A DNA stretch of 63,458 nucleotides, counting the filler, from an uncultured Methanosarcinales archaeon (GTDB taxonomy: Archaea > Nanobdellota > Nanobdellia > Woesearchaeales > CAYXTQ01): assembly GCA_964608065.1 (NCBI GenBank). It is 6 parts of 6 records of this genome, joined end to end, with 100 filler letters (N's around TTAATTAATTAA, not from the genome) between each part and the next. Parts side by side here need not be neighbours in the genome. Positions count along the whole stretch, not along the records: positions 23,669 to 34,790 come from CAZSMA010000050.1; 5 more parts are not named here. One strand, 5' to 3'. Within the stretch, counting starts at the first letter, position 1; each line of letters opens with the position of its first letter. This document shows, piece after piece, positions 1 through 63,458 of the stretch. The notes beneath the pieces are model-generated. The model saw only the letters and a program-made list of their open reading frames with translations. It did no database searches and was not told where the DNA came from. Position numbers and translations under genes: made by a program.

Positions 1-1
1 G

Positions 2-766
2 ATGTTTAAAATATTAGTTATTTTTGGCTCTAAATCAGATGAAGATGTTTATAATAAATTAGTTGATAAACTTAGAAAAAGCACTATAGATTATGATTTT
101 AGGATTTGTTCTGCTCATAAAACACCTGAATTACTGGATGAGATATTAAAAACAAAATATGATTTAGTAATAGCAGGAGCTGGGATGTCAGCTGCACTGC
201 CAGGAGTGATAGCTGCAAAAACACCTGCAACTGTGATTGGGATTCCATGCAATGTTGATTTTGATGGATTGGATGCATTATTGTCTATAATGCAGATGCC
301 TCCTGGATTTCCTGTACTTTGTGCTCCAATTAATGGTGAAAGATTTATTGATTTATATTTATTTTTGAAAGCATATGTCTATGTGAATATTGTTGGAGAT
401 AAAGAGAATTCTGTAGTAAAGAAATGTACTGAGTTATTGGACAGATTCAGTACAACATACTCATTTTCAGAGGAATTGGACAAGAACAAAATAAACTTAT
501 ACTTTTTTGATCTGAACAAATACCAGAAATTAAAGAATGATACACAGTATATTGTTATCAATATTCCTATTTTGGAAAAAAGCACTGCAAAGGATGCTCT
601 AAAATTAATTAAAATTGTCAAAAAAGGTTTATGGGTTGGGTTAAATAGCGGAGTTAATGCTGCGATTACCTGCCTGCAGCTTTTGCATAAGAAAACAGAA
701 CTGGAAGAATTAAGAAGAGAATTTCATGATAAGGTTATAAAATCTGATAAGGAGATGGGAATATGA
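2..766 (+). CDS. purE: AIR carboxylase / N5-CAIR mutase (PurE) with a degenerate second PurE-like half
   Basis: Motifs GSKSD, CSAHKTPE, AGAGMSAALPG, VIGIP, GLDALLSIMQMPPG. At 254 aa it is longer than typical PurE. Stop overlaps the purC start. Confidence 0.9.
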   Translation: MFKILVIFGSKSDEDVYNKLVDKLRKSTIDYDFRICSAHKTPELLDEILKTKYDLVIAGAGMSAALPGVIAAKTPATVIGIPCNVDFDGLDALLSIMQMPPGFPVLCAPINGERFIDLYLFLKAYVYVNIVGDKENSVVKKCTELLDRFSTTYSFSEELDKNKINLYFFDLNKYQKLKNDTQYIVINIPILEKSTAKDALKLIKIVKKGLWVGLNSGVNAAITCLQLLHKKTELEELRREFHDKVIKSDKEMGI

Positions 767-1731
767 TATCAGAAGAAGTTCTGAACAATCAGCTGAAAAT
801 TACATTAGGCAAAACAGATTTCTCTGGACTAGGAGAAAAGTATGAGGGAAAAGTAAGGGATAATTACACTAAAGATGGTAAGAGGATTATTATTGTTACA
901 GACAGGATAAGTGCTTTTGACAGAGTATTAACTACAATACCTTTCAAAGGCCAGGTTCTTAATCAGATGGCTGCTTTTTGGTTTGAAAAAACAAAACATA
1001 TTGTAAAAAACCATATGATAGAGGTTCCTGATCCAAATGTTATGGTCACTAAGGAAATAAAGCCATTTCCTGTTGAGATGGTTATAAGAGGATATATAAC
1101 AGGTGTGACAAAAACTTCAGCCTGGTATAATTACAGCAAAGGAAAAAGAAATTTCTGTGGCAATAGATTACCAGGGGGCATGAGAAAAGACCAAAAACTG
1201 GAAGAACCAATATTGACACCAACTACAAAAGGAATGCATGGAGAGCATGATGAAAATATTAGTGTAAAAGAGATTGTTGAAAAAAAATTAATTGATAAAG
1301 AGACTATGGATAAATTAACTGAAATCAGTTTTAAATTGTATGATTTTGGTGTTCAAGTAGCTGCAAAACAAGGAATAATATTAGTAGATACAAAGTATGA
1401 GTTTGGAGAATTAAATGGAGAGATTGTTCTGATGGATGAGATTCATACTCCAGATTCTTCGAGATTCTGGTTTAATGATAATTATGAGGTTTTGTTCAGA
1501 AAAGGAAAAGAACAGAATAAAATAGACAAAGAGTATGTCAGGACATGGCTGGCTAACCAGGGATTTATTGGAGATGGAGAAATCCCTGAAATTCCTGATA
1601 ATGTAAAAGTAGAAGCTGCAAGAAGATATATTGAAGCTTTTGAGTTAGTTACAGGACAGCAATTTACAGCAACAAATGAAGATGTTTTAGAAAGGATTGA
1701 AAGAAATTTAAAAGAGAAAGGTTATATGTGA
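763..1731 (+). CDS. purC: SAICAR synthetase
   Basis: YEGKVRD, TDRISAFD, KGQVLN, TPTTK, LVDTKYEFG, DEIHTPDSSRFW, DKEYVR motifs. Confidence 0.97.
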   Translation: MISEEVLNNQLKITLGKTDFSGLGEKYEGKVRDNYTKDGKRIIIVTDRISAFDRVLTTIPFKGQVLNQMAAFWFEKTKHIVKNHMIEVPDPNVMVTKEIKPFPVEMVIRGYITGVTKTSAWYNYSKGKRNFCGNRLPGGMRKDQKLEEPILTPTTKGMHGEHDENISVKEIVEKKLIDKETMDKLTEISFKLYDFGVQVAAKQGIILVDTKYEFGELNGEIVLMDEIHTPDSSRFWFNDNYEVLFRKGKEQNKIDKEYVRTWLANQGFIGDGEIPEIPDNVKVEAARRYIEAFELVTGQQFTATNEDVLERIERNLKEKGYM

Positions 1732-2273
1732 TGAAAATCATTCTAGAAATACTATGGCTTATGCTGCCTGCTTATAGTGCTAATATGTTTGCAGGTTTGT
1801 TTAGGAACACTCTAAAATTTTTGGGAAAACCTGTTGATATGGGTAAAACATGGAAAGGAAAAAGAATTTTAGGAGAGCATAAGACTTACAGAGGTTTTGT
1901 AGTTGGTGTTTTTTTTGCTATAATCTTTGCATTTTTGCAAAATAGATTATATGCAATTAATTTCTTTAATTCCATAAGTCTTATTGATTATTCAAAAGTA
2001 AGTTTTGTTGCTTTAGGATTTTTTTTAGGTTTTGGAGCTTTGTTAGGAGATTCTGTTGAAAGTTTTTTTAAGAGAAGAATTGGTAAAAAAGAAGGGGAAA
2101 AATGGTTTCCATTTGACCAATTAGACTGGGTTATTGGAAGTTTGGCTTTATTATCATTTATTTATGTTCCTGATGTTTTGTATTTAATAGCAATAGTTGT
2201 TATTTTTCCATTGCTGCATGTGATTATTAATCATATTGCTTTTTATCTTAAGATTAGGGATAAGAAGTGGTAA
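1728..2273 (+). CDS. carS: CDP-archaeol synthase (DUF46/CarS)
   Basis: PAYSANM, PVDMGK...GKRILGEHKTYRG, GDSVESFFKRR, PFDQLD motifs; multi-TM. Confidence 0.88.
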   Translation: MMKIILEILWLMLPAYSANMFAGLFRNTLKFLGKPVDMGKTWKGKRILGEHKTYRGFVVGVFFAIIFAFLQNRLYAINFFNSISLIDYSKVSFVALGFFLGFGALLGDSVESFFKRRIGKKEGEKWFPFDQLDWVIGSLALLSFIYVPDVLYLIAIVVIFPLLHVIINHIAFYLKIRDKKW

Positions 2274-2378
2274 TTGTAACTATTATAAGATAGTATTTTT
2301 CTTTGTAAAAACCAAAAAGTTTATTAATGAGAATGTGATTGGAATTAATAAAATAAAAAACTTAGGTGGGGGATTAAA

Positions 2379-3584
2379 ATTACAAAAAAAATAGGAATAT
2401 TAACCGGTGGAGGAGATTGCGGAGGTTTAAATGCAACAATAGAATCAATAGTACGATCTGCACATACTAAAAGATGGGAAGTTTATGGTATAAAAAAGGG
2501 GTGGGAAGGTTTATTATCAAACAATATGATTCTTTTAAATCCAGAAATTGTGCAAGGTATTCATTCTAAAACAAGCACCGTACTGCAAACTTCAAGAACA
2601 AATCCGTTTAATTATACTGGCAAATTAGATAACAAAGATTTTGAAGAAGCCGATGTTTCACAGTACATTATTGATAACTCAAAGAAAAGAGGACTTGAAG
2701 CAATAATTGCATGCGGTGGAGATGATACATTAAGTGTAATTCAAGATTTGGTAAAAAAATATGGTAATAGTCTTACTTTAATAGGAATCCCTAAAACAAT
2801 GGATGGAGATTTACAAGTTTATAGCTTAGGCCACAATACTGCAATAAATAGAGCTAAAGACGAACTTGAAGACTTTATCCCATTATTAGAAGGAAATGGA
2901 GCTATTGGGATTATTGAACTTTTTGGTAGGGATGTTGGAAGAGTAGCTTTTATGGCAGGTATTTCTGCTGGAGCTGATGTAATACTAATTCCAGAGATAA
3001 AGGTAGACCTTGATTATACCTGTGATTTTATTGCAGATAGATATAATTCAAGGGCAGAGCATAGTAAAAAAAATCCAGGCATATTAACAAATCCATATGT
3101 TTTAATTTCAGTTTCTGAGGGTACTCATGATCCTTTGACAGATAAACGAGTCTATCTAGAGACTGGTACAGACAGTTTTGGTCATGGAAAACTAGGAGGT
3201 ATTGGTGATAAATTAGCAAAACGGATTCATGATAAGTTAAAAGATGATCCAAGAATAAGAAGCCACATAAGTAAAATTGATATAAAGACTAAAAGTCCTA
3301 CATATAGTGTTAGATGCGGACATACTCTATTTTCTGATTCCTACGTTGGTCAGAAGTTAGGGATTGCAGCAGTAGAATATTTGCAGAAAGGTGGAGAATC
3401 TGGAATGGGTATAGTTGACTTTAATGAAGATGGTGAAATTAGGAGGTTGCCTATTAAGGAATTAACCGAACCAAGGCCTGTGAATATGGAAGTTTTAAAA
3501 CACTTTGAAAATAGCGGTTTATATTGTTTTGGTAGAAAGCCTGAAAAAAAAGATTACAAACCAAAGATAGTTAGTGGCAAATAG
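2379..3584 (+). CDS. pfk: 6-phosphofructokinase (PfkA family, PPi-type signature); probable ATT start
   Basis: The frame extends upstream of the tracked ATG (2526) through the conserved KKIGILTGGGDCGGLNA. GGDDT and PKTMDGD motifs. SD-like GGTGGGGG at 2365-2372, in-frame stop at 2349, and no ATG/GTG/TTG before the motif. Confidence 0.9.
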   Translation: MTKKIGILTGGGDCGGLNATIESIVRSAHTKRWEVYGIKKGWEGLLSNNMILLNPEIVQGIHSKTSTVLQTSRTNPFNYTGKLDNKDFEEADVSQYIIDNSKKRGLEAIIACGGDDTLSVIQDLVKKYGNSLTLIGIPKTMDGDLQVYSLGHNTAINRAKDELEDFIPLLEGNGAIGIIELFGRDVGRVAFMAGISAGADVILIPEIKVDLDYTCDFIADRYNSRAEHSKKNPGILTNPYVLISVSEGTHDPLTDKRVYLETGTDSFGHGKLGGIGDKLAKRIHDKLKDDPRIRSHISKIDIKTKSPTYSVRCGHTLFSDSYVGQKLGIAAVEYLQKGGESGMGIVDFNEDGEIRRLPIKELTEPRPVNMEVLKHFENSGLYCFGRKPEKKDYKPKIVSGK

Positions 3585-3648
3585 TTTTTTTTTTTTTTAA
3601 TAACTTTATATATCGTTCTCTAAAACTAAATATTTACTAATTCTACAA

Positions 3649-3666
3649 CCGAAAGGTTTATAAATA
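3649..3666 (+). promoter_or_regulatory. BRE + TATA box upstream of wHTH-purB (likely leaderless)
   Basis: CCGAAAGG-TTTATAAA about 26 nt before ATG 3690; no SD. Confidence 0.65.
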
Positions 3667-3689
3667 ATGAACATTTACTATACAATACC

Positions 3690-5345
3690 ATGGAAATCCA
3701 CAAATTATTTACAAAAAAAAACATAGAAATTTTAAATTTATTGATGAAAGAGAATTTACACATCAGAGATATTGCCAGTAAACTAGGCTGCAGTCCGGCA
3801 AAAGTGCATAATGCTATAAAATTGTTCAAAAAAAATAAAATAATCAATGAGAGAAAACAAAAAAACAGGATTATTATATCGTTGAATAAAGAAAGCCAGT
3901 TATTAAAGGAGATAATGACAATGATAAACAATGATTTTGAATCTGATGAAGAATTTATTGATTTGTATGACAATATTAATCCTCTGGATTTCAGATATTA
4001 TGGAAGGAATAAGAAAGTGTTCAATAAATTACAGCCTTATCTTTCTGAGACTGCAATGATTAATTATATGTGCAAGGTTGAAGCGGCTCTAACAAGGACA
4101 TTAGCTAAAAGAGGGCTTTGTAGTAGGAAAATAGCAGAAGAAGTTACCAGTGCATGTAATAATGTTACAGCTGAGCAAGTTTACAAAGAGGAAGATAAAA
4201 TCAAGCACAATGTAAGGGCATTGGCAAATATGATAAGGAAAAATGTTTCTGATGAAGCAAAACCTTATGTTCACTTTACAACAACAAGCCATGATATAAT
4301 ATGTACTGCAGATGCTGCAAGGTATAAGGATTTTACAAACGAAATCTTATTGCCAGAACTGATTAATTTTGAGAAAACTTTGATAAAATTAGCTTTAAGG
4401 GAGAAAAACACTTTACAGATTGGAAGAACACATGGACAGCATGCTGAGCCAATAACATTCGGATTTGCAGTAGCGCAGTATGTTTCAAGATTAGGCCATA
4501 GGGTTTTAGAAGTAAAAATAAAAGCAAATGATTTAAGGGGCAAGATAGCTGGATCTGTTGGTGCTTATAATGCTTCAAGTTTGTTTTTTAACGATGCTGT
4601 TAAGTTTGAAGAGGAAGTTTTAAAAGAACTTAATTTAAAACCAAGTCCAATTTCAACACAAGTTGTTGAAGCAGAGTATATAACTGATTTTATCCATTCA
4701 ATTATATCATGTTTTGGAGTTTTAGCTAATATAGCAGATGATATGAGGCATTTACAAAGAAGTGAAATAGGAGAAGTTGGTGAAGAGTTTGGTGAAAAAC
4801 AAGTAGGAAGTTCAACAATGCCACAAAAGAGGAATCCTATTAATTTTGAGAATATCAAGTCAATGTGGAAGGCTTTTATGCCTCGTATAATTACTGTGTA
4901 TTCTGACCAAATATCAGAGCATCAGAGAGATTTGACTAATTCAGCAAGTTCAAGATTTATTCCTGAGATTTTAGCTGGTTTGTATGTTTCTACAGTTAGA
5001 TTGAATAAAATAATGTCTAATCTTAGAGTTGATAATGCAAATATGAAGAAAAACTTTGATATGAATAAGGATTTGATTGCAGCAGAGCCATTGTATATAT
5101 TGTTAGCAGCTCATAATCATCCTGATGCTCATGAGCATGTAAGGGAATTAACATTGAAATCTCAGGCAAGTAAGAAGCCATTAAAGATATTAATTAAGGA
5201 AGATAAATCATTAAAACCATATTTGAAAAAATTCACAAAAAAACAATTAGAAATACTGAGCAATCCTGAAAAGTATACTGGGATTGCTTCAAGAAAAGTG
5301 GATGATATTTGTGGGTTTTGGAAGAGAAACTTTTCCAAGTTTTGA
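3690..5345 (+). CDS. purB: Adenylosuccinate lyase with N-terminal winged HTH fusion
   Basis: C-terminal ~460 aa has PLDFRY, HFTTTSHD, GRTHGQHA, GSSTMPQKRNP, QRDLTNSA. First ~85 aa is wHTH-like (LHIRDIASKLGCSPAKVHNAIKLF). Confidence 0.95.
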   Translation: MEIHKLFTKKNIEILNLLMKENLHIRDIASKLGCSPAKVHNAIKLFKKNKIINERKQKNRIIISLNKESQLLKEIMTMINNDFESDEEFIDLYDNINPLDFRYYGRNKKVFNKLQPYLSETAMINYMCKVEAALTRTLAKRGLCSRKIAEEVTSACNNVTAEQVYKEEDKIKHNVRALANMIRKNVSDEAKPYVHFTTTSHDIICTADAARYKDFTNEILLPELINFEKTLIKLALREKNTLQIGRTHGQHAEPITFGFAVAQYVSRLGHRVLEVKIKANDLRGKIAGSVGAYNASSLFFNDAVKFEEEVLKELNLKPSPISTQVVEAEYITDFIHSIISCFGVLANIADDMRHLQRSEIGEVGEEFGEKQVGSSTMPQKRNPINFENIKSMWKAFMPRIITVYSDQISEHQRDLTNSASSRFIPEILAGLYVSTVRLNKIMSNLRVDNANMKKNFDMNKDLIAAEPLYILLAAHNHPDAHEHVRELTLKSQASKKPLKILIKEDKSLKPYLKKFTKKQLEILSNPEKYTGIASRKVDDICGFWKRNFSKF

Positions 5346-5410
5346 TTGAGAAAAGCATGTGTTTATCAAAGTTTGTTATGACTTTGAAGTTTTTAAAGGA
5401 AAAAAAAAAA

Positions 5411-5854
5411 TTATTTCAGTAATGATTTAGCAAAATTTTCGCTTTTTTTTAAATCTTGTTCATTAGGTCTGTCTTTATTCAATCCGCCAATAAGTTTAAG
5501 TGGTCCAAAGGTATCAAAACCTTTGCAGGAAAATTCTTTTACAATTGTAAAACCTTTATTGATTAATTTTTTTCTTAATGAATTATGGTTAGAAATTGAA
5601 GGAGCTCCTGCAGTTGAGAAAATGAATGCTTTTTTATTTAATGTTGGAAGTTTATTTGCAAGTTTTAGCAAGGATCTGTGGTGTCTCCAAGCATATATTC
5701 CAGAACCAAAGCCAATCAAATCATATTCTTTAAGCGTGTTTACATCTACTTCATTTGTTTTTAATAAAGTTGCATTAAGAACTTTAGCAATTACTTTAGC
5801 TATTTTTTCAGTATTTCCGTGGTGTACAGAAGTGTAAATGATTAGGGTTTTCAT
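5411..5854 (-). CDS. Flavodoxin family protein
   Basis: IIYTSVHHGNTEKIA, IGFGSGIY, CKGFDTFGP, RPNEQDL. Confidence 0.9.
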   Translation of the reverse strand: MKTLIIYTSVHHGNTEKIAKVIAKVLNATLLKTNEVDVNTLKEYDLIGFGSGIYAWRHHRSLLKLANKLPTLNKKAFIFSTAGAPSISNHNSLRKKLINKGFTIVKEFSCKGFDTFGPLKLIGGLNKDRPNEQDLKKSENFAKSLLK

Positions 5855-6978
5855 GTAAGAATCAAATCTAACTGACCTTCATCTACTGCTTTCTTAATTT
5901 CCATAGCTATTCTTTCACCATAGCTTATGGAATCCATGTATAAATAGCCAGTGTGTGGTGTAAAACGGGTTCCTGGTGAGCCTGGAATCCTCATTGAAAC
6001 ATCAAAAATAACAATCTCTTCTTTTCCTTTTTCAGCTGCAATTGCACCTTGTAATGCGAAAGGTCCTATAATTCCTGGAGGGTTTTCTTTTTTGCATGCT
6101 GCAATGAATTTTTCTCCAGCTTCATAAACTTTTTCTATGATAGATTCTTTTGTTGTGACATTATAATGTCCTGTTTCAATTAATTTTGGCTTTAGATATT
6201 TTAGAACAACTAATTGTTCTGAAGCTGGAAGTCTAAGTAAACCGTCTAAATTGGTCTGCCTTCTTGTATCTGTTCCCATTAGCTCTAGTTCTTCTGTTAA
6301 TGGTGAGTAGAAAAAATTAAAATTGACCTGAGCTCCAACTATAAATTCTTCAATTACAGCTTTGTCTAAAGCTTGTTTTGTTATTATTTTTTTCTTTAAA
6401 TATTCTTCTGATTTTTCCTTGAAAGATTTGTGATTATTGCAGAAAAAGAATGCTCTTTCATAACATCTAATTGCTTCATTGACTTTAACAATAACTAATC
6501 TGTCTATCTGTTTTGAGTTTTTGAAAATCTTTGGGATTCTGATTCCAGCTTTTTGCAGTAAATAATATTGATTTTTAGGAACATCTCTTTCCTCTAACTT
6601 CAGCATATTTCTTGTTCCGAAAATAGGTACTGGAAATTTATTTTCTATATTTTTAAAATCAAAATACACCCAGAAATATCTGTTATGGATGAAGATTGTG
6701 TTCTTTTCCTGCAGTTGTTTAACAACGCTTTTTTTTGTTATATCTGAAAATTTGTTTAGGATGATTGTTTCGTCTATTATTCCTTTGTCATCCCTTGTTT
6801 TATAGTATTTATCATAAGTTTTTTCCCTTCCTTTTTGACAGACAGCTAATGTCTTGAAACCAAGTTTTTTTGCTCCTCTGCAGACATCCAAAGCAGAATG
6901 GCCTCCAAGAACTCCAATAGTTATGTCACCTAAATCATAGTTTTCTATTATTTTTTTTATGTCTTTTTGAGTTATCAT
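5851..6978 (-). CDS. purP: PurP-family ATP-grasp protein (DUF1246/DUF1297), second paralog
   Basis: [38 protein letters not shown]; adjacent to the other purP. Confidence 0.85.
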
Positions 6979-7997
6979 GATAAAACCTTGTCTAATTTGT
7001 TCTGTTTTATAGCTAATTTTATTTCTCTTGCTATCCTCCTGCCTGTGCTCATTGGTTCATTGTATTTTAACCAAGTGTATGGAGAACCATTGATATAAGG
7101 GTTAGTTCCTGCTACTATTCTGGCTGAGATTTCGAAAGTTACTATCTCTTTTTCTGGAGTCATTATAGTTTCCATGCAGAATGGTCCAAATAAACCAGGA
7201 GGTGCGATTTCCTTACTTACTTTTACAACATTTTCTGCTTCACTAATAAATTTTGGTAAAAATGATTCTCTAACAACTAATGGAATATTTCCTACAATAA
7301 CATAACTTGGGTCAACTTGTTCCTTAGGTAATGCCATCTGATCTCTAGCTGAGATTCTTCCTAAACTATCTACATTGCTTTCATATCTTTTGTCAAAACC
7401 CATTAATTCTGTTTCGTTTGTTAACGGGCTATGGAAATAATGGGAAAACATAGGAACTCCAAGGATGTATTCCTGAATAACGTATTTTTTACTTTGTGGA
7501 TGTAATCTAATTTTCTTTTTGAAGTCACTGTGGTTCTTAGCCAGGAAATAACCCATACCGCCACCAGCACCATGGAATTTAACTATGACAGGCCTATCAA
7601 TATCTCTTGGGTTTTTGAACATCATTGGAAGCATTAGTCCAGCTTGTTTTAGCCATTTTCTTTCCATATTTCTATTAGATTCCCATTGTAATATTTTTTT
7701 GTTTCCAAAATAAGGGACTTTTAGTTTTTCTATACGATCCTGACCCATATAAGCAATAAAAGAAGCATGTGGAATTAAGATAGCGTTCTCTTTTAATAAT
7801 AGATTTTGAGTTTTTTCAAAATCTTTATAGCTGTTTATTGTGATTATTTTGTCAGCAACTTTGAATTGCCTGTATGGAGCTTCGTTTCCTTTAACACAAA
7901 CAACAATTGTAGAAAATCCTTCGTCTTTCGCTCCTTTGAGTATTTGCAACGCAGAATGGCTTCCTAAAGTAGCTATTTTATAATTTCTTGCCCCCAT
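6975..7997 (-). CDS. purP: FAICAR synthetase (formate-dependent AICAR formyltransferase)
   Basis: [59 protein letters not shown]. Confidence 0.95.
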
Positions 7998-8115
7998 TTT
8001 GTAACCTATAGGTTGTGGGTATATTTAAAGGTTTCTATAGGATAAGCTTTTTGGAATCTAAAATTAATTATTTTGTCTAAGATAGTGTTCTCCTACTTTT
8101 TTACTTTTCAAAAGA

Positions 8116-8592
8116 TTAGACTAAGTATTTATTTGCTATTTTTTTTATATTTGGATCTAACAGATAAGTCATTGAATCAACTATCTTTTCTATACCAACT
8201 TCCTTAGCTGAGTTTACTGGGAATTTTTTTTTGATTTTCCATATTTCACCAAGCCCAAAATCATTATGTATTTCATTATCTCCCTGAGGGTAACCCCTAT
8301 GCGCTAACTTAACTTCTTTAAGAGTTGCATTCTTACCTTCATAAAAGACAGAAAAATCACCAAATAACCCTATATCTCCATAATTTTCTATACCTTTACA
8401 ATATTCTTCTTTTTTTACAGGATTTCTTACAAATAAATTCTCAAATTTAACAGTACACGAATCATCTGGTAAAGAAAACTTAATTACATCATCTAGTTTT
8501 TGTTCAGTTAATTTAATAGGAGGCTTATATCCTGAGACATACTTATCAAACTCATTTTCAACCATTCCTGCAACTACTTTAAAAATATTCAT
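8116..8592 (-). CDS. Hypothetical protein
   Basis: 158-aa ORF with SD AGGTG upstream; no recognised family. Confidence 0.7.
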   Translation of the reverse strand: MNIFKVVAGMVENEFDKYVSGYKPPIKLTEQKLDDVIKFSLPDDSCTVKFENLFVRNPVKKEEYCKGIENYGDIGLFGDFSVFYEGKNATLKEVKLAHRGYPQGDNEIHNDFGLGEIWKIKKKFPVNSAKEVGIEKIVDSMTYLLDPNIKKIANKYLV

Positions 8593-8774
8593 TTTAACTT
8601 AACACCTAAAATACAAGATAGTATATAAACTTTTTTATTATACCTACTCCAAAAAGGTAAATAATCAGGGTATTTTACTATAGATCTGATGAGCCAAAAA
8701 TATTTAAATTCTCTTAGAACAAAATAACAGAAAACTATATAAACTAATTAATTCTAAATTCGTAAGGTGATAGA

Positions 8775-10184
8775 ATGACTGTTACTGTTGTAACTGGAAT
8801 GCAGACTGGAGATGAAGGAAAAGGCAAGCTTATTGATATTTTAGCAGAAAAATCAGATATTATTCTAAGGTTTCAAGGCGGTAATAATGCTGGCCACACT
8901 ATTGTTGTTGATGGTGAGCAATTTATATTTCATTTGCTGCCTTCTGGTGTTTTGTATGATAATAATATATTAGGAATAGGTGCTGGTGTAGTTGCAGACC
9001 TAATACAATTAGATAGAGAAGTCAAAGAAGTTGAGAAAAGAAAAAATTTTGACAGGAAAAGCCTAATTCTAGACGAAAAATTACAATTACTTTTCCCTTA
9101 TCACAGGATAATGGATATGGCAGAAGAGCATGCAAGAGAAGTTAAAATAGGAACTACAGCTCGTGGCATAGGTCCTTGCTATGAAGATGAAGTTGCAAGA
9201 AATGCTGTTTATGCTTATATGCTTAAAGACAAAAAGCAGTTTGCAGAAGCAGTAAAAATGCACTGTAAGGAAAAATTAGCATTAATAAAACATGTTTATA
9301 ATGTTGATGAAAAAACATTCAAAGGTTTTTTTCAAACTTTAAAAGAAGTAGAACTTAGAGAAAATAAACATCAGTTAAAAATGGGAATTGTAACTGAAGA
9401 AGAGCTTGATTACACAGTATTTTGTAAGGGTTTTTCTTTTAATGTTGATGAAATCATTAAAGTTTATTGGGAAATTGGGCAAAAGTTCTTAAAAAATATT
9501 CAAAATTTAAGCTTATTTGTAAATAAAGCAATTAATGAAAATAAAGAACTTCTGTTTGAAGGAGCACAAGGTCGTGAGTTGGATAAAAGATTTGGTTGTC
9601 TGCCTTCTGTCACTAGTTCTCATACTATTGCTTCAGAAGCATGTAGTGGAATTGGTTTTTCTCCAAAAAAGATTGATAAAATTTTAGGTGTATGTAAAGC
9701 TTATACAACTAAGGTTGGAAAACATGTTTTTCCAGTTGAGATTGATGTTAACACTGAAATTGCTAAAAAACTAAGAAGATTTGAGTTTGGAGCAACAACT
9801 GGCAGGCAAAGGATGGTTGGATGGTTTGACATGGTACAGGCCAGAACTTCTCAATTGATTAATGGATATACAGAGTTAGCTATTATGAAAATAGATTTGT
9901 TTTCAGGAGCAAAAGAGATAAAGATAGCTATGAAATATAATTATAAGGGGGAAGGGTATTTATTTTCTCCAGCAGACCCAAATATTATGAGAAACTGCAA
10001 GATTGAGTATAAGACATTTAAAGGCTGGGAAAAAGATATTACTAACTGCAGGAAATTTGATGATTTACCAAAACAAGCTCAGGAATATGTCAGATTTATA
10101 GAAAAAGAAATGAGTAAAGTTTCTCCAGTTAAATTAAAATATGTTTCTGTTGGTCCAGGAAGAGAGCAGACTATTGTCCTGTAA
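8775..10184 (+). CDS. purA: Adenylosuccinate synthetase
   Basis: QTGDEGKGK, GGNNAGHT, HLLPSG, IGTTARGIGP, FEGAQG, GATTGRQR, VSVGPGREQ; SD AGGTGA. Confidence 0.96.
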   Translation: MTVTVVTGMQTGDEGKGKLIDILAEKSDIILRFQGGNNAGHTIVVDGEQFIFHLLPSGVLYDNNILGIGAGVVADLIQLDREVKEVEKRKNFDRKSLILDEKLQLLFPYHRIMDMAEEHAREVKIGTTARGIGPCYEDEVARNAVYAYMLKDKKQFAEAVKMHCKEKLALIKHVYNVDEKTFKGFFQTLKEVELRENKHQLKMGIVTEEELDYTVFCKGFSFNVDEIIKVYWEIGQKFLKNIQNLSLFVNKAINENKELLFEGAQGRELDKRFGCLPSVTSSHTIASEACSGIGFSPKKIDKILGVCKAYTTKVGKHVFPVEIDVNTEIAKKLRRFEFGATTGRQRMVGWFDMVQARTSQLINGYTELAIMKIDLFSGAKEIKIAMKYNYKGEGYLFSPADPNIMRNCKIEYKTFKGWEKDITNCRKFDDLPKQAQEYVRFIEKEMSKVSPVKLKYVSVGPGREQTIVL

Positions 10185-10698
10185 CTGATTCTCTTTTTAA
10201 CATTGGCTTTAAGTATGACTGCATAAATGCTTTAGCGTACATGCTTAAGGGTTCGATACAATATTCCATATCACTACCTTTGACTATCAATTCTTCACTT
10301 TTTACTTCATAATTTTTTGGAAATTTATCAATATTCTTCAGGCATATATTAATAAAATCCTCTAAAACTGAGACTACAAACCTATCATCAAAATCATCAA
10401 ACTCTTTTTTAACTTCTATAACTAACTTTCCATTAATGGTTGAGACTTTTTTATATTTGAAGTTTGTTTTAGGTATTGATTTAAGGTGATTCTTAAAAAA
10501 ATGTCTGTACTCTGTTGCTAAAGGAACGTGGCTTTCACGAATGGCATTGTCGGCATTAATAAGTTTGGTTCCCATAGTATGGGCATATGCGGTTGATAAA
10601 GAAATACTTAACTCCTGTGATATGCATTCATAAGTTTTGCCTTCAGCTCTCAGTTTTTTTGCTTCATTTATTTTGATATCTGATATTTTGTGGATCAT
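10171..10698 (-). CDS. Hypothetical protein with N-terminal HTH
   Basis: LRAEGKTYECISQELSISLSTAYAH resembles an HTH. Confidence 0.65.
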   Translation of the reverse strand: MIHKISDIKINEAKKLRAEGKTYECISQELSISLSTAYAHTMGTKLINADNAIRESHVPLATEYRHFFKNHLKSIPKTNFKYKKVSTINGKLVIEVKKEFDDFDDRFVVSVLEDFINICLKNIDKFPKNYEVKSEELIVKGSDMEYCIEPLSMYAKAFMQSYLKPMLKRESVTGQ

Positions 10699-10807
10699 GT
10701 ATAACTCAGTTTTATCAAATGTTTATAAATCTTTCCTTTTAATACCACTATAGAGTAAGTATCAATAGTAACTTTTATAAACCTCATACAATTATCAACA
10801 AAGTAAA

Positions 10808-11092
10808 ATGACCTACTTTAGAATATCAAAAGACGGTTGCATAGATACAGATATTCCAGATACAGCTTGGATTAGGGCTTCAGAATACTATATTACAGAA
10901 GAGGGCAAATATACAACGCCCAATCAAAAAGAGAGATTTAAACTGCACGCTGTAATTGCAGAGTGTGTACCTTTTTGTGAAACACTTGATAAACTTATCA
11001 GTAAACTCAAAAAGGAGAAAGATATTACAATTTCAGAATCAGGCTTACGTCAGAAACTTGTAGCTGCATCAAAGCAAGCAATGATATACTAA
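10808..11092 (+). CDS. Hypothetical protein (possible C-terminal HTH)
   Basis: 94-aa ORF about 27 nt after a TTTTATAAA box. Confidence 0.6.
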   Translation: MTYFRISKDGCIDTDIPDTAWIRASEYYITEEGKYTTPNQKERFKLHAVIAECVPFCETLDKLISKLKKEKDITISESGLRQKLVAASKQAMIY

Positions 11093-11131
11093 TCAGTTAA
11101 CTTTATATCCAACTTATAATTAACTAATCCT

Positions 11132-11863
11132 ATGATAAAAGCAATATTATTTGATCTAGACATGACTTTGATAGATTTTATTAGAATGAAAAAAAAAGCA
11201 AGCAATGCAGCAGCAAGAGCTATGGTTAAAGCTGGATTAAGAATGAGTTTTAAGACAGCACAGAAAGAATTATTCAAGATTTATCTGAAAGATATTGAAG
11301 GAGACTATCCAATAACCAATTTTTTGAAAAAGTTCAATCATTATCATGAAAGAATTCTAGCAGCAGGAATAAACACATACCGCAAAGTTAAATACTTTTA
11401 TTTAAAACCATATCCAAAGGTGATTCCAACTCTGAAAGCATTGAAGAACTTAGGATTGAAGATTGGGATAGTGACAGATGCTCCAAGATTAAAGGCTTTT
11501 ACAAGATTAGATGAAATGGGCATTGCAGATTATTTTGATGTTGTTGTTGGATGGGAAGATACAGGAAGAACAAAGCCTAGCAAATTACCTTTTAGAAAAG
11601 CTCTAAAATTACTTAGATTAAAACCTAATCATGTTATGCACGTCGGAGATTATCCTGAAAGAGATATATTGGGGGCTAAAAGGGCTGGTTTAATAAGTTG
11701 TTTTGCATCTTATGGTTATTTAGGAAGAGGGAAAGTAGTCTGGGCAGATTATAGTATCAGGAAGTTTGAAGATGTTTTAGAGCTAGCTAAATTGTTGAAG
11801 AAAGGCCATAGTTTGAATAAGTATTCTGTTACAAAATGTCAAAAACCACCCATTATAAATTGA
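11132..11863 (+). CDS. HAD-superfamily hydrolase (subfamily IA)
   Basis: FDLDMTL, IVTD, KP, HVGDYPERDILGAKRAG; the C-terminal tail runs into a palindromic element. Confidence 0.92.
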   Translation: MIKAILFDLDMTLIDFIRMKKKASNAAARAMVKAGLRMSFKTAQKELFKIYLKDIEGDYPITNFLKKFNHYHERILAAGINTYRKVKYFYLKPYPKVIPTLKALKNLGLKIGIVTDAPRLKAFTRLDEMGIADYFDVVVGWEDTGRTKPSKLPFRKALKLLRLKPNHVMHVGDYPERDILGAKRAGLISCFASYGYLGRGKVVWADYSIRKFEDVLELAKLLKKGHSLNKYSVTKCQKPPIIN

Positions 11864-12010
11864 TGACATATTGCTATCGTAAATGTGAACAGTGGTTTTT
11901 GATCATACAAGGAAATCAAAGATTTCCTGTATCCTGAAAATCTATGATTTTCATGATGATCAGAAATTTTTACAACATTAATAGAAAAAAATGAAAATTT
12001 CTGACATTTT
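11833..12010. repeat. Multi-hairpin palindromic element (triloop hairpin family)
   Basis: Outer IR AAAATGTCA/TGACATTTT. Inner stems TCAAAAACCAC/GTGGTTTTTGA, GGAAATC-AAA-GATTTCC (11911-11927), TGAAAATC-TAT-GATTTTCA (11935-11953), TCAGAAATTTT/AAAATTTCTGA. Confidence 0.85.
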
Positions 12011-12058
12011 AAGAAACCTTTTTATATAATGATTTCTAATAGGTTATAGTATGAAAAG

Positions 12059-12158
12059 NNNNNNNNNNNNNNNNNNNNNNNNNNNNNNNNNNNNNNNNNN
12101 NNTTAATTAATTAANNNNNNNNNNNNNNNNNNNNNNNNNNNNNNNNNNNNNNNNNNNN
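12059..12158. other. Artificial contig spacer
   Basis: 44 N + TTAATTAATTAA + 44 N, repeated five times in the window. Confidence 0.98.
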
Positions 12159-13084
12159 TAACAGCTACAACCAATGAAAATTCAACTTGCAGAATCTCCA
12201 CAACAAGCCAAAACTACACTCAAATGAGCTCTGCAATGACACCAGATGCAGCTGGAACATCACACACTAACACAAGCTCAGGCTTAAGCGCTTCAACATC
12301 TTACACATTCTATGCCAGCTGTGAGGATATAGCTGGAAATGAAATGAATTCCTCGAGTTCAACAACATTTACAACATCTGCAGCAAGCACAACTAGTACT
12401 GGTGGCGGTGGAGGAGGCGGTTCTACTAGCAGCGAAACTTCTGTAGCAAAAAAATGGAGTATGTTCATGACAGGAAGAAACACAATGACCATCTCAAAAG
12501 ATGGAATAGCATTTACAGAATTAGTTATGACATCTACAAAACCAAAAAGTGATGTGGAAATAACAGTCGAAAAACTAAGCTCAAAACCAAGTTCTACTAC
12601 TGCTTTCAGCGACACTAATTATCAATATCTTGAAGTAACTAAGGAAAATATAAACGATACTGAATTAAGTAAAGCTGAGATTACATTTAAGGTTGAAAAA
12701 TCATGGCTCACTGAAAAAAGCATTAGTGAAGCAAATGTGAAACTTTATAGATACAGCTCAGATAAATGGAATGCGCTAGTTACAACAAAAACAAGCTCAG
12801 ACAGCACTTATACTTATTATAAAGCAACATCTCCAGGATTAAGCTATTTCGCAATAGGAGGTAAAAAAACAAGCGCTGCTGGAACTGCTAACGAAGTAAC
12901 AACCGAGGAAACAGAAGGAGAAGCTCCAACAACAGCAGGAGCTGCAGAAGAAAGTGAAGAGAAGGAAACTGCAGCAAAAAAATCAAAGCCATGGCTAATC
13001 TGGCTGATAATTGCAATAGTTGTAATAGCTTTATTAGCAATATTCTTTGTGTATCTCAGAAAACAGGAAGAAAAGCTCAGTTAG
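12159..13084 (+). CDS. PGF-pre-PGF domain surface protein, 5'-truncated by contig edge
   Basis: Ser/Thr-rich region, GGGGGGGS linker, YQYLEV...AEITFKVEKSWL...LYRY...SPGLSYFAIG, C-terminal TM helix. Confidence 0.85.
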
Positions 13085-13317
13085 TTTTTTTTTTTTTTTT
13101 TTTTTTATTTTTTTTTTTTTTTTTTAATATAAAATTTTTTTTTTTTAATTTTTAAATTCATTAGAAAAATAAAAANNNNNNNNNNTAAAAAATTTTTTTG
13201 TTTATTTCAAAAAAAAGGAAAAAAAGTTCGTTTATTTTTTTTTTTTTTTTTTTATTATTATTTTTATTTATTATTAATAGAAACCTTTTTATTCTAGAGT
13301 TTAAAACCCAATAGAAA

Positions 13318-13908
13318 ATGAAAAAAAAGAATATTAAAAAAATACTGAAAAAAACATGGCATTTTATATGGGAAGATGATTCTCTGCTTAGCTGGATTGT
13401 AAACATAATTCTTGCATTTATATTAATTAAATTCATAGTTTATCCTGGCCTTGGATTTATATTAACAACATCCCACCCTGTTGTTGCTGTTGTATCTGGC
13501 AGCATGGAACATAATGGTAATTTTGATAATTGGTGGCAATCTCATGAAAAATACTACAAGGAATTAGATATAAGCAAAGAGGATTTCATAAAATATAGTT
13601 TCAAAAACGGTTTTAACAAAGGAGATATCATGGTTCTAAAAGGTGTTAGTCCTGAAAAATTAGAGATAGGTAATGTGATTGTTTACACAATAGGCGGTAA
13701 AGATCCAATAATACACAGAGTAGTAAAAAAATGGTATAACGATAGTTATTATTTCCAGACAAAAGGGGATAATGTTGCTATTGTCCAAAGATTTGAACAA
13801 GAAATAAATGAAAAACAAGTAATAGGAAAAGCGCTTTTCAGAATTCCTTACTTAGGCTATATTAAAATCTGGTTTGTAGAACTTTTAAAGTTTATAGGTA
13901 TTGCATAA
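13318..13908 (+). CDS. Signal peptidase I (archaeal Sec11/SipW type)
   Basis: VVSGSMEH, KGD, PIIHRVV, TKGDN, IPYLGY (Ser/His type). Confidence 0.93.
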   Translation: MKKKNIKKILKKTWHFIWEDDSLLSWIVNIILAFILIKFIVYPGLGFILTTSHPVVAVVSGSMEHNGNFDNWWQSHEKYYKELDISKEDFIKYSFKNGFNKGDIMVLKGVSPEKLEIGNVIVYTIGGKDPIIHRVVKKWYNDSYYFQTKGDNVAIVQRFEQEINEKQVIGKALFRIPYLGYIKIWFVELLKFIGIA

Positions 13909-13909
13909 A

Positions 13910-14221
13910 ATGATATTTTGTCCTAAATGCGGTTCTTTGTTAAGGCCTAATAAAGAAAACAGAAAAATAGTAATATGTGGCTGCGGCTATAAATCTAAAA
14001 GTGAAGGTTTAGGCAAAATAAAAGAAGAAGTTAAACAAAAAAAAAATGTTGAAGTAGTTGACAAAGATATAGAAACACTGCCTTTAATGGATGCTGAATG
14101 CCCTAAATGCAGCCATAGAAAAGCATACTACCATCTTGTCCAGACAAGAGCTGCTGACGAACCAGAAACTAAGTTCTTGAGGTGCGAGAAGTGCAGACAC
14201 AGATGGAGAGACTATGATTAA
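13910..14221 (+). CDS. tfs: Transcription factor S (TFS/RpoM)
   Basis: FCPKCGS zinc ribbon; CPKC...QTRAADEPET...CEKC. Confidence 0.95.
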   Translation: MIFCPKCGSLLRPNKENRKIVICGCGYKSKSEGLGKIKEEVKQKKNVEVVDKDIETLPLMDAECPKCSHRKAYYHLVQTRAADEPETKFLRCEKCRHRWRDYD

Positions 14222-14453
14222 AGAATTAAAAAGAAAATCAACAATAAAGATTATAGTTAAGCCTAATTCTCCTAAAAACGAAATAAGATCATATGATAAA
14301 GAAAAATGCGCTTACAAAGTAAACATTAAAGCCCCTCCTGAAAAAGGCAAGGCAAATAAAGAAATAATTAAATTCTTCTCTAAATTATTAAAAAAAAAAA
14401 TTAATATAGTAAAAGGTCTGAAAAGCAGGGAAAAAATAATTAAGGCCTTTTAA
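14214..14453 (+). CDS. DUF167 (YggU) family protein
   Basis: VKPNS, KAPPEKGKANKE, GLKSREK. Confidence 0.9.
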   Translation: MIKELKRKSTIKIIVKPNSPKNEIRSYDKEKCAYKVNIKAPPEKGKANKEIIKFFSKLLKKKINIVKGLKSREKIIKAF

Positions 14454-14613
14454 TCCACTCTTCTTTTAATATATCAGTATGTTCTCCATAGTTCTTCGGC
14501 TCATACTTGTCTTCCTTTGGTTTATACTTTAACTTTTTCCTTACATCTGGATTCAACCATAGATATATTACAATTCCAATAAAAACAGCAAATCCTATTA
14601 TTGTCCAGTCCAT
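14440..14613 (-). CDS. Small single-TM membrane protein (57 aa)
   Basis: MDWTIIGFAVFIGIVIYLWLNP...; ATG at 14613 preferred. Confidence 0.65.
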   Translation of the reverse strand: MDWTIIGFAVFIGIVIYLWLNPDVRKKLKYKPKEDKYEPKNYGEHTDILKEEWIKRP

Positions 14614-14653
14614 AATAAAACTATAATCCTCTATCATATATAAATTTTGTTTT

Positions 14654-14761
14654 CTACATTCCAATAAGATAATTCTTTAAGAAATCTATTTCTTCATAAT
14701 CTTCATTCAGATGATATTGCCAGTATAAATTTGAGAATTGTTTATTTATTTTAATCTTCAC
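14654..14761 (-). CDS. Putative small ORF (35 aa, GTG start)
   Basis: MKIKINKQFSNLYWQYHLNEDYEEIDFLKNYLIGM; overlaps the upstream small ORF; GAGG motifs upstream. Confidence 0.35.
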   Translation of the reverse strand: MKIKINKQFSNLYWQYHLNEDYEEIDFLKNYLIGM

Positions 14762-14849
14762 TAACCTCTTCATCCTCTTCCATATATTTAGATAAAGTTT
14801 TATTATTGATTATTGCTTTGTAACTGATTGGTTTGGTTCTGTCTGTCAA
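14751..14849 (-). CDS. Putative small ORF (32 aa, TTG start)
   Basis: MTDRTKPISYKAIINNKTLSKYMEEDEEVSED; SD GAGGTG 6 nt upstream. Confidence 0.4.
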   Translation of the reverse strand: MTDRTKPISYKAIINNKTLSKYMEEDEEVSED

Positions 14850-14858
14850 CTGCCACAC

Positions 14859-14910
14859 CTCTTTTTACTTTGTAAAAGGAGACCAGAAAATTATGAAATA
14901 ATTTTCGCTG
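14859..14910. repeat. Tandem triloop hairpins (hairpin family)
   Basis: TTTTAC-TTT-GTAAAA and GAAAATTAT-GAA-ATAATTTTC next to the SD of the small ORF. Confidence 0.6.
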
Positions 14911-14913
14911 CCT

Positions 14914-14945
<32 letters not shown>

Positions 14946-15160
14946 GATTAAAAAGTTACCATTCCTACCTAAATATTGGGGGTGCTTTACCCAGAATTTC
15001 GATAGGAATGGCCGAATAAGATGTAATAATATGTATTTCCTAAAATAAAAATTAAAGCAAGGTAGTATTTAAGTTAAATTGAGATAAAAAGTATATATCT
15101 AAAAACCTAATGATTAGAACTATATAACCAAATGAAACATTAGTTTTTTTTGAGTAGTAT

Positions 15161-15664
15161 CTAACCAGCCTCAAACTGAAGTAGTGATGTTAGCTCATGT
15201 TTTACTATTTTTCCGTCGTCAGACTTTATTTTTATGTTTAAAGTTTTGAAAGAACTTGTTAAAAAAGTTAAATTCCAGACCTGCCCAACATCCAGATGCT
15301 GCAGTAAGATTATTGTTTTCATTGCCATTTCTCCTTTGTACTCTTTTTTCATAAGGTCTTTTGCCATCTCTAAAATTTTATCCAGACTTAATTTAACTTT
15401 TTTCAAATCTATCTCTTTTATCTTTTCTTTTTCCTTTCTGAAAATATCTTTTTCAGGAACCATCCTTATATCGTCTTTTTCAACTATAAAGGTAATCATC
15501 TTGTCTTTCTCAGAATTATAATAACCTATCTGCCATTCATCCCTGTTCGCAGGGTCCAGCATTTTAAAGCAATGCACCAGATAATAATTTTTATTGGAGT
15601 TTTTCCATTCCTTGAACTCAGAATCTGCTTCTATTTTCTTTTTTATAACATCTTTTATTTCCAT
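15161..15664 (-). CDS. Conserved hypothetical protein (PepSY-like C-terminus)
   Basis: EWQIGYY...WNLTF...NIKIKSDDGKIV. Confidence 0.7.
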   Translation of the reverse strand: MEIKDVIKKKIEADSEFKEWKNSNKNYYLVHCFKMLDPANRDEWQIGYYNSEKDKMITFIVEKDDIRMVPEKDIFRKEKEKIKEIDLKKVKLSLDKILEMAKDLMKKEYKGEMAMKTIILLQHLDVGQVWNLTFLTSSFKTLNIKIKSDDGKIVKHELTSLLQFEAG

Positions 15665-15736
15665 ATCAATTTCAAAAAAGATTAATATTTATATAGTTTG
15701 TGTTATTCTCAGGCTGCAATGGGAAAGGGTAAAAAA

Positions 15737-16678
15737 ATGTTGACAAATGCCATGGAATCCAATTTAAAAAAACAGCACTATGTTATTGCAGGAAAACATT
15801 CGGCTGTTAAAATATGCACTTGGACAAAAAGATCAATTAATGATGAAGACTTTTGCTATAAACAAAAATTTTACGGAATTAGGGCTCATTTATGCTGTCA
15901 GATGACAACAAGCATTGGCTGTCCAAACATGTGCGAGTTCTGCTGGAGAGATCATTCAACACCATATTCAACAAAATGGTTGTGGTCTTCAGATAACCCG
16001 GAAGATATACTAAAATTAGCTGTCGAAGGCCAAAGAAAACTTATTTCTGGATTTGGAGGCTCAAGCAAAGCAAACAAAATAAAATTAAAACAAGCTCGGA
16101 ATCCAAAACATTTTGCACTTTCTCTGATTGGAGAATCTATTATGTATCCAAAGATTAATGAATTCATCAAATTATTGCATAAGAAAGAAATCTCAACTTT
16201 CCTGGTTACAAAAGGACAGTTTCCAGAAAAACTGGCAAAACTAGAACCTGTTACCCAATTATATATTTCATTGGATGCTCCAAATAAAAAAGCATTCAAT
16301 AAACTGAATAAACCATTATTCAAAAATGGTTGGGAAAGATTATTGAAAAGCTTGGAAATAATGAAAACACTCAGGAATAAATCAAGAACAACAATAAGAC
16401 TAACATGCATCAAAGGCATTAATATGATTGAACTGGAAAATTATGCTAAATTATTAAAAAAATGCAATCCAATGTTTATTGAAGTTAAATCTTATATGTG
16501 GGTTGGAAGTTCCAGATCAAGATTAAAACAGGAAAACATGCCAACACACAAAGAAACAAAAGATTTTGCAAAAAAAATAGCTAAACTCATAAAATATAAA
16601 ATCATCGACGAAAAACCTAATTCCAGGGTTGTTTTACTTGCTAAGAAAGACTTTAAAGGAAGAAAGATGAAGTTCTAA
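15737..16678 (+). CDS. taw1: 4-demethylwyosine synthase (radical SAM, TYW1/Taw1)
   Basis: HSAVKICTWT, CYKQKFYGI, CPNMCEFCWR, FIEVKSYMWVGSS, SRVVLL. Confidence 0.93.
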   Translation: MLTNAMESNLKKQHYVIAGKHSAVKICTWTKRSINDEDFCYKQKFYGIRAHLCCQMTTSIGCPNMCEFCWRDHSTPYSTKWLWSSDNPEDILKLAVEGQRKLISGFGGSSKANKIKLKQARNPKHFALSLIGESIMYPKINEFIKLLHKKEISTFLVTKGQFPEKLAKLEPVTQLYISLDAPNKKAFNKLNKPLFKNGWERLLKSLEIMKTLRNKSRTTIRLTCIKGINMIELENYAKLLKKCNPMFIEVKSYMWVGSSRSRLKQENMPTHKETKDFAKKIAKLIKYKIIDEKPNSRVVLLAKKDFKGRKMKF

Positions 16679-17265
16679 ATAGTTATTAAGTTACCATAAG
16701 GCCCTGGATTTATAAGAAACATGCTGCCTATTTTGTCCTCTTTACCAGCATTCTCATGCAGATGCCCGCAAATAACTAAATCTACTTTATTGTTCTTAAT
16801 AAAACTCGTATAGCTTTTGTTCCCTGCATAATTTGCTCCAATTTTGTCTAATTTTGTTTTATATGGTGGCTGATGTGTAATCAAAATAACTTTTTGGTCT
16901 TTAATCTTTAGCTTTTTGCTCCATTTCTCAAATTCTTTGTCAACATCAGCAAATCCTCCTCCACCATAGCCAATAAATAAATAATTATCAATTTTATCAT
17001 AAGTTTGTTTATGCAGAGAATATACATTCATAAAATTAGAGCTTACTTTCCTTATATTTTCTTCAGATTCATGATTTCCAGGAATAATTAAAAAAGGAAT
17101 TTTGAATTTTGCTAATCTTTCAACAAAATAATCTAATTTCTGCTCAAATATACTTATATCTCCTGCACAGATTATCACATCTGGTTTCTTTAATTTTATA
17201 TTATGAACTAACCTCTTCAATGCCTTAAGACTTCCATGCATATCAACAAAAGCTAAAATCTTCAT
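16675..17265 (-). CDS. Metallophosphoesterase
   Basis: DMHG, AGD, PGNHE, THQPP, CGHLHE, INPG. Confidence 0.92.
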   Translation of the reverse strand: MKILAFVDMHGSLKALKRLVHNIKLKKPDVIICAGDISIFEQKLDYFVERLAKFKIPFLIIPGNHESEENIRKVSSNFMNVYSLHKQTYDKIDNYLFIGYGGGGFADVDKEFEKWSKKLKIKDQKVILITHQPPYKTKLDKIGANYAGNKSYTSFIKNNKVDLVICGHLHENAGKEDKIGSMFLINPGPYGNLITI

Positions 17266-17377
17266 ATTACTTTAGAATTAAATGGTTATATTTAATATTT
17301 ATCATTAAACATATTAATTACTTAATAATAGTTAAAATAGAAAGGTTTTTAAATTATTGCGTTATATTGCTCTCGAT

Positions 17378-17866
17378 ATGAAAAATAATCATGAATTAGA
17401 GGGTATTATTGAAGATAATATTAGATTATGGAGAAATCGACTTGAATTAACTGATAAAGCGCTATCACATATTATTCCAGATGAAGATATTCAAAAAGTT
17501 AGGCAAAACTCAAGCTATGAAGAAGAAGTGTTACTATACTATGCTAAGGTTAATGGAAAAAATTGTATATATCTTGTATCAAAGAGCACAATAAGTGAAA
17601 TAATAAGGAAGGCATCTAAAAATCCTGCGAGAACTGATTCATATAAAGATTTAATTAGTAAAATTGAGGGCACGTGTTATAAGAAAAAATTGAACAAGAA
17701 TGAAGATAAATATTCTATATTTCTTCCAAATATGCTGATGAAGCTTGCACAAATAAATCAAGGTTCATACTGTATGGCTACTAAACCTCCCAAAGGGGTT
17801 AGAGGAATCTTAATTTACAGTAAGAGTGTTTATAATAAATTAAGTGATGATCAAAAAAAAAAATAA
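17378..17866 (+). CDS. Hypothetical protein
   Basis: ORF after a GAAAGG-TTTTTAAA promoter-like box; no recognised family. Confidence 0.65.
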   Translation: MKNNHELEGIIEDNIRLWRNRLELTDKALSHIIPDEDIQKVRQNSSYEEEVLLYYAKVNGKNCIYLVSKSTISEIIRKASKNPARTDSYKDLISKIEGTCYKKKLNKNEDKYSIFLPNMLMKLAQINQGSYCMATKPPKGVRGILIYSKSVYNKLSDDQKKK

Positions 17867-17914
17867 CTAATCCGATACCTTTTTATATAAAGTTTGATTT
17901 TTAAAAAAAAAAAT

Positions 17915-20140
17915 ATGTATGAACTAATAATTTCAGAAAAACCGAAATCTGCGCAAAAAATAGCAGAAGCATTGGCAGATGGCAAACCAATTAAAAAAGC
18001 CAATCAAAAAGTTCCATACTATTTAGTCACTCATGGAAACAAAGATCTCGTCGTAGTTGGTGCAGTTGGCCATCTATATGGATTAGCTGAAAAGAACAAA
18101 GGAACATGGAAATTTCCTGTATTTGATATTGAATGGAAACCGACAAATGAGATGTCTAAAGGCGCTTCTTACAGCAAAAAATATCTGCAGACAATAAAAA
18201 AACTAGTAAAAGACGCTGATTCTTTCACAGTTGCAACTGATTATGATATTGAAGGAGAAGTTATTGGCCTAAATATAGTAAGAAGTATTTGCAAGCAAAA
18301 AGATGCTGCAAGGATGAAGTTCTCAACTTTAACAAAATCAGATTTAATTGAAGCTTATGAAAACAAACAGAAAACATTGAACTGGCCTCAGGCAGAAGCT
18401 GGAGAAACACGTCACTATTTAGATTATTATAATGGAATCAATTTTTCAAGAGCTCTAACATCTGCCTACAAGACAACAGGCGGCTTTAAAGTTTTAAGTA
18501 TAGGAAGAGTTCAAGGTCCTTCTCTAAAAATTATTGTAGACAAAGAAAAAGAAATAAAAGCATTCAAATCAGTTCCTTTCTGGCAGATTGAATTAAATGG
18601 AAATGTAAACAAAGAAGATATTACAGCATGGCATATCAAAGACAAGTTCTGGGATAAAAAGAAAGCAGACAAAGTAATGGAAACAGTTAAAGGTGAAAAA
18701 AAAGGTTCTGTTTCAAAAATAGAGAAAAAACAATTCAAACAAACTCCCCCTTTCCCATTTGATCTGACTGCTCTGCAGATTGAAGCTTATAGAGTATTTA
18801 AAATACAGCCAAAAGAAACACTTTCTATTGCCCAAGAACTTTACACATCAAGCTATATTTCATATCCAAGAACATCTTCTAATCAATTATCTTCTAAAAT
18901 TGGTTATTCAAAGATTATAACATTATTATCAAAGCAGGATAGTTATAAAGAATTATGCTCAAAATTATTAAAAACAAAATTAGAGCCAAACAATGGCAAG
19001 AAAACAGATCCAGCTCATCCTGCTATATATCCAACTGGAATTATCCCTAAATTAGAAGACAGGCAGTACAAGATTTATGATTTGATTGCAAGAAGATTTA
19101 TGGCAACATTTGGAGAAGCTGCTTTAAGGGAGACAATGAAGATACTTATTGATGTCAATAAAGAGATATTTGTAGCAAAAGGAACAAGAACTATAGAAAA
19201 AAATTGGTTTGAATATTATGGGCCTTATGTAAGATTAGATGAAGAAGAGCTTCCGAAAGTTAAAGAAAATGATATTGTAGACATTAAGAAAATAATATTA
19301 CGTGATAAAGAAACACAGCCTCCAAAACATTATACTCCTGCTTCTATGATAAAAGAGCTCGAGAAAAAGATGTTGGGAACGAAAAGCACAAGAGCTGCCA
19401 TCATAGACACATTGTTCCAAAGACATTATGTTCATGGCCATACATCAATTGAAGCTACAGAGCTGGGTATCAATACAATCAAAACTTTAGAAAAACATGT
19501 TCCTCAGATAATTGATGAAGCCTTAACAAGGCATTTTGAAGATGAAATGGAAGAAATAAGAAAAGGAAAAAGGAAAAAGAAAGACGTACTGAAAGAAGCT
19601 GAAAAAGATATAATAAACATAATCAAAGAATTCAAAAAACATGAAAAAAAAATTGGAGAAGAACTGAAAAAAGCACACTGGGAATCAAAAGATAATATGA
19701 ATACGATAGGTAAATGTCCTAATTGTGAAAAAAATATGATGATCAGAAAAGGTAAATTTGGAATGTTTGCTGCATGTTCTGGCTATCCAAAATGCAAGAC
19801 AACAGTTTCATTGCCAAAAGGTGCTATGATTAAAGCTACAAATAAAGTTTGTGAGGTTTGCAGTTATCCAATTGTTAAACAAATCAAGAAACGATCTGCA
19901 AGAGATTTTTGCTTAAATCCTAAATGCAAATCAAAACATGTTGAAGGAGAAGCAGGAGAACAAGCAAAAGCAATAGCTAAAGGTGAAATAAAAAGAAATT
20001 GTCCTAAATGTAAGGAAGGCAATATTGTTCTTCGTAAATCTGTTTATGGCGGTTTTTTTGCATGTGACAGATTTCCTAAATGCAGATATACTGAACCTTT
20101 AGAAGATTCTAAAGTAAAGAAAGAAGACGAAAAAGAATAA
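17915..20140 (+). CDS. topA: DNA topoisomerase IA
   Basis: ISEKP TOPRIM, ATDYDIEGE, SIGRVQ, ISYPRT catalytic Tyr, AHPAIYPT, C-terminal zinc ribbons. Confidence 0.97.
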   Translation: MYELIISEKPKSAQKIAEALADGKPIKKANQKVPYYLVTHGNKDLVVVGAVGHLYGLAEKNKGTWKFPVFDIEWKPTNEMSKGASYSKKYLQTIKKLVKDADSFTVATDYDIEGEVIGLNIVRSICKQKDAARMKFSTLTKSDLIEAYENKQKTLNWPQAEAGETRHYLDYYNGINFSRALTSAYKTTGGFKVLSIGRVQGPSLKIIVDKEKEIKAFKSVPFWQIELNGNVNKEDITAWHIKDKFWDKKKADKVMETVKGEKKGSVSKIEKKQFKQTPPFPFDLTALQIEAYRVFKIQPKETLSIAQELYTSSYISYPRTSSNQLSSKIGYSKIITLLSKQDSYKELCSKLLKTKLEPNNGKKTDPAHPAIYPTGIIPKLEDRQYKIYDLIARRFMATFGEAALRETMKILIDVNKEIFVAKGTRTIEKNWFEYYGPYVRLDEEELPKVKENDIVDIKKIILRDKETQPPKHYTPASMIKELEKKMLGTKSTRAAIIDTLFQRHYVHGHTSIEATELGINTIKTLEKHVPQIIDEALTRHFEDEMEEIRKGKRKKKDVLKEAEKDIINIIKEFKKHEKKIGEELKKAHWESKDNMNTIGKCPNCEKNMMIRKGKFGMFAACSGYPKCKTTVSLPKGAMIKATNKVCEVCSYPIVKQIKKRSARDFCLNPKCKSKHVEGEAGEQAKAIAKGEIKRNCPKCKEGNIVLRKSVYGGFFACDRFPKCRYTEPLEDSKVKKEDEKE

Positions 20141-20181
20141 GATTTATAAATTATGTTGGAATTGCTGTATCGGGGGGCAAT

Positions 20182-21198
20182 ATGCTGCACAATCACTTCA
20201 AAAAAATATTTACAAAATCAGATGTATTTACAGATATAATTGGACAGGAATTTGTAAAAAAACAAATTAAATCTGCTCTGCTTTCTAACCATCATGTTAT
20301 AATAGTTGGTGCTCCTGGTATTGGAAAGACAACTTTAGCTAAGAATATTTCTAGATTATTGCCAGAAATAGATTCTGTAAAAGATTGTGCTTATAATTGT
20401 GATCCTTCTGCTCCTATATGTCCTGAATGCAAGCAAAACAAGAATTTGAAAAAACACAAAATATCAGGAGAAAAAAGATTTATCAGAGTACAGGGAAGTC
20501 CTGATCTAACAGCAGAAGATTTAATTGGAGATATTGACCCTATCAAAGCTTTAAAATTCGGGCCATTAAGCTTGGAAGCATTTACACCTGGAAAAATATT
20601 TAAGGCAAATAGAGGAATATTATTCTTTGATGAAATTAACAGATGCCCTGAAAAACTGCATAATGCTTTATTGCAGTCATTAGAAGAAGGCCATGTAACA
20701 GTTGGAAGTTATGATGTAACCTTTCCAACTGATTTTATTTTTATAGGAACCATGAATCCTTACGATTCATCTACTGAAAGACTTTCTGATGTTTTTTTGG
20801 ACAGATTTGACTTAATCTATATGAATTATCCAGAAACTATTGAATTAGAAAAGGAAATAGTTGTTACAAAGGGGAAAACAATATTAGATTTTCCTGAAAA
20901 CTTGCTTCATTTAATGGTTTCTTTTGTAAGGTCATTAAGAGATGAAGGTAATCTGGAAAAAAAACCTTCTGTTAGAGCTTCTATTTACCTATATGAACGT
21001 GCGCAAAGTAATGCTTTATTGGATAACAGGGATAAAGTTAATTTTACAGATATTAAAGAAGCAATCATCTCTGTTTTATCCCATAGGATAAGCTTAAAAC
21101 CTTCTGCTAAATATCTGAAAAAACCTGAAGAATTTGTAAAAGAACAGTTTGATAATTTTACTAAAGACTTCAAAGATGAAAGAGATGATTTACTTTAG
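20182..21198 (+). CDS. ChlI/BchI-like AAA+ ATPase
   Basis: IIGQE, GAPGIGKT, C-x-YNC-P insert, ANRGILFFDEINR, GTMNP, LDRF. Confidence 0.88.
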   Translation: MLHNHFKKIFTKSDVFTDIIGQEFVKKQIKSALLSNHHVIIVGAPGIGKTTLAKNISRLLPEIDSVKDCAYNCDPSAPICPECKQNKNLKKHKISGEKRFIRVQGSPDLTAEDLIGDIDPIKALKFGPLSLEAFTPGKIFKANRGILFFDEINRCPEKLHNALLQSLEEGHVTVGSYDVTFPTDFIFIGTMNPYDSSTERLSDVFLDRFDLIYMNYPETIELEKEIVVTKGKTILDFPENLLHLMVSFVRSLRDEGNLEKKPSVRASIYLYERAQSNALLDNRDKVNFTDIKEAIISVLSHRISLKPSAKYLKKPEEFVKEQFDNFTKDFKDERDDLL

Positions 21199-22351
21199 CA
21201 GGGATCAAGAAGAAATAAAAGCCAAAGAGGAAAAAGAACAATTCCATTTTCCATCCTTAGGAAAAAAATTAATGAAGGATATTTTTTCTAATAAGAAAGA
21301 TATAACAGAAGACGGAAAACTAATAAGAGACTCTATTAATCAGGGTGTTGATTTTAACCCAGACTTATTATTTGAACAATTAGTAAAAAATTATTCTATG
21401 GCTGAAAAAATATACGGAAAATCTATTCTAAGAAGATTAGCTAACTATGATCCTAATTATATAGAGAAAAATATTAACATACCTGAATTCAGAAAAGAAC
21501 TGAAAGAAAGGATTGACAACAGTGTAGATGAGTTAAAAAATAAAAAGTTATTGGATAAAAACAATTCAATTTCTGAAAAAGGATTGGAACTGGCTTCCTT
21601 GATTTTATATAAAGAAGAACTTGATAATATAATGCCCAAAGGAATTCTAGGTGAAAAAATACATAAAAAGCATTTTATCTATGGCGACAAACAGGATATT
21701 AAAGATTTTAAGAAAGATCGCTATAGAGATATTGCAATAAAAAAATCTATAAAACTGGCTATAAGAAGAAAACATAAATCATTGCAAAAAAATGATTTGA
21801 AAAGCTTTGAAAGACAAAGCAAAGGCTCTATCAACTTAGTTTATGCATTGGATGCCTCTGGAAGCATGAAAGGTGACAAGATAGATACTTGTAAAAAAGC
21901 AGGAGTTGCTCTTGCATACAAGGCAATAGACAAAAAAGACAAAGTTGGGTTGATTGTTTTCAGTTCAGAGATTAAGACTCTGATTCCACCAACAGATGAT
22001 TTTATAACTTTATTGAAAGAGATTACTAAAATCAGTGCTTCAAAAGAAACTAATATTGCTTTGACAATAAAAAAATCCATAGAATTATTTCCTAATAATC
22101 ATGCTACTAATCATTTAATATTGATTACAGATGCGATGCCTACAGTTGATTCTGAGGATGAGACTTTAGAAGCAGCTTCTATAGCAAAAAGCAATGATTT
22201 AACTATTTCTATAGTTGGTATTGAATTGAATGACAAATCAAAGAAGTTAGCTGAAAAAATCACAAACATTGGCCAGGGTAATCTGTATATTGTTAAAGAT
22301 CTGAAAGAACTGGATAAGATTGTTCTTGAAGACTATTATTCGATTGAATAG
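21185..22351 (+). CDS. VWA-domain protein (ChlD-like partner)
   Basis: MIDAS DASGSM, TNI, LITD; overlaps the AAA gene. Confidence 0.85.
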   Translation: MIYFSRDQEEIKAKEEKEQFHFPSLGKKLMKDIFSNKKDITEDGKLIRDSINQGVDFNPDLLFEQLVKNYSMAEKIYGKSILRRLANYDPNYIEKNINIPEFRKELKERIDNSVDELKNKKLLDKNNSISEKGLELASLILYKEELDNIMPKGILGEKIHKKHFIYGDKQDIKDFKKDRYRDIAIKKSIKLAIRRKHKSLQKNDLKSFERQSKGSINLVYALDASGSMKGDKIDTCKKAGVALAYKAIDKKDKVGLIVFSSEIKTLIPPTDDFITLLKEITKISASKETNIALTIKKSIELFPNNHATNHLILITDAMPTVDSEDETLEAASIAKSNDLTISIVGIELNDKSKKLAEKITNIGQGNLYIVKDLKELDKIVLEDYYSIE

Positions 22352-22387
22352 AAAAGTTTATATTAAATTCTAATTATAATTCAATCA

Positions 22388-23329
22388 ATGAAGATTAAAA
22401 TAAAAAGCATAGTTCTTGTTTTGATTACAGTAATAATATTCTCCATATTATTCACAAAAATTGATTTTATAGAAACTATTAAAATACTAAAAAGAACAAA
22501 TCTATTATATCTTATGGTGGCTTTTTTTCTTTCAATAATAACCAATGTAGTTATTGCCGCCCATAAATGGTTTTTGATAGTAAAAGAGCTTGAAGGAAAA
22601 ATACATTTTAGAGAGGTCCTTTTTATTAAATTAGGAAGCGCCCCCTTAGCAACAATACTTCCTGCAAAATCAGGAGAATTGCTGAAAATAGTTTATTTAA
22701 AAAAAAAATATAAGTTGTCACTAAGAAGAGGAGCAAGCTCTCTGTTATTCAATGCATTGACTGATTCGATAGCAGTGGTTTTATTATTGGTTATAGGCAT
22801 TATGATGTCACACATATATTCTTTTAAATTGATTTATCCTTTTATTTTTATCTTTATTTTTATTTTTATTTTTTGCTTGGTTGTATATGCGCTATGGAAG
22901 ATACATCTAACAAGAATGTTTATATTAAGTATATTTAAAAAAATAAGCAAAAGGTTCCATGATATAATAGAGGGAGCTATGGTGTGTTTTGAAAAGATTC
23001 CGTTAAAAAAAACAATTTTGTTGATTTTTTACAATTCAGTTTTTAATTTTCTGTTAGTCCTTATTTATTATATGATTTTCTTATCATTAAATGTTACAGT
23101 GCCTATAAGAACAATCCTGATATTTATGCCTTTGATCATGTTGATTTCATTGATACCCATAACAGTGTCGGGTTTTGGAACAAGAGAAGCATCAATCATC
23201 TTATTTTTTTCAAAATTTGCCAGTGCAGAAACATTGTTAAGTGTTGGCTTGCTGGTCTCATTTACTAATTATATCTTGCCTTCCTTGATTGGCTTGTTCT
23301 TTGTAAGAAATTTTATGAAGGCTTTATGA
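22388..23329 (+). CDS. Lysylphosphatidylglycerol-synthase TM / AglD2-like putative flippase
   Basis: LPAKSGE, IPITVSGFGTRE; multi-TM. Confidence 0.85.
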   Translation: MKIKIKSIVLVLITVIIFSILFTKIDFIETIKILKRTNLLYLMVAFFLSIITNVVIAAHKWFLIVKELEGKIHFREVLFIKLGSAPLATILPAKSGELLKIVYLKKKYKLSLRRGASSLLFNALTDSIAVVLLLVIGIMMSHIYSFKLIYPFIFIFIFIFIFCLVVYALWKIHLTRMFILSIFKKISKRFHDIIEGAMVCFEKIPLKKTILLIFYNSVFNFLLVLIYYMIFLSLNVTVPIRTILIFMPLIMLISLIPITVSGFGTREASIILFFSKFASAETLLSVGLLVSFTNYILPSLIGLFFVRNFMKAL

Positions 23330-23568
23330 TAAAAGAAAATTACATAAAACAGAATAAAGAAAAGATAGAGGAAATAATAACTAAACTATTTGAAATAGTT
23401 AATAAGAACTTAGAATAATCTTGCTTTCCTTCTTAAAAAACCAAGAAGTTTGAATATATAACCATTATATAGGTTATTATTAATTTTAGTCTAAATAAGT
23501 TTTGTTCTAATCCAATTTCTAAAAAAAAAAAAAAAAAAAAAAAATATATAAATAATTTTTATTTATTT

Positions 23569-23668
23569 NNNNNNNNNNNNNNNNNNNNNNNNNNNNNNNN
23601 NNNNNNNNNNNNTTAATTAATTAANNNNNNNNNNNNNNNNNNNNNNNNNNNNNNNNNNNNNNNNNNNN
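23569..23668. other. Artificial contig spacer
   Basis: N + TTAATTAATTAA + N. Confidence 0.98.
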
Positions 23669-23684
23669 TGATACAAGGAAAAAA

Positions 23685-24620
23685 TCATTTTACTTTGTCA
23701 ATAATCTCCTTAACAGCATCATCTGTTGACATTCCTTTTCTCTCAGCTTCAAAATTAAGTATTATCCTATGCCGTAGTATAGGATATGCCATATGCTTGA
23801 TATCCTCAGTGCTTACATGATTTTTTCCTTGTATCAAAGCACGAGCTTTTGCAGCTAATATCAGACCAATTGATGCCCTAGGCGAAGCACCATATTGTAT
23901 AATATCTTTTTTCTCCCTTGTAGCGCCTATTATCCTCAATACTTTATCCCTTACATCATTTGCCATAGGAACCTGTCTTGTATGCTGCTGCATTGTCAAC
24001 AAACTCTGCTTACCAATCAAAGTTCTTAAGCTTGGCAAAGTTTTATCTGTTGCATACTTATCAACAATCATCTTCTCATCTTCAAATGTTGGATAACCTA
24101 CCTTTATCTTCAGCAGAAATCTGTCAGACTGTGCTTCTGGCAAAGGATATGTTCCTTCCTGTTCTATTGGGTTCTGTGTTGCCAGTACAAAGAATGGCAA
24201 ATCTAATTTAAAAGTCTGGTTTCCAACAGTAACTTGTTTTTCCTGCATTGCTTCTAACAAAGCAGACTGTGTCTTAGGTGTTGCCCTGTTGATTTCATCT
24301 GCAAGAACAATATTTGCAAAAACAGGCCCTGGCTGGAACTTAAACACTTTCTTTCCAGTATGCTCTTCTATAATATAAGTTCCTGTTATATCAGATGGCA
24401 TTAGATCTGGTGTATTCTGTATTCTGGAAAATTTCAGATCCATTAAATCTGCAATTGTCCTTACAGCTAATGTCTTTGCCAATCCAGGATAACCTTCAAG
24501 CAGAGCATTACCATCACAAAGCATTGCAATAAGTATCTGCTCTACAACCTCATTCTGTCCTACCACAATCTTTTCTATCTCCTTAAATAATCCATCAAAT
24601 GTTGTTTTATAAGCTTTCAT
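23685..24620 (-). CDS. moxR: MoxR family AAA+ ATPase
   Basis: IVGQ, LLEGYPGLAKT, TPDLMPSDITG, LADEINRATPKTQSALLEAMQE, ATQNPIEQEGTYPLPEAQ, GASPRA; SD GAGGTGA before ATG 24620. Confidence 0.95.
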   Translation of the reverse strand: MKAYKTTFDGLFKEIEKIVVGQNEVVEQILIAMLCDGNALLEGYPGLAKTLAVRTIADLMDLKFSRIQNTPDLMPSDITGTYIIEEHTGKKVFKFQPGPVFANIVLADEINRATPKTQSALLEAMQEKQVTVGNQTFKLDLPFFVLATQNPIEQEGTYPLPEAQSDRFLLKIKVGYPTFEDEKMIVDKYATDKTLPSLRTLIGKQSLLTMQQHTRQVPMANDVRDKVLRIIGATREKKDIIQYGASPRASIGLILAAKARALIQGKNHVSTEDIKHMAYPILRHRIILNFEAERKGMSTDDAVKEIIDKVK

Positions 24621-24627
24621 TCTTCTC

Positions 24628-24725
24628 ACCTCTGAGTTTTACGAAGAGGTACCGAAAATCTTTGATTGTTTGAAAACCCTGTTTTCAAATCCACGGAAAT
24701 CTTTGATTTCCTTTGTCCCAGTACC
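24628..24725. repeat. Triloop hairpin cluster upstream of moxR
   Basis: GGAAATC-TTT-GATTTCC (24695-24711), TTTGAAAAC-CCT-GTTTTCAAA, AATC-TTT-GATT, and an ACCTCT/AGAGGT stem over the SD. Confidence 0.85.
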
Positions 24726-24742
24726 TTTTTTTTTTTTTATTA

Positions 24743-25537
24743 TTATTTTATCTTATTAAAATAATTCTTAACTAATTCTTGCTGTTCTTTTGGAATATTT
24801 TCCTCATAAACCGATGCTGAACTGAATATTGAATCTGTTCCTGGAAACAATTCCTGGAAGTCTTTTCTTTCAACCTCCTTTACATCATTCAGATTAATTT
24901 CATAACCAGAAGAACTTATCGAAAAATCAAACAATTCCTGCCCTAGTTCAGCTACTTCTGATTCTCCAAATATATCATCATCACCCTCATCTAATCCAGC
25001 TATTCTTGCATCACTCACTTCACCAAGATCTCTGCCACTCTCACCACCAGGAAGATAAGTATACGTGCTAGGCCTGTCAACCAACAGCCTTATATCAAAA
25101 CCAATATTAAACACAGATACAATCAATATTGCAAAACACAAGATAACACTTCCAAGTATTTTAAATGAAACATTTCTTTGATTAACAAATGAACTAACCC
25201 TGACATGTTTAGTGTCCTGTATAATCTCTTTCTGCAGTTCAGCTACAATAGGATTTTCCTTATAAAGATTATCTGCAGCTGTCCTTAACTTTTCATTTAA
25301 TTCAGGATACGCATTTTCAACTTCTTTGTAATGTTTTTTTCTTATCCTTAGATAACTATCCGCAATAAAATAAGTTAAAGCAGGAATAACAGCTATAATA
25401 GGATAAAACTTAATCAGACTCAATAATAAATAGCCTATTAAAAATATTAAAAAAGCTGTTAATATGTTTGAAAAAATAATAAGATTACCAAATGTAACAT
25501 TTATTTCCCTTAACAGCTTGAAAAATGGTTTTATCAT
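24743..25537 (-). CDS. Membrane protein of the MoxR/VWA operon
   Basis: 3 TM segments, YPELNEKLRTAAD, acidic C-terminus ending IPKEQQELVKNYF. Confidence 0.75.
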   Translation of the reverse strand: MIKPFFKLLREINVTFGNLIIFSNILTAFLIFLIGYLLLSLIKFYPIIAVIPALTYFIADSYLRIRKKHYKEVENAYPELNEKLRTAADNLYKENPIVAELQKEIIQDTKHVRVSSFVNQRNVSFKILGSVILCFAILIVSVFNIGFDIRLLVDRPSTYTYLPGGESGRDLGEVSDARIAGLDEGDDDIFGESEVAELGQELFDFSISSSGYEINLNDVKEVERKDFQELFPGTDSIFSSASVYEENIPKEQQELVKNYFNKIK

Positions 25538-25538
25538 A

Positions 25539-26042
25539 TTAGCAGTTACCCTCCGAATCATCAGCTGTGCTTTGCAGACAACTAATTCTTGCCTCAAGAC
25601 TATTTATCTCATTATTCTTTGAACTAATCTTACTTTTTAAACTAGATACTTCTTCATTTGCAATCTCCAGATCATTCTTTGTTGTAGTAAGCTCAACTTC
25701 TTTTACTGCTAAATTTGATTTTGTACTAGCAAGGTCCTGCTGCAGATTAGTCTTATCAACCTCTAATTTTTCTTTTTCACTCTTAATACCTTCATATTTG
25801 CCGCTCAAATCCTGCTCACTTTCCTCTTTAATCTTCAACTCATAGGAAGTCTCACTAAGCTTTGTTTTCTCTGCCTGCAACGAAGATGTCAGTTTATCAA
25901 GTTCATCTATCTTTTGCTGATATTCTCCAGATAATCCTGAATATGTGTTTTGGTAGTATATTGTAAATCCTATAAATAATAACACAGTAGCTACAATCAA
26001 TATCATCAAGCCAAAGTTTACATTTTTTTTCATAAATGACAT
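25539..26042 (-). CDS. Membrane-anchored coiled-coil protein
   Basis: N-terminal TM followed by heptad-rich region. Confidence 0.75.
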   Translation of the reverse strand: MSFMKKNVNFGLMILIVATVLLFIGFTIYYQNTYSGLSGEYQQKIDELDKLTSSLQAEKTKLSETSYELKIKEESEQDLSGKYEGIKSEKEKLEVDKTNLQQDLASTKSNLAVKEVELTTTKNDLEIANEEVSSLKSKISSKNNEINSLEARISCLQSTADDSEGNC

Positions 26043-26075
26043 CTTAATCCCTCTTTTTTTTTTTTATTTTTAAAA

Positions 26076-28481
26076 TTATTTATATGCTTTTCTATTCTCT
26101 CCCAACTTCCTTATTGTTATCTCAATTAATAAAACAATTAAAGCAGCAATAATCAAAGGCCATCTGTAATAAACTATTGTATTCTTCTTTCTTTTAGATC
26201 TAGATTGGATAAACGAGACCAATTCATCAGTCTCATCAACACTAAATGTTTTTCCACCTGTTATTGTAACAAGATCTTTCAGCTCAGGATTCAATCCTAA
26301 TTGCTCATATTCTTTATTGTAATTAACAGCAACCAATGCATCAAAAAACTCATGGAAACCTGTTTCATCAGGTGTAAACACAGCTTTATACAGATTATCA
26401 CCAAACTTTGAAACTGAAAGTTTATCAGATTCAACTTTTTGTTTTGAAAAAATATCTATCTCAGTACTTGAACCAAGATTCGTATCTTTAGTCCTTACTA
26501 TAAAATTTTTATCCTTGTAAGGATTTCCAATAGCCCAGTTGACTATTCTGGATATAGTGCCAGAGTTCTCCTTGCTCAATAAAGCAGGAGCCCATCTGCT
26601 TCCATCATCTGTTGATAAGACTGCTGTTCTTCCTAGACCAAATCTCCATACAGTCAGCAACGGATTGATATTCTGTGTTGTAATTAATGTAAGAGCTGAT
26701 GGCTTTGGAACAACCTGATTATACCCAGTAATAGTTCCTTTCAGGTTCAATCCATCAGTAATAAAATGATGATTATTGAATATCAGCCATCTGTTAACAT
26801 CTGTCTTCTTTTCATCTGTCTTATTGAACATCAAGGATAATTTATGAGTCTCATCCTGTTTAAAATACGAACCTTTTCCAATTCTTGCCAGATCAATCAT
26901 AAATGGCTCATAAGTGTCATCTCCAACACCAATGGTATATATCTTGATTCCTTTGTTAGCCATCAATGTAGCTATTGATATAGAGTCCTTAGGCAATGCA
27001 GTGATTCCATCAGATATCAAAACAACATTCTTGCTTCCAACAGCATTTTCCAGATGCAGCTCAGCTCTTTTTAATCCAGAATATATAAAAGTTCCAGCAC
27101 CAGGATCTGAGCTCAATCTTGAGATTGTATCAACAAGATAAGGCTGTTCTGACATAGGCATTAATTTACCTGGAGGAACTGTATGTGCTTTTGTGTCAAA
27201 AGCTATTGCCATTACTTTGTCATTTGGCCTTAGGCTGTTTATTATATTCAGAGCAATTGCTTTTTGCACACTGATCTTTGTATTCTCATTATCATCACTA
27301 AAACTAAATGTTGTTGTTCCGGATATATCAATAACTAAGACAACATTGACTTCAGCATCTTCTTTTGCTCCAACCTGTCCTAATGTGACTGGCAGTAATG
27401 TCTCAAACATACTATTTCCATAATTGCCATACTCAAAACTGTTTTTTCCGCCTATTACAATTAAACCATAACCATTGCTTACATACTCACTCAACCCGTC
27501 TATGTGCGGATTAAGTTCACTTGCCTCTATATTATCTATAATAACAGCTTTATACTTATACAGATTAGATGGAAGCTCAAACTTCCTGTCTAATTTATAC
27601 ACTCTTTCTAATATGCCTTCTATTTTTCCAAACTCTTTTGAAACAAGCAAGACCTCAGGTCTTGGCAATACATGTACAGTGCTGTAGTAAACATTATTCT
27701 CTGGAAAATAATCATCTCCCTGAACTTCTAATAACGTAGCAGTAATCTTATGATAACCTTCTTTTAGATATTCACTTAACTCAAAAGTCTTGCTTCCAGA
27801 TGATTCTTTGGAAAGAACAGTATCATCATCAACTGTCACATTCAACTTATAAGGAACATCTTCTCCAACCTGCACCACATTAATATAATACTTGAAATCG
27901 TCCCTTAATATAACTTCAGGAGGAACATCTATTGTAATTGAAGTATCATCCTTGATTGGGCTGATATCTAATGTATTGATAGTTGTGTTAAGTGAAGAAG
28001 CTAACAATATTATATCTCCAAGATCTTTTCCATAGTTATTGTTTCCGTCTGTAATCATAAGTATATTATCATTTCCCTGCATTGTATTAAGCAGAGCATC
28101 TCCTATTGGACTGCGGTTTCCATAAGCAATATACTTTATATTGACAGGAACCTTTTTCTCCAGCTCTTTCTTTAGACTTGTCTCTAAACCTTCTTCAAAC
28201 AAATCAAAAGAAGTTGATGCATCTGCTAATATTGTAAGAGAATAATCTCCTTTAACAACTCTTTCCTCAAATGTGAATGGAGAAGCTATTGCCATAAGAA
28301 CCAACATTATTATTATAGGCCTTGTTATCATTAACAATTTTCTTTCAGCCTTAGTCTCTTTTATATGTTGGTCTTCTTCAATCTTACTTCTGAACTTCAC
28401 AAAATTCCTTTTTATTATAAAATACAGCAGCACAACTATAGGAATCCATGCAATAATTACATAAGGATTTTGTATCTTCAT
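26076..28481 (-). CDS. Large membrane VWA-domain protein (with GATase-like segment)
   Basis: DASTS...TDG and DISGT...SDG VWA motifs; GLIVIGGKNSF...LLPV; terminal TM. Confidence 0.85.
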   Translation of the reverse strand: MKIQNPYVIIAWIPIVVLLYFIIKRNFVKFRSKIEEDQHIKETKAERKLLMITRPIIIMLVLMAIASPFTFEERVVKGDYSLTILADASTSFDLFEEGLETSLKKELEKKVPVNIKYIAYGNRSPIGDALLNTMQGNDNILMITDGNNNYGKDLGDIILLASSLNTTINTLDISPIKDDTSITIDVPPEVILRDDFKYYINVVQVGEDVPYKLNVTVDDDTVLSKESSGSKTFELSEYLKEGYHKITATLLEVQGDDYFPENNVYYSTVHVLPRPEVLLVSKEFGKIEGILERVYKLDRKFELPSNLYKYKAVIIDNIEASELNPHIDGLSEYVSNGYGLIVIGGKNSFEYGNYGNSMFETLLPVTLGQVGAKEDAEVNVVLVIDISGTTTFSFSDDNENTKISVQKAIALNIINSLRPNDKVMAIAFDTKAHTVPPGKLMPMSEQPYLVDTISRLSSDPGAGTFIYSGLKRAELHLENAVGSKNVVLISDGITALPKDSISIATLMANKGIKIYTIGVGDDTYEPFMIDLARIGKGSYFKQDETHKLSLMFNKTDEKKTDVNRWLIFNNHHFITDGLNLKGTITGYNQVVPKPSALTLITTQNINPLLTVWRFGLGRTAVLSTDDGSRWAPALLSKENSGTISRIVNWAIGNPYKDKNFIVRTKDTNLGSSTEIDIFSKQKVESDKLSVSKFGDNLYKAVFTPDETGFHEFFDALVAVNYNKEYEQLGLNPELKDLVTITGGKTFSVDETDELVSFIQSRSKRKKNTIVYYRWPLIIAALIVLLIEITIRKLGENRKAYK

Positions 28482-30322
28482 AAGTCACCCCTGAATTTCA
28501 AGTAGCCTATCTCAACAAACATGATTATTAATGCAATAACCAACAGATGAATAGCCAGTTCCATCTCAACTTTCTGTTTCTCGCTTTCTGAAACAAAATC
28601 TTCCTTATTAGAGCTGACTTCGGTTTCACTGCTTACATCAGATTCTTTGTCATCTAGCAGATTAACAGCTATGAACTTGCCTTCTTTTTCATAGATTCCT
28701 ATCTTATTTATACCTAATATAGTCTCATCCTCAAACTTCTTGTTATAATCTCTTATATCTTCCTCTTTGATCAAAAAACTGATAAGATTGTCCCAGAATA
28801 TAGGATAATCTTCTTCTAATTTAAAATCAGAATAATCATCAAATATTCCATAATAAACCAAGGTTCCTTCATTTCTCTCCTTAAAAGCAATCATAGGGCT
28901 GTTATCATCTGCAGATGCAATTATTATTGTATCATTTATAGGTATAGAAGTATAATGTATTCTTGAATCTGTAAAGCAATTATTCTCCTGGAATCTTTTT
29001 GTAAAATAATTGAATACATCAACACAGACTTTTGTTTTCTTTTGTTTTCCACCTAATTTTACTGCCAGCAATCCTTCAAAATATATTTTATCCATATTGT
29101 CCTGTGCTGTTACAATAAACGCACTTCCATTATCAACTAATCTTGAATATTCTACAAAAGCATGTTTAATTAAATCCTCATTGTTTATCTTATGTGTTAT
29201 TATTATTTCAGGATTGATATCTCCAATCTTTTTTCCCATAGTTGTAATAGTCATCCTTGGAGGCCTTATTATATGCAGCTCAATATCAGGACTGCTCCTA
29301 AGAGCTTTTGTCAGATAATCATTCTCAAGATAATTTATCATAGAAGCCCTGTCTGGTGCTTCACCATCCCTGAGATTAGTTATCAGAACAACAGGAACCT
29401 TCTCTTTTTCTGGAGTGCTTACATAAGCATAATTATCAATTTTAAAATCATCATTAACCTCTAACTCTAATTTACCCACACCACTATAAGCTGGAAAGCT
29501 GAATATCTCAACAGAATTAGGCAATATCTCTCCTTTAAATGTCTCCTTAACATCCCCATTCTGTAAAAGCTTTAAAGTAACTTTTCTGCTTTTATCATCA
29601 TAGTTTTTAACATAAGCTTTAACTGCACTTTTGCTTATATCAAGATTTATTATTCCAACATTGCTTGCTTTATTGCTTGTGTCAATAAACTTTACAAGAT
29701 GTCCTTTGCTGCTTAGGATTCTTCTTGCTTTTACAGGCTGGTCATTGTCCTGTGTTGTTATAAAATCACTGATAACAACAATACTTCCTTTTTCCTCTTT
29801 TAATATCCCCTCAGCTTCATACATTGCAGCTTCTATATTTGTTCCAGCATCAGTTGGCTCTATTGTCTTTAGCAATGATCCTGCCTTTACTTTGTTTCCT
29901 TTTTCTAATATTATTGTTGGAAGATTAGAAGCAGTTATTATACTGACTGTTCCTTTCATATTTTTCTTTGCCTGTGTTACAGCTTCATCAAACCTTGTTC
30001 CTATTCCAGAATTTGTCTGTGAACTAGCGCTTGTATCAATAATCAAAACAGTGTTTTTTGTAGCAACCTCTCTTGGAATATTTATATATGGCTCTGCAAT
30101 AGCAAATGCCAGTGCTGCTATTGCCAATATCTGCAGTATCAATAATAAATTCCTTAATAATCTCCTGAAGAACCTATACTTCTTCTGAGTTCCTCTTTGC
30201 TTCATCAAAAACATTAAACTGGGAACAGTTTTATCCAAAGGCTTTGGTCTTCTTAGGTATAATAGTATAAGTATAATTATCGCCAGCAATGCATACAATC
30301 CTATACTATTTTGAAATCCCAT
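28478..30322 (-). CDS. BatA N-terminal + VWA domain protein
   Basis: ILLYLRRP...VPSLMFL, LLLILQIL...AEPY, IDTSASS, VISDF. Confidence 0.88.
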   Translation of the reverse strand: MGFQNSIGLYALLAIIILILLYLRRPKPLDKTVPSLMFLMKQRGTQKKYRFFRRLLRNLLLILQILAIAALAFAIAEPYINIPREVATKNTVLIIDTSASSQTNSGIGTRFDEAVTQAKKNMKGTVSIITASNLPTIILEKGNKVKAGSLLKTIEPTDAGTNIEAAMYEAEGILKEEKGSIVVISDFITTQDNDQPVKARRILSSKGHLVKFIDTSNKASNVGIINLDISKSAVKAYVKNYDDKSRKVTLKLLQNGDVKETFKGEILPNSVEIFSFPAYSGVGKLELEVNDDFKIDNYAYVSTPEKEKVPVVLITNLRDGEAPDRASMINYLENDYLTKALRSSPDIELHIIRPPRMTITTMGKKIGDINPEIIITHKINNEDLIKHAFVEYSRLVDNGSAFIVTAQDNMDKIYFEGLLAVKLGGKQKKTKVCVDVFNYFTKRFQENNCFTDSRIHYTSIPINDTIIIASADDNSPMIAFKERNEGTLVYYGIFDDYSDFKLEEDYPIFWDNLISFLIKEEDIRDYNKKFEDETILGINKIGIYEKEGKFIAVNLLDDKESDVSSETEVSSNKEDFVSESEKQKVEMELAIHLLVIALIIMFVEIGYLKFRGDL

Positions 30323-30323
30323 T

Positions 30324-30470
30324 TTATATTTTGATTATGTTAATCATTTCTTTTTCTTTTTTTATTTTTTCATTATTTAGATTTATTTCAATAACATCTT
30401 GTTTTTGAAGCATTCTTTCAGCTCCCTCTATAGTCACACCCATTAGTTCTGCAAATTCATTTAACTTCAT
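30324..30470 (-). CDS. Small hypothetical protein (48 aa, possible HTH)
   Basis: MKLNEFAELMGVTIEGAERML...; SD GGAGGT upstream of ATG 30470. Confidence 0.6.
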   Translation of the reverse strand: MKLNEFAELMGVTIEGAERMLQKQDVIEINLNNEKIKKEKEMINIIKI

Positions 30471-30475
30471 CTGTT

Positions 30476-30571
30476 TCGACCTCCTGTCGGAATCCAAAGA
30501 AATGCATTGCATTTCTTGGACACCGGAAATCTCTGATTTCCCAGTGCATTGAAAATCATTAAGATTTTCAT
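30476..30571. repeat. Triloop hairpin cluster between abrB and the small ORF
   Basis: AAGAAATGC-ATT-GCATTTCTT, GGAAATC-TCT-GATTTCC (30525-30541), TGAAAATC-ATTAA-GATTTTCA, CGAC-CTCCT-GTCG. Confidence 0.85.
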
Positions 30572-30771
30572 TTGATCACCTTCTTCCTTATAAGATCCAA
30601 TAGTTCTTTTTGATTAACTAATTCTTTGACTGCAATAAGAATATCATCAACCTCATACCAATAAATCTCAGAATTAAGGTCTATACCTAAATCTTGCCTT
30701 GCTTCATTCGGCAGTGTTACTTGCCCTTGCTTTGTAAGCTTTGCTTTTCCTATGAATTTGATGTTGGTAAT
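30568..30771 (-). CDS. AbrB/MazE/SpoVT DNA-binding protein (not in ORF track; probable ATT start)
   Basis: (M)TNIKFIGKAKLTKQGQVTLPNEARQDLGIDLNSEIYWYEVDDILIAVKE...; SD GAGGTG 8 nt before ATT; in-frame TAG TAA immediately upstream. Confidence 0.85.
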   Translation of the reverse strand: MTNIKFIGKAKLTKQGQVTLPNEARQDLGIDLNSEIYWYEVDDILIAVKELVNQKELLDLIRKKVIK

Positions 30772-30869
30772 TTACTAAACACCTCAATTATTAATATTAA
30801 TAATCATATTACTTATCTTAATATTATTAGAAGTAATAATTAGTATTTAAAGGTTTTGGTTTTACCTGC

Positions 30870-30900
<31 letters not shown>

Positions 30901-31005
30901 TTGGGGCAGAAAAAAAAAAAAAAAAAAAAATGATAGCTTTTTGTGTGCAAGATAAGAAAGATTTAAATAATAATCCTTGCCACTAATAATACTTCCTAGG
31001 GGGGA

Positions 31006-32142
31006 GTGATAAATATGCTGGATAAAACAGTAAACAAAATATGGAAAAAGATAATGATTGGCGGAAGCCTGATTTTGCTAACAGCCCAAGCCATAGGTGC
31101 TTATGACAACAAAACAATTTATCATGAATATAACAGCAGTGCAAGAAGTGTTGAGCCTATTGAGAATTCTATTCATCAGCAGGAAGAACAGAAAACAGCT
31201 GAATACCTTGCAGCCATGGACCCAAAAAAAACCATTGATGATAAGATAAGGCTGCTTGAGACTTATGTAAATAAATGGAATGGTTCCCAGTATCATCATT
31301 ATGCTTATGCTGAACTTGCATACAGTTACCAAAGCAAACAAAACTTTGATAAAATAATTGTCCATGGAGATAAAGCACTTGTATACAAGGAGCTTAATGA
31401 CAAAGATAGAACCCGTGTGTTATTGTGTGTTGCCAATGCTTATGCATCCAGCCAGAAAAACCAGAACTTGGATAAAGCAAAGAATTATATTGATAGGTCG
31501 TATCAGATAGCAGATGCCCATAAAAATGAACAAGAATGGGGTGCTCTTTATAATTTAACGAAAAATGCAAAAACAGCAATTAATAATTTTATAAACCAGC
31601 AAAACAAGGTAAAAACCCCACCCCCACCTAGTGCATATACCTATCATAATGAAAAGAATTATACCATGGCTGAGCAGGAATTTGCAAAAATGAATGATAA
31701 TAGTGCCAAATTTAGTTATTATTATGGCAGAACCTTGTTTTTTACTAAGAAATATGATATGTCCATAGAAAATCTTGTGACTGCAAGTGTCATGGACTCT
31801 GAAAAAAACTATCCAAAAGCATTGGAAACAGCCAAAAGCATATTCTTAAACCATATATACAAGGACTCTACAGGAAAGAATTATAACACCCTTATAGAAG
31901 AATCTAGTAAGCGTACAAACGCTGAGATTGCAATACTGAACAAGAAATTTAATGAGAAATGGCCAGAAGGAAAAGAGCTCACAGAAGAAGAGGAAGCAGT
32001 GTACAAGGCTGAGCTAAAAATTCTGAAAAGAGATATTGAAATAGAGGAGAATGATGTAATGGCTTATCACAGCCAGCTGCAGGAAAAAGCAAATAAGGCT
32101 TTTAATGACATTGTTAATCGTATCAAGCAAAAAATAAAATAA
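31006..32142 (+). CDS. Secreted TPR-repeat protein
   Basis: Signal-peptide-like N-terminus, helical TPR-like segments, PPPP linker. Confidence 0.75.
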   Translation: MINMLDKTVNKIWKKIMIGGSLILLTAQAIGAYDNKTIYHEYNSSARSVEPIENSIHQQEEQKTAEYLAAMDPKKTIDDKIRLLETYVNKWNGSQYHHYAYAELAYSYQSKQNFDKIIVHGDKALVYKELNDKDRTRVLLCVANAYASSQKNQNLDKAKNYIDRSYQIADAHKNEQEWGALYNLTKNAKTAINNFINQQNKVKTPPPPSAYTYHNEKNYTMAEQEFAKMNDNSAKFSYYYGRTLFFTKKYDMSIENLVTASVMDSEKNYPKALETAKSIFLNHIYKDSTGKNYNTLIEESSKRTNAEIAILNKKFNEKWPEGKELTEEEEAVYKAELKILKRDIEIEENDVMAYHSQLQEKANKAFNDIVNRIKQKIK

Positions 32143-32162
32143 GGAATACATGTGATTCTAAA

Positions 32163-32813
32163 ATGAAAAAAATATCACAAGGAGCAGAAGCAATCATTTA
32201 CTTAGATAAAGATATAATCAAAGACAGGATAAGAAAAAACTACAGAATCAAAGAGATAGATGAACCTTTGAGAAAGTTCAGGACAAAAAGAGAAGCAAAA
32301 ATATTAGAAAAACTAGCTTTAATCAATTTTCCTTCTCCAAAACTAATCAGATTAGATAAATATAAAATAGTTATGAAAGAAATAAAAGGAAAAAAAATAA
32401 GAGATGTTCTTGAAAAAAAAGATTTTCTAAAATTAAGCAAAGAAATTGGAAAAAAAATAGCTATACTCCATAACAACAACATTATCCATGGTGATTTAAC
32501 AACTTCAAACATGATCTTAGAGAATGAAATTTTTTTTATTGATGCTGGGAAATCAAAGATTTCCGGCATCTCTAAAAAAAACAAAGTTTTTTTTATAGAT
32601 TTCGGCCTATCTTACTTCTCTCATAAAACAGAAGATAGGGCAGTTGATCTGCATCTATTAAAACAAGCATTAGAATCTAAACACTATAAAGTTTGGGATA
32701 AATGTTTTAAATCAGCACTGCAAAGCTATAAATCTAATGCTGATAATTCTAAAGAAACATTACAAAGATTAGAGCAAGTAGAAGGAAGAGGAAGGTATAA
32801 GGGTAAGAATTAA
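32163..32813 (+). CDS. bud32: KEOPS kinase Bud32 (with 19-aa in-frame insertion)
   Basis: QGAEA, RTKREAK, IIHGDLTTSN, IDFGL, EDRAVDL, RGRY. Confidence 0.96.
   Translation: MKKISQGAEAIIYLDKDIIKDRIRKNYRIKEIDEPLRKFRTKREAKILEKLALINFPSPKLIRLDKYKIVMKEIKGKKIRDVLEKKDFLKLSKEIGKKIAILHNNNIIHGDLTTSNMILENEIFFIDAGKSKISGISKKNKVFFIDFGLSYFSHKTEDRAVDLHLLKQALESKHYKVWDKCFKSALQSYKSNADNSKETLQRLEQVEGRGRYKGKN
32541..32570 (+). repeat. Triloop hairpin element inside the bud32 coding sequence
   Basis: GATGCTG-GGAAATC-AAA-GATTTCC-GGCATC, flanked by near-direct repeats TTTTTTATTGAT / TTTTTTATAGAT 57 nt apart. Confidence 0.88.
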
Positions 32814-32817
32814 TTTT

Positions 32818-33579
32818 CTATTTTAATGATAATGGTGCAAGCTCTTGAGTTAAATATATCTGGCTATTTTTATGCTTTTGCAGATATGAAGCAGGAACTT
32901 TACCAGTTACTGGTCCATGAATAATTTCTTCCATAATCCCTGATAATTTATCTTTATTAGTTCCTATACCTATCGTTCTTTTTACATCCATTATAGTGCC
33001 AATACCCATTGTTATTGCATGAGTAGGAACATTTTGAATTCCTCCAAAATCATCTTCAGCATCTTCTCTAGTACTGTCAGCTAACTCTATTAATCTTGTT
33101 CTAGAATCTTCATCAGAACTTTCTTCGCAAAATGCAATATGACCTTTACTTCCAAACCCATGTAATAATAAGTCAATACCTCCATATTTTTCTATTTTAG
33201 CTTCATATTTTTTGCAGTATTTTTCCACATTCCTCTTCTTTCTGCCATTCATCAAATGAAGATTCCTTTTCTTTATGTTTACATGATTGAATAAATTTTC
33301 CTTGAGGTATCTATTATAACTTTGAGGATGATTAGGTTTAAGACCATAATATTCATCTAGATTGAATGCAATAACATTTGAGAAATCAATCTTTCCTTTA
33401 TCATACCATTCTCTTAACTTTGCATAAATTGGTAATTGAGTATTTCCAGTTGGAAAAGCAATAACTGCTTTTTCTCCTTTTTGATTCTTTTCCTTTATTA
33501 CATCAGCTATCTCCTTTACAACAGATTCAGCAATATCATCTACATTATCTTTTACTATTACTTCTAATCCATTACTCAT
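32818..33579 (-). CDS. nagB: Glucosamine-6-phosphate deaminase
   Basis: FPTGNTQ, FNLDEY, HPQSY, GGIDL, GHIAF, AITMGIGTI, PASYLQKH. Confidence 0.93.
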   Translation of the reverse strand: MSNGLEVIVKDNVDDIAESVVKEIADVIKEKNQKGEKAVIAFPTGNTQLPIYAKLREWYDKGKIDFSNVIAFNLDEYYGLKPNHPQSYNRYLKENLFNHVNIKKRNLHLMNGRKKRNVEKYCKKYEAKIEKYGGIDLLLHGFGSKGHIAFCEESSDEDSRTRLIELADSTREDAEDDFGGIQNVPTHAITMGIGTIMDVKRTIGIGTNKDKLSGIMEEIIHGPVTGKVPASYLQKHKNSQIYLTQELAPLSLK

Positions 33580-33828
33580 TTTTATTCACTTTAATCTATG
33601 AAAACAAATATCAGCTTTTAAATCTTTTTATTTTTACTATCCTATAATAGTTATAAAACCCATAAAAACAAAAGCCTTAAATATATGTTATACTTTCTTC
33701 AACAATGAATTAAAATGGCAAGAGATGATCGTATTCATTGTGAGCAAATTTACTTCTAATTTAATTAGTTCTAACTCTAAATTAATTTCCCAAAACTTTA
33801 TAAACAAATATAGTTTAAATTATCTAAA

Positions 33829-34790
33829 ATGAAACTTCAACTACCAAAAGGAACAAGGGATTTCCCGCCTGAAGAAAAGATTGTAAGGGATAAGATAGTT
33901 GAAACTCTAAAACAAGCATTTGAATTATTTGGTTATTCTCCTTTGGAAACTCCAACTTTTGAAAGATTTGATGTTTTATCATCTAAATTCACAGGAGGAG
34001 AAGAAATTCTAAGGGAAACCTTCAAGTTCAAGGATCAAGGAAATAGAGAACTAGGACTAAAATATGATCTGACAGTACCAATGTGCAGATTCATAGCTAT
34101 GAACCCTAATATTAAGATGCCTTTCAAAAGATATCAGATTGAAAATGTTTACAGAGATGGTCCAACAGGAACAGCAAGATACAGACAATTCCTGCAATGC
34201 GATGCAGATGTTGTTGGATGCAAAGAACTGTTAGCAGATGCTGAAATCATCTCATTATTGGATTTCGCTTTTAAAAAATTAGGATTCAGCTTCACAATCA
34301 AAGTAAACAACAGGAAATTATTGAATGAGATATTAGCTGATTGCGGTGTTAAAGAAAACGATTTTGAGACAGTTATATTATCAATAGATAAATTAGAGAA
34401 ATTCGGAGAAAAAGTTGTTAAAGACGAACTAAAACAAAAAGGAATCAAAGAAGAGGCAATAAAAAAGATTATAAAAACAATAAACATTAAAGGAAACAAT
34501 AAAGAAAAAATAAAAAAAATTAAAGATTCAGAAGGATTAAAAGAAATTAAAGAACTGTTAAACTATCTAGATATTATGAATGTAAAGGTTGAATTTGACA
34601 TCAGCCTTGCTCGTGGCTTAGCTTACTACACAGGCCCTGTTTTTGAAGTTATTCTAAAGAACTCTTCAATCAAATCAAGTGTTGCAGGTGGTGGGAGATA
34701 TGATAAAATGATTGGAGGTTTATTAGGATCTAAACAAGAATATCCTTCAACAGGTGTTAGTTTTGGTGTAGACAGAATCTTTGATGCTTA
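33829..34790 (+). CDS. hisS: Histidyl-tRNA synthetase, 3'-truncated by contig edge
   Basis: PKGTRDF, YDLTVP, RYRQFLQCDAD, ARGLAYYTG, AGGGRYD, GVSFGVDRI. Confidence 0.96.
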
Positions 34791-34890
34791 NNNNNNNNNN
34801 NNNNNNNNNNNNNNNNNNNNNNNNNNNNNNNNNNTTAATTAATTAANNNNNNNNNNNNNNNNNNNNNNNNNNNNNNNNNNNNNNNNNNNN
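34791..34890. other. Artificial contig spacer
   Basis: N + TTAATTAATTAA + N. Confidence 0.98.
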
Positions 34891-34995
34891 CTGCTATAAG
34901 TTTCATAAAATATAATCCAGAATTAGATAATATATAAATGTTACTTGCAAGTTTATGAAAAACTATATAAACCAATAAAAACAGACTTTTAACCT

Positions 34996-35934
34996 ATGTT
35001 AGAAATTATTTTATTTATCTTAGGAGTATTAGGAATATGGTTCTTTGCAGGATTAGTGGTAGATGCTGCTCAAAGAATAGCTAAGCATTTCAATATTTCA
35101 GAAGAATTCATTGGATTAACAATATTATCAATAGGAACCTCATTGCCAGAGATATTTACACACATTATAGCCAGTATTGATATCCTTAAAGGGATAGATG
35201 CTTCAGGTTTAGCTGTAGGAACGAACATTGGCTCAAATATAATACAGATAACATTTGTTCTAGGTTTTATAGCGTTGCTGACAAAAGTCCATTCTGATAA
35301 AAAGATATTAAAAAGAGATTATTTAGTTATGCTTGGTTCAATTTTATTATTATTTTTACTATCTTTAAATTCAACAATTTCAAGAGCAGAAGGGATATTC
35401 ATTACTGCAGCTTATATTGTTTATTTAATAATGATAGCAAGAAAGGAAAAGGTTATTGAAAGAAACAAATTCAAGACAGACTTGTTAAGAGATAGTTTAT
35501 TTATAATAGTTGGAATTGTGGCTTTATTGTATTCTGCAAATCTGGTTGTCAGTAATGCATTAAAAATATCAAGCTTATGGAATTTATCAGGGTCGTTTAT
35601 AGGAACAGTTATAGTGGGAGTGGGCACTGCATTGCCTGAAATGACAGTTGCATTAAGAGCTATACTAAAAGGCTCAACTGGAATCTCATTAGGAACATTA
35701 ATCGGAAGTAATATCACAAACCCAATGTTTGCATTAGGTATTGGAGCAATCATCTCAGGTTATAAAATAAGTCCTGTATTGCTTTATTTTGATTTACCAT
35801 TCTGGTTTGCAGTTTCATTAATAGCATTATATTTCTTCTGGAGAAAATTAAAGTTCGAGAAAAAAGAAGCAATAGTCATGATAATATTGTATATAATTTA
35901 TGTTTTAGTTAAATTAAAGTTCTTTATGCATTAA
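34996..35934 (+). CDS. Ca2+/Na+ antiporter (CaCA family)
   Basis: GTSLPE/GSNI and GTALPE/GSNI alpha repeats. Confidence 0.93.
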   Translation: MLEIILFILGVLGIWFFAGLVVDAAQRIAKHFNISEEFIGLTILSIGTSLPEIFTHIIASIDILKGIDASGLAVGTNIGSNIIQITFVLGFIALLTKVHSDKKILKRDYLVMLGSILLLFLLSLNSTISRAEGIFITAAYIVYLIMIARKEKVIERNKFKTDLLRDSLFIIVGIVALLYSANLVVSNALKISSLWNLSGSFIGTVIVGVGTALPEMTVALRAILKGSTGISLGTLIGSNITNPMFALGIGAIISGYKISPVLLYFDLPFWFAVSLIALYFFWRKLKFEKKEAIVMIILYIIYVLVKLKFFMH

Positions 35935-36346
35935 GATTTTTCTTTTTCAAAGCCAAAGGAGGTCTTCTGAACTCTTTTAACCACATCAATCCAATTCTTA
36001 TCATCTCTTTCTGGAATTTGTCACTAATTCTATATGTTTTCTTGTATAGATCATAATCTATTATACCCATTGATTTCATTGGAGTCAATATCCTGTCATA
36101 AAATTGTCTTTTATTATAAGAAAGTTTTACTTTTTTTCCTTTGTATGGCTCTTCATCTATTTCTGTAACTAAGTCTCCATTATGCAGTTTAGTAGCAAAC
36201 TCTGACATTTCAGGTTTTGTAACTTCTCCTTGTTTTTTCTTAATGTAATCAATCAAAACTTTACCTACGATCTTTTGCTGAGAAGTAGCAAAAACTATTT
36301 CAAATATATCCTCTGGTAAATTAAACTGGTCAAATAAAATTACCAA
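35924..36346 (-). CDS. Conserved hypothetical protein (wHTH-like)
   Basis: YNKRQFYDRILTPMKSMGIIDY...KTYRIS; TTG start with SD GGGGGTG. Confidence 0.75.
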   Translation of the reverse strand: MVILFDQFNLPEDIFEIVFATSQQKIVGKVLIDYIKKKQGEVTKPEMSEFATKLHNGDLVTEIDEEPYKGKKVKLSYNKRQFYDRILTPMKSMGIIDYDLYKKTYRISDKFQKEMIRIGLMWLKEFRRPPLALKKKNLNA

Positions 36347-36504
36347 ATTTACACCCCCTAAATAAACAAAGAAAGAATTCTAGTATATAAATATTATGGT
36401 TTAGTATACTAAAGCTGATTTTGGTATAATTAGATATTATATAGTGAGGGATAGTCTTTTGTTTAAATAAGCAAAATCAAAACATTTAAATATAAGTTAT
36501 TCTA

Positions 36505-36521
36505 TACCATATAGTATGGTA
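36505..36521. promoter_or_regulatory. Palindromic putative operator overlapping the TA start codon
   Basis: TACCATA-TAG-TATGGTA between a TTTAAATA box and ATG 36516. Confidence 0.55.
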
Positions 36522-36800
36522 GAACTAGTATTTGAACATAAGCATATACATAAAAATTACATAGTTGATATTAAAATTTACAAAGTACAAAAAGATAGGT
36601 TTCATCCAGAAGGGTTCAAATATTCGCTTGTATTGATCAAAGACGGAAAAAGAATATTATGTTATGACAACCATGAAAAAAGAGGTCATCATATTCATAG
36701 AGGCTCTAGAGAATCACCTTATGAATTTATAGATGAATGGAAATTAATTGAAGATTTCCAAAAAGACGTTGATAATATTACTAGAGGTGAAATAAAATGA
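36516..36800 (+). CDS. DUF6516 family putative toxin
   Basis: PEGFKYSLVL...RILCYDNHEKRGHHIH...YEF...LIEDF. Confidence 0.8.
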   Translation: MVELVFEHKHIHKNYIVDIKIYKVQKDRFHPEGFKYSLVLIKDGKRILCYDNHEKRGHHIHRGSRESPYEFIDEWKLIEDFQKDVDNITRGEIK

Positions 36801-37177
36801 AAATAAAAAACATTATAGTTGAAATAAAACCTTTGAAAGATGTTTTGAAAGAAGCAGCTGAAGTTATGGAAGATGTAAAGGGGGGTAAAAATGTTAAAAA
36901 AAAGGGTTTAAGTTTTAATAGTGTAGTATCTTTTAGAGAATTCTTTACTCCAAGAAGAATTGAATTATTGCAAGTGATTAAACATAAACAACCTAAATCA
37001 GTATATGAATTAGCTAAATTAACAAACAGGCAAATTAAAAGTGTTGTTGTAGATCTGGATATACTAGTTAAATATGGTTTACTAGAAACAAAAAAAATTA
37101 CTGTTAAAGGTAAGACTGGTTACAAAGTAAAACCAATTTTTGATTATGATAAATTAACAGTTGATATTGCTATGTGA
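36797..37177 (+). CDS. HVO_A0114-like HTH protein, putative antitoxin
   Basis: LSFNS...FTPRRIELL...PKSVYELAKLTNR...VVVDL; ATGA overlap with DUF6516. Confidence 0.8.
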   Translation: MKIKNIIVEIKPLKDVLKEAAEVMEDVKGGKNVKKKGLSFNSVVSFREFFTPRRIELLQVIKHKQPKSVYELAKLTNRQIKSVVVDLDILVKYGLLETKKITVKGKTGYKVKPIFDYDKLTVDIAM

Positions 37178-37191
37178 TTTTTTATTTTTAT

Positions 37192-38538
37192 TTATTTAAA
37201 CTTCATCCCAGGCATATTTCCCTGGAATTTCTTCATCATCTTGTCCATTCCTTTGCCTTTCATCATCTTTACCATCTTTTTTCCCTGTCTATACTGTTTG
37301 ATTAGTTCTCTAACATCTTTTGTAGAAATACCAGAACCTTTAGATATTCTGTCAATTCTAGAAGCATCTAATATTTCAGGATCTTCAAGTTCTTCTTTAG
37401 TCATACCCTGCATTGCAATTTTCCATTTTTCTAATTTACCTTCCTGAACCTGTAAAGCTTCTTTTGGCATCTTGATTTGAGATAAACCTGGAACCATTTC
37501 CATGATCTTATTCAAAGGACCCATTTGTCTCATTGCTTTCATCTGCTCGTATAAATCTATAAGATTAAAATCACCTTTTAACAACCTTTTTCCTAAATCT
37601 TCTGCATCTTCTTCTTTTATCACTTCTTTTGCTTTTTCCAGTAAAGCTTCTAAATCGCCCATTCCTAATAATCTTGAAACAAAGCCTTGTGGATTGAATC
37701 GCTCTAGGTCATTGATTTGTTCTCCAACTCCAATGAACTTGATTGGAGCTTTTGTCACAGCACATGCAGATAATGCTCCTCCTCCCTTAGCAGTTCCATC
37801 CATTTTTGTTGCTACAACACCAGTTATTCCACAGGATTTATGGAATTGCTCTGCTTGTTTTTGAGCAGCTTGTCCTATGTCTGCGCTTATTACTAATAAA
37901 TTTTCATCTGGCTTTACTTTTTCATTAACTGTTTCTATTTCCTCAATTAAATCCTTAGATAAAGCATCTCTTCCAGCAGTATCTATGATAAGAACATCAA
38001 ATTTTTTGTATTCATCTTTGAATTCATTCCATACTTCGATTACGTCTTTTTCCTTTTTGTTTATATAATATGGAACTTTGGCTTTCTTAGCTATTTGCTG
38101 AAGCTGGTCCATAGCGGCTGGCCTATGTATGTCTAATCCGACTAATGCAACTTTATGGCCTCTTGTAGTAAAGAATCTGGCTAGTTTTCCAGCTGTGGTT
38201 GTTTTTCCACTTCCGAATAAACCCACCAACATTATTTTAAAGGGTTTTTTTTTTATTTCTATCTTATGACCTTCTCCACCTAAGAAATTGACTAATTCAT
38301 CATAAACTATTTTTATTAACTGCTCTTTCTTGCTTAATGCTCTAGAATCTTCTTTTAAAGCTCTTTCTTTGATTTTTTTAGTTAGTTCAAATACTAACTG
38401 AACATTAACATCTGATTGTAATAGTGCTTTTTGGATATCTTTAATTAGTTCATTGATTAGTTTTTCATCTACAAAAACTGATTTTGCAATCTTTTGCAAA
38501 GTTCCTTTTAATGAATCTCCTAGTTTTTCTAGTACCAT
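37192..38538 (-). CDS. srp54: Signal recognition particle 54 kDa protein
   Basis: ALLQSDVN, GLFGSGKTT, DTAGR, TKMDGTAKGGG, RLLGMGD, M-domain. Confidence 0.97.
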   Translation of the reverse strand: MVLEKLGDSLKGTLQKIAKSVFVDEKLINELIKDIQKALLQSDVNVQLVFELTKKIKERALKEDSRALSKKEQLIKIVYDELVNFLGGEGHKIEIKKKPFKIMLVGLFGSGKTTTAGKLARFFTTRGHKVALVGLDIHRPAAMDQLQQIAKKAKVPYYINKKEKDVIEVWNEFKDEYKKFDVLIIDTAGRDALSKDLIEEIETVNEKVKPDENLLVISADIGQAAQKQAEQFHKSCGITGVVATKMDGTAKGGGALSACAVTKAPIKFIGVGEQINDLERFNPQGFVSRLLGMGDLEALLEKAKEVIKEEDAEDLGKRLLKGDFNLIDLYEQMKAMRQMGPLNKIMEMVPGLSQIKMPKEALQVQEGKLEKWKIAMQGMTKEELEDPEILDASRIDRISKGSGISTKDVRELIKQYRQGKKMVKMMKGKGMDKMMKKFQGNMPGMKFK

Positions 38539-38539
38539 C

Positions 38540-38597
38540 AGAAATCACCTCCTTGTGATTTCTGGGGTTCCAAAAATCTCCGATTTTTCTGAACCAT
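38540..38597. repeat. Hairpin pair upstream of srp54
   Basis: Minus strand: GGTTCAGAAAAATC-GGA-GATTTTTGGAACC, then CAGAAATCAC-AAGGAG-GTGATTTCTG containing the SD. Confidence 0.8.
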
Positions 38598-38598
38598 T

Positions 38599-39114
38599 TT
38601 AATACAAACTTTTTCCGTTAGCCATAGCAACTATTGCTGGAAAATTCTCAACATGTAAGCGCCATATTGCTTCTGCTTGTCCGAATTCTTCTAATTTATA
38701 GACATTTATAACTCTTTTGATATTTTTAGCAAGTAAAGCTCCTGCTCCACCTGTTGCTTGTAAGTATACACAGTTATATTTTTTTAATATTTTAAGCATA
38801 TCTTTGCTGAATCCTCCTTTTCCGATTATTGCTTTGATTTTGTATTTTTTTATGACTTTTTCCATGAATTTTTCCATTCTTTTAGAAGTTGTTGGTCCTG
38901 CTGAAACAACCTTATAGTTGATTATCTTTTTTTTTACCAAAGGACCGCAGTGGTAGATAACATTTATTTCATCTTTGAATTCTGGTGTTTCTTTGGATAG
39001 AAAATCATGAGCTAAGTCTCTTGCTGTGAAAATTGTTCCAGTCAGATTTACTTTATCCTTTACTTTAAGTTTTTTTATATCTTTTTCTTGTAATGGAATT
39101 TTAAGAGAAATCAT
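38599..39114 (-). CDS. Class I (Fe-S) fumarate hydratase, beta subunit
   Basis: TARDLAH, IYHCGP, AGPTTSKRM, IIGKGG, GGAGAL, EAIW. Confidence 0.92.
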   Translation of the reverse strand: MISLKIPLQEKDIKKLKVKDKVNLTGTIFTARDLAHDFLSKETPEFKDEINVIYHCGPLVKKKIINYKVVSAGPTTSKRMEKFMEKVIKKYKIKAIIGKGGFSKDMLKILKKYNCVYLQATGGAGALLAKNIKRVINVYKLEEFGQAEAIWRLHVENFPAIVAMANGKSLY

Positions 39115-40028
39115 TTTATGTTTTCAATATTCTTTTTTGTGATATTTGCGCTATTGTCTAATTGTTTTTTTGAATCTTCATTTAATTCTAATTGGATTAT
39201 TTCTTTTACTCCATTTTTTCCTAGTTTGACTGGAACTCCTAAGAAGATGTTATTATAACCATATTCTCCTTCCAGATAGACTGACGCTGGCAATATTTCA
39301 TCTGAATCTTTGATTATTGCTTCTACCATTTTTGCAACTGAAGAAGCTGGAGCGTACCAAGCTGAAGTTTTAAGGTATTGTACGATTTCTGCTCCTCCAT
39401 TTTTTGTTTTTTCACTTATTTCATTAATTTTATCTTTGTCCATTGATTCTGTCAAAGGTTTATCATTGACTAAAGTGTGTTCAGGAACAGCAACCATTGA
39501 ATCACCATGTCCACCCAGGACCATTGGTTTGATATTTTTTTTAGAAACATTAAGTTCTTCTGCAATTAAGTTTCCTAATCTTGCAGAATCTAGTATTCCT
39601 GCCATTCCGATAACTCTTTGTTTTGGAAAATTAGTTTCTTTTAAAGCAACATAGCTCATTATGTCTAATGGGTTTGTAACCATTATGATTATAGAATTTG
39701 GAGCAAATTTTTTTATATTTTCGCAGATTGATTTAACAATCTCTATGTTTTTTCCGATTAAATCTTCTCTTGTCATTCCAGGTTTTCTTGTTAATCCTGC
39801 TGTTACAATAACAATATCTGAATCTTTGATTTCTTCAAAGTTTTCAGTTCCGATTATCTTAGTATCATGCTGTTCAACATGTGCTGCTTGTGACATATCC
39901 AAAGCTTTGCCTTTAGCTAATCCTTTAACAATATCTACTAAAAGAACTTCATCTGCTAATTGTTTTTCAGCAATTCTTAAGGCGGTTGTTGCACCAACTT
40001 GTCCTGCTCCTATGATTGAGATTTTCAT
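39111..40028 (-). CDS. mdh: Malate dehydrogenase (LDH-like)
   Basis: IIGAGQVG, TAGLTRKPGMTREDL, TNPLD, GMAGILDSAR, GGHGD. Confidence 0.95.
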   Translation of the reverse strand: MKISIIGAGQVGATTALRIAEKQLADEVLLVDIVKGLAKGKALDMSQAAHVEQHDTKIIGTENFEEIKDSDIVIVTAGLTRKPGMTREDLIGKNIEIVKSICENIKKFAPNSIIIMVTNPLDIMSYVALKETNFPKQRVIGMAGILDSARLGNLIAEELNVSKKNIKPMVLGGHGDSMVAVPEHTLVNDKPLTESMDKDKINEISEKTKNGGAEIVQYLKTSAWYAPASSVAKMVEAIIKDSDEILPASVYLEGEYGYNNIFLGVPVKLGKNGVKEIIQLELNEDSKKQLDNSANITKKNIENIK

Positions 40029-40372
40029 TGGAATCCTGGATTGTTATCGTATTGAATAGCCTCATATGAGTCTGGAGGATAATATCCATTAAGGTGTTTA
40101 ATATAAACCCACCTATCTTCTTTTACTAATAATTCCTTAAATAATTCAACAATTACACCAGTAAAATCAGCACCATGAAAACTACCCTCATATCCTTGAT
40201 GTAATCTATGAACTAAAGCATTAATAAATTCATCAGCCTTATCTTTTCCAATTCCTGAATTATTTTCTTCCTTTAATATTTTCAATTCAAGGGAAACAAT
40301 ACCCAAAAGACTTGTAGGAACTTTAAATTCAGATAACTCCTTGTTTCCTCTTACAGGTAAATAAATTTTCAT
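40025..40372 (-). CDS. Hypothetical protein
   Basis: 115-aa ORF whose stop overlaps the mdh ATG. Confidence 0.65.
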   Translation of the reverse strand: MKIYLPVRGNKELSEFKVPTSLLGIVSLELKILKEENNSGIGKDKADEFINALVHRLHQGYEGSFHGADFTGVIVELFKELLVKEDRWVYIKHLNGYYPPDSYEAIQYDNNPGFQ

Positions 40373-40391
40373 TTTTTTTTTAAAAAACCCC

Positions 40392-41273
40392 CTATTCTAT
40401 AATGATATTACTATTATAATATATTAATCTTTTCCTTCTTGTTGCCCAGCAGCTATAAGAAATATCAACAAAGAAACAAGCAGGATGTCTGTGCAAAGCT
40501 TTGATTTTAACTCCAAGAACTGTAGTTTTTCCACCTAAACCCATAACACCAATATTTAATTTGTTCAGTTCCTTTAAAATATCTTTTTCAAACTTAGTTT
40601 CATCACCTAATTTTCTTAATAGTGTTTTTTTTGATTCTATAGCAATTTTATCTTTTGGAGAGCCGAATGCAACTCCAACAATACCAGGAGGGCATGCAAA
40701 TCCTTTTGCTTTTTTAATGCAATCTATAACGCATTTCTTGACTCCATCTAAGTCTCTTCCTGCTTTAAGATTTTTATCTGGAAGGCTGTATGTTTTTCCA
40801 ACATTTTCAGATCCTCCACCTTTTAGCATTAGATCTATTATAATTTCATCTTTATTGTGTTCTTCAAAATAAATAACTGGTAAATTTATATCAGTCTTAT
40901 CTTCACTTAATCCAGTATTATCATTGGTGTTTTTATCATTAAAAGCAAAAACTGCATTTGGTCTTAATGGAACTTCTTTTGTTGCTAACCTTGTTGCAAT
41001 CAATATTTTCTGAGAAATCTTATGTTGATCAGTTCCAGCAGGAACTTTAATATAAAAAATTGGTGTTCCAGTATCCTGGCATATTGGTAATTGTTTTTCT
41101 TTTGCTATACTTATAGTATCAATTATATCCTTATATGTCTGTTTTATGATAGTGTTTTTCTTTTCTTTTCTATCTGCTTTTTGTATTGCTTTAACTACAT
41201 CTTCTGGTAATTCAGTTGCAGTTTTTCTGTATAATTCAACAATAGCTTTGACTATGTTCAATATTACCACCAA
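40392..41273 (-). CDS. Class I (Fe-S) fumarate hydratase, alpha subunit
   Basis: PICQDTG, LRPNAV, KGGGSEN, ACPP, GLGG, HRHPAC, SCWATR; start may instead be TTG 41261. Confidence 0.93.
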   Translation of the reverse strand: MVVILNIVKAIVELYRKTATELPEDVVKAIQKADRKEKKNTIIKQTYKDIIDTISIAKEKQLPICQDTGTPIFYIKVPAGTDQHKISQKILIATRLATKEVPLRPNAVFAFNDKNTNDNTGLSEDKTDINLPVIYFEEHNKDEIIIDLMLKGGGSENVGKTYSLPDKNLKAGRDLDGVKKCVIDCIKKAKGFACPPGIVGVAFGSPKDKIAIESKKTLLRKLGDETKFEKDILKELNKLNIGVMGLGGKTTVLGVKIKALHRHPACFFVDISYSCWATRRKRLIYYNSNIIIE

Positions 41274-41324
41274 TAGTAACTACTTTATGATAGTGATATA
41301 TAAAGGTTTCGTTTTTAGAACTTC

Positions 41325-41400
41325 TTAAACACCCAATAACCCAGACAATATAAACATAAATACAGAACCTAATATCATACCAAATGAAGCAAAATGATTG
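41325..41400 (-). pseudogene. Possible C-terminal remnant of a membrane transporter (ZIP-like last helix)
   Basis: Reads NHFASFGMILGSVFMFILSGLLGV* with no upstream gene body. Confidence 0.3.
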
Positions 41401-41405
41401 ATTTC

Positions 41406-41438
41406 CGAAACCTTTATATATAACTTAGGCACGCCTAA
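41406..41438 (+). promoter_or_regulatory. BRE/TATA plus DtxR-type operator palindrome
   Basis: CGAAACC-TTTATATA followed by TTAGGC-AC-GCCTAA (41425-41438), directly before the DtxR-family gene; resembles TTAGG...CCTAA DtxR/IdeR boxes. Confidence 0.8.
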
Positions 41439-41444
41439 CTTTCT

Positions 41445-41813
41445 ATGGCAATGAGTAATAGCATGGAAGATTATCTTGAAAGTATTTATATGTTAAAAAA
41501 AGAAAAAGATAAAGTAAGGAACAAAGAGCTTGCTAAAAAACTGAATGTAAGACTATCAAGTGCGACAGAAGCTGTGCAGAAGCTTGCAGAAAAAAAAATG
41601 GTGAAGTACCAGAAATATGGTAGTATTGAAATAACAAAAAAAGGTGAACAAAAAGCAAGAAACATATACAATAGGCATAAACTATTATCTAAATTCTTTG
41701 TTGAGGTTTTGGGAATAGACAAGAGGATAGCTGAAGAGGATGCATGTAAAATAGAGCATCTTCTTAGTCAAAGCACAATAAATAAAATAACCAACTTTTT
41801 AGAAGGTAGGTAA
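41445..41813 (+). CDS. DtxR/MntR family metal-dependent repressor
   Basis: EDYLESIY, RH..LSKFF, AEEDACKIEH. Confidence 0.94.
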   Translation: MAMSNSMEDYLESIYMLKKEKDKVRNKELAKKLNVRLSSATEAVQKLAEKKMVKYQKYGSIEITKKGEQKARNIYNRHKLLSKFFVEVLGIDKRIAEEDACKIEHLLSQSTINKITNFLEGR

Positions 41814-41814
41814 A

Positions 41815-42045
41815 ATGGAAACTGCGCTTTCAAGACTTGGCATAGGAAAGAAAGGAGTAATAAAATATTTTGGAGGGGGTAGGGGCTTTCAAACAAAAAT
41901 AATTGTTTTAGGTGTTAGAATTGGAAAACAGGTTAAGGTTATAAGTTCACACCCTTTTGGTGGGCCAATAGTAGTTGAAATAGATAATATGAGGATTGCT
42001 ATTGGTAGAGGTATGGCTTATAGAATAATTGTAGAAGTTATTTAA
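41815..42045 (+). CDS. feoA: Ferrous iron transport protein A
   Basis: LGVRIG...HPFGGP...IAIGRGMA. Confidence 0.93.
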   Translation: METALSRLGIGKKGVIKYFGGGRGFQTKIIVLGVRIGKQVKVISSHPFGGPIVVEIDNMRIAIGRGMAYRIIVEVI

Positions 42046-42046
42046 G

Positions 42047-43753
42047 ATGAAAGAAAGAGTTCTTTTAATGGGTAATCCAAATGTAGGTAAAAGTGCTATT
42101 TTTTCTAGATTGACAGGAGCAAGTGTTATTGTTTCTAATTATTCTGGTACAACTGTGGAATTTAAGAAAGGTAATATGTTATTTGAGGGAAAAGAAGCAG
42201 AAGTAATTGATGTGCCTGGAACCTACTCTTTAAAGCCAACTAATAAAGCAGAAGAAGTTGCTGTAGAGATGTTGGAAGAAGGTAGTATAGTGATAAATGT
42301 TGTTGACGCAACTAACCTTGAAAGAAATCTTAATCTAACTTTGCAATTAATGGAGAAAAAAGTAAAGTTAATTGTAGCATTGAACATTTCAGATGAAGCA
42401 AAGCATAAAGGAATTAAAATTAATGTTAAAAAACTTGAGAAATTACTAAATGTACCTGTAGTTTCTACTGTGGGTATTACGGGAGAAGGTATTAAAGAGT
42501 TAGTTGATAAATTACCAAAAGCAAAATCACCCAAGATTAAAAAACATTCTGATAAAGAAAGATGGGTTAAGATTGGAAATATAATAAAACAAGTGCAGAA
42601 AGTAACTCATAGACATCATACTTTTTTGGAATGGTTAGGTGATCAAAGCGTTAAGCCATTGCCTGGAATGATTATTGCATTAATTGTTCTGTTTATCTCG
42701 TTTGAGATCATAAGATTTGTTGGAGAAGGCCTAATAACATATGTTTTTGACCCACTTTTTAATTTGTATCTTCCAATTGTAACAGCCATTGGTGATTTTG
42801 TTGGTCAGAATTTTATTCATGATATATTGATTGGCACTTTAATTAATGGGCAGATAGATTATACTCAAAGCATGGGATTAATAACAACTGGATTTTATGT
42901 TCCAATAGCAATGGTTCTTCCTTATATTATATCATTCTATATTGTATTGGGTTTTTTAGAGGATTTTGGTTATCTGCCTAGATTAGCTGTTGTTTTTGAT
43001 ACTGTAATGCATAAAATAGGATTACATGGATTAGCTGTAATTCCAACTTTGCTTGGATTTGGATGCAATGTTCCTGGTGCTTTAGCTACTAGAGTGTTAG
43101 AAACAAGAAGAGAGAAATTTATTGCTGCTACGTTAATGGCAATATGTGTTCCATGTATGGCTCAGACTGCTATGATAATTGGTTTAGTTGGCAGATATGG
43201 TTTCAAAGGTATTGGGATTGTTTTTTTGACACTTTTTGTAGTGGGGAGTGTTCTTGGTTTTATAATGAACAAACTGGTAAAAGGCAAAAGCTATGAAATG
43301 TTTACAGAGATACCTCCTTATAGGATTCCTTATTGGGCAGGGTTATTCAAAAAAATATTTATAAGGGTTAAAAGCTTTATTATGGGTGCTATACCTTATA
43401 TGATGTTGGGAGTTTTTATCATCAATGTGTTATATGTCTTTGGAATAATGGATTTTATTAGTAATTTAACTGCACCCATTATAGTTGGTGTTCTTGGGTT
43501 ACCAAAAGAAGCTGTTAGTGCTTTAGTTGCAGGTTTTCTTAGAAAAGATGTTGCTGTGGGAATGTTATTGCCTTTAGGAATGAGTGTTAAGCAATTAGTT
43601 ATTGCTAGTGTTGTGTTGACAATGTATTTTCCATGCATAGCTACTTTTGCTGTTTTGGTGAAAGAACTAGGTATTAAAGATATGATAAAATCAGCATCAA
43701 TAATGGTTGCATCTACTTTAATAGTTGGGTTTTTGCTAAACTTAATTCTTTAA
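42047..43753 (+). CDS. feoB: Ferrous iron transport protein B
   Basis: GNPNVGKS, NYSGTTV, DVPGTYS, LEDFGYLPR, GFGCNVP, YFPCIAT. Confidence 0.96.
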   Translation: MKERVLLMGNPNVGKSAIFSRLTGASVIVSNYSGTTVEFKKGNMLFEGKEAEVIDVPGTYSLKPTNKAEEVAVEMLEEGSIVINVVDATNLERNLNLTLQLMEKKVKLIVALNISDEAKHKGIKINVKKLEKLLNVPVVSTVGITGEGIKELVDKLPKAKSPKIKKHSDKERWVKIGNIIKQVQKVTHRHHTFLEWLGDQSVKPLPGMIIALIVLFISFEIIRFVGEGLITYVFDPLFNLYLPIVTAIGDFVGQNFIHDILIGTLINGQIDYTQSMGLITTGFYVPIAMVLPYIISFYIVLGFLEDFGYLPRLAVVFDTVMHKIGLHGLAVIPTLLGFGCNVPGALATRVLETRREKFIAATLMAICVPCMAQTAMIIGLVGRYGFKGIGIVFLTLFVVGSVLGFIMNKLVKGKSYEMFTEIPPYRIPYWAGLFKKIFIRVKSFIMGAIPYMMLGVFIINVLYVFGIMDFISNLTAPIIVGVLGLPKEAVSALVAGFLRKDVAVGMLLPLGMSVKQLVIASVVLTMYFPCIATFAVLVKELGIKDMIKSASIMVASTLIVGFLLNLIL

Positions 43754-44659
43754 CTTCTCCAATATCTTACATGCTGCACATAGTTTATCCATTGAAACTT
43801 CTTTGCATTTACTGCAGAATTTAAGCTCTTCTTTTGAAGACCCTTTCTTTAATGTAGGTAGTAATCCTAAAAATGAACTTATAATTGAGTTTTTTGTTCC
43901 TTTATATTTTTTTTCAAAATCATTTAACATATGTTTAACTGATTTTCTGTATGAATCAACAGAGCAAGGACAGTCTTCGTATACTAAATTAAATTTCATT
44001 AGTTTAGAGTATAACTTAACTTCTTCTTCAAAGCAGAAATATAAGGGTTTGATCCTTGGAATAAATTTCTTATGTTCTAATAATCCTGTTTTAGGTCCTA
44101 ATCTTGGAAGAATATTAATGCTGTTCCTGAAAATGTTCATTATAACATTCTGTGCTTCATCATCCAGGTTATGACCTGTAACCAGTTTTGTTGCTTTTAG
44201 TTTTCTTGCTTCTTTGTTAATCAAATACCTTCTTAAAACACCGCAAATAGTGCATGACTTAATATTATGACCTTTTTCTTTTAAAATATCTCTAATATAA
44301 CATACAGAGTATCCAAACTCTTTTCTGAAAGTTGTCTTATGCAGTGTTATCTTTATTTTTTTACAGAAATCTGTAACATTCTTCAGATTTTTTTTTGAAT
44401 AAGTTCCTAAACCCTGATCTACATGATAAGCTTCAATCTTAATTTTTTTATTTTCTATAATTTTATTCAGTAAGTATAAAACAACAGTGCTGTCTTTTCC
44501 TCCAGAAACAGCTACTAACAGTTTTTCTTTTTTATCTATTAGTTTATATTTTCTTATGGTTTTCCTTACTTTTTTCTCAAAGTATTTTAAGAAGCAATCC
44601 TTGCAGAGCTTTTCTCCTGAATAAAGAGTTATTACTGGTTTCTTATGATTACATTTCAT
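43742..44659 (-). CDS. tRNA 2-thiouridine synthetase (TtuA/Ncs6, TIGR00269)
   Basis: AVSGGKDS, CTICGVLRR, TGHNLDDEAQ, RIKPL, CPC, terminal zinc fingers. Confidence 0.92.
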   Translation of the reverse strand: MKCNHKKPVITLYSGEKLCKDCFLKYFEKKVRKTIRKYKLIDKKEKLLVAVSGGKDSTVVLYLLNKIIENKKIKIEAYHVDQGLGTYSKKNLKNVTDFCKKIKITLHKTTFRKEFGYSVCYIRDILKEKGHNIKSCTICGVLRRYLINKEARKLKATKLVTGHNLDDEAQNVIMNIFRNSINILPRLGPKTGLLEHKKFIPRIKPLYFCFEEEVKLYSKLMKFNLVYEDCPCSVDSYRKSVKHMLNDFEKKYKGTKNSIISSFLGLLPTLKKGSSKEELKFCSKCKEVSMDKLCAACKILEKLKN

Positions 44660-45294
44660 TTTTTTATCACAACCATTAATTCATCTAAACCGCTAATTGA
44701 ATTTTTATGGTTTCCTTCTTTAAAATCAACAACATTGAAATCTTTCAATATTGTTTTAAGCCAATAGTTTTTAGTCCATAAGTTTCTGTATATCTGATCA
44801 ACATGTATCTGTCTATTGCCTATTTTTCTTGTTTTGTAGGCTTTAAGGTTGTGTTTTGTTTTGATAGGCATTGAAAACAAAATTAATGGAGCTATCTTAA
44901 GCTGTTTTTTTAGCAAGGTTTTTATTTTTCCTTCAGGAAAGTGTTCTATGAAGCCTCCATGTGTACAAGCATCAAAGCTGTTTTCTTTGAAGTTATCTAT
45001 ATTGTTTACATCCATTAGCTTAAATTTCATGTTCTTTCCAAATTTTTTTCCATTGATTTCAGCATACCTTAATACCTCTTTGTCAACATCAATGCATGTG
45101 ATTTTATAATAATGTGATAAGGGTACTGCAGTGCATCCAAGACCGCAACCTAGCTCTAAAATTTTGCTTCCTTTTTTCAGATATTTTTTATAAAAATTAA
45201 ATTCATCTTTAACTTGTTTGGAATATAAATCAAAATCCTTTTTAGTAAAAACTAGATTTCTACTCAGTTTAAATCTTTCACGCCATTTACTCAT
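44656..45294 (-). CDS. Class I SAM-dependent methyltransferase
   Basis: ILELGCGLG, FD...IEHF. Confidence 0.85.
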   Translation of the reverse strand: MSKWRERFKLSRNLVFTKKDFDLYSKQVKDEFNFYKKYLKKGSKILELGCGLGCTAVPLSHYYKITCIDVDKEVLRYAEINGKKFGKNMKFKLMDVNNIDNFKENSFDACTHGGFIEHFPEGKIKTLLKKQLKIAPLILFSMPIKTKHNLKAYKTRKIGNRQIHVDQIYRNLWTKNYWLKTILKDFNVVDFKEGNHKNSISGLDELMVVIKK

Positions 45295-45656
45295 TTTTTT
45301 CTTCTATATTCTTCTATTGCTTTCTTTAAAGCATCTACTGCTAATATACTGCAGTGAAGTTTTAGAGGGGGGACCTCACCCATTTTTTTAATAACATCTT
45401 TATTTGTTATTTTTAATGCTTTGTCTAGTGTTTTGCCTTTTGCAATTTCACAAAGATAATCTGAGGAGGCTATTGCAGCTACACAACCCATAGTTTCAAC
45501 AGAAATATCTTTAATTTTATTATTTTCCACATTTATATAAACTTTCATTACATCACCACACCTTGCATTTCCTACTTCTCCAACACCATTAAATTTTTTA
45601 ATTTTCTTATGAAATTTCGGGTTGGAAAAACGTTTCATAATTTCTTTTGAATACAT
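45291..45656 (-). CDS. iscU: Fe-S cluster scaffold IscU/NifU
   Basis: GNARCGD, GCVAAIASS, KLHCSIL. Confidence 0.93.
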   Translation of the reverse strand: MYSKEIMKRFSNPKFHKKIKKFNGVGEVGNARCGDVMKVYINVENNKIKDISVETMGCVAAIASSDYLCEIAKGKTLDKALKITNKDVIKKMGEVPPLKLHCSILAVDALKKAIEEYRRKK

Positions 45657-45664
45657 ATTCTCAC

Positions 45665-46012
45665 CTACATCCTTTGATAACCAAACTCTTTATTCCGATA
45701 ATTTATTTGTTTTATTGCTTTAAACATTGCCTTCACCCTATTTGCATGTTTCAAATATGGCTTTATTTTAGAAAATAAAGGCAATAATGATTTTTTAGAA
45801 TGAACACTAACTCCCCACATATCTTTTCTATAAGGTATCGGATTTTTTAAGCTAGTATATCCTTTCTTTTTTGATATTCTTGGTTTAGGACAATTTAGTC
45901 CAAACTTTATTAAATTTTTATATATTTGATGTAATATTGTTTTATCATAACTTGCTATCATTAAATATGCCCTATTTTTTGTACCAATGTGCCCTTCTGC
46001 ATCTATGTATCC
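45665..46012 (-). CDS. LAGLIDADG homing-endonuclease-like protein, 5'-truncated by contig edge
   Basis: The frame extends upstream of the tracked start to GYIDAEGHIG; C-terminal KPYLKHANR pattern. Confidence 0.75.
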   Translation of the reverse strand, partial: GYIDAEGHIGTKNRAYLMIASYDKTILHQIYKNLIKFGLNCPKPRISKKKGYTSLKNPIPYRKDMWGVSVHSKKSLLPLFSKIKPYLKHANRVKAMFKAIKQINYRNKEFGYQRM

Positions 46013-46112
46013 NNNNNNNNNNNNNNNNNNNNNNNNNNNNNNNNNNNNNNNNNNNNTTAATTAATTAANNNNNNNNNNNNNNNNNNNNNNNNNNNNNNNN
46101 NNNNNNNNNNNN
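46013..46112. other. Artificial contig spacer
   Basis: N + TTAATTAATTAA + N. Confidence 0.98.
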
Positions 46113-47108
46113 TTACATATTCTCCATAGATGTTTTTTCACCATAATAAAACAACAAGTTCTTAAAAGAATTAAATTAATAGAAGAACAGATCTTTCAAA
46201 GCAAAATAGAAGACGGCTTCATAAGCTTTTTTCATACATTTAGGGAATTTTTCGCTATAATTCTTAAACTAAAATATGAGTTCACTTACGAAGAACTAGT
46301 CAATGAAGTAAATAAAAGAAAAAAAATTAGCCCAGAGTTAAAAGAAAAAATAAAAAAGTTCTCTGAAAGTGTTTCAGTGATAGAATATAGCGATAGAGGC
46401 TTATCTAAAAAAACACTGAAAGACTCTGTAGTTGAATTCAGATACCTCATTAACTTATTAACAAAGAAAATAAGAATAAAAGGGAAAGAAGGAAAGAAAA
46501 AAAGAAAAGAAAAAAAAGAAAGAAAAATAAAATTCGAAAAGCTACACCGCCTAAATGAATACGCACTTAAAATTCTTCATAAATTAAAGTTATACAAAAC
46601 AGAAAAAGAAAAAGAAAAAATCAAACTAAAGAAGGAAAAAAAAAAAGAAGAAAAAGAAAAAGAAATTAAGTTACTAAAAGAACAGAATAAAGCAGTAAAA
46701 ACTATAGAAGATTTAGCTGACAAAGCAGAAAAAAATATAAAATCAAAAAACATTGTAATAGCTAAAAAAATATATGTACTTCTTAACAGATTATATCAGA
46801 ATTCCAGCCACGAAGAAAGAGACGCTGTATACGCAAGGGTCAAAGACATATATCATCAAATAGTAACCTACACTTCAATACCTACAAAAAAAGAAAAAGA
46901 AAAAAAAGAAAAAAGCAAATTGAAAGTTGATGAAGAAAAACTAAATAATTTATTCCTTAACATCCAGAATAGTATAAACAAGAAAGATATTAAGAAAGCA
47001 AAAACACTATATGCTATAGGGTATAAACTTTATACTGACCTTCCTTTAAAAGAAAGAAAAAGCATATATCCTAAATTAAAAAAAATACACAAAACATTAA
47101 ACAAATAA
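46113..47108 (+). CDS. C-terminal cytoplasmic part of a large protein, 5'-truncated
   Basis: Open from the contig edge; FREFF...YEFTYEEL and helical AK..Y...Y..L...E...Y modules shared with the C-terminus of 51603-55268. Confidence 0.75.
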   Translation, partial: LHILHRCFFTIIKQQVLKRIKLIEEQIFQSKIEDGFISFFHTFREFFAIILKLKYEFTYEELVNEVNKRKKISPELKEKIKKFSESVSVIEYSDRGLSKKTLKDSVVEFRYLINLLTKKIRIKGKEGKKKRKEKKERKIKFEKLHRLNEYALKILHKLKLYKTEKEKEKIKLKKEKKKEEKEKEIKLLKEQNKAVKTIEDLADKAEKNIKSKNIVIAKKIYVLLNRLYQNSSHEERDAVYARVKDIYHQIVTYTSIPTKKEKEKKEKSKLKVDEEKLNNLFLNIQNSINKKDIKKAKTLYAIGYKLYTDLPLKERKSIYPKLKKIHKTLNK

Positions 47109-50100
47109 TTATGAAAATAAGTCCTCTTCTTTCTCCTTCTTTACTCTTCTCTTACTTTTCTTCTCTCTTCTGCTTTTCTTAATAAAGTAATATATAAACG
47201 CTAACAACAGGATAACAATCAACATCACTATGCTAATCAGCAATTTACCGCTTGCCTTGATTACTGGGGATAGCTTAAACTGTCTAGGCCCTGCAGTCAA
47301 TAAATACTTGCAACCCTCTATTGCTTGATTTAAAACATAATTTGCTTGGTCATGCTCTCCTTTATTCAATGCAGCTTGTGCTTGTATCAATAACTCATTT
47401 AGTTCTAAACATTCAGGATTTAGCATAAATAAATCCCTTACATACCTAACTCTTTCAGAAACATTCTCTAAAACACTCATTTGAATTAAAGCAGTATCTT
47501 TAACATCAGGATTTGTAACCCTCGCTTCTATTTTTACACTAAATGCCCCTGTAACATTATGTGTTGTAATAATTAAGTTTGTTTTTTCCTTTTGATTCGG
47601 ACTGAGTTTATCAAAATGATCCTTAGTAAATTCAAAAGTAACTTGGCTTGTGTTAGTATAAGCAGACAAGTCTATTCCTTCTAATGTTCTATTGCCTTCA
47701 TTCTTCAATGTTATAGGAGCAATTATTGTTGAATTAGGACCAACCTGTAATGTTCCTGGAACAACTAACTCTAAGAAGGTAGGCTCAGTAATATTCAATA
47801 ATTTAGTCTGAGTCCTTACTACAACACTTCTTCCTCCACCTCCACCTCCACCACTGCTAGGAGTAGCTGTGCTTGGTTCAGATACATCTGTAAATGTTAA
47901 TGTTATCTCATTACTTGTAGCATTTACTTCTGAATCATTTGCTGTAAATGTTAATATTGCAGTACCATACCAATTACTATCTGGTGTTAAAGTAACTAAA
48001 TTAGTTCCATTCGCTATTGTAACAGTTAGACTACTAGTACTAATACTATGACTGTAATTCAAAGTAGTTCCATCAGGATCTGAAAAGAAATGATCAAGAT
48101 CAATCCAGTTTACATAAACTGTGTCTTCTGTTCCTGTAAAATTAGCAATATTATATGACAAACTAATTTCTTCTAACACAGGTGTTTTATTTGTATCATT
48201 TGTTGAAAGGAATGCCATGTATTGTATATATCTATTATCTGTAGAGTTTATAGGCGTTACACTAGAGTTTGTATAAATATTACTCCAACCAGTCCATGCA
48301 CTATTATCAGAACTTGTTCTTGTTTGCATAGTAATATTAGTGTCATTTAAAGGATCATGACTCCATGTAATATTATTTAAAGCAACATCATCACTATCTG
48401 CACTCAAGTCAATAACAGACGATGTAAAATTACCTGTATTATAATAGGTTATAGAGGTATTCCTTGCTAAAGTAACATTACCAGCTTCAGCAGTAGCATT
48501 AGTATTTACATTAGTTCCTCCAGTAAAGTCTGTTTGATTAGTCTGTGTCTTTAATCCAAAAACAGGAACTCTATTCAAATTAATAACTGTTACATTCCAA
48601 TATTGAGAATCTGTTAATGTGCCATCAGAAACTACTGTTGTTAAATTGTGAACCCCTGCTGCACCAAAATTCGGATAATATGTCCAATTTTGGGTTGTAC
48701 TTTGTTCAACGCCATCCAACAACCAGGAGTATGTAACAGTATCTCCATCTGGCTCATTAACACTTATATTAAATTGTTGAGAACTATTCTCAGTAATATT
48801 AAGTGCAGTGTTATTTGGTGCAAAAGCAGTTATATTTGGTGGATCATTATATTCTGCAATAATAAACCATATTGTGGTTGTATTTTTCTTTACAGTATCA
48901 TTAACTGAAATATTAATTGCATGCGTACCAACATCCGCATTTGTCGGAGTAAAACTAATTTCACCAGTAGTTTCATCTATAGTAAAGAATGTTGCATTTG
49001 TTGAGAAATGTAAATTTCCCTCTACTTCATCTGTTCCGTTTTCTTCATCACTTGCATTTACATTATAAGTAAATAATGTATCCTGCATTCCAGATAAATT
49101 TACCAGAGGAGGATCAAAATAAGGCGCATCATTAAATTCATTTATAGTGAACACAACTGTCATATTCACTTTAAATTTATCATCAGTTACATTAAATGTA
49201 ATATTATAAACTCCTGCTTGAGAAGAATTTGGAGTAAAATTAAGTTTAGACATACTGGCATTTACCCAGGTTAAATTGAATAATGTGCTATTTGTATCAA
49301 ATGTCAAATTATCATAATCTGGATCATCAGCACTTATATTCAGGAAGAATATCGTGTCTTCTGTAAGAGTTTGGTCACTTACAGCATTAAATACTGGAGG
49401 CCTATTATCATATACAGAAAATCCTACAAGCTGACTATCATTCTTTGCTCCATCACTTACTGTAACATTTACAGTAAAATTACCAATATCATTAGTTGAA
49501 TTAAATGTTAAGTTAAAGAACCCATAACTATTGCTTATTGTTGTAACATTAAATGTAGTATCATTAGTATAATATGTTAAAGGATCACTATCTGCATCTG
49601 AAGCAGTAACACTTAATGTGAAAGTCTTATTTAGTGTAATGCTTTGATTTTCAATATTTGCTAAAACAGGAGGATTATTGACATTTATGATATTAAGCCA
49701 AATAACTTCTGAATCAACAGCATTCCAACTGTCATTTACAAATATCTCAATAGTATGATTACCAACATCATCATTATCAGGAGTAAAGCTAAATGTTGCA
49801 GCAGTTGAATTGACTGTAGCCACAGTAAATCTCGAATAATTGCTTGAGAATACTAATGTATCACTATCAGGATCAGAAGCAGTTACTGTCATTGAGAATG
49901 CAGTTCCCTCTTCCCCTGTTTGATTACCAATAGAATCTAGTACAGGTGGATTATTAGCAGTAACATTAAACCAAACAAGCTGACTGTCATTTAAACTACT
50001 GTCACTTACTGTAATATTAACAATATGAATCCCAACATCCGCATTTGTCGGAGTAAAACTAATTACACCACTACTAGGATTTATATTAAATAAAGAAGTA

Positions 50101-51230
50101 TTATCATAAAAAGTTAAAGTATCTAAACCTGGAACAATATCATTATCAGGATCAGAGGCAGTTACAGTTAACTCAAAAGATACATTCTCTGCAAAACTTT
50201 GATTAGCTATCGCATCTAATACAGGAGCATCATTCACATTAGTAACATTTATTGTTATATTGTTGCTGTCTGTTGTATTATAACTATCATAAACTGTAAA
50301 GTAAATTGTCTCATTTCCAAACCAGTTTGGTGTTGGATTAAAACTTACTTTATTATCGCTTGTGTCAATAACAACTTTTACTGAACTATTCCCAGTCACA
50401 TTAAAAGTTAAACTATCCTGATTTGCACCAGTACACTCTATTGTATCATTATCATAGAAATATTCATCCAGATCAATAGCATTTGTATTATTTATATCTT
50501 CTGTTACACTAACATTTCCTATTGTGTTGTTCAATACAGGAACCCTGTTCGTGTTATTAACACTAAGATTCCATGGTTGTGTATCTTCTAATTCACCTGA
50601 ATCAGTAACATTTAATGTTATATTATATATTCCAGCATCACAATAATTTGGACTATAAGTCCACGTGGTGTTGGAACTTTGATTTACTCCATCTTTAAGC
50701 CATTCAATTGTTAAAACATCTCCATATGCAGTATCAGGATCAGTTGCAGTATAATTAAAAGAAAACCCTACTGAATAATTTTCAGCAACACTTGGTGTTA
50801 AATCTGTAGGGACATAGGATGTAATATTAGGAGGATCATTAACATTAGTTATATTAACCAATACATCTTGTAATATTGATTCAAATGAAGTATCTTTAAC
50901 AATAATTGAAATATGTACACCACCAGTATGCTCATTTACATCATCATTTGTTGGAGTAAAATTAATTAAAGCAGCTGTTGAATTTATTTTTCCCATATCA
51001 AACACAGAAACTAGGTCTTCAGAATCATCAGTAAAATTCAATGGATACTCTCCGTCAGCATCAGATGCAGTTACTGTAAAATTATATGTACTGTCTTGTG
51101 CTACTTCTATTGTAGTTGGGACATTTATAAATGTAGGATTAGCTGCAAAAACTACTTTTACTGAACACACTAATATTGCTATTGCTATTAAAAACCCAAT
51201 TTTTGTTTTTTTGTTATTAAATTTATACAT
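47109..51230 (-). CDS. Giant cadherin/Ig-like repeat surface glycoprotein
   Basis: Signal peptide; about 10 NxxP...A.D.D.D.L repeats; many N-x-S/T sequons; Gly linker; C-terminal TM. Confidence 0.88.
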   Translation of the reverse strand: MYKFNNKKTKIGFLIAIAILVCSVKVVFAANPTFINVPTTIEVAQDSTYNFTVTASDADGEYPLNFTDDSEDLVSVFDMGKINSTAALINFTPTNDDVNEHTGGVHISIIVKDTSFESILQDVLVNITNVNDPPNITSYVPTDLTPSVAENYSVGFSFNYTATDPDTAYGDVLTIEWLKDGVNQSSNTTWTYSPNYCDAGIYNITLNVTDSGELEDTQPWNLSVNNTNRVPVLNNTIGNVSVTEDINNTNAIDLDEYFYDNDTIECTGANQDSLTFNVTGNSSVKVVIDTSDNKVSFNPTPNWFGNETIYFTVYDSYNTTDSNNITINVTNVNDAPVLDAIANQSFAENVSFELTVTASDPDNDIVPGLDTLTFYDNTSLFNINPSSGVISFTPTNADVGIHIVNITVSDSSLNDSQLVWFNVTANNPPVLDSIGNQTGEEGTAFSMTVTASDPDSDTLVFSSNYSRFTVATVNSTAATFSFTPDNDDVGNHTIEIFVNDSWNAVDSEVIWLNIINVNNPPVLANIENQSITLNKTFTLSVTASDADSDPLTYYTNDTTFNVTTISNSYGFFNLTFNSTNDIGNFTVNVTVSDGAKNDSQLVGFSVYDNRPPVFNAVSDQTLTEDTIFFLNISADDPDYDNLTFDTNSTLFNLTWVNASMSKLNFTPNSSQAGVYNITFNVTDDKFKVNMTVVFTINEFNDAPYFDPPLVNLSGMQDTLFTYNVNASDEENGTDEVEGNLHFSTNATFFTIDETTGEISFTPTNADVGTHAINISVNDTVKKNTTTIWFIIAEYNDPPNITAFAPNNTALNITENSSQQFNISVNEPDGDTVTYSWLLDGVEQSTTQNWTYYPNFGAAGVHNLTTVVSDGTLTDSQYWNVTVINLNRVPVFGLKTQTNQTDFTGGTNVNTNATAEAGNVTLARNTSITYYNTGNFTSSVIDLSADSDDVALNNITWSHDPLNDTNITMQTRTSSDNSAWTGWSNIYTNSSVTPINSTDNRYIQYMAFLSTNDTNKTPVLEEISLSYNIANFTGTEDTVYVNWIDLDHFFSDPDGTTLNYSHSISTSSLTVTIANGTNLVTLTPDSNWYGTAILTFTANDSEVNATSNEITLTFTDVSEPSTATPSSGGGGGGGRSVVVRTQTKLLNITEPTFLELVVPGTLQVGPNSTIIAPITLKNEGNRTLEGIDLSAYTNTSQVTFEFTKDHFDKLSPNQKEKTNLIITTHNVTGAFSVKIEARVTNPDVKDTALIQMSVLENVSERVRYVRDLFMLNPECLELNELLIQAQAALNKGEHDQANYVLNQAIEGCKYLLTAGPRQFKLSPVIKASGKLLISIVMLIVILLLAFIYYFIKKSRREKKSKRRVKKEKEEDLFS

Positions 51231-51231
51231 T

Positions 51232-51606
51232 TTACTCTATTACCTTAAATTTAACAATCTGATGTTCATGATTATAGTTTTCATCTTTTATGATAATAGC
51301 AACATAATGCTCTCCAACATCCTTTTCATTGGGTGTAAAACTAATAACTCCTTCTTTGGTTATATTAAACAAGAGAGTATCATCCGAAAATCTAACCATA
51401 CTATCTTCAGTATTTGGAATAATTTTTATAGCGTACATCATACCTGCAATAGCTTCTTGTTCAGGAATTTCTCCTATATGATACTCATCTACAGGACCTG
51501 TAACCAAACCTGTAATTGTTGGCTTTATTGAATATAACAAAGTAATAAAGCTAATTACTAATAATAAAAACATTACACCAAGGATATCTTTTTTATTTAT
51601 TGTCAT
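51232..51606 (-). CDS. Small membrane-anchored single Ig/cadherin-like protein
   Basis: TM + ITGLVTG; FSDDTLLFNI...GVISFTP...DVGEH matches repeats of the neighbouring gene. Confidence 0.8.
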   Translation of the reverse strand: MTINKKDILGVMFLLLVISFITLLYSIKPTITGLVTGPVDEYHIGEIPEQEAIAGMMYAIKIIPNTEDSMVRFSDDTLLFNITKEGVISFTPNEKDVGEHYVAIIIKDENYNHEHQIVKFKVIE

Positions 51607-54600
51607 TTTTTTTTTCCTTTTGTTAACTTTATTTCATCATACAATCTTTTAATTGCATCATAAACTTTCTTTTTTTCCTTATCAGAAAGTTTATTGTAAG
51701 TTTTCATCACATCATAATACAACATTTTGCTTTTTTTTCCCTCACCCTCTCTTAAATAAATTCCTGCTTGCGATATCATAGCATATATTCTTTTTAACCC
51801 AGTGCCTTTAATTTTAATTACTTCCATTTTTTTTCTTTCCTTTTTCTTTTCTATTCTCTCCCCTGTAATTTCTTCTTTGCCCTCTTCTTTCATAATTTTT
51901 TCACCAGTATTCTCTGCAGTTAATTCTATAATCTCTCTTATCTCAACTATTAAAGCCTTTAATTCATCTTTTGTTAATGCACCTCCACCAAACTCTATTT
52001 GAGTAATTCTCTTAAAGAATGAACCAAGCACATGAGCTAAAGCTGGCTTTAACTTTTTGGTCTTGAACTCTTTTTCCAATTCCTCATAAGTAAACTCATA
52101 TTCAATATTAAACTGCTGCCTGAAGAACTCTCTGATTATCACTGAGAACTCTCTTGAAAGTGTTTCTAATGTCTCTGTTTTTACCTTTTGTTCTAACTTA
52201 TCCAACCTCTCAAGTATTGTCTGTCTCAGTGGTTTTACTTCAACTGAAGGAACCTTCTTCTTCTTTTTCAGAGTAAATTTTGATTTAATTTTCAGCAAAA
52301 CTTTTGCAAGATATGGGCTTGAAAGTTTATAAGCAAAGAACATTAGAACTATACTTAGCAATCCTATGACTCCTGTCAAAATTAATGTTCTTCTTTGCCC
52401 TGCAAGCAACACACCACAGTCATCTGGACAATTATCTGCATCTTCCCCTTCCCCACAAACACCATTCCCACATAAACAACCGCTTCCATCATAAATCTCT
52501 GATTTCTTAATTTTCTTGCCTATTACAACAAGCTGATCATCAGGCAAGCAGTCAGTAACAGGGAATTTATAATAGCTGGTATGACCTAACAAAGGCTTAT
52601 CTTTTTCAGCTAACAATTGCTCAGAGATTACCCTCTCTATAAGTTTTCTTGCAACAGGCTCAGAGATTAATCCAGTATGTGTAACATTTATACTCCAGAA
52701 ATCCTCGCATTTATTTTTTATATAACCGTCTCCTACACGCTGAGCACTTCTGACAGTAACAATACCATCACTATCCTCAAATATTTCTAAAAGCTCTGCT
52801 GTTGTTGTCTTAAATAATAGAAGATTAAATTCATAAGGTTTTGTTCCTGCTATTACATAATAATCTACTCCAGGAACCCTTGGTGTGATAACTCCTGTTA
52901 CCAATTCTTGCAGTACAATCTCATCCAGCCTAAATAGATTGAATGAAGATTTTAGATTCACTAGGTGCTTGAATAGATTTTGATATGCTTGTGCTGCAGG
53001 TGTACCTTCATTTGGAACACCAACTAAAATCATTTTTTTAACCTTATCAACAAAAGTATACTCTATTTGTTCCTGATTTGCTAAATTACCTTGGTACAAT
53101 GCCTGCTGCGCTATTAATCCTCCAATTGAATGCGCTACAATAAACACCCTGTCATATTCACTTGAATGAGCTTCTAGATGATGCATAAGATCTTTAGCAT
53201 TCTTATCAGTACCTTTGAAAGCAGGATAGCCAAATACCCATGTTTGCAATGGCTGGTCTGTTAGTTTAATATCATCAATTATATTTTGGTAAGAGGCCAC
53301 ACTTCCTGCTAAACCATGAATCAGGACAATAGCATCTCTGCTTGGAGTAGTAGGCTCATGAACTTTTAGGAATGTTGAATTCAAACAATTAATGCATAAA
53401 ATACCCATTAAAGCAAATTGCGCAGTACCATCTATAACATACTTGCCAATGTCTGTAACATTTGCAGTTACAGTCTTAATATTTTTATCTAATCTTCCAC
53501 CAATATAATCCCATTCATCTTCACCAATTCTTGCGTACATAGCTATTGAATCTTCATCAATCTCATCTGATCTGATATAAGGCATGGTTATTACAGAACC
53601 TAAACTTCCATTGCCTGCTTTTGATATTTCTATATTTATAGGAGTGCCTATTATCTTCAAACTTGGATTTTTTGGCTGTGGCACTGGTTTATCAGGCATT
53701 TTTAATAAAGCCTCTGCACCCTTAAATGCTTCACCATAGAATTTGACTTTATTAGACCCGGATTTCAATGTTTCTTCAAAAGATTTTAAAGTTAAATTAA
53801 CCTTCTCAACAGTTATAGGCATGAACTCTGGTTGCAATACTGTTTCCTTTCTCAATAACTCCTCCATTATTTCACCACCGCACTCAAGTTCTGTTATCTC
53901 TGAAAGTTTTTCTGGATAGCATTGTTCACCTGTACACCTTAAGACCCTTACATCAGTAAAATCATCAGGAACACTAACAGTAAGCTCATAACTTCTACCA
54001 TGGCAATGCAAATTAAAAGGAGGCGCTGCTATGGAATAGCCTTCAGGTAATTTTACATAAGAGCTCAACTCCCCCCTTCTTATATTCAATATATCTCTTT
54101 CAGCCCTTGTAACATTTACACAAGGCACTGTTGCTAATTTAGTCTCGCAAGGTGGACAAGGCCCTCCGCAATCAACCCCTTCTTCACCCTGATTTTGAAT
54201 TCCATCATAACATGTTTCACAAGATTCACAGTCTTCTCCCCCGCAATCAACATCTTCTTCATCCCAATCCTTTATTCCATTAAAACAATGAGGGAAAGTT
54301 ACACAAGCCATAGACACTTCTGGATCTTCTTCATCTTCTATACCACAATTATTCAAATCAAGACATTCTCTAATCATAGTTTTGTTAGATAAACATTCAC
54401 TCCATTCTCCACACCACCAGTCTGTCTTACATTCATACTTTGCACCTCCAAGACCTCCTCCTCCACCACCCCCAGCTCCACCACCACCAGCTGCGCTAGC
54501 TGGAGCTGGCTCACTAGTTTCTGGTGTATTGGTTATAGTTAAATGAACAACATTGCTATCAGTTGAATTTGTACTGTCAAATGCTGAAAATGTTACAGTC

Positions 54601-55268
54601 CTTAAACCATACCAATTTGAATCTGGAGTAAATGTAACTACATGACTGCTTGAATTACTCCATGTAATCCGGATATTTTGTATAGGTGTATGATTATAGC
54701 TTATGTTGTCTCCATCAGGATCAGTAAAATAATCATCTAAGTTAAGTCCTGTCAAAGTTGTATCTTCCCTCCATGTAAAGTCAGGAATATTTGATGTTAA
54801 AACAGGAGCTCTGTTATACATTATTACTTCAAAATCATAATCTTTATACTCGCTTCTGCTATTCTTGCATGTAAGATTATCATCAACCATGATTCCAATA
54901 GTTTGAGTACCAACTAATGAATCGTCAGTAAGAGTCAAATTAATAATACCAATAGTTGTATCACCTGTTTGGTTGTAATATGTTATTTCCAGCCAATCAC
55001 TACCTTCTATAAAAGTAAGTGTTGTATTATCACTGTCTGTACCGTTTATAAAATAAACAAAAGGATTCTCTATTGTAACATTTGGTTTAAATGGTTGATC
55101 ATTCATAACTGGAGCATTATTTAAACATAATTCTACTGTACCTGTTGCTTCTCCACTTATTTCAGGCTGCTTTGGAGTTGTTTTTATATAAACTACTAAA
55201 TTACTTACAACTGATATAATTATGAAAATCAATGCCAGTGCTGCTATAACATTATTTGAAATCTTCAT
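51603..55268 (-). CDS. Multidomain surface protein: Ig-like + Cys-rich repeats + alpha/beta hydrolase + TM + cytoplasmic tail
   Basis: DCGG.C..C repeats; LIHGLAG, AHSIGG nucleophile elbow, DSDGIV, VTH; CGNGVC...CPDDC; TM. Confidence 0.85.
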   Translation of the reverse strand: MKISNNVIAALALIFIIISVVSNLVVYIKTTPKQPEISGEATGTVELCLNNAPVMNDQPFKPNVTIENPFVYFINGTDSDNTTLTFIEGSDWLEITYYNQTGDTTIGIINLTLTDDSLVGTQTIGIMVDDNLTCKNSRSEYKDYDFEVIMYNRAPVLTSNIPDFTWREDTTLTGLNLDDYFTDPDGDNISYNHTPIQNIRITWSNSSSHVVTFTPDSNWYGLRTVTFSAFDSTNSTDSNVVHLTITNTPETSEPAPASAAGGGGAGGGGGGGLGGAKYECKTDWWCGEWSECLSNKTMIRECLDLNNCGIEDEEDPEVSMACVTFPHCFNGIKDWDEEDVDCGGEDCESCETCYDGIQNQGEEGVDCGGPCPPCETKLATVPCVNVTRAERDILNIRRGELSSYVKLPEGYSIAAPPFNLHCHGRSYELTVSVPDDFTDVRVLRCTGEQCYPEKLSEITELECGGEIMEELLRKETVLQPEFMPITVEKVNLTLKSFEETLKSGSNKVKFYGEAFKGAEALLKMPDKPVPQPKNPSLKIIGTPINIEISKAGNGSLGSVITMPYIRSDEIDEDSIAMYARIGEDEWDYIGGRLDKNIKTVTANVTDIGKYVIDGTAQFALMGILCINCLNSTFLKVHEPTTPSRDAIVLIHGLAGSVASYQNIIDDIKLTDQPLQTWVFGYPAFKGTDKNAKDLMHHLEAHSSEYDRVFIVAHSIGGLIAQQALYQGNLANQEQIEYTFVDKVKKMILVGVPNEGTPAAQAYQNLFKHLVNLKSSFNLFRLDEIVLQELVTGVITPRVPGVDYYVIAGTKPYEFNLLLFKTTTAELLEIFEDSDGIVTVRSAQRVGDGYIKNKCEDFWSINVTHTGLISEPVARKLIERVISEQLLAEKDKPLLGHTSYYKFPVTDCLPDDQLVVIGKKIKKSEIYDGSGCLCGNGVCGEGEDADNCPDDCGVLLAGQRRTLILTGVIGLLSIVLMFFAYKLSSPYLAKVLLKIKSKFTLKKKKKVPSVEVKPLRQTILERLDKLEQKVKTETLETLSREFSVIIREFFRQQFNIEYEFTYEELEKEFKTKKLKPALAHVLGSFFKRITQIEFGGGALTKDELKALIVEIREIIELTAENTGEKIMKEEGKEEITGERIEKKKERKKMEVIKIKGTGLKRIYAMISQAGIYLREGEGKKSKMLYYDVMKTYNKLSDKEKKKVYDAIKRLYDEIKLTKGKKK

Positions 55269-55420
55269 TTTTCTTTATCATACTTATATTTCAACAAAAT
55301 ATACCTTATACCTTCTCTTGTAACTTCAGCCTGATTTGAAAATAAACCATCATCTATTAATTCTTGAATCTGTTTTTTCATCTCCTTACTGACCCTTATA
55401 TGAATTAATTGATCTGTCAT
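55265..55420 (-). CDS. Ribbon-helix-helix protein (not in ORF track, 51 aa)
   Basis: MTDQLIHIRVSKEMKKQIQELIDDGLFSNQAEVTREGIRYILLKY...; ATGA overlaps on both sides. Confidence 0.85.
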   Translation of the reverse strand: MTDQLIHIRVSKEMKKQIQELIDDGLFSNQAEVTREGIRYILLKYKYDKEK

Positions 55421-55590
55421 TCTTTTTGTCTTACCTTCTTCTTCCTTTTATCATACTTGAGTATAATATTCCTTATACCTTCCCTAGAAACCTCAGCATT
55501 ATTAGAAAAAAGACCTTGATCTACTAAAGACTGTATCTTTTTCTTTATTTTTGGTCCAACCCTTATATGGAGTAAATCCATCTGTATCAT
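55417..55590 (-). CDS. Ribbon-helix-helix protein (paralog)
   Basis: MDLLHIRVGPKIKKKIQSLVDQGLFSNNAEVSREGIRNIILKY; CopG/ParD-like G.F...E..R..IR pattern. Confidence 0.85.
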   Translation of the reverse strand: MIQMDLLHIRVGPKIKKKIQSLVDQGLFSNNAEVSREGIRNIILKYDKRKKKVRQKE

Positions 55591-55676
55591 ATATATATCT
55601 AAGTGATATATAAAGATTTCCATTTTTGTATACTACTATAGCTTATTAAATATATCATATATGTATCTAATTGATA
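55585..55676. promoter_or_regulatory. Two 24-bp direct repeats flanking the TATA box, putative RHH operators
   Basis: TATCATATATATATCTAAGTGATA (55585-55608) and TATCATATATGTATCTAATTGATA (55653-55676), 2 mismatches. Confidence 0.6.
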
Positions 55677-55849
55677 CTGTAAATAAAGGCAAAAAAAAAA
55701 AAAATAAAAACAAACTGCTAAACCATTGATAATAGCTACTCAAAAATAAGTTAAATAAATCTACTTCAAAATGGAAAAATTTATATATAAAACCCATAAT
55801 ATCATTATAAATAGTAAAATAATCAAAAAAGAAAAGAAAAAAGAGGAAA

Positions 55850-56083
55850 ATGGAAGATGTATCTAAAACAACAATTGCAATATTGTTAGTTCTTGCTGTA
55901 ATAATCTCTGTAATTGGAACATGGGTTGTATTAAATACTGTAACTCTAACTCAAAAACCACCAACTCAACAAATGACACAAGCTCAAGGAAATTTAAGAT
56001 TAACTGTTTTAAATCCATCTCAACCTGCTACATCTACAGAATCTCAAGCTAATATTAAACTCGAGGTTGTAAGACCCGGGTAA
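55850..56083 (+). CDS. Small membrane-anchored protein
   Basis: VSKTTIAILLVLAVIIS TM; SD GAGG; two G/A-N-x-x-L-x-V strands. Confidence 0.8.
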   Translation: MEDVSKTTIAILLVLAVIISVIGTWVVLNTVTLTQKPPTQQMTQAQGNLRLTVLNPSQPATSTESQANIKLEVVRPG

Positions 56084-56098
56084 GAGGAGGTATAAAAA

Positions 56099-56476
56099 AT
56101 GGCTGAAATTTCAAATAAAACATTGGCTTTATTGCTTATAGCTGCAATTGTTATTTCTTTAGGAGGAATGCTTATAACACTAAACAGGTTATCAAAAATT
56201 TTTGAACCTGGATTAGCTATAACTGGATTTGTTTCAGATACTGGAACAGTAAGTTTAGAGGTAGCAGAAGCTGTTGCTATAAACTTTTCATTTGATACAA
56301 TGGATTGGGGTGCTGGAGCAGTAGATGGTGCTAAGGCTGGTTGTTTATTACAAAATAATTATACAAACGGAAGCGCTTTAACAAATACTGGTGATGCTGT
56401 TGAAAATAATTGTACTACAGATGATTTTTATGGAAATACTTCTAACTTCGTTGTAGAGAACATTGGTAATAGAAAC
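56099..56476 (+). CDS. Membrane-anchored surface protein, 3'-truncated
   Basis: ISNKTLALLLIAAIVIS TM, ITGFVSDTGTVSLEV; SD GGAGGT. Confidence 0.8.
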
Positions 56477-56576
56477 NNNNNNNNNNNNNNNNNNNNNNNN
56501 NNNNNNNNNNNNNNNNNNNNTTAATTAATTAANNNNNNNNNNNNNNNNNNNNNNNNNNNNNNNNNNNNNNNNNNNN
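56477..56576. other. Artificial contig spacer
   Basis: N + TTAATTAATTAA + N. Confidence 0.98.
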
Positions 56577-56769
56577 GGAAAAGAGGATTAATCATAGGAT
56601 TATTATCATTACAGTCCAATTTTATTGGACAACCAGCTCCCTCTTCCATATAACTACAGAAACCATCTTCATCTTCATCCCATGCATCCTGCGCATTTGC
56701 ACTAAAACAAAATAGTATAATAAATAATAATGCAATTAATCCTCTTTTCCGCATAATCTTTCTTATCAT
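56577..56769 (-). CDS. Secreted protein with MopE-like metal-binding repeat, 3'-truncated
   Basis: Signal peptide then DEDEDGFC...DCNDNNPMINP. Confidence 0.7.
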
Positions 56770-56790
56770 TTTTAAATATTTAAATATTAC

Positions 56791-59427
56791 TTATTTCAAT
56801 TCAAGCTCTTTTTTCACTATTTTCTCATCCCAACCTTGATCTATGAGCTTTTTTGCAATAATTTTCTTATCCACTTTTTTTTCTAAAGCTATTTTGATAT
56901 ATTTTTTCATAGGTTCCAAATTTGGTTGTTTTTCAGAAGATAAATTTCCTAATTGTTTGTAAGCAAAATCTATCTGCTTTTGAGACCAACCCTTGTCTGA
57001 TAATTTTTTCTTAATTTGTACCTCTGACATCTTTTTATTTTTTGAATTTTCAATAAAAGTAATTAAAGATTTAATCTCCTCTTTATTTTTAAAAGGCGTT
57101 TTTGAAAACAAAGAACTTAAGCTACCTTTAAATTTATAGAAATAAAATAATCCTGCAATAATAAAAACCATAATTATGATTATAACAAATGTCCAAAATA
57201 AAGGGCTGGATTGCTTGCAATCTTCAGGGCAAGTAATATCATCTTCCAGAATGCTTGTACAAACTCCATCGCCACATACTGCTTCGGATTTTTCTATTTC
57301 TTCTTGTTCTTCAGTTTGAGTAATTATAGTTTTAACTTTATCAACAGTGAAAGCAGAATCTGTTTCCACAATATAATTCAATTCTTTTTTTGAACCTACG
57401 GACAAAGAAGCTATGAACCATTTCACTATAGGATCATTTTTTACAATATTTGATGGAGCCTCTTGAAAATCAATATTGTTAGCAGAACTTGTAACACTCT
57501 TATCAATTACTTCAAAAATATCTATTTTCTTTAAAGCAGATTTTGCAGTAATTTCTTTTTGTACTAATACATATCTTATTTCTTGTTCAGAGAAGTAACT
57601 TAAAACAAAAGAAGCAATAGTTGCCTTAACTTGAACTTTTTCCTGCAAGAAGTAAGTTTCATCTCTTTTAGAACTAGGCACTATATCAGAAGATATATCT
57701 TCAGGTTCAATTGAAACTAAATCGATTAAAGTACCTTCATTAATAATTTTTTTAGGCAAAGTTAATCTAAATTCTTTAATTGCATTTTGCAATTCTTCGG
57801 AATCTCCAGATAAAAGTTGATTTTTAAAATCATTTAATTTAGTTTTAGCATTAGTTATGATTTCTTTTAAATTTAATATCTCTAAAATTAAGCCTGCATT
57901 TTCTTCTAATAACAAAGAATCTAATGCTTCTTCTGTCTCTTGGATTAAGAGTTCAGAACCTGCAACTTCACCTTCTCCCAAAACTTTAAAAATTACTTCC
58001 TTTTCTTCATCAAGAAATTTAACTTTTAATTTTGAATCAATTCCAGCCCTATCAAATGCTTCGGAAATGGTAAGATTAAACAAAGATAAAGGAATCTCTA
58101 AATCATAACCTGTATTATTTAAGTCAATTGAAGAATTTCCAGAAGAAATATGCGTTACCTTACTTGGAATTTTTATCAAACCATAAATGCTAGTAGTTTC
58201 ACCAGGACCATCTGAAGAATCAAAATCAATGTCTAAATTGCTTAAAGTTATTTGGCCAGTACCATTTGCAATAAATTTAAACTCAATCGCACATTCTAAC
58301 TCTCGACAAATTGGTGGGAAATCAACAGGTTCAGAAGAACCTACAAATTTTCTTAAAGCCCATAAGATACTATTAGGAACATATTGCCATTGTAAAAAGT
58401 TTATTGTAGAATTTAAGGTTTTAGTATACTTTGCACCTTTAATTTTTATTGCATAATCAGATAATACTGCTGCTTGACAACTATATTGTTCATTATCTTT
58501 AGAACATCTATAAGCTGTATTAGTTGCACCAGAATCTACTTGAACAGAATAAAGTTCATTACCCTGTATCCTTGTAGAAGAATAAATACAAACTAAATTT
58601 TCTCCAGCTAACCCATAATTGGTATGGATAGAACAAGAAACCCAATTAGTGCTTGTTTGTTCTGGCAAATCACATTCTGCTTCTCCAACCGTAGGATAAA
58701 AAGGATCACTAAAAGATAAAATTAATGCCTTGATATCTCCACCAGTTTGTAATTTTTTATATTGAGCCGAAATTTCATAATCAATACTATGTGGAAAATT
58801 AATTATTTGACAATAATAAGTATTATTATCTAATATTTTTTTTACATCAGAAGCAGGTTCCAAAAAAGTTTTAGGAATGGTGTAATTCTCTTTCCACTGA
58901 ATAAAATTACCTAAATAATACCAATCAATTTCACCATCATTAGTAACATCCATTTTAACATCATTTAGGGTACTATCCACAGGAGCTGAAACGTCTAAAG
59001 CTATATTTTCAATATTAGCATACTGTGGAATCTTAACAGCAATACTTTGTTCTCCAGCTTCTAAAAAAGACAACACTTTTGTAGTATCACTTTGTCCCAA
59101 GGTTGTTTTTTCTTCAGATTTAACATATAATTTAGATGTATTAATTAAAATATCTTCAAAGTTCATTGAATCTTCAACAGACTTAAACACAGAAGAAATT
59201 TTCACATTTAAATTTTCATTTGGATAAATATATTCAGATAAATGTAATATGATTTTCCCAGAAAGTTTTTCACCAACAGAATAATAATCTTTATCTAAAT
59301 CAATTTCTATTAAATCAATGAATGTTTCATTCGTAGTTTGATTTGTAAGGTTTGAATCTTCTGCAATAGTTTGAAATGTAAATACTGCTACTAATAAAGC
59401 AACAATAATTATCATTAATTTCTTCAT
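56791..59427 (-). CDS. Large membrane-anchored surface protein
   Basis: Signal peptide (MKKLMIII...), Cys-containing extracellular region, CGDGVC...CPEDC, TM, two cytoplasmic L...GW...I modules. Confidence 0.8.
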   Translation of the reverse strand: MKKLMIIIVALLVAVFTFQTIAEDSNLTNQTTNETFIDLIEIDLDKDYYSVGEKLSGKIILHLSEYIYPNENLNVKISSVFKSVEDSMNFEDILINTSKLYVKSEEKTTLGQSDTTKVLSFLEAGEQSIAVKIPQYANIENIALDVSAPVDSTLNDVKMDVTNDGEIDWYYLGNFIQWKENYTIPKTFLEPASDVKKILDNNTYYCQIINFPHSIDYEISAQYKKLQTGGDIKALILSFSDPFYPTVGEAECDLPEQTSTNWVSCSIHTNYGLAGENLVCIYSSTRIQGNELYSVQVDSGATNTAYRCSKDNEQYSCQAAVLSDYAIKIKGAKYTKTLNSTINFLQWQYVPNSILWALRKFVGSSEPVDFPPICRELECAIEFKFIANGTGQITLSNLDIDFDSSDGPGETTSIYGLIKIPSKVTHISSGNSSIDLNNTGYDLEIPLSLFNLTISEAFDRAGIDSKLKVKFLDEEKEVIFKVLGEGEVAGSELLIQETEEALDSLLLEENAGLILEILNLKEIITNAKTKLNDFKNQLLSGDSEELQNAIKEFRLTLPKKIINEGTLIDLVSIEPEDISSDIVPSSKRDETYFLQEKVQVKATIASFVLSYFSEQEIRYVLVQKEITAKSALKKIDIFEVIDKSVTSSANNIDFQEAPSNIVKNDPIVKWFIASLSVGSKKELNYIVETDSAFTVDKVKTIITQTEEQEEIEKSEAVCGDGVCTSILEDDITCPEDCKQSSPLFWTFVIIIIMVFIIAGLFYFYKFKGSLSSLFSKTPFKNKEEIKSLITFIENSKNKKMSEVQIKKKLSDKGWSQKQIDFAYKQLGNLSSEKQPNLEPMKKYIKIALEKKVDKKIIAKKLIDQGWDEKIVKKELELK

Positions 59428-59525
59428 TAAACACCTCTTATTCAAAGAGAAATAAGGGATTAAGATTATTTAAAGTTAACTCAGCATACATAATTTATTT
59501 AAACGGAAATAAAATAAGAAGAATT

Positions 59526-60497
59526 ATGAAGATTTTTATAACTGGCGGCGCAGGTTATATTGGCAGTCACATAGTTTGGTTATTAAAAGATAAACATGAA
59601 TTAGTTGTTTTTGACAGTTTAGTTAAAGGTCATAAAAAAAGTTTACCTCAAGATGTTAATTTTATTCGAGGTTGTTTATCTGATAAAAAACTTTTAGATG
59701 AAATTTTTTCTAAAAATAATTTTGATGCAGTTATTCATTTGGCGGGGTTTATTGAAGCAGGTGAATCTATGATTAAGCCAGAAAAATATTTTGAAAATAA
59801 CATAGTTAACGGCTTAAATTTGTTAAGTATAATGAAAAAACATAATGTTAAAAAAATAGTTTACGCTTCAACTGCAGCAGTTTATGGAGAACCAAAATCT
59901 ATACCTATTACTGAAGATGCTGAAAAAAATCCAACTAATTATTATGGCTTAAGTAAATTAATAGTAGAACAAATGCTTGATACTTTCAAAGTTTATGGAA
60001 TGAAAAGTATTTGTTTAAGATTCTTTAATGCTTCAGGTGCAGGATTTGAAATAGGTGAACATCATAATCCTGAAACTCATTTGATTCCTATTGTTTTACA
60101 AGTTGCTTTATCTCAAAGAGATTCAATAAAAATTTTTGGTACTGATTATGATACAAAAGATGGTTCTTGTATTAGGGATTATATCCATGTATTAGATATA
60201 GCTAAAGCACATGAACTTGCATTAGAAGCTTTAGAACAAGGCAAAGAAGGTAAATTTAATTTAGGAACTAATAAAGGATATTCTGTTAAAGAAGTTATAG
60301 AAGTTGCAAGAAAAATTACTAATCATGAAATTCCAGCGATTGAAGAAGCTAGAAGACTCGGTGACCCAGCTGTATTAGTTGCATCATTTGATAAAGCAAA
60401 AAATATATTAGGTTGGCAACCAAGTTATAGTTTGAAAGAAATAGTTCAAAGTGCTTGGGAATGGCATAGTAAAAATCCAAGAGGATATAATGGATAA
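59526..60497 (+). CDS. galE: UDP-glucose 4-epimerase
   Basis: TGGAGYIGSH, AVYGEP, YGLSK, PETHLIP, DGSCIRDYIHV, RRLGDP. Confidence 0.95.
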   Translation: MKIFITGGAGYIGSHIVWLLKDKHELVVFDSLVKGHKKSLPQDVNFIRGCLSDKKLLDEIFSKNNFDAVIHLAGFIEAGESMIKPEKYFENNIVNGLNLLSIMKKHNVKKIVYASTAAVYGEPKSIPITEDAEKNPTNYYGLSKLIVEQMLDTFKVYGMKSICLRFFNASGAGFEIGEHHNPETHLIPIVLQVALSQRDSIKIFGTDYDTKDGSCIRDYIHVLDIAKAHELALEALEQGKEGKFNLGTNKGYSVKEVIEVARKITNHEIPAIEEARRLGDPAVLVASFDKAKNILGWQPSYSLKEIVQSAWEWHSKNPRGYNG

Positions 60498-61458
60498 AAA
60501 AGAAGGAAGTAACTTTAAAAAAGTATTTCATAAAATAAAACCCATTTTATCTTTAATAATCATAATTTCTATTTTTACTTTTTTTGGATTTAGATTATAT
60601 TCTTCATGGCATCAAATAAAAACCTATGAATTTAATTATTTTTATGCTATCCTTTCTATTATTGGAACACTTATATCTACTTTATATTTAGGCATTATTT
60701 ATTATGCAGTCTTAAACTCTTTAAAACAGAAAGTACCTATGATAAAAGTTGTAAAAGCTCACAACTTGAGTGACTTTGCTAGTTATGTTCCTGGAAAAGT
60801 TTGGAACTTAATGGTAAGAATAAAAATTCTCCATAAATATATCGATAAAAGCACAATAATTACAAGCAGCATTTTAGAAATGTTTCTTATGTTACTTCTA
60901 TCAGCAATTGTTTTATTTTTAGGATTAATGTCTAATCTAACTTTATTAAAATCTTATATATGGTTTTTACTCCCCTGTATTGCAGGATTATTAATCATAA
61001 TTCATCCTAAAATTATGAACCTGCTTTTAAAAATTATTTCTTCTATTATTCGAAAAGAAATTCCTAAAATTAAATTAGGGTTTAAGGATCTTTTAAAATT
61101 AAGTTTTATCACTTCTTTATATTGGCTGATTAATGGGATTTCTTTATTCTTCTCTTTAAAAACAATATATCCTTTAACTCCTTGGTCTTTAATCCCTAAA
61201 ACAATAGCTGCAAATGCAGGAGCTTGGAGTTTTGGATTTCTTAGTACATTAACTCCTTCAGGAATAGGAATAAGAGAAGGCATTACAAGTTACATTTTAA
61301 GTTCAAGTGTACCAAATTACATTGCAATTGCTTCCACCATTATTTTTAGGGTATTTTCCATGTTAACTCTTTTTATAGTTGTTATGATTATAGCATTAAA
61401 TGCTTATAGAAAGCATCGATTTAAAAATTTAAAAAGAATTTTAATTGGAAATCAATAA
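60490..61458 (+). CDS. Lysylphosphatidylglycerol-synthase TM / putative flippase
   Basis: YVPGKVW, TPSGIGIREG; multi-TM. Confidence 0.82.
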   Translation: MDKKEGSNFKKVFHKIKPILSLIIIISIFTFFGFRLYSSWHQIKTYEFNYFYAILSIIGTLISTLYLGIIYYAVLNSLKQKVPMIKVVKAHNLSDFASYVPGKVWNLMVRIKILHKYIDKSTIITSSILEMFLMLLLSAIVLFLGLMSNLTLLKSYIWFLLPCIAGLLIIIHPKIMNLLLKIISSIIRKEIPKIKLGFKDLLKLSFITSLYWLINGISLFFSLKTIYPLTPWSLIPKTIAANAGAWSFGFLSTLTPSGIGIREGITSYILSSSVPNYIAIASTIIFRVFSMLTLFIVVMIIALNAYRKHRFKNLKRILIGNQ

Positions 61459-61459
61459 T

Positions 61460-61960
61460 TTATTCTATTTTCCAAATCCCAATATAATATCTTTTAAAGA
61501 AAAATTTTGCTTCAAAGTTAGGTTTTCCTAAATGAATCTTTAATAATTTAGGTGTAATAGCCCATAAATGTAATTTATCCCAAAAAAGAAATCTAAATAA
61601 TGTAAAGAAAGGTTCATAAGGTAATGTAATAATCAATTGTTTTGTAGCAACCCTTTTAAGTTCAGAAATAGCTTGTACAGGATTAGAAACATGTTCTAAC
61701 ACTTCTTGACATAATACAATATCAAAAGATTTATCTTTAAAACTCAAATTCAGGACATCTTCTTTCTTGATTAATTTATTTTTTGGTTCAATATCAGCTA
61801 AAGTTATTTGATATTTTTTATTAATCTGATGATAAAGAAATAAATCTTGACAACCAATATCTAATAAAGTTTTACTTTTTGAATCAAGTAATCTTTTTAC
61901 ATACCTCATCCTATATTTTTTAATTAAATTAAATACTTTTTTTTGAATTAGTTTAATCAT
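61460..61960 (-). CDS. Type 11 SAM methyltransferase
   Basis: LLDIGC, LSFKDKSFDIVLCQEVLEHV, ELKRV. Confidence 0.88.
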   Translation of the reverse strand: MIKLIQKKVFNLIKKYRMRYVKRLLDSKSKTLLDIGCQDLFLYHQINKKYQITLADIEPKNKLIKKEDVLNLSFKDKSFDIVLCQEVLEHVSNPVQAISELKRVATKQLIITLPYEPFFTLFRFLFWDKLHLWAITPKLLKIHLGKPNFEAKFFFKRYYIGIWKIE

Positions 61961-62019
61961 TATTTGAAAATAGATTCCCTAAATATATAAAGATAATTGT
62001 TTTTATATCCTATAAATAT

Positions 62020-63456
62020 TTAATATCTTACTTCATAAATAATCATTACAGGCATAGTTTTTCCTGGATCTAAAAAATAAACTTGAACAGGAATAAATTT
62101 CTCCCGATACATTGAAGGATAATCTAAAGTACATGCTGGATCAAAAGCATCCATTACAAAATATTTAGGCTTATATTTTTCAACTAAGTCATCTGCTGTG
62201 GTTACATTATGCCCAAAGCTTTTAAATTCTCTTTCTGAATAATAAACTAAATTTACTGATAAGCCACAACCAACAATTACATCTCCAACTTTTGTATGTT
62301 CTTTCAGCCAAGTTCCACCCAAATTATGTTGAAAAAAAGAATCTTTTTTTGCATTTATTAAGTTATTTGCAAAACTTAATTGCATTTGTACCCCTAATAC
62401 TAATAAAATAACTACTGTAACAATTGCTAATTGTTTATTATATTTACTAATTAAATTATATAATTTCATAAAGCCGATTCCGGCTATAACAAATAAAGCA
62501 GGCATAGCTGGAAATATCAATCTAGGTTCAAACATAAAACCAGTAGTTCCTACTACTAAACCCATAGGGATCATTAGTGATAAAGCCCAAAGTATCATGT
62601 ACAAATCTTTTTTGAGATTACCGCCTTTACCTTTAAGTATAAGATCAAAACCTAAGATAAGATTACCTAAGAGCGTTAATCCTATTAATAAAGCAATGAA
62701 AAAAGGCCATTTCATTAAATAAGGCATTTGAGTAAAATAACTAAAAACTTCAGAAATTACTTCTCCCTTAGGTCTTTGCCAATCTAAAGTCGATTCTTCA
62801 TTAGGAGTAAAATCCGATATTACAAACCTTCCGAATCTAGGATAAATCTCATATAACAAATTTGAAGATTCACCAAAATAATTATTAAATTCTATATAAT
62901 GATATGTTGCTAAAGGAATAATAGCAATAATTGCTGCCAAGATAACATACCAAATTCTCTTATCTTTTAAGAAATTTAATTTTGTTGTTAAAAGCATAAA
63001 AACAAAAATAAATAACGCAAAAAATCCTAATGAATCGTAAGCATATATCCCTAATCCATACAATGCACCTACAATAAATAAATATTTTTTATTATTCTGA
63101 TGGTATCCTTTCCAAAATAGAATACCCATAAGAGCCCAAATAGTTAATCCATAAACCCCTAAAGAAATTCTTGCTGACCAAAAAAGATGTTCAAAATAAA
63201 CTGCAAGCATAATTGCTGCAAGCAAACCTACTTTCTTATTATAAAGAGTTTTGCCTAAAACATAAGTTAAATAAATGCCTGTTCCTGAAACTAAAACTTC
63301 TATAAATCTTATGAAAGTCTCATTTGCCCCAAACCAATAAAATACACCCCAAATCATTGGTAAAAATCTTGCACGCCAAGGAGCTGCTTGTTCATGGAAT
63401 CCAAAAGCAAAATGTTTTGCTAAAGATAAATAATCTGCTTCATCCCACCATACTGC
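62020..63456 (-). CDS. GT-C fold glycosyltransferase (GT39/ArnT-like), 5' end beyond window
   Basis: Frame open to the window edge with AVWWDEADY; multi-TM; EPRLIFP. Confidence 0.85.
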   Translation of the reverse strand, partial: AVWWDEADYLSLAKHFAFGFHEQAAPWRARFLPMIWGVFYWFGANETFIRFIEVLVSGTGIYLTYVLGKTLYNKKVGLLAAIMLAVYFEHLFWSARISLGVYGLTIWALMGILFWKGYHQNNKKYLFIVGALYGLGIYAYDSLGFFALFIFVFMLLTTKLNFLKDKRIWYVILAAIIAIIPLATYHYIEFNNYFGESSNLLYEIYPRFGRFVISDFTPNEESTLDWQRPKGEVISEVFSYFTQMPYLMKWPFFIALLIGLTLLGNLILGFDLILKGKGGNLKKDLYMILWALSLMIPMGLVVGTTGFMFEPRLIFPAMPALFVIAGIGFMKLYNLISKYNKQLAIVTVVILLVLGVQMQLSFANNLINAKKDSFFQHNLGGTWLKEHTKVGDVIVGCGLSVNLVYYSEREFKSFGHNVTTADDLVEKYKPKYFVMDAFDPACTLDYPSMYREKFIPVQVYFLDPGKTMPVMIIYEVRY

Positions 63457-63458
63457 TG

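Follow-up and report, generated by a model that had tools for sequence, protein, structure and literature searches.

A probable lineage-wide family of miniature palindromic repeat modules in a DPANN archaeon and its relatives

The A-rich/T-rich triloop hairpins that form arrays of two or three at six places in the window (the whole 63,458-nucleotide stretch of DNA analysed), on four of the six contigs that it joins through N44-TTAATTAATTAA-N44 spacers, probably belong to a lineage-wide dispersed family of miniature palindromic repeat modules, carried by this DPANN archaeon and its relatives. On the best reading the family behaves like both the REP/BIME elements and the RPEs (Rickettsia palindromic elements) of bacteria, yet is a member of neither. 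Its copies are dispersed at unrelated sites and accumulate at places where they do little harm, namely intergenic spacers, a tRNA intron and protein surface loops, in which they are read in frame. Sequence comparison between close relatives indicates that copies have been both gained and lost. No single observation weighs more than an in-frame insertion in the gene for the KEOPS kinase Bud32.

Hairpin arrays in the window

In the typical module a stem of 7-10 bp pairs an A-rich 5' arm with a T-rich 3' arm and encloses a loop, mostly of 3 nt, that is closed by a C-G pair; many modules continue into a variable lower stem, with one additional base on the 5' side. They follow one another in chains of two to four, ~25-27 nt apart, with short G...CC linkers between them (Table 1). 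The exact motif GGAAATC-N3-GATTTCC occurs at 11911, 24695, 30525 and 32548 (loops on the + strand AAA, TTT, TCT and AAA, respectively), precisely where the initial annotation had placed it, and these four copies compare with 0.00 expected from 100 dinucleotide shuffles, none of which contained one. The motif also exceeds the shuffled background in its relaxed form AAATC-N3-GATTT (seven copies, 0.37 expected) and as RRAAATC-N3-GATTTYY with at most one mismatch (eight versus 1.11). Five perfect triloop hairpins in the window belong to the A-first class, against 0.34 expected. Pairs of perfect triloop hairpins lying 18-34 nt apart number four, against 0.0 in 100 simulations. The recurrence of the hairpins is real and far above chance, and their tandem arrangement is non-random.

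Among the related stems listed previously, those at 11935, 14886, 24669, 30497, 30550 and 38572 each form 7-9 bp without a mismatch, whereas that at 14863 has 6 bp (TTTTAC/GTAAAA) and falls outside the GAAATC type. Similarly, the statement that the hairpins occur on four contigs holds for the wider family, which is present on contigs 1-4, but not for the exact 17-mer, which is found on contigs 1 and 3 only. The extra base reported in the 5' arm was located at 11905-11932, 32541-70 and 38566-95, in the last of which it creates a 2x1 internal loop, with two bases unpaired on one side and a single base on the other. The similarity noted between 30523-30544 (reverse complement) and 32545-32566 amounts to a common 22-mer, the sole mismatch being the middle base of the loop, and in the outer stems two base pairs have been exchanged between the copies, A-T for G-C and C-G for T-A.

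Table 1. Coordinates of the hairpin modules and of the Bud32 insertion in the window
Feature	Position	Strand	Basis
Array A, hairpin 1: 5-bp lower stem, bulged A in 5' arm, upper stem GGAAATC/GATTTCC, loop AAA	11905..11932	+	fold
Array A, hairpin 2: TGAAAATC-TAT-GATTTTCA	11935..11953	+	fold
Array A, third stem: arms TCAGAAATTTT / AAAATTTCTGA, long loop	11955..12008	+	fold
Array B, between a + strand gene and a - strand gene	14859..14906	.	17.1 bits, E 0.043
Array C, between DUF7502 stop (24743) and MoxR ATPase start (~24620)	24648..24725	-	fold, model, Pfam
Array D, three hairpins upstream of BatA/VWA operon	30489..30570	-	fold, model
KEOPS kinase Bud32 gene, 216 aa	32163..32813	+	Pfam/homologues
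57-nt in-frame Bud32 insertion with flanking direct repeats	32530..32600	+	alignment, fold
Array E, hairpin 2: CAGAAATCAC-AAGGAG-GTGATTTCTG	38539..38564	-	26.9 bits, fold
Array E, hairpin 1: GGTTC-AG-AAAAATC-GGA-GATTTTT-G-GAACC	38566..38595	-	fold, model
Candidate decayed copy: AGAAATC-AGA-GATTTAT	52491..52507	-	18.6 bits, E 0.017

Array A begins 42 nt past the stop codon of a HAD hydrolase gene (11132-11863; Pfam), and the arms of its third stem also form a triloop hairpin in a locus from a relative (L007, 3061-3085). Array B, the weakest member of the family, contains a 10-bp stem around TTTTAC-TTT-GTAAAA, then GAAAATTAT-GAA-ATAATTTTC and finally a run of 13 Ts. A T run directly follows a hairpin in this array alone (14886-14906) and at none of the other five, and the view that the hairpins resemble intrinsic terminators was rejected on that ground. 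In array C, GGAAATC-AAA-GATTTCC, TTTGAAAAC-AGG-GTTTTCAAA and an imperfect third copy are all closed by an outer GGUAC... helix, while array D consists of TGAAAATC-TTAAT-GATTTTCA, GGAAATC-AGA-GATTTCC and AAGAAATGC-AAT-GCATTTCTT. Array D also overlaps a 34-codon ORF, the reading of which contains LGNQRFPV. Array E takes up the 60 nt that separate the stop of the fumarase-beta gene from the start of SRP54; its second hairpin ends against the SRP54 ATG and carries a Shine-Dalgarno-like (ribosome-binding) sequence, GGAGGTGA, within its loop and 3' arm. The possible decayed copy at the end of Table 1 lies inside an ORF for a 1221-aa surface protein, where its in-frame reading is KKSEIY.

The structure of the modules is kept through sequence change. 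In the aligned copies 87.9% of cells are paired, compared with 77.2% after shuffling, and the observed values for percent paired and for the covariation score were reached in none of 500 shuffles; columns 7 and 30, for example, are paired in 21 of 21 sequences through five types of pair. The stems thus covary, in agreement with the conserved structure proposed in the initial annotation. With 10-nt flanks added to the 21-copy alignment, invariance is confined to stem positions 13-17 and 21-25. Archaeal bulge-helix-bulge (BHB) introns display, at their boundaries, two 3-nt bulges with a 4-bp helix between them; such introns were rejected, as no BHB is present in the folds of the Bud32 insert or of any array, in which the irregularity is either a 1-nt bulge or a 2x1 loop.

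Copies in relatives, filled sites and empty sites

That the family extends to DPANN relatives is evident from 80 Woesearchaeota loci, in which RRAAATC-N3-GATTTYY occurs 15 times against 0.35 expected. Across 1.04 Mb of relatives there are 23 perfect A-first triloop hairpins (4.4 expected) and 13 tandem triloop pairs (0.4 expected). With a cut-off of E<0.05, a covariance model located 20 distinct sites, 15 of them seeds, which fall in 15 of the 80 loci; its matches in the window comprise 10 distinct sites, including six seeds. Although intergenic DNA makes up only ~15% of the total, 24 of the 30 model matches are intergenic. Arms of the GAAAATC type were found in seven genomes at unrelated sites, whereas the GGAAATC arm, with four copies in the 63 kb window and none in the 1.04 Mb of relatives, marks a lineage-specific subfamily.

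The intergenic arrays of the Woesearchaeota loci occupy sites that are not orthologous to those of the window, with which the loci share synteny at Bud32-HisRS only. Within the S3Ae/tRNA-Gln/Bud32 neighbourhood an array may lie upstream of S3Ae (L013, L025), 3' of the tRNA (L005) or in its intron (L011), or be absent. The hairpin-bearing intron of the L011 tRNA-Gln is 45 nt long and in the canonical position; among the eight aligned loci the intron measures 16 nt in L030 and is missing from the other six. Protein-coding genes provide further cases. A HAD-like ORF in L057 has 14-15 extra residues in frame that are lacking in four of four orthologues, and Bud32 of L024 harbours a 54-nt in-frame insertion in an N-terminal loop, at a different site from the copy in the window. 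Empty counterparts were found for both Bud32 insertions and for those in L057 and L011, and in-frame insertion into genes, for which the RPEs had been cited as precedent, is seen in the L057 ORF and in Bud32 of both L024 and the window. The L057 insertion is flanked by a direct repeat of at least 10 nt, while exact direct repeats of at least 10 nt occur at 11 of ~3,000 background sites; around the intergenic arrays such repeats are no more frequent than background.

Bud32 homologues are mostly ~197-205 aa long, versus 216 aa for the protein encoded by the window. The insertion is bordered by 14-nt direct repeats, TTTTTTTTATTGAT (32530-43) and TTTTTTTTATAGAT (32587-600), which match at 13 of 14 positions. 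Its first hairpin, at 32541-70, has a core (32548-64) that codes for GKSKISG, and its second, TAAAAAAAAC-AAA-GTTTTTTTTA, is at 32573-95. In the AlphaFold model of the protein (mean pLDDT 87.4) confidence falls below 50 exactly across residues 122-138, which correspond to the insert, and the inserted peptide is thus predicted to be an add-on to the kinase. Of 120 Bud32 homologues, 10 contain the KSxISG insertion, a distribution that needs seven gains or losses on the Bud32 tree, of which at least four are forced by starred branches. The insert peptide shows roughly the same degree of conservation as the rest of the kinase, which a single old insertion followed by several precise losses would explain no less well than repeated insertion would. 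The initial annotation, which listed the copy at 32548, omitted that it is an in-frame insertion in Bud32.

Alternative explanations

It could be argued that the arrays are RNA-level cis elements, that is, functional parts of transcripts dispersed by repeated recruitment and serving as exonuclease stabilisers, as processing or insulation signals between operon genes, or as sites for RNA-binding proteins. Covariance model matches favour the sense strand (15 of 20 scorable, including four of four genic copies) and the sense strand folds better, by 1.0-5.2 kcal/mol, in five of five window arrays, and this orientation bias hints at an RNA-level constraint that would be superfluous for purely selfish DNA. 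T.G pairs are located in lower stems on the sense strand. Purine loops on the strand of the neighbouring gene, which had been claimed for the core copies, are indeed displayed by five of the six, the exception being 11936 with its loop TAT, but as the sense strands here are purine-rich anyway the loop argument would be weakened. Arrays, in addition, occupy short gaps that separate co-directional genes, and in L005, L029 and L010 they lie 29-67 nt from a tRNA gene, on its 3' side; the SRP54 Shine-Dalgarno-like sequence resides in a hairpin. Against this, the position of the arrays relative to genes varies (5', 3', or between two genes that diverge or converge), their presence is sporadic within one syntenic neighbourhood, and a role is hard to picture for copies within coding sequence and a tRNA intron. 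Nor was there a match to an Rfam family, with Rfam 15 returning none in the window at the gathering score and none at E<=1 in 14400-15200 or in L011 9200-9600. A secondary role at the RNA level is possible; as the primary explanation, however, it fits poorly because positions are not conserved, and we consider it unlikely.

A second proposal, that each hairpin was made in situ from A/T-rich neighbouring sequence by fold-back or template-switch errors, without a common source, is very unlikely. It would account for stems that are very diverse yet perfectly paired, and individual cases are suggestive: the second Bud32 hairpin joins an inserted A8 run (5' arm) to a native T8 run (3' arm), with an inverted match to the flank at p=0.003; one L013 hairpin repeats the other in inverted form, down to the loop; and a 15-nt D-loop insertion in L011 pairs with adjoining native sequence. 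Local origin does not, however, readily produce identical 17-mers and a common 22-mer at unlinked loci, or the same GAAAATC arms at unrelated sites of seven genomes. Comparison of inserted segments with their own flanks was not significant in seven of eight tests (p 0.10-0.57), and both the G...CC linkers and the spacing recur from array to array.

That the palindromes are operators of one regulon, bound by a transcription factor acting as a dimer, is a reading already disfavoured and scarcely credible: a 7-N3-7 inverted repeat has the layout of a classic operator and several copies lie upstream of genes, but the arms change by compensation with no single sequence kept, the lower stems have a one-sided bulge, other copies are found within coding regions, on the 3' side of genes and in a tRNA intron, and the downstream genes (MoxR, BatA, SRP54 and others) have no common function.

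Relation to known elements and possible mode of spread

REP elements, as described in PMC3733652, have stems of 5-13 bp with short loops and sometimes bulges, are clustered and mostly extragenic with some intragenic copies, vary in abundance between related genomes, are plausibly transcribed and end on one side in a tetranucleotide, GTAG (or CGTC), that is conserved and unpaired. Like REP/BIME elements, which measure 20-40 bp, the DPANN hairpins are short, imperfect, repeated, clustered and mostly extragenic palindromes, and they share with REPs bulges, occasional intragenic copies, uneven abundance in related genomes and plausible transcription. They differ in having A/T-rich rather than G+C-rich stems, in forming head-to-tail chains of unlike hairpins and in their archaeal host. 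Moreover, the 21-copy alignment with its 10-nt flanks contains no unpaired conserved GTAG or CGTC tag, and no Y1/HUH (RAYT) gene was detected among the 60 ORFs of the window or the 75 that adjoin 23 arrays of the Woesearchaeota loci; the link to the REP/RAYT system suggested initially is not supported by these data. Neither set of ORFs yielded a match to a transposase, integrase or reverse transcriptase, which agrees with the earlier remark that the window holds no mobiliser.

RPEs, according to PMC2229807, are 105-146 bp long with 12-bp terminal inverted repeats and reside between genes, in frame in conserved protein genes and also within RNA genes. The hairpins resemble them in being both intergenic and in frame within conserved genes, with insertions absent from orthologues (Bud32, L024, L057), and in that the insert is a tolerated surface add-on and copies also enter RNA genes. 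The modules here are much shorter, however, at ~20-30 nt (hairpins of 17-30 nt, 43-57 nt per insertion), have no sequence relation to RPEs and belong to a different phylum. On the best reading the DPANN repeats are thus not members of the REP/BIME or RPE families, to which they are similar in behaviour. An archaeal precedent may be offered by the palindromic repeats of a euryarchaeal methanogen, which are reportedly longer elements, a few of them within coding regions. Like MITEs, the modules are non-autonomous, dispersed and built of inverted repeats, and two bounded genic insertions have direct repeats, but the unit is several-fold smaller, no known parent insertion sequence has matching ends, and direct repeats of 10-14 nt, undetectable at the intergenic arrays, are long for a target-site duplication.

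With regard to how a family of dispersed repeat modules might arise, copies would be generated by copy-and-paste of a short hairpin, an event that in the two boundable insertions would have left a 10-14 nt duplication of the A/T-rich target. Mobilisation could depend on a transposase whose gene lies elsewhere in the genome or, equally, could be transposase-free, for instance by slippage or template switching when replication stalls at the hairpin. Direct repeats on either side would, in addition, permit precise loss of a copy. Once transcribed, modules would fold as RNA, and some may secondarily affect mRNA stability or translation, the hairpin at the SRP54 ribosome-binding site being one candidate.

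A more specific version, which we regard as decidedly unlikely, holds that the modules spread without a dedicated transposase and that the Bud32 copy has long been kept by selection on the nucleotide palindrome and not on the peptide. The hairpin would stall replication and be copied to A/T-rich sites by template switching or slippage. If true, such transposase-free spread would explain the long direct repeats, the missing mobiliser and the chains of unlike hairpins, and the copy in the essential Bud32 gene would be the likely source of the GGAAATC subfamily of the window.

Hairpin arrays in the window and their predicted folds

The initial annotation had proposed a dispersed family of REP/BIME-like hairpins with the core GGAAATC-N3-GATTTCC. 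The exact core is indeed present at 11911, 24695, 30525 and 32548, and was not generated once in 100 dinucleotide-preserving shuffles. Less stringent definitions are likewise over-represented, with seven copies of AAATC-N3-GATTT against 0.37 expected and, allowing up to one mismatch, eight of RRAAATC-N3-GATTTYY against 1.11 expected. The related stems assigned to the family at 11935, 14886, 24669, 30497, 30550 and 38572 were recovered among the perfect hairpins of the window, as was one at 38539; the stem at 14863 exists, but has no more than 6 bp, and its sequence belongs to another type. Similarly, the reported spread over four contigs is true of the wider family but not of the exact 17-mer, which is found on two, and the loop of the copy at 11936 should be corrected to TAT. 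The hairpins are clustered, as had been claimed, four pairs of perfect triloop hairpins being 18-34 nt apart compared with 0.0 in 100 simulations, and the resulting chains of two to three hairpins are referred to here as arrays.

Hairpin arrays, with gene contexts from Pfam matches, and contigs of the window
Feature	Position	Context
Array A	11905-12008	3' of a HAD hydrolase stop codon
Array B	14859-14906	between a + strand gene and a - strand gene
Array C	24648-24725	fills the spacer between the DUF7502 and MoxR ATPase genes
Array D	30489-30570	upstream of the BatA/VWA operon
Sixth array	32541-32595	within the Bud32 gene
Array E	38539-38595	fills the 60-nt spacer between the fumarase-beta and SRP54 genes
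Contig 1	1-12058	
Contig 2	12159-23568	
Contig 3	23669-34790	
Contig 4	34891-46012	
Contig 5	46113-56476	
Contig 6	56577-63458	

All six arrays fell well below shuffled controls, with z of -3.3 to -4.5 on the gene-sense strand; array B, for which no sense strand can be named, gave z values of -3.6 (+ strand) and -2.1 (- strand). In 5/5 window arrays the sense strand formed the stabler fold, and the predicted folds show the additional base described for the 5' arm as a one-base bulge. As reported initially, a 22-mer is common to 30523-30544 (reverse complement) and 32545-32566, the loop alone differing, and the outer stems of these copies display two compensatory pairs. In an alignment of 21 copies 87.9% of cells are paired compared with 77.2% after shuffling; 0/500 shuffles reached either the percentage paired or the covariation score, and sliding the partner gave pairing of at most 58.9%. 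Two variable upper pairs are Watson-Crick in 20/21 and 21/21 copies, figures that lean towards pairing because an R/Y pattern was used to pick the copies, and these in turn supplied the structure. One lower-stem pair is formed in all 21 copies, using five pair types. The hits of a covariance model built from these copies are predominantly intergenic (24/30), though ORFs occupy ~85% of the DNA, and the sense strand carries 15 of the 20 hits that have a credible gene around them or co-directional ORFs on both sides. Given this strand bias, the hairpins may have an RNA-level role as a secondary function.

The second hairpin of array E (38539-38564, - strand) is directly 5' of the SRP54 start codon; its loop and 3' arm contain the Shine-Dalgarno-like GGAGGTGA, and it could occlude ribosome binding for SRP54. 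All of array D is spanned by a putative 34-codon ORF (30467-30571, - strand) that has a good Shine-Dalgarno-like GGTGAT and whose end runs into the start of the small ORF that follows, and array B is followed directly by a run of 13 T and then (GTTT)n-like repeats (14907-14950). The 63,458 bases of the window are thus no single genomic stretch but six contigs, separated by artificial N44-TTAATTAATTAA-N44 spacers (12059-12158, 23569-23668, 34791-34890, 46013-46112 and 56477-56576), and a further scaffold gap of 10 N is present at 13176-13185. Two very large ORFs at 47109-55268 (1373 and 1221 aa), on either side of a 124-aa ORF, contain Big_9, cadherin-like and PKD domains and are probably surface proteins; a hairpin-like copy (52491-52507) is inside the 1221-aa ORF. 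Adjoining small genes at 36516-37177, which match the TumE toxin family (PF20126) and HVO_A0114 (PF25212), probably constitute a toxin-antitoxin pair, and residues 3-61 of the adenylosuccinate lyase ORF (3690-5345) are a weak match to HVO_A0114, the family of the putative antitoxin (36797-37177).

Related copies at unrelated sites

A scan based on a Bud32 alignment provided 80 loci from relatives (1.04 Mb), while the same scan with a single Bud32 sequence as the query found nothing. The exact GGAAATC type has no copies in these loci. RRAAATC-N3-GATTTYY, however, occurs 15 times against 0.35 expected, A-first triloop hairpins 23 times against 4.4, and tandem pairs 13 times against 0.4. At E<0.05 the covariance model identified 20 distinct sites in 15/80 loci (15 seeds and five new) and 10 sites in the window, six of which were seeds, a density roughly 8x that in the relatives. 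Of the 71 hairpin chains listed, we would assign ~20 to the family; their arms often start with TCAGAAA or GAAAA, their linkers are short (G...CC) and their period is ~25-27 nt. The window genes present in the loci are Bud32 (80/80), HisRS (35), HAD (16) and SRP54 (2), and the BatA/MoxR operon was not found in any of the 80. As the only synteny in common with the window is Bud32-HisRS, the arrays are at unrelated sites.

Several copies in the relatives can be compared with counterparts that lack them. In locus L024, 54 extra nucleotides containing two hairpins, read as HENQRFSGHRKSKGFSSV, are located in the N-terminal loop of Bud32. In the homologues P0004 and P0006 this loop contains an insert with LGNRKKKRFP, which, judged by its residues, appears to resemble LGNQRFPV, the array D hairpin read in that frame. 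A HAD-like gene in L057 encodes 14-15 extra residues (KSKIFGTNSAGNKK) around the hairpin CAAAAATC-GAA-GATTTTTG; these are missing in 4/4 orthologues, and the flanking repeat of the insertion is TAATAAAAAA. Finally, L011 9353-9485 is the orthologue of a tRNA-Gln(CTG) present in other loci, and was missed by both ARAGORN and Rfam. This tRNA has a 45-nt anticodon-loop intron with GAAAATC-AGA-GATTTTC, a site at which the intron is 16 nt in L030 and missing from the remaining 6/8 aligned sequences, and a 15-nt D-loop insertion relative to intact orthologues in L005, L015, L042 and L055. Its boundaries were set by alignment to intact orthologues; ARAGORN with the segments deleted was too permissive. 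Elsewhere in these loci, L010 13513-15894 encodes a GyrB with an intein (PF14890, residues 435-591), which the GyrB proteins of L011 and L013 lack.

The insertion in Bud32

ORF 32163-32813 encodes the KEOPS kinase Bud32 and, at 216 residues, exceeds most homologues (~197-205) through a 19-residue insertion immediately N-terminal to the DFG motif, which is lacking in the closest homologues. The nearest empty gene (L001) reads ...GAA ATT TTT TTT ATA GAT TTT GGT..., a sequence that occurs twice in the window gene, as TTTTTTTTATTGAT and TTTTTTTTATAGAT, the two copies being 57 nt apart and bracketing a 43-nt insert. The core hairpin, GGG AAA TCA AAG ATT TCC GGC, encodes GKSKISG, while in the second hairpin an inserted A8 run pairs with the native T8 run. 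In an AlphaFold model (30 homologues, mean pLDDT 87.4) values below 50 are restricted to residues 122-138, which correspond to the insert, and the normal strand position is occupied by the second FFIDFG copy. It could be argued that the insert was copied from its own flank, but this was not significant, and the statistics likewise give no support to a purely local origin of the individual hairpins, the A8/T8 arm being the exception in both cases.

The insert, together with the duplicated I-x-F-I-D, was found in 10 of the top 120 homologues of Bud32. On a tree from which the insert columns had been removed, built by a quick method with SH-aLRT support only, its distribution needs seven state changes, at least four of which are forced by well-supported branches, and several carriers are sisters of non-carriers. 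The insert peptide shows roughly the same degree of conservation as the remainder of the protein, and thus a single old insertion that was later lost several times, each time precisely between the direct repeats, fits the pattern no less well than repeated insertions would. Among the carriers the residue spanning the loop (K, M or S) and that at the bulge (G or R) vary while the stem-encoded residues are kept, as would be expected from constraint on the hairpin. The exact KSxISG insertion is in none of the 80 relatives' loci, and the GKNLISKK of L039 looks like a decayed remnant of the insert. A different, G+C-richer palindrome, read as ASELRS..RTRSQL, is located in the pre-DFG loop of L022 (1602-1700), L028 (9375-9470), P0114 and P0116, and this loop appears to be a recurrent acceptor of palindromic inserts.

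Identity, spread and significance of the family

Bacteria provide well-documented cases of small palindromic repeats invading coding regions (REP and RPE), and Suyama et al. reportedly described an archaeal precedent in the methanogen Methanocaldococcus jannaschii in 2005. In the full text of open-access papers we found no relevant account of repeats of palindromic or hairpin type from DPANN or Woesearchaeota. Placing the host in DPANN, as was done initially, is reasonable because the nearest relatives of the window proteins (window G+C ~30%) in public records are named Candidatus Woesearchaeota or Nanoarchaeota.

The hairpins best fit a dispersed miniature palindromic repeat that behaves like REP/BIME and RPE, yet is a member of neither. 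This reading draws on the combination of identical cores at unlinked sites, a lineage-specific subfamily, unrelated contexts, a tendency to occupy harmless sites, insertions that can be bounded and have direct repeats, a patchy distribution over close relatives and compensatory stem changes. The suggested link to REP elements and their RAYT transposases was not upheld, as the GTAG or CGTC tag that PMC3733652 ascribes to REP/BIME is absent from the family copies, and a RAYT gene was not seen in the DNA examined. The RPE described in PMC2229807 are several-fold larger than the units of the family. With respect to other identities, ARAGORN detected no tRNAs and Rfam no matches under the window arrays, and a T-arm motif gave 23 hits against 21.3 expected. 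A C/D-box sRNA in array A, suggested by ATGATGA (11954) and CTGA (12001), ~50 nt apart, which we take to be the boxes, was rejected; the would-be guides form a mutual 11-bp inverted repeat and a related copy in L076 lacks the box. An operator (transcription-factor site) reading was also rejected.

The view that the window contains no candidate mobiliser was confirmed, 0/60 ORFs matching any family of transposases, integrases or reverse transcriptases (36 + 24 were scanned, and those without a Pfam match, plus Bud32, were rescanned). None was found among the 75 ORFs adjoining 23 arrays in the loci. Because the direct repeats are long (10-14 nt) and the intergenic arrays display none above background, the family may have spread either through a transposase encoded elsewhere or by a replication-based route.

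A proliferating repeat is unexpected in genomes so small and streamlined, and the family is a marker of recent genome dynamics. Its arrays probably cause contig breaks; a contig end is found within ~150 nt of array A and within 20 nt of that in L049. Through the family, conserved proteins, Bud32 among them, acquire peptide inserts peculiar to one lineage, by which annotation and alignment could be misled. The family also provides a compact system for studying the spread of hairpin repeats without an evident transposase.

What the first reader, a model, noticed from the sequence alone, without database searches (positions are those of the whole stretch)
32532..32600. Palindromic element inserted in frame into Bud32 just before the DFG motif, with target duplication
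Seen: the protein reads ILENEI-FFID-AGKSKISGISKKNKV-FFID-FGLS. The DNA TTTTTTATTGAT is repeated 57 nt later as TTTTTTATAGAT, and the hairpin GATGCTGGGAAATCAAAGATTTCCGGCATC begins at the GAT of the first copy. Known: Bud32 normally goes from HGDLTTSN through a short beta hairpin straight to IDFGL. Inference: a 19-codon insertion-duplication that restores the catalytic DFG downstream, so the repeat creates new peptide sequence in a core tRNA-modification (KEOPS) gene. The duplication is a footprint of the insertion mechanism.
Basis: partly seen in the sequence, partly recalled or inferred. Interest (0 to 1): 0.82.

Follow-up and report, generated by a model that had tools for sequence, protein, structure and literature searches.

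The report
Intergenic hairpin module inserted inside Bud32
A 57-base hairpin repeat that normally sits between genes has been copied in frame into the catalytic core of the archaeal tRNA-modification kinase Bud32, much as selfish palindromic repeats do in some bacteria.

Summary
The Bud32 ORF (32163-32813) carries 57 extra bases that two relatives' DNA lacks as one clean gap. It holds the 30-nt palindrome at 32541-32570 and flanking direct repeats, which are really 21 nt long (17/21).

The insert is not a private oddity. It is a full copy of a two-hairpin module (hairpin RAAATC-N3-GATTTY, about 9 nt of spacer, then an A-arm/T-arm hairpin). That module otherwise lies between genes in this window and in related Woesearchaeota/Nanoarchaeota-labelled MAGs. 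A covariance model built only from 8 intergenic copies finds the Bud32 copy at 43.4 bits.

The same cassette (..FIDAGKSKISGISKKNEIFFID..) occurs in 15 Bud32 clusters scattered over the tree: at least 6 changes, and one clade is rejected (p 2.7e-5). Other in-frame hairpin inserts turned up too: a different palindrome in the same Bud32 loop (L019, L024) and a 51-nt two-hairpin insert in HisRS (L010).

AlphaFold2 keeps the kinase fold and models the insert as a longer beta7-beta8 finger.

Best reading: a REP/RPE-like repeat tolerated in a surface turn. The "target duplication" is real, but it need not be a transposase footprint. DNA of the other carriers could not be fetched.

The parts
32163..32813 (+). 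Bud32 (KEOPS kinase/ATPase) ORF, 216 aa, open and complete
   Evidence: ORF. TIGR03724 8.8e-59 in 2 stretches. M. jannaschii Bud32 8unk_B at 5.4e-32; model matches Bud32/PRPK structures at TMq 0.74-0.84.
32523..32543 (+). Direct repeat copy 1, AATGAAATTTTTTTTATTGAT (codons N121-D127: NEIFFID). The AlphaFold2 model puts this copy in the outward strand of the finger.
   Evidence: sequence; alignment to empty sites; strand 117-126.
32544..32579 (+). 36 nt with no counterpart in empty-site orthologues (codons A128-K139: AGKSKISGISKK)
   Evidence: clean gap in L001 and L006; palindrome GC 0.47 against 0.28 for the rest of the gene.
32541..32570 (+). Hairpin 1, the 30-nt imperfect palindrome. Its 17-nt core GGAAATCAAAGATTTCC (32548-32564) is identical to the intergenic copy at 11911-11927.
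32573..32595 (+). Hairpin 2, U-A8-C AAA G-U8-A. Its 3' arm supplies codons V142 F143 F144 of the canonical beta8 strand.
   Evidence: MFE structure. (model alignment, all 14 pairs standard). F143 is F in 13 of 13 carriers.
32580..32600 (+). Direct repeat copy 2, AACAAAGTTTTTTTTATAGAT (codons N140-D146), followed by the canonical FGLS
32540..32598 (+). Full-length match to the two-hairpin module model R1, which was built from intergenic copies only
   Evidence: 43.4 bits, E 2.2e-6 (rough), model positions 1-58 of 58. The opposite strand of the same place scores 22.8 bits.
30492..30549 (-). Intergenic module copy, the closest paralogue in the window; lies 5' of a small HTH-like ORF. I read its hairpin-1 stretch CTGGGAAATCAGAGATTTCCGG against the Bud32 CTGGGAAATCAAAGATTTCCGG as 21/22 identical, by eye from the printed sequences.
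   Evidence: 61 bits; a training sequence.
38534..38596 (-). Intergenic module copy between the stop of the fumarase-C-like gene and the SRP54 start. The loop of hairpin 2 holds AAGGAG just before the ATG.
   Evidence: 50.4 bits; a training sequence.
24665..24719 (-). Intergenic module copy between the stop of ORF 24743-25597 and the MoxR-like start
   Evidence: 49.9 bits; a training sequence.
11905..11960 (-). Intergenic module copy (two hairpins of type 1) lying 3' of the HAD hydrolase gene; not used for training
   Evidence: 44 bits on the - strand, 37 bits on the + strand.

Best explanation
The 57 extra bases are an in-frame copy of a short two-hairpin repeat module. The module consists of hairpin 1 with the conserved top RAAATC-N3-GATTTY, a spacer of about 9 nt, and hairpin 2 with an A-rich 5' arm and a T-rich 3' arm. 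In this organism and its Woesearchaeota/Nanoarchaeota-labelled relatives it normally lies between genes, mostly between the stop of one gene and the start of the next.

Shown:
- It is an insertion relative to orthologues.
- It is a full-length member of the intergenic module family.
- It lies in the turn between strands beta7 and beta8, directly before the DFG.
- The reading frame and all catalytic motifs are kept.
- The same cassette occurs in 15 Bud32 clusters that do not form one clade.
- Other hairpin modules sit in frame in the same Bud32 loop and in HisRS of relatives.

Inferred:
- The module got in by a copy mechanism that uses short homology. It was probably replication template switching or short-patch recombination between the T-rich arm of hairpin 2 (GTTTTTTTTAT) and the native T-rich codons for I-F-F-I. 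That would leave the FFID codons on both sides.
- The cassette then persisted because it is translated into a 19-residue lengthening of a surface beta-hairpin that does not disturb the kinase/ATPase.
- Its patchy distribution comes from lateral short-patch recombination between Bud32 alleles and/or from repeated precise loss between the flanking direct repeats.

I read it as a selfish or neutral passenger of the REP/RPE kind, not as an adaptation of Bud32.
For: Insertion:
- The nearest homologues P0002-P0006 (79-84% identical) are 197-198 aa, or longer only through another insert, and have no residues here.
- DNA of L001 and L006 shows one clean 57-nt gap.

Family membership:
- The core GGAAATC-N3-GATTTCC occurs exactly 4 times in the window, and 5 times at up to 2 mismatches, against 0.29 expected.
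- The relaxed core occurs 7 times against 0.44 expected, and 28 times against 5.1 expected in 1.06 Mb of 80 related loci.
- 22 of the 35 relaxed copies lie outside any open frame of at least 100 aa, whereas 89% of random 15-mers lie inside one. 18 of 35 extend by at least 2 further pairs, against 14% of controls.
- Model R1, built from 8 intergenic copies without Bud32, finds 32540-32598 at 43.4 bits over the full model. The next locus outside the five module loci scores 16.1 bits.
- On the 35 model matches, 97.8% of cells pair and 10 of 14 pairs change on both sides; 0 of 500 shuffles reach that.

Spread in Bud32:
- 15 proteins carry the cassette at E<=0.001 among 8000 candidates.
- On a tree of 123 Bud32 with the loop columns removed, the 13 full-length carriers need at least 6 changes.
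- One clade is rejected: AU p 2.7e-5, delta lnL 221.
- A single gain would need 20 losses.

Other in-frame cases:
- L019 and L024 carry a different GC-rich palindrome in the same loop (folds of -26.9 and -23.9 kcal/mol). Its 10-mer core recurs intergenically in L026, L035 and L018.
- L010 HisRS has a clean 51-nt two-hairpin insert (z -5.0). It is absent from 4 aligned HisRS DNAs and from the other 21 of 22 HisRS peptides.

Tolerance: AlphaFold2 gives mean pLDDT 91.5 and pTM 0.85, with strands 117-126 and 135-144 and a tip at 127-134. The blocks 121-140 have pLDDT 61 and all other blocks before the last six residues have at least 89.
Against: - No DNA of the 14 other carriers could be fetched, so their hairpins are inferred from peptides only.
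- The stem-coding residues K130, S131, I133, S134, G135, I136 and S137 are invariant in 13 of 13 carriers. Mean identity is 0.74 in the loop region against 0.59 elsewhere. That is more conserved than a neutral passenger should be, and points to selection on the peptide or hairpin, or to recent spread.
- No transposase or RAYT was found among the 54 window ORFs that were searched, and no mechanism is shown.
- The flanking repeats differ in length: 21 nt in Bud32 and 7 nt in HisRS.
- Hairpin 1 of the training set was picked with a motif taken from the Bud32 hairpin, so that half of the model score is circular. Only the roughly 20 bits that the + strand scores above the - strand come from the independent spacer and hairpin 2.
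- The strict core is absent from all 80 related loci (0 in 1.06 Mb). Relatives share the module architecture and the relaxed core, not this exact sequence.
- HMMER aligns the first copy IDAGKSKISGISK to the M. jannaschii segment IDFGLGKISNLDR. This gives the duplication rival some support.
Confidence: 0.68

Rival explanations
1. The cassette is kept by selection, not merely tolerated. Either the Lys/Ser-rich beta-finger has a job in KEOPS (for example tRNA or partner contact), or the hairpins act in cis on the Bud32 transcript as the intergenic copies do (3'-end formation, processing or protein binding). The origin from a hairpin module is the same as in the best explanation; only the reason for persistence differs.
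For: - Seven insert residues are invariant in 13 of 13 carriers whose other residues are on average 59% identical.
- Variation is concentrated at the loop codon K132 (10/13) and the bulge codon G129 (6/12). This is the pattern expected if the stems are constrained.
- F143, which gives the T8 arm of hairpin 2, is F in 13 of 13 carriers against 21 of 110 non-carriers. Fisher p is 7.6e-9, not corrected for phylogeny.
- A clade of 6 carriers (P0010, P0048, P0067, P0121, P0124, P0125) keeps the cassette over long branches.
- The tRNA D-arm lies next to the Bud32 C-lobe (PMC11621456, passages read).
Against: - The great majority of Bud32 genes in the same clade do without it: 0 of 80 species loci have the full cassette, and 84 of 125 homologues have the minimal loop.
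- L033 keeps only a remnant, ATCTCTAAAAAA, with no hairpin.
- The finger has only moderate model confidence (pLDDT 61).
- Whether the finger points at tRNA or Kae1 was not tested.
Confidence: 0.18
2. A plain tandem duplication of 19 codons of Bud32 itself (beta8 + DFG + following segment). The first copy then diverged from DFGLSFFSHKIED to DAGKSKISGISKK, and no foreign element was involved.
For: - The period is exactly 57 nt and the first 21 nt are 17/21 identical.
- By my own position-by-position count from the sequence, copy 1 and copy 2 share D-x-G-x-S-x-x-S beyond FFID.
- HMMER aligns copy 1 to the M. jannaschii DFG segment with high posterior probability.
Against: - By my hand count, the remaining 36 nt match at 14/36, which is near the composition expectation.
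- The 17-nt core is identical to an intergenic copy at 11911.
- The whole cassette matches a model of intergenic modules over both hairpins. Drift from a duplicate would not produce that.
- P0008 and L033 carry the novel part without a first FFID copy.
- In-frame modules with other sequences exist in the same loop and in HisRS.
Confidence: 0.07
3. The 57 nt are removed from the RNA (an archaeal bulge-helix-bulge intron or similar), or they are an assembly artefact, so the protein never contains them.
For: - Strong local structure.
- The window is a draft made of 6 contigs joined by N linkers.
Against: - The predicted folds show no bulge-helix-bulge, that is, no two 3-nt bulges 4 bp apart. They show a hairpin with a one-base bulge and a symmetric internal loop.
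- The T8-to-A8 palindrome is 52 nt, not a multiple of 3.
- The insert is in frame and stop-free in all 15 clusters, including the one with 20 extra residues, P0125. ORF prediction would hide broken copies, however.
- 14 independent assemblies hold the same cassette, which argues against misassembly.
- No Rfam family reaches its threshold.
Confidence: 0.04

Closest known systems
Rickettsia palindromic elements (RPEs)
   Same: Both are palindromic repeats found between genes and also inserted in frame in unrelated housekeeping genes. In both cases the insertion adds a peptide that is thought to be compatible with the fold. Source: review PMC10969869, passages read.
   Different: RPEs are about 150 bp according to that review and are bacterial. 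This module is about 50-57 nt, made of two small hairpins, archaeal, and shows no sequence relation. Here one cassette recurs at one site of one gene in many lineages.
REP elements, including intragenic GTAG/CGTC REPs (Di Nocera et al. 2013, PMC3733652)
   Same: REPs are 20-40 bp palindromes, mostly downstream of coding regions, often in pairs, probably transcribed, and sometimes entirely inside ORFs of known proteins, where they encode 20-30 residues (passages read).
   Different: By eye I saw no GTAG or CGTC tag in the copies printed; no dedicated scan was run. No RAYT gene was found among the 54 ORFs searched. Those families are bacterial.
MITEs of archaea and bacteria
   Same: Small, non-coding, inverted-repeat-bearing and multicopy, and they can fuse in frame with host ORFs (PMC10969869).
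   Different: No parent IS was found, the flanking repeats have no fixed length (21 nt and 7 nt), and the size is well below usual MITEs. The review names archaeal MITEs in Sulfolobus, Halobacterium, Haloquadratum and Desulfurococcus, with no in-frame case in the passages shown.
Terminator-like mobile repeats (e.g. SPRITE of pneumococcus)
   Same: A hairpin followed by a T run, lying after genes. The name appears in the abbreviation list of PMC10969869; the rest is recalled.
   Different: No termination activity was tested here, and archaeal termination does not need a hairpin (recalled).

Membership tests
Bud32 / KEOPS kinase-ATPase (the host gene) | Match to the archaeal Bud32 equivalog model above its cut-off, with catalytic motifs present (HGDLTTSN, DFG) | tested here: met
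   TIGR03724 scores 198.2 bits against a cut-off of 125. H109, D111, N116, D146 and G148 are invariant in 35 of 35 aligned sequences. The model matches Bud32/PRPK structures at TMq 0.74-0.84.
Two-hairpin intergenic module of this lineage (defined here) | Full-length match to model R1, which was built without the Bud32 copy: hairpin 1, spacer and hairpin 2 in that order | tested here: met
   43.4 bits over model positions 1-58 of 58, with all 14 pairs standard. Caveat: the hairpin 1 training copies were chosen with a motif derived from this very hairpin.
Rickettsia palindromic elements | Sequence membership in an RPE family, about 150 bp, in Rickettsia genomes | tested here: not met
   The size is 57 nt and the host is archaeal. 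No sequence comparison with RPE consensus sequences was possible because none is held. Rfam gave no hit at gathering thresholds. It works like an RPE but is not a member.
REP / RAYT system | GTAG or CGTC tetranucleotide tag at one end of the palindrome | tested here: inconclusive
   I saw no such tag by eye in the module copies printed. No dedicated scan was run.
REP / RAYT system | A RAYT (Y1 HUH transposase) gene in the genome | tested here: inconclusive
   None was found among 54 ORFs in 63 kb. The rest of the genome was not seen.
MITE | Terminal inverted repeats, a target-site duplication of fixed length, and a related autonomous IS | tested here: not met
   Inverted repeats are present. 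The flanking direct repeats are 21 nt (Bud32) and 7 nt (HisRS), and are absent in P0008 and L033. No IS was found.
Archaeal bulge-helix-bulge intron | Two 3-nt bulges separated by a 4-bp helix at the exon-intron borders | tested here: not met
   The predicted folds show no such motif.
Archaeal bulge-helix-bulge intron | Removal of the segment from the RNA | not testable with these tools
Simple tandem duplication of host sequence | Both copies alignable over the whole 57-nt period | tested here: not met
   The first 21 nt match at 17/21. By my hand count the remaining 36 nt match at 14/36. Those 36 nt instead match intergenic modules.

The most novel reading that the evidence does not exclude
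The cassette is not a passive passenger but a self-spreading or selected unit: a 57-nt two-hairpin module that carries its own copy of the FFID target codons. In this reading it moves between Bud32 alleles of different DPANN species by homology-guided copying. Alternatively or additionally, the same cellular factor that recognises the intergenic hairpins holds it under nucleic-acid-level selection, which would place a cis-acting RNA/DNA signal inside the catalytic core of an essential tRNA-modification enzyme. The invariant stem codons, the variable loop and bulge codons, the obligatory F143 (T8 arm) and the rejection of a single clade all fit this, but none of them proves it.
Probability: 0.2. 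Interest if true: 0.8.

Novelty: new variant of a known kind. Interest (0 to 1): 0.62.

Why it matters
In-frame colonisation of housekeeping genes by small palindromic repeats is a bacterial textbook curiosity (RPEs, intragenic REPs). Seven full-text searches found no report of it for DPANN or other archaea, nor of any Bud32 insert.

Three features stand out here:
- The repeat is a very small two-hairpin, terminator-like module.
- It sits one residue before the DFG of an essential kinase-fold ATPase.
- It recurs at the same turn in many lineages, and a second, unrelated palindrome uses the same turn.

This gives a tractable natural case for three questions: how such repeats move without a visible transposase, how kinase cores tolerate insertions, and whether coding sequence can double as a structured nucleic-acid signal.

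On the practical side, the insert splits HMM matches into two stretches. One carrier is named 'RIO1 family regulatory kinase/ATPase' by its source.

Tried and rejected
- **Strict core in relatives.** GGAAATC..GATTTCC occurs 0 times in 1.06 Mb of 80 loci. The exact sequence is specific to this genome, or to carriers whose DNA I could not see.
- **Full cassette in species representatives.** None of the 80 genome-contig loci has the full cassette, so no DNA-level test of hairpin conservation was possible.
- **Rfam.** There were 0 hits at gathering thresholds on the whole window. Around the insert and around 11860-12058 only sub-threshold generic hairpin, miRNA or snoRNA matches appeared.
- **Bulge-helix-bulge intron.** No such motif appears in the folds.
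- **Transposase or RAYT.** None was found among 54 ORFs.
- **Gene-conversion tract.** By eye on the alignment, P0001's flanks (SHKTED..; NNNIIHGDL..ILENE) resemble its own clade rather than other carriers, so no long tract is evident.
- **First-copy residue 124 against the nearest non-carrier.** It matches for P0007 and P0012 and does not match for P0009 and P0001 (2 of 4). This is uninformative.
- **PurA insertion.** PurA has about 43 extra residues relative to 4m0g. The printed peptide and the energy scan show no strong hairpin there, so it is not the same phenomenon.
- **Ungapped hairpin scan.** My first scan missed the Bud32 hairpin because of its bulge. The energy scan replaced it.
- **Not used.** Complex prediction, the search of protein representatives, the protein-atlas search and the listing of cluster members, because no question here needed them.
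Full report
**1. What is in the sequence**

The ORF 32163-32813 (+) encodes a 216-aa Bud32. It scores 198 bits against TIGR03724 (cut-off 125), but the match is split into two stretches. M. jannaschii Bud32 matches at 5.4e-32.

I add three refinements:
- The direct repeat is 21 nt: 32523-32543 against 32580-32600, 17/21 identical.
- The palindrome can be extended to T8...A8 (32530-32581).
- A second hairpin, A8-CAAAG-T8, follows at 32573-32595.

The 78-nt stretch folds at -22.1 kcal/mol with z = -4.9. Among non-overlapping local minima of 20,882 44-nt windows, the hairpin has the fifth-lowest energy printed. It has 47% G+C in a gene of 28%.

**2. It is an insertion**

- The closest homologues (P0002-P0006, 79-84% identical) have nothing at this place, and P0002 is exactly 19 residues shorter.
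- At the DNA level, L001 (the contig of P0003) and L006 align with one clean 57-nt gap.
- Of 125 homologues, 84 have the minimal 10-residue spacing between HGDLTTSN and DFGL.

**3. What was inserted**

The 17-nt core GGAAATCAAAGATTTCC recurs identically at 11911. The pattern GGAAATC-N3-GATTTCC occurs exactly 4 times in the window; at up to 2 mismatches there are 5 matches against 0.29 expected. A relaxed core gives 7 hits against 0.44 expected, and all but the Bud32 one are intergenic.

Printing the flanks showed that these hairpins belong to a module:
- hairpin 1: RAAATC-N3-GATTTY, often with a covarying lower stem;
- a spacer of about 9 nt;
- hairpin 2: variable sequence, with an A-rich 5' arm and a T-rich 3' arm.

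The Bud32 cassette has exactly this build: GGGAAATC AAA GATTTCC / ggcatctct / AAAAAAAAC AAA GTTTTTTTT.

I built a covariance model from 8 intergenic copies only, 3 from the window and 5 from related loci. Results:
- It finds the Bud32 cassette at 43.4 bits, E about 2e-6 (rough), over the full model with all 14 pairs standard.
- The opposite strand of the same place scores 22.8 bits. About 20 bits therefore come from the spacer and hairpin 2, which were not chosen with reference to Bud32.
- The hairpin 1 part is circular, because the training copies were picked with a motif derived from the Bud32 hairpin.
- Five loci in the window score at least 43 bits. The next separate locus scores 16.1 bits.
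- Over 1.12 Mb there are 35 matches at E<=0.05. I merged these by hand into 24 separate places, most of them intergenic.
- On the 35 aligned matches, 97.8% of cells pair and 10 of 14 pairs change on both sides; 0 of 500 shuffles reach this, and slid controls are far lower. That alignment is fitted to the model and contains both strands of some palindromic loci.

**4. The cassette is shared and patchy**

- A search with residues 108-150 returned 15 proteins at E<=0.001 among 8000 scored candidates. All are Bud32 and all carry ..FIDAGKSKISGISKKNEIFFID.. or a close variant.
- On a tree of 123 Bud32 proteins with the loop columns removed (two fragments, P0122 and P0123, left out), the 13 full-length carriers need at least 6 changes.
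- P0001, P0008 and P0007 each sit alone inside clades of non-carriers with support of 96, 95 and 97.
- Holding the carriers together costs 221 log-likelihood units, AU p 2.7e-5. A single gain would need 20 losses.
- One group of six (P0010, P0048, P0067, P0121, P0124, P0125) is all carriers and shares cassette variants such as K124, so inheritance there looks vertical.
- None of the 80 species-representative loci has the full cassette. L033 keeps only the right part, ATCTCTAAAAAA, without a hairpin.
- P0008 has the novel part without a first FFID copy.
- P0125 has 20 extra residues nested in the hairpin loop.

**5. Conservation that a neutral passenger does not predict**

- K130, S131, I133, S134, G135, I136 and S137 are invariant in 13 of 13 carriers.
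- The loop codon K132 is conserved in 10 of 13, and the bulge codon G129 in 6 of 12.
- The loop region is 74% identical on average, against 59% for the rest of the protein.
- F143 is F in 13 of 13 carriers but in only 21 of 110 non-carriers, where 85 have Y. Fisher p is 7.6e-9, not corrected for phylogeny.
- F143-F144 provide the T8 arm of hairpin 2, so a nucleic-acid constraint would explain this. So would recent spread of the cassette as a unit, or packing in the finger. I cannot separate these without DNA of the other carriers.

**6. Other in-frame hairpin inserts**

- L019 and L024 (and P0114 and P0116, judged by peptide) carry a different, G+C-rich palindrome at the same turn of Bud32, with folds of -26.9 and -23.9 kcal/mol. 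Its 10-mer core recurs in intergenic hairpins of L026, L035 and L018.
- L010 has a clean 51-nt insert in HisRS. It is made of two adjacent hairpins (z -5.0) and flanked by ATCTAAA on both sides. It is absent from 4 aligned HisRS DNAs and from the other 21 of 22 HisRS peptides, including this window's.
- In L037 a module lies inside the acidic C-terminal extension of the S3Ae ORF, reading ..AQKSSISD...
- P0004 and P0006, the closest relatives of P0001, carry about 32 extra residues in the turn between the second and third N-terminal strands, beginning MLGNRKKKRFP. The peptide G-N-R...R-F-P is what GGAAATCG...CGATTTCC would give in another frame. This is an inference, because no DNA was seen.

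**7. Effect on the protein**

AlphaFold2 with 90 sequences gives mean pLDDT 91.5 and pTM 0.85. The native beta7-beta8 hairpin is lengthened to strands 117-126 and 135-144, with a tip at 127-134. The blocks 121-140 have pLDDT 61, and all other blocks before the last six residues have at least 89. The second FFID-FG takes the canonical place. The model matches Bud32/PRPK structures at TMq 0.74-0.84. Where the finger points within KEOPS was not tested. The KEOPS-tRNA paper says only that the D-arm lies next to the Bud32 C-lobe (PMC11621456, passages).

**8. Mechanism**

Shown: insertion, family membership, tolerance in the model, and patchy distribution.

Inferred:
- The module entered by a homology-guided copy event. 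The T-rich arm of hairpin 2 resembles the native ATTTTTTTTAT of I-F-F-I, and GAT/ATC closes hairpin 1. A template switch out of and back into Bud32 would leave FFID on both sides.
- The direct repeats would then allow precise loss.
- Short-patch recombination within the conserved flanks would allow lateral gain.
- The unequal flank lengths (21 and 7 nt) and the lack of any transposase among 54 ORFs argue against a classical cut-and-paste element. However, only 63 kb of the genome was seen.

**9. Comparison with what is known**

The behaviour is that of RPEs and intragenic REPs of bacteria (PMC10969869 and PMC3733652, passages read). Membership in those families is not met on size, tags or host. 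Seven literature searches turned up no archaeal or DPANN counterpart and no Bud32 insert. The additional files of PMC3733652, which list intragenic REPs, are closed and might bear on this.

**10. Limits**

- There is no DNA for the other carriers, no reads, no transcripts and no whole genome.
- E-values of the home-made model are rough.
- The tree is a quick search with two long branches (P0124, P0125).
- The organism is known only through the record titles of its relatives: Woesearchaeota and Nanoarchaeota MAGs, plus some TPA assemblies titled 'uncultured Methanosarcinales'.

Noticed in passing
window 12059-12158, 23569-23668, 34791-34890, 46013-46112, 56477-56576 (and N run 13176-13185): The window is six contigs joined by linkers of N44-TTAATTAATTAA-N44, so adjacency across these points is artificial. 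The HisRS ORF (33829-) runs into one of these linkers.
   Followed up: partly
L010 12294-12344: A clean 51-nt in-frame insert in histidyl-tRNA synthetase. It consists of two adjacent hairpins (CAGAAGC-gaa-GCTTCTG and TTAAAAATT-caa-AATTTTTAA) flanked by ATCTAAA on both sides. It is absent from the other 21 of 22 HisRS sequences seen.
   Followed up: yes
L019 1626-1676; L024 9399-9446; intergenic L026 about 4215-4265, L035 about 8405-8470, L018 about 6935: A second, G+C-rich palindrome family (GTCGAATGCGAGTGAGC...GCTCACAATTGAC) sits in frame in the same Bud32 turn in two species and between genes in three others.
   Followed up: yes
L037 8987-9045: A two-hairpin module lies inside the open frame of ribosomal protein S3Ae, within a 120-residue acidic C-terminal extension beyond the Pfam domain. 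Whether the extension is translated is unknown.
   Followed up: partly
proteins P0004, P0006 (no DNA seen): The closest relatives of the window's Bud32 carry about 32 extra residues (MLGNRKKKRFPTSQKSSG...) in an N-terminal beta-turn. The peptide is compatible with the same hairpin arms read in another frame.
   Followed up: no
window 38539-38564 (- strand): The loop of hairpin 2 of the module upstream of SRP54 contains AAGGAG directly before the ATG at 38538, so a Shine-Dalgarno-like site is presented in a hairpin loop.
   Followed up: no
window about 11953-12005 (+): ATGATGA...CTGA spaced about 50 nt apart, right after the module at 11905-11960, looks like a C/D-box sRNA. Only sub-threshold C/D snoRNA matches appeared in Rfam (best 28.2 bits against a gathering score of 48).
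   Followed up: partly
window 9306-9435 (PurA, ORF 8775-10184): Adenylosuccinate synthetase has about 43 extra residues (..DEKTFKGFFQTLKEVELRENKHQLKMGIVTEEELDYTVFCKG..) relative to 4m0g. No strong hairpin was seen there.
   Followed up: partly
window 3690-5345: Adenylosuccinate lyase carries an N-terminal HVO_A0114-like stretch (residues 3-61, E 3.5e-7). A stand-alone HVO_A0114 protein is encoded at 36797-37177.
   Followed up: no
window 30855-30970 and 13059-13290: Very long A and T homopolymer tracts (runs of 20 or more) lie in intergenic DNA next to the region studied.
   Followed up: no
protein P0125 (no DNA seen): One carrier has 20 further residues nested between KSKI and SGIS (LKNSQNFLYLLEIFNFKE). 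EIFNF resembles the reverse-complement reading of the hairpin arms, which suggests a doubled hairpin.
   Followed up: no
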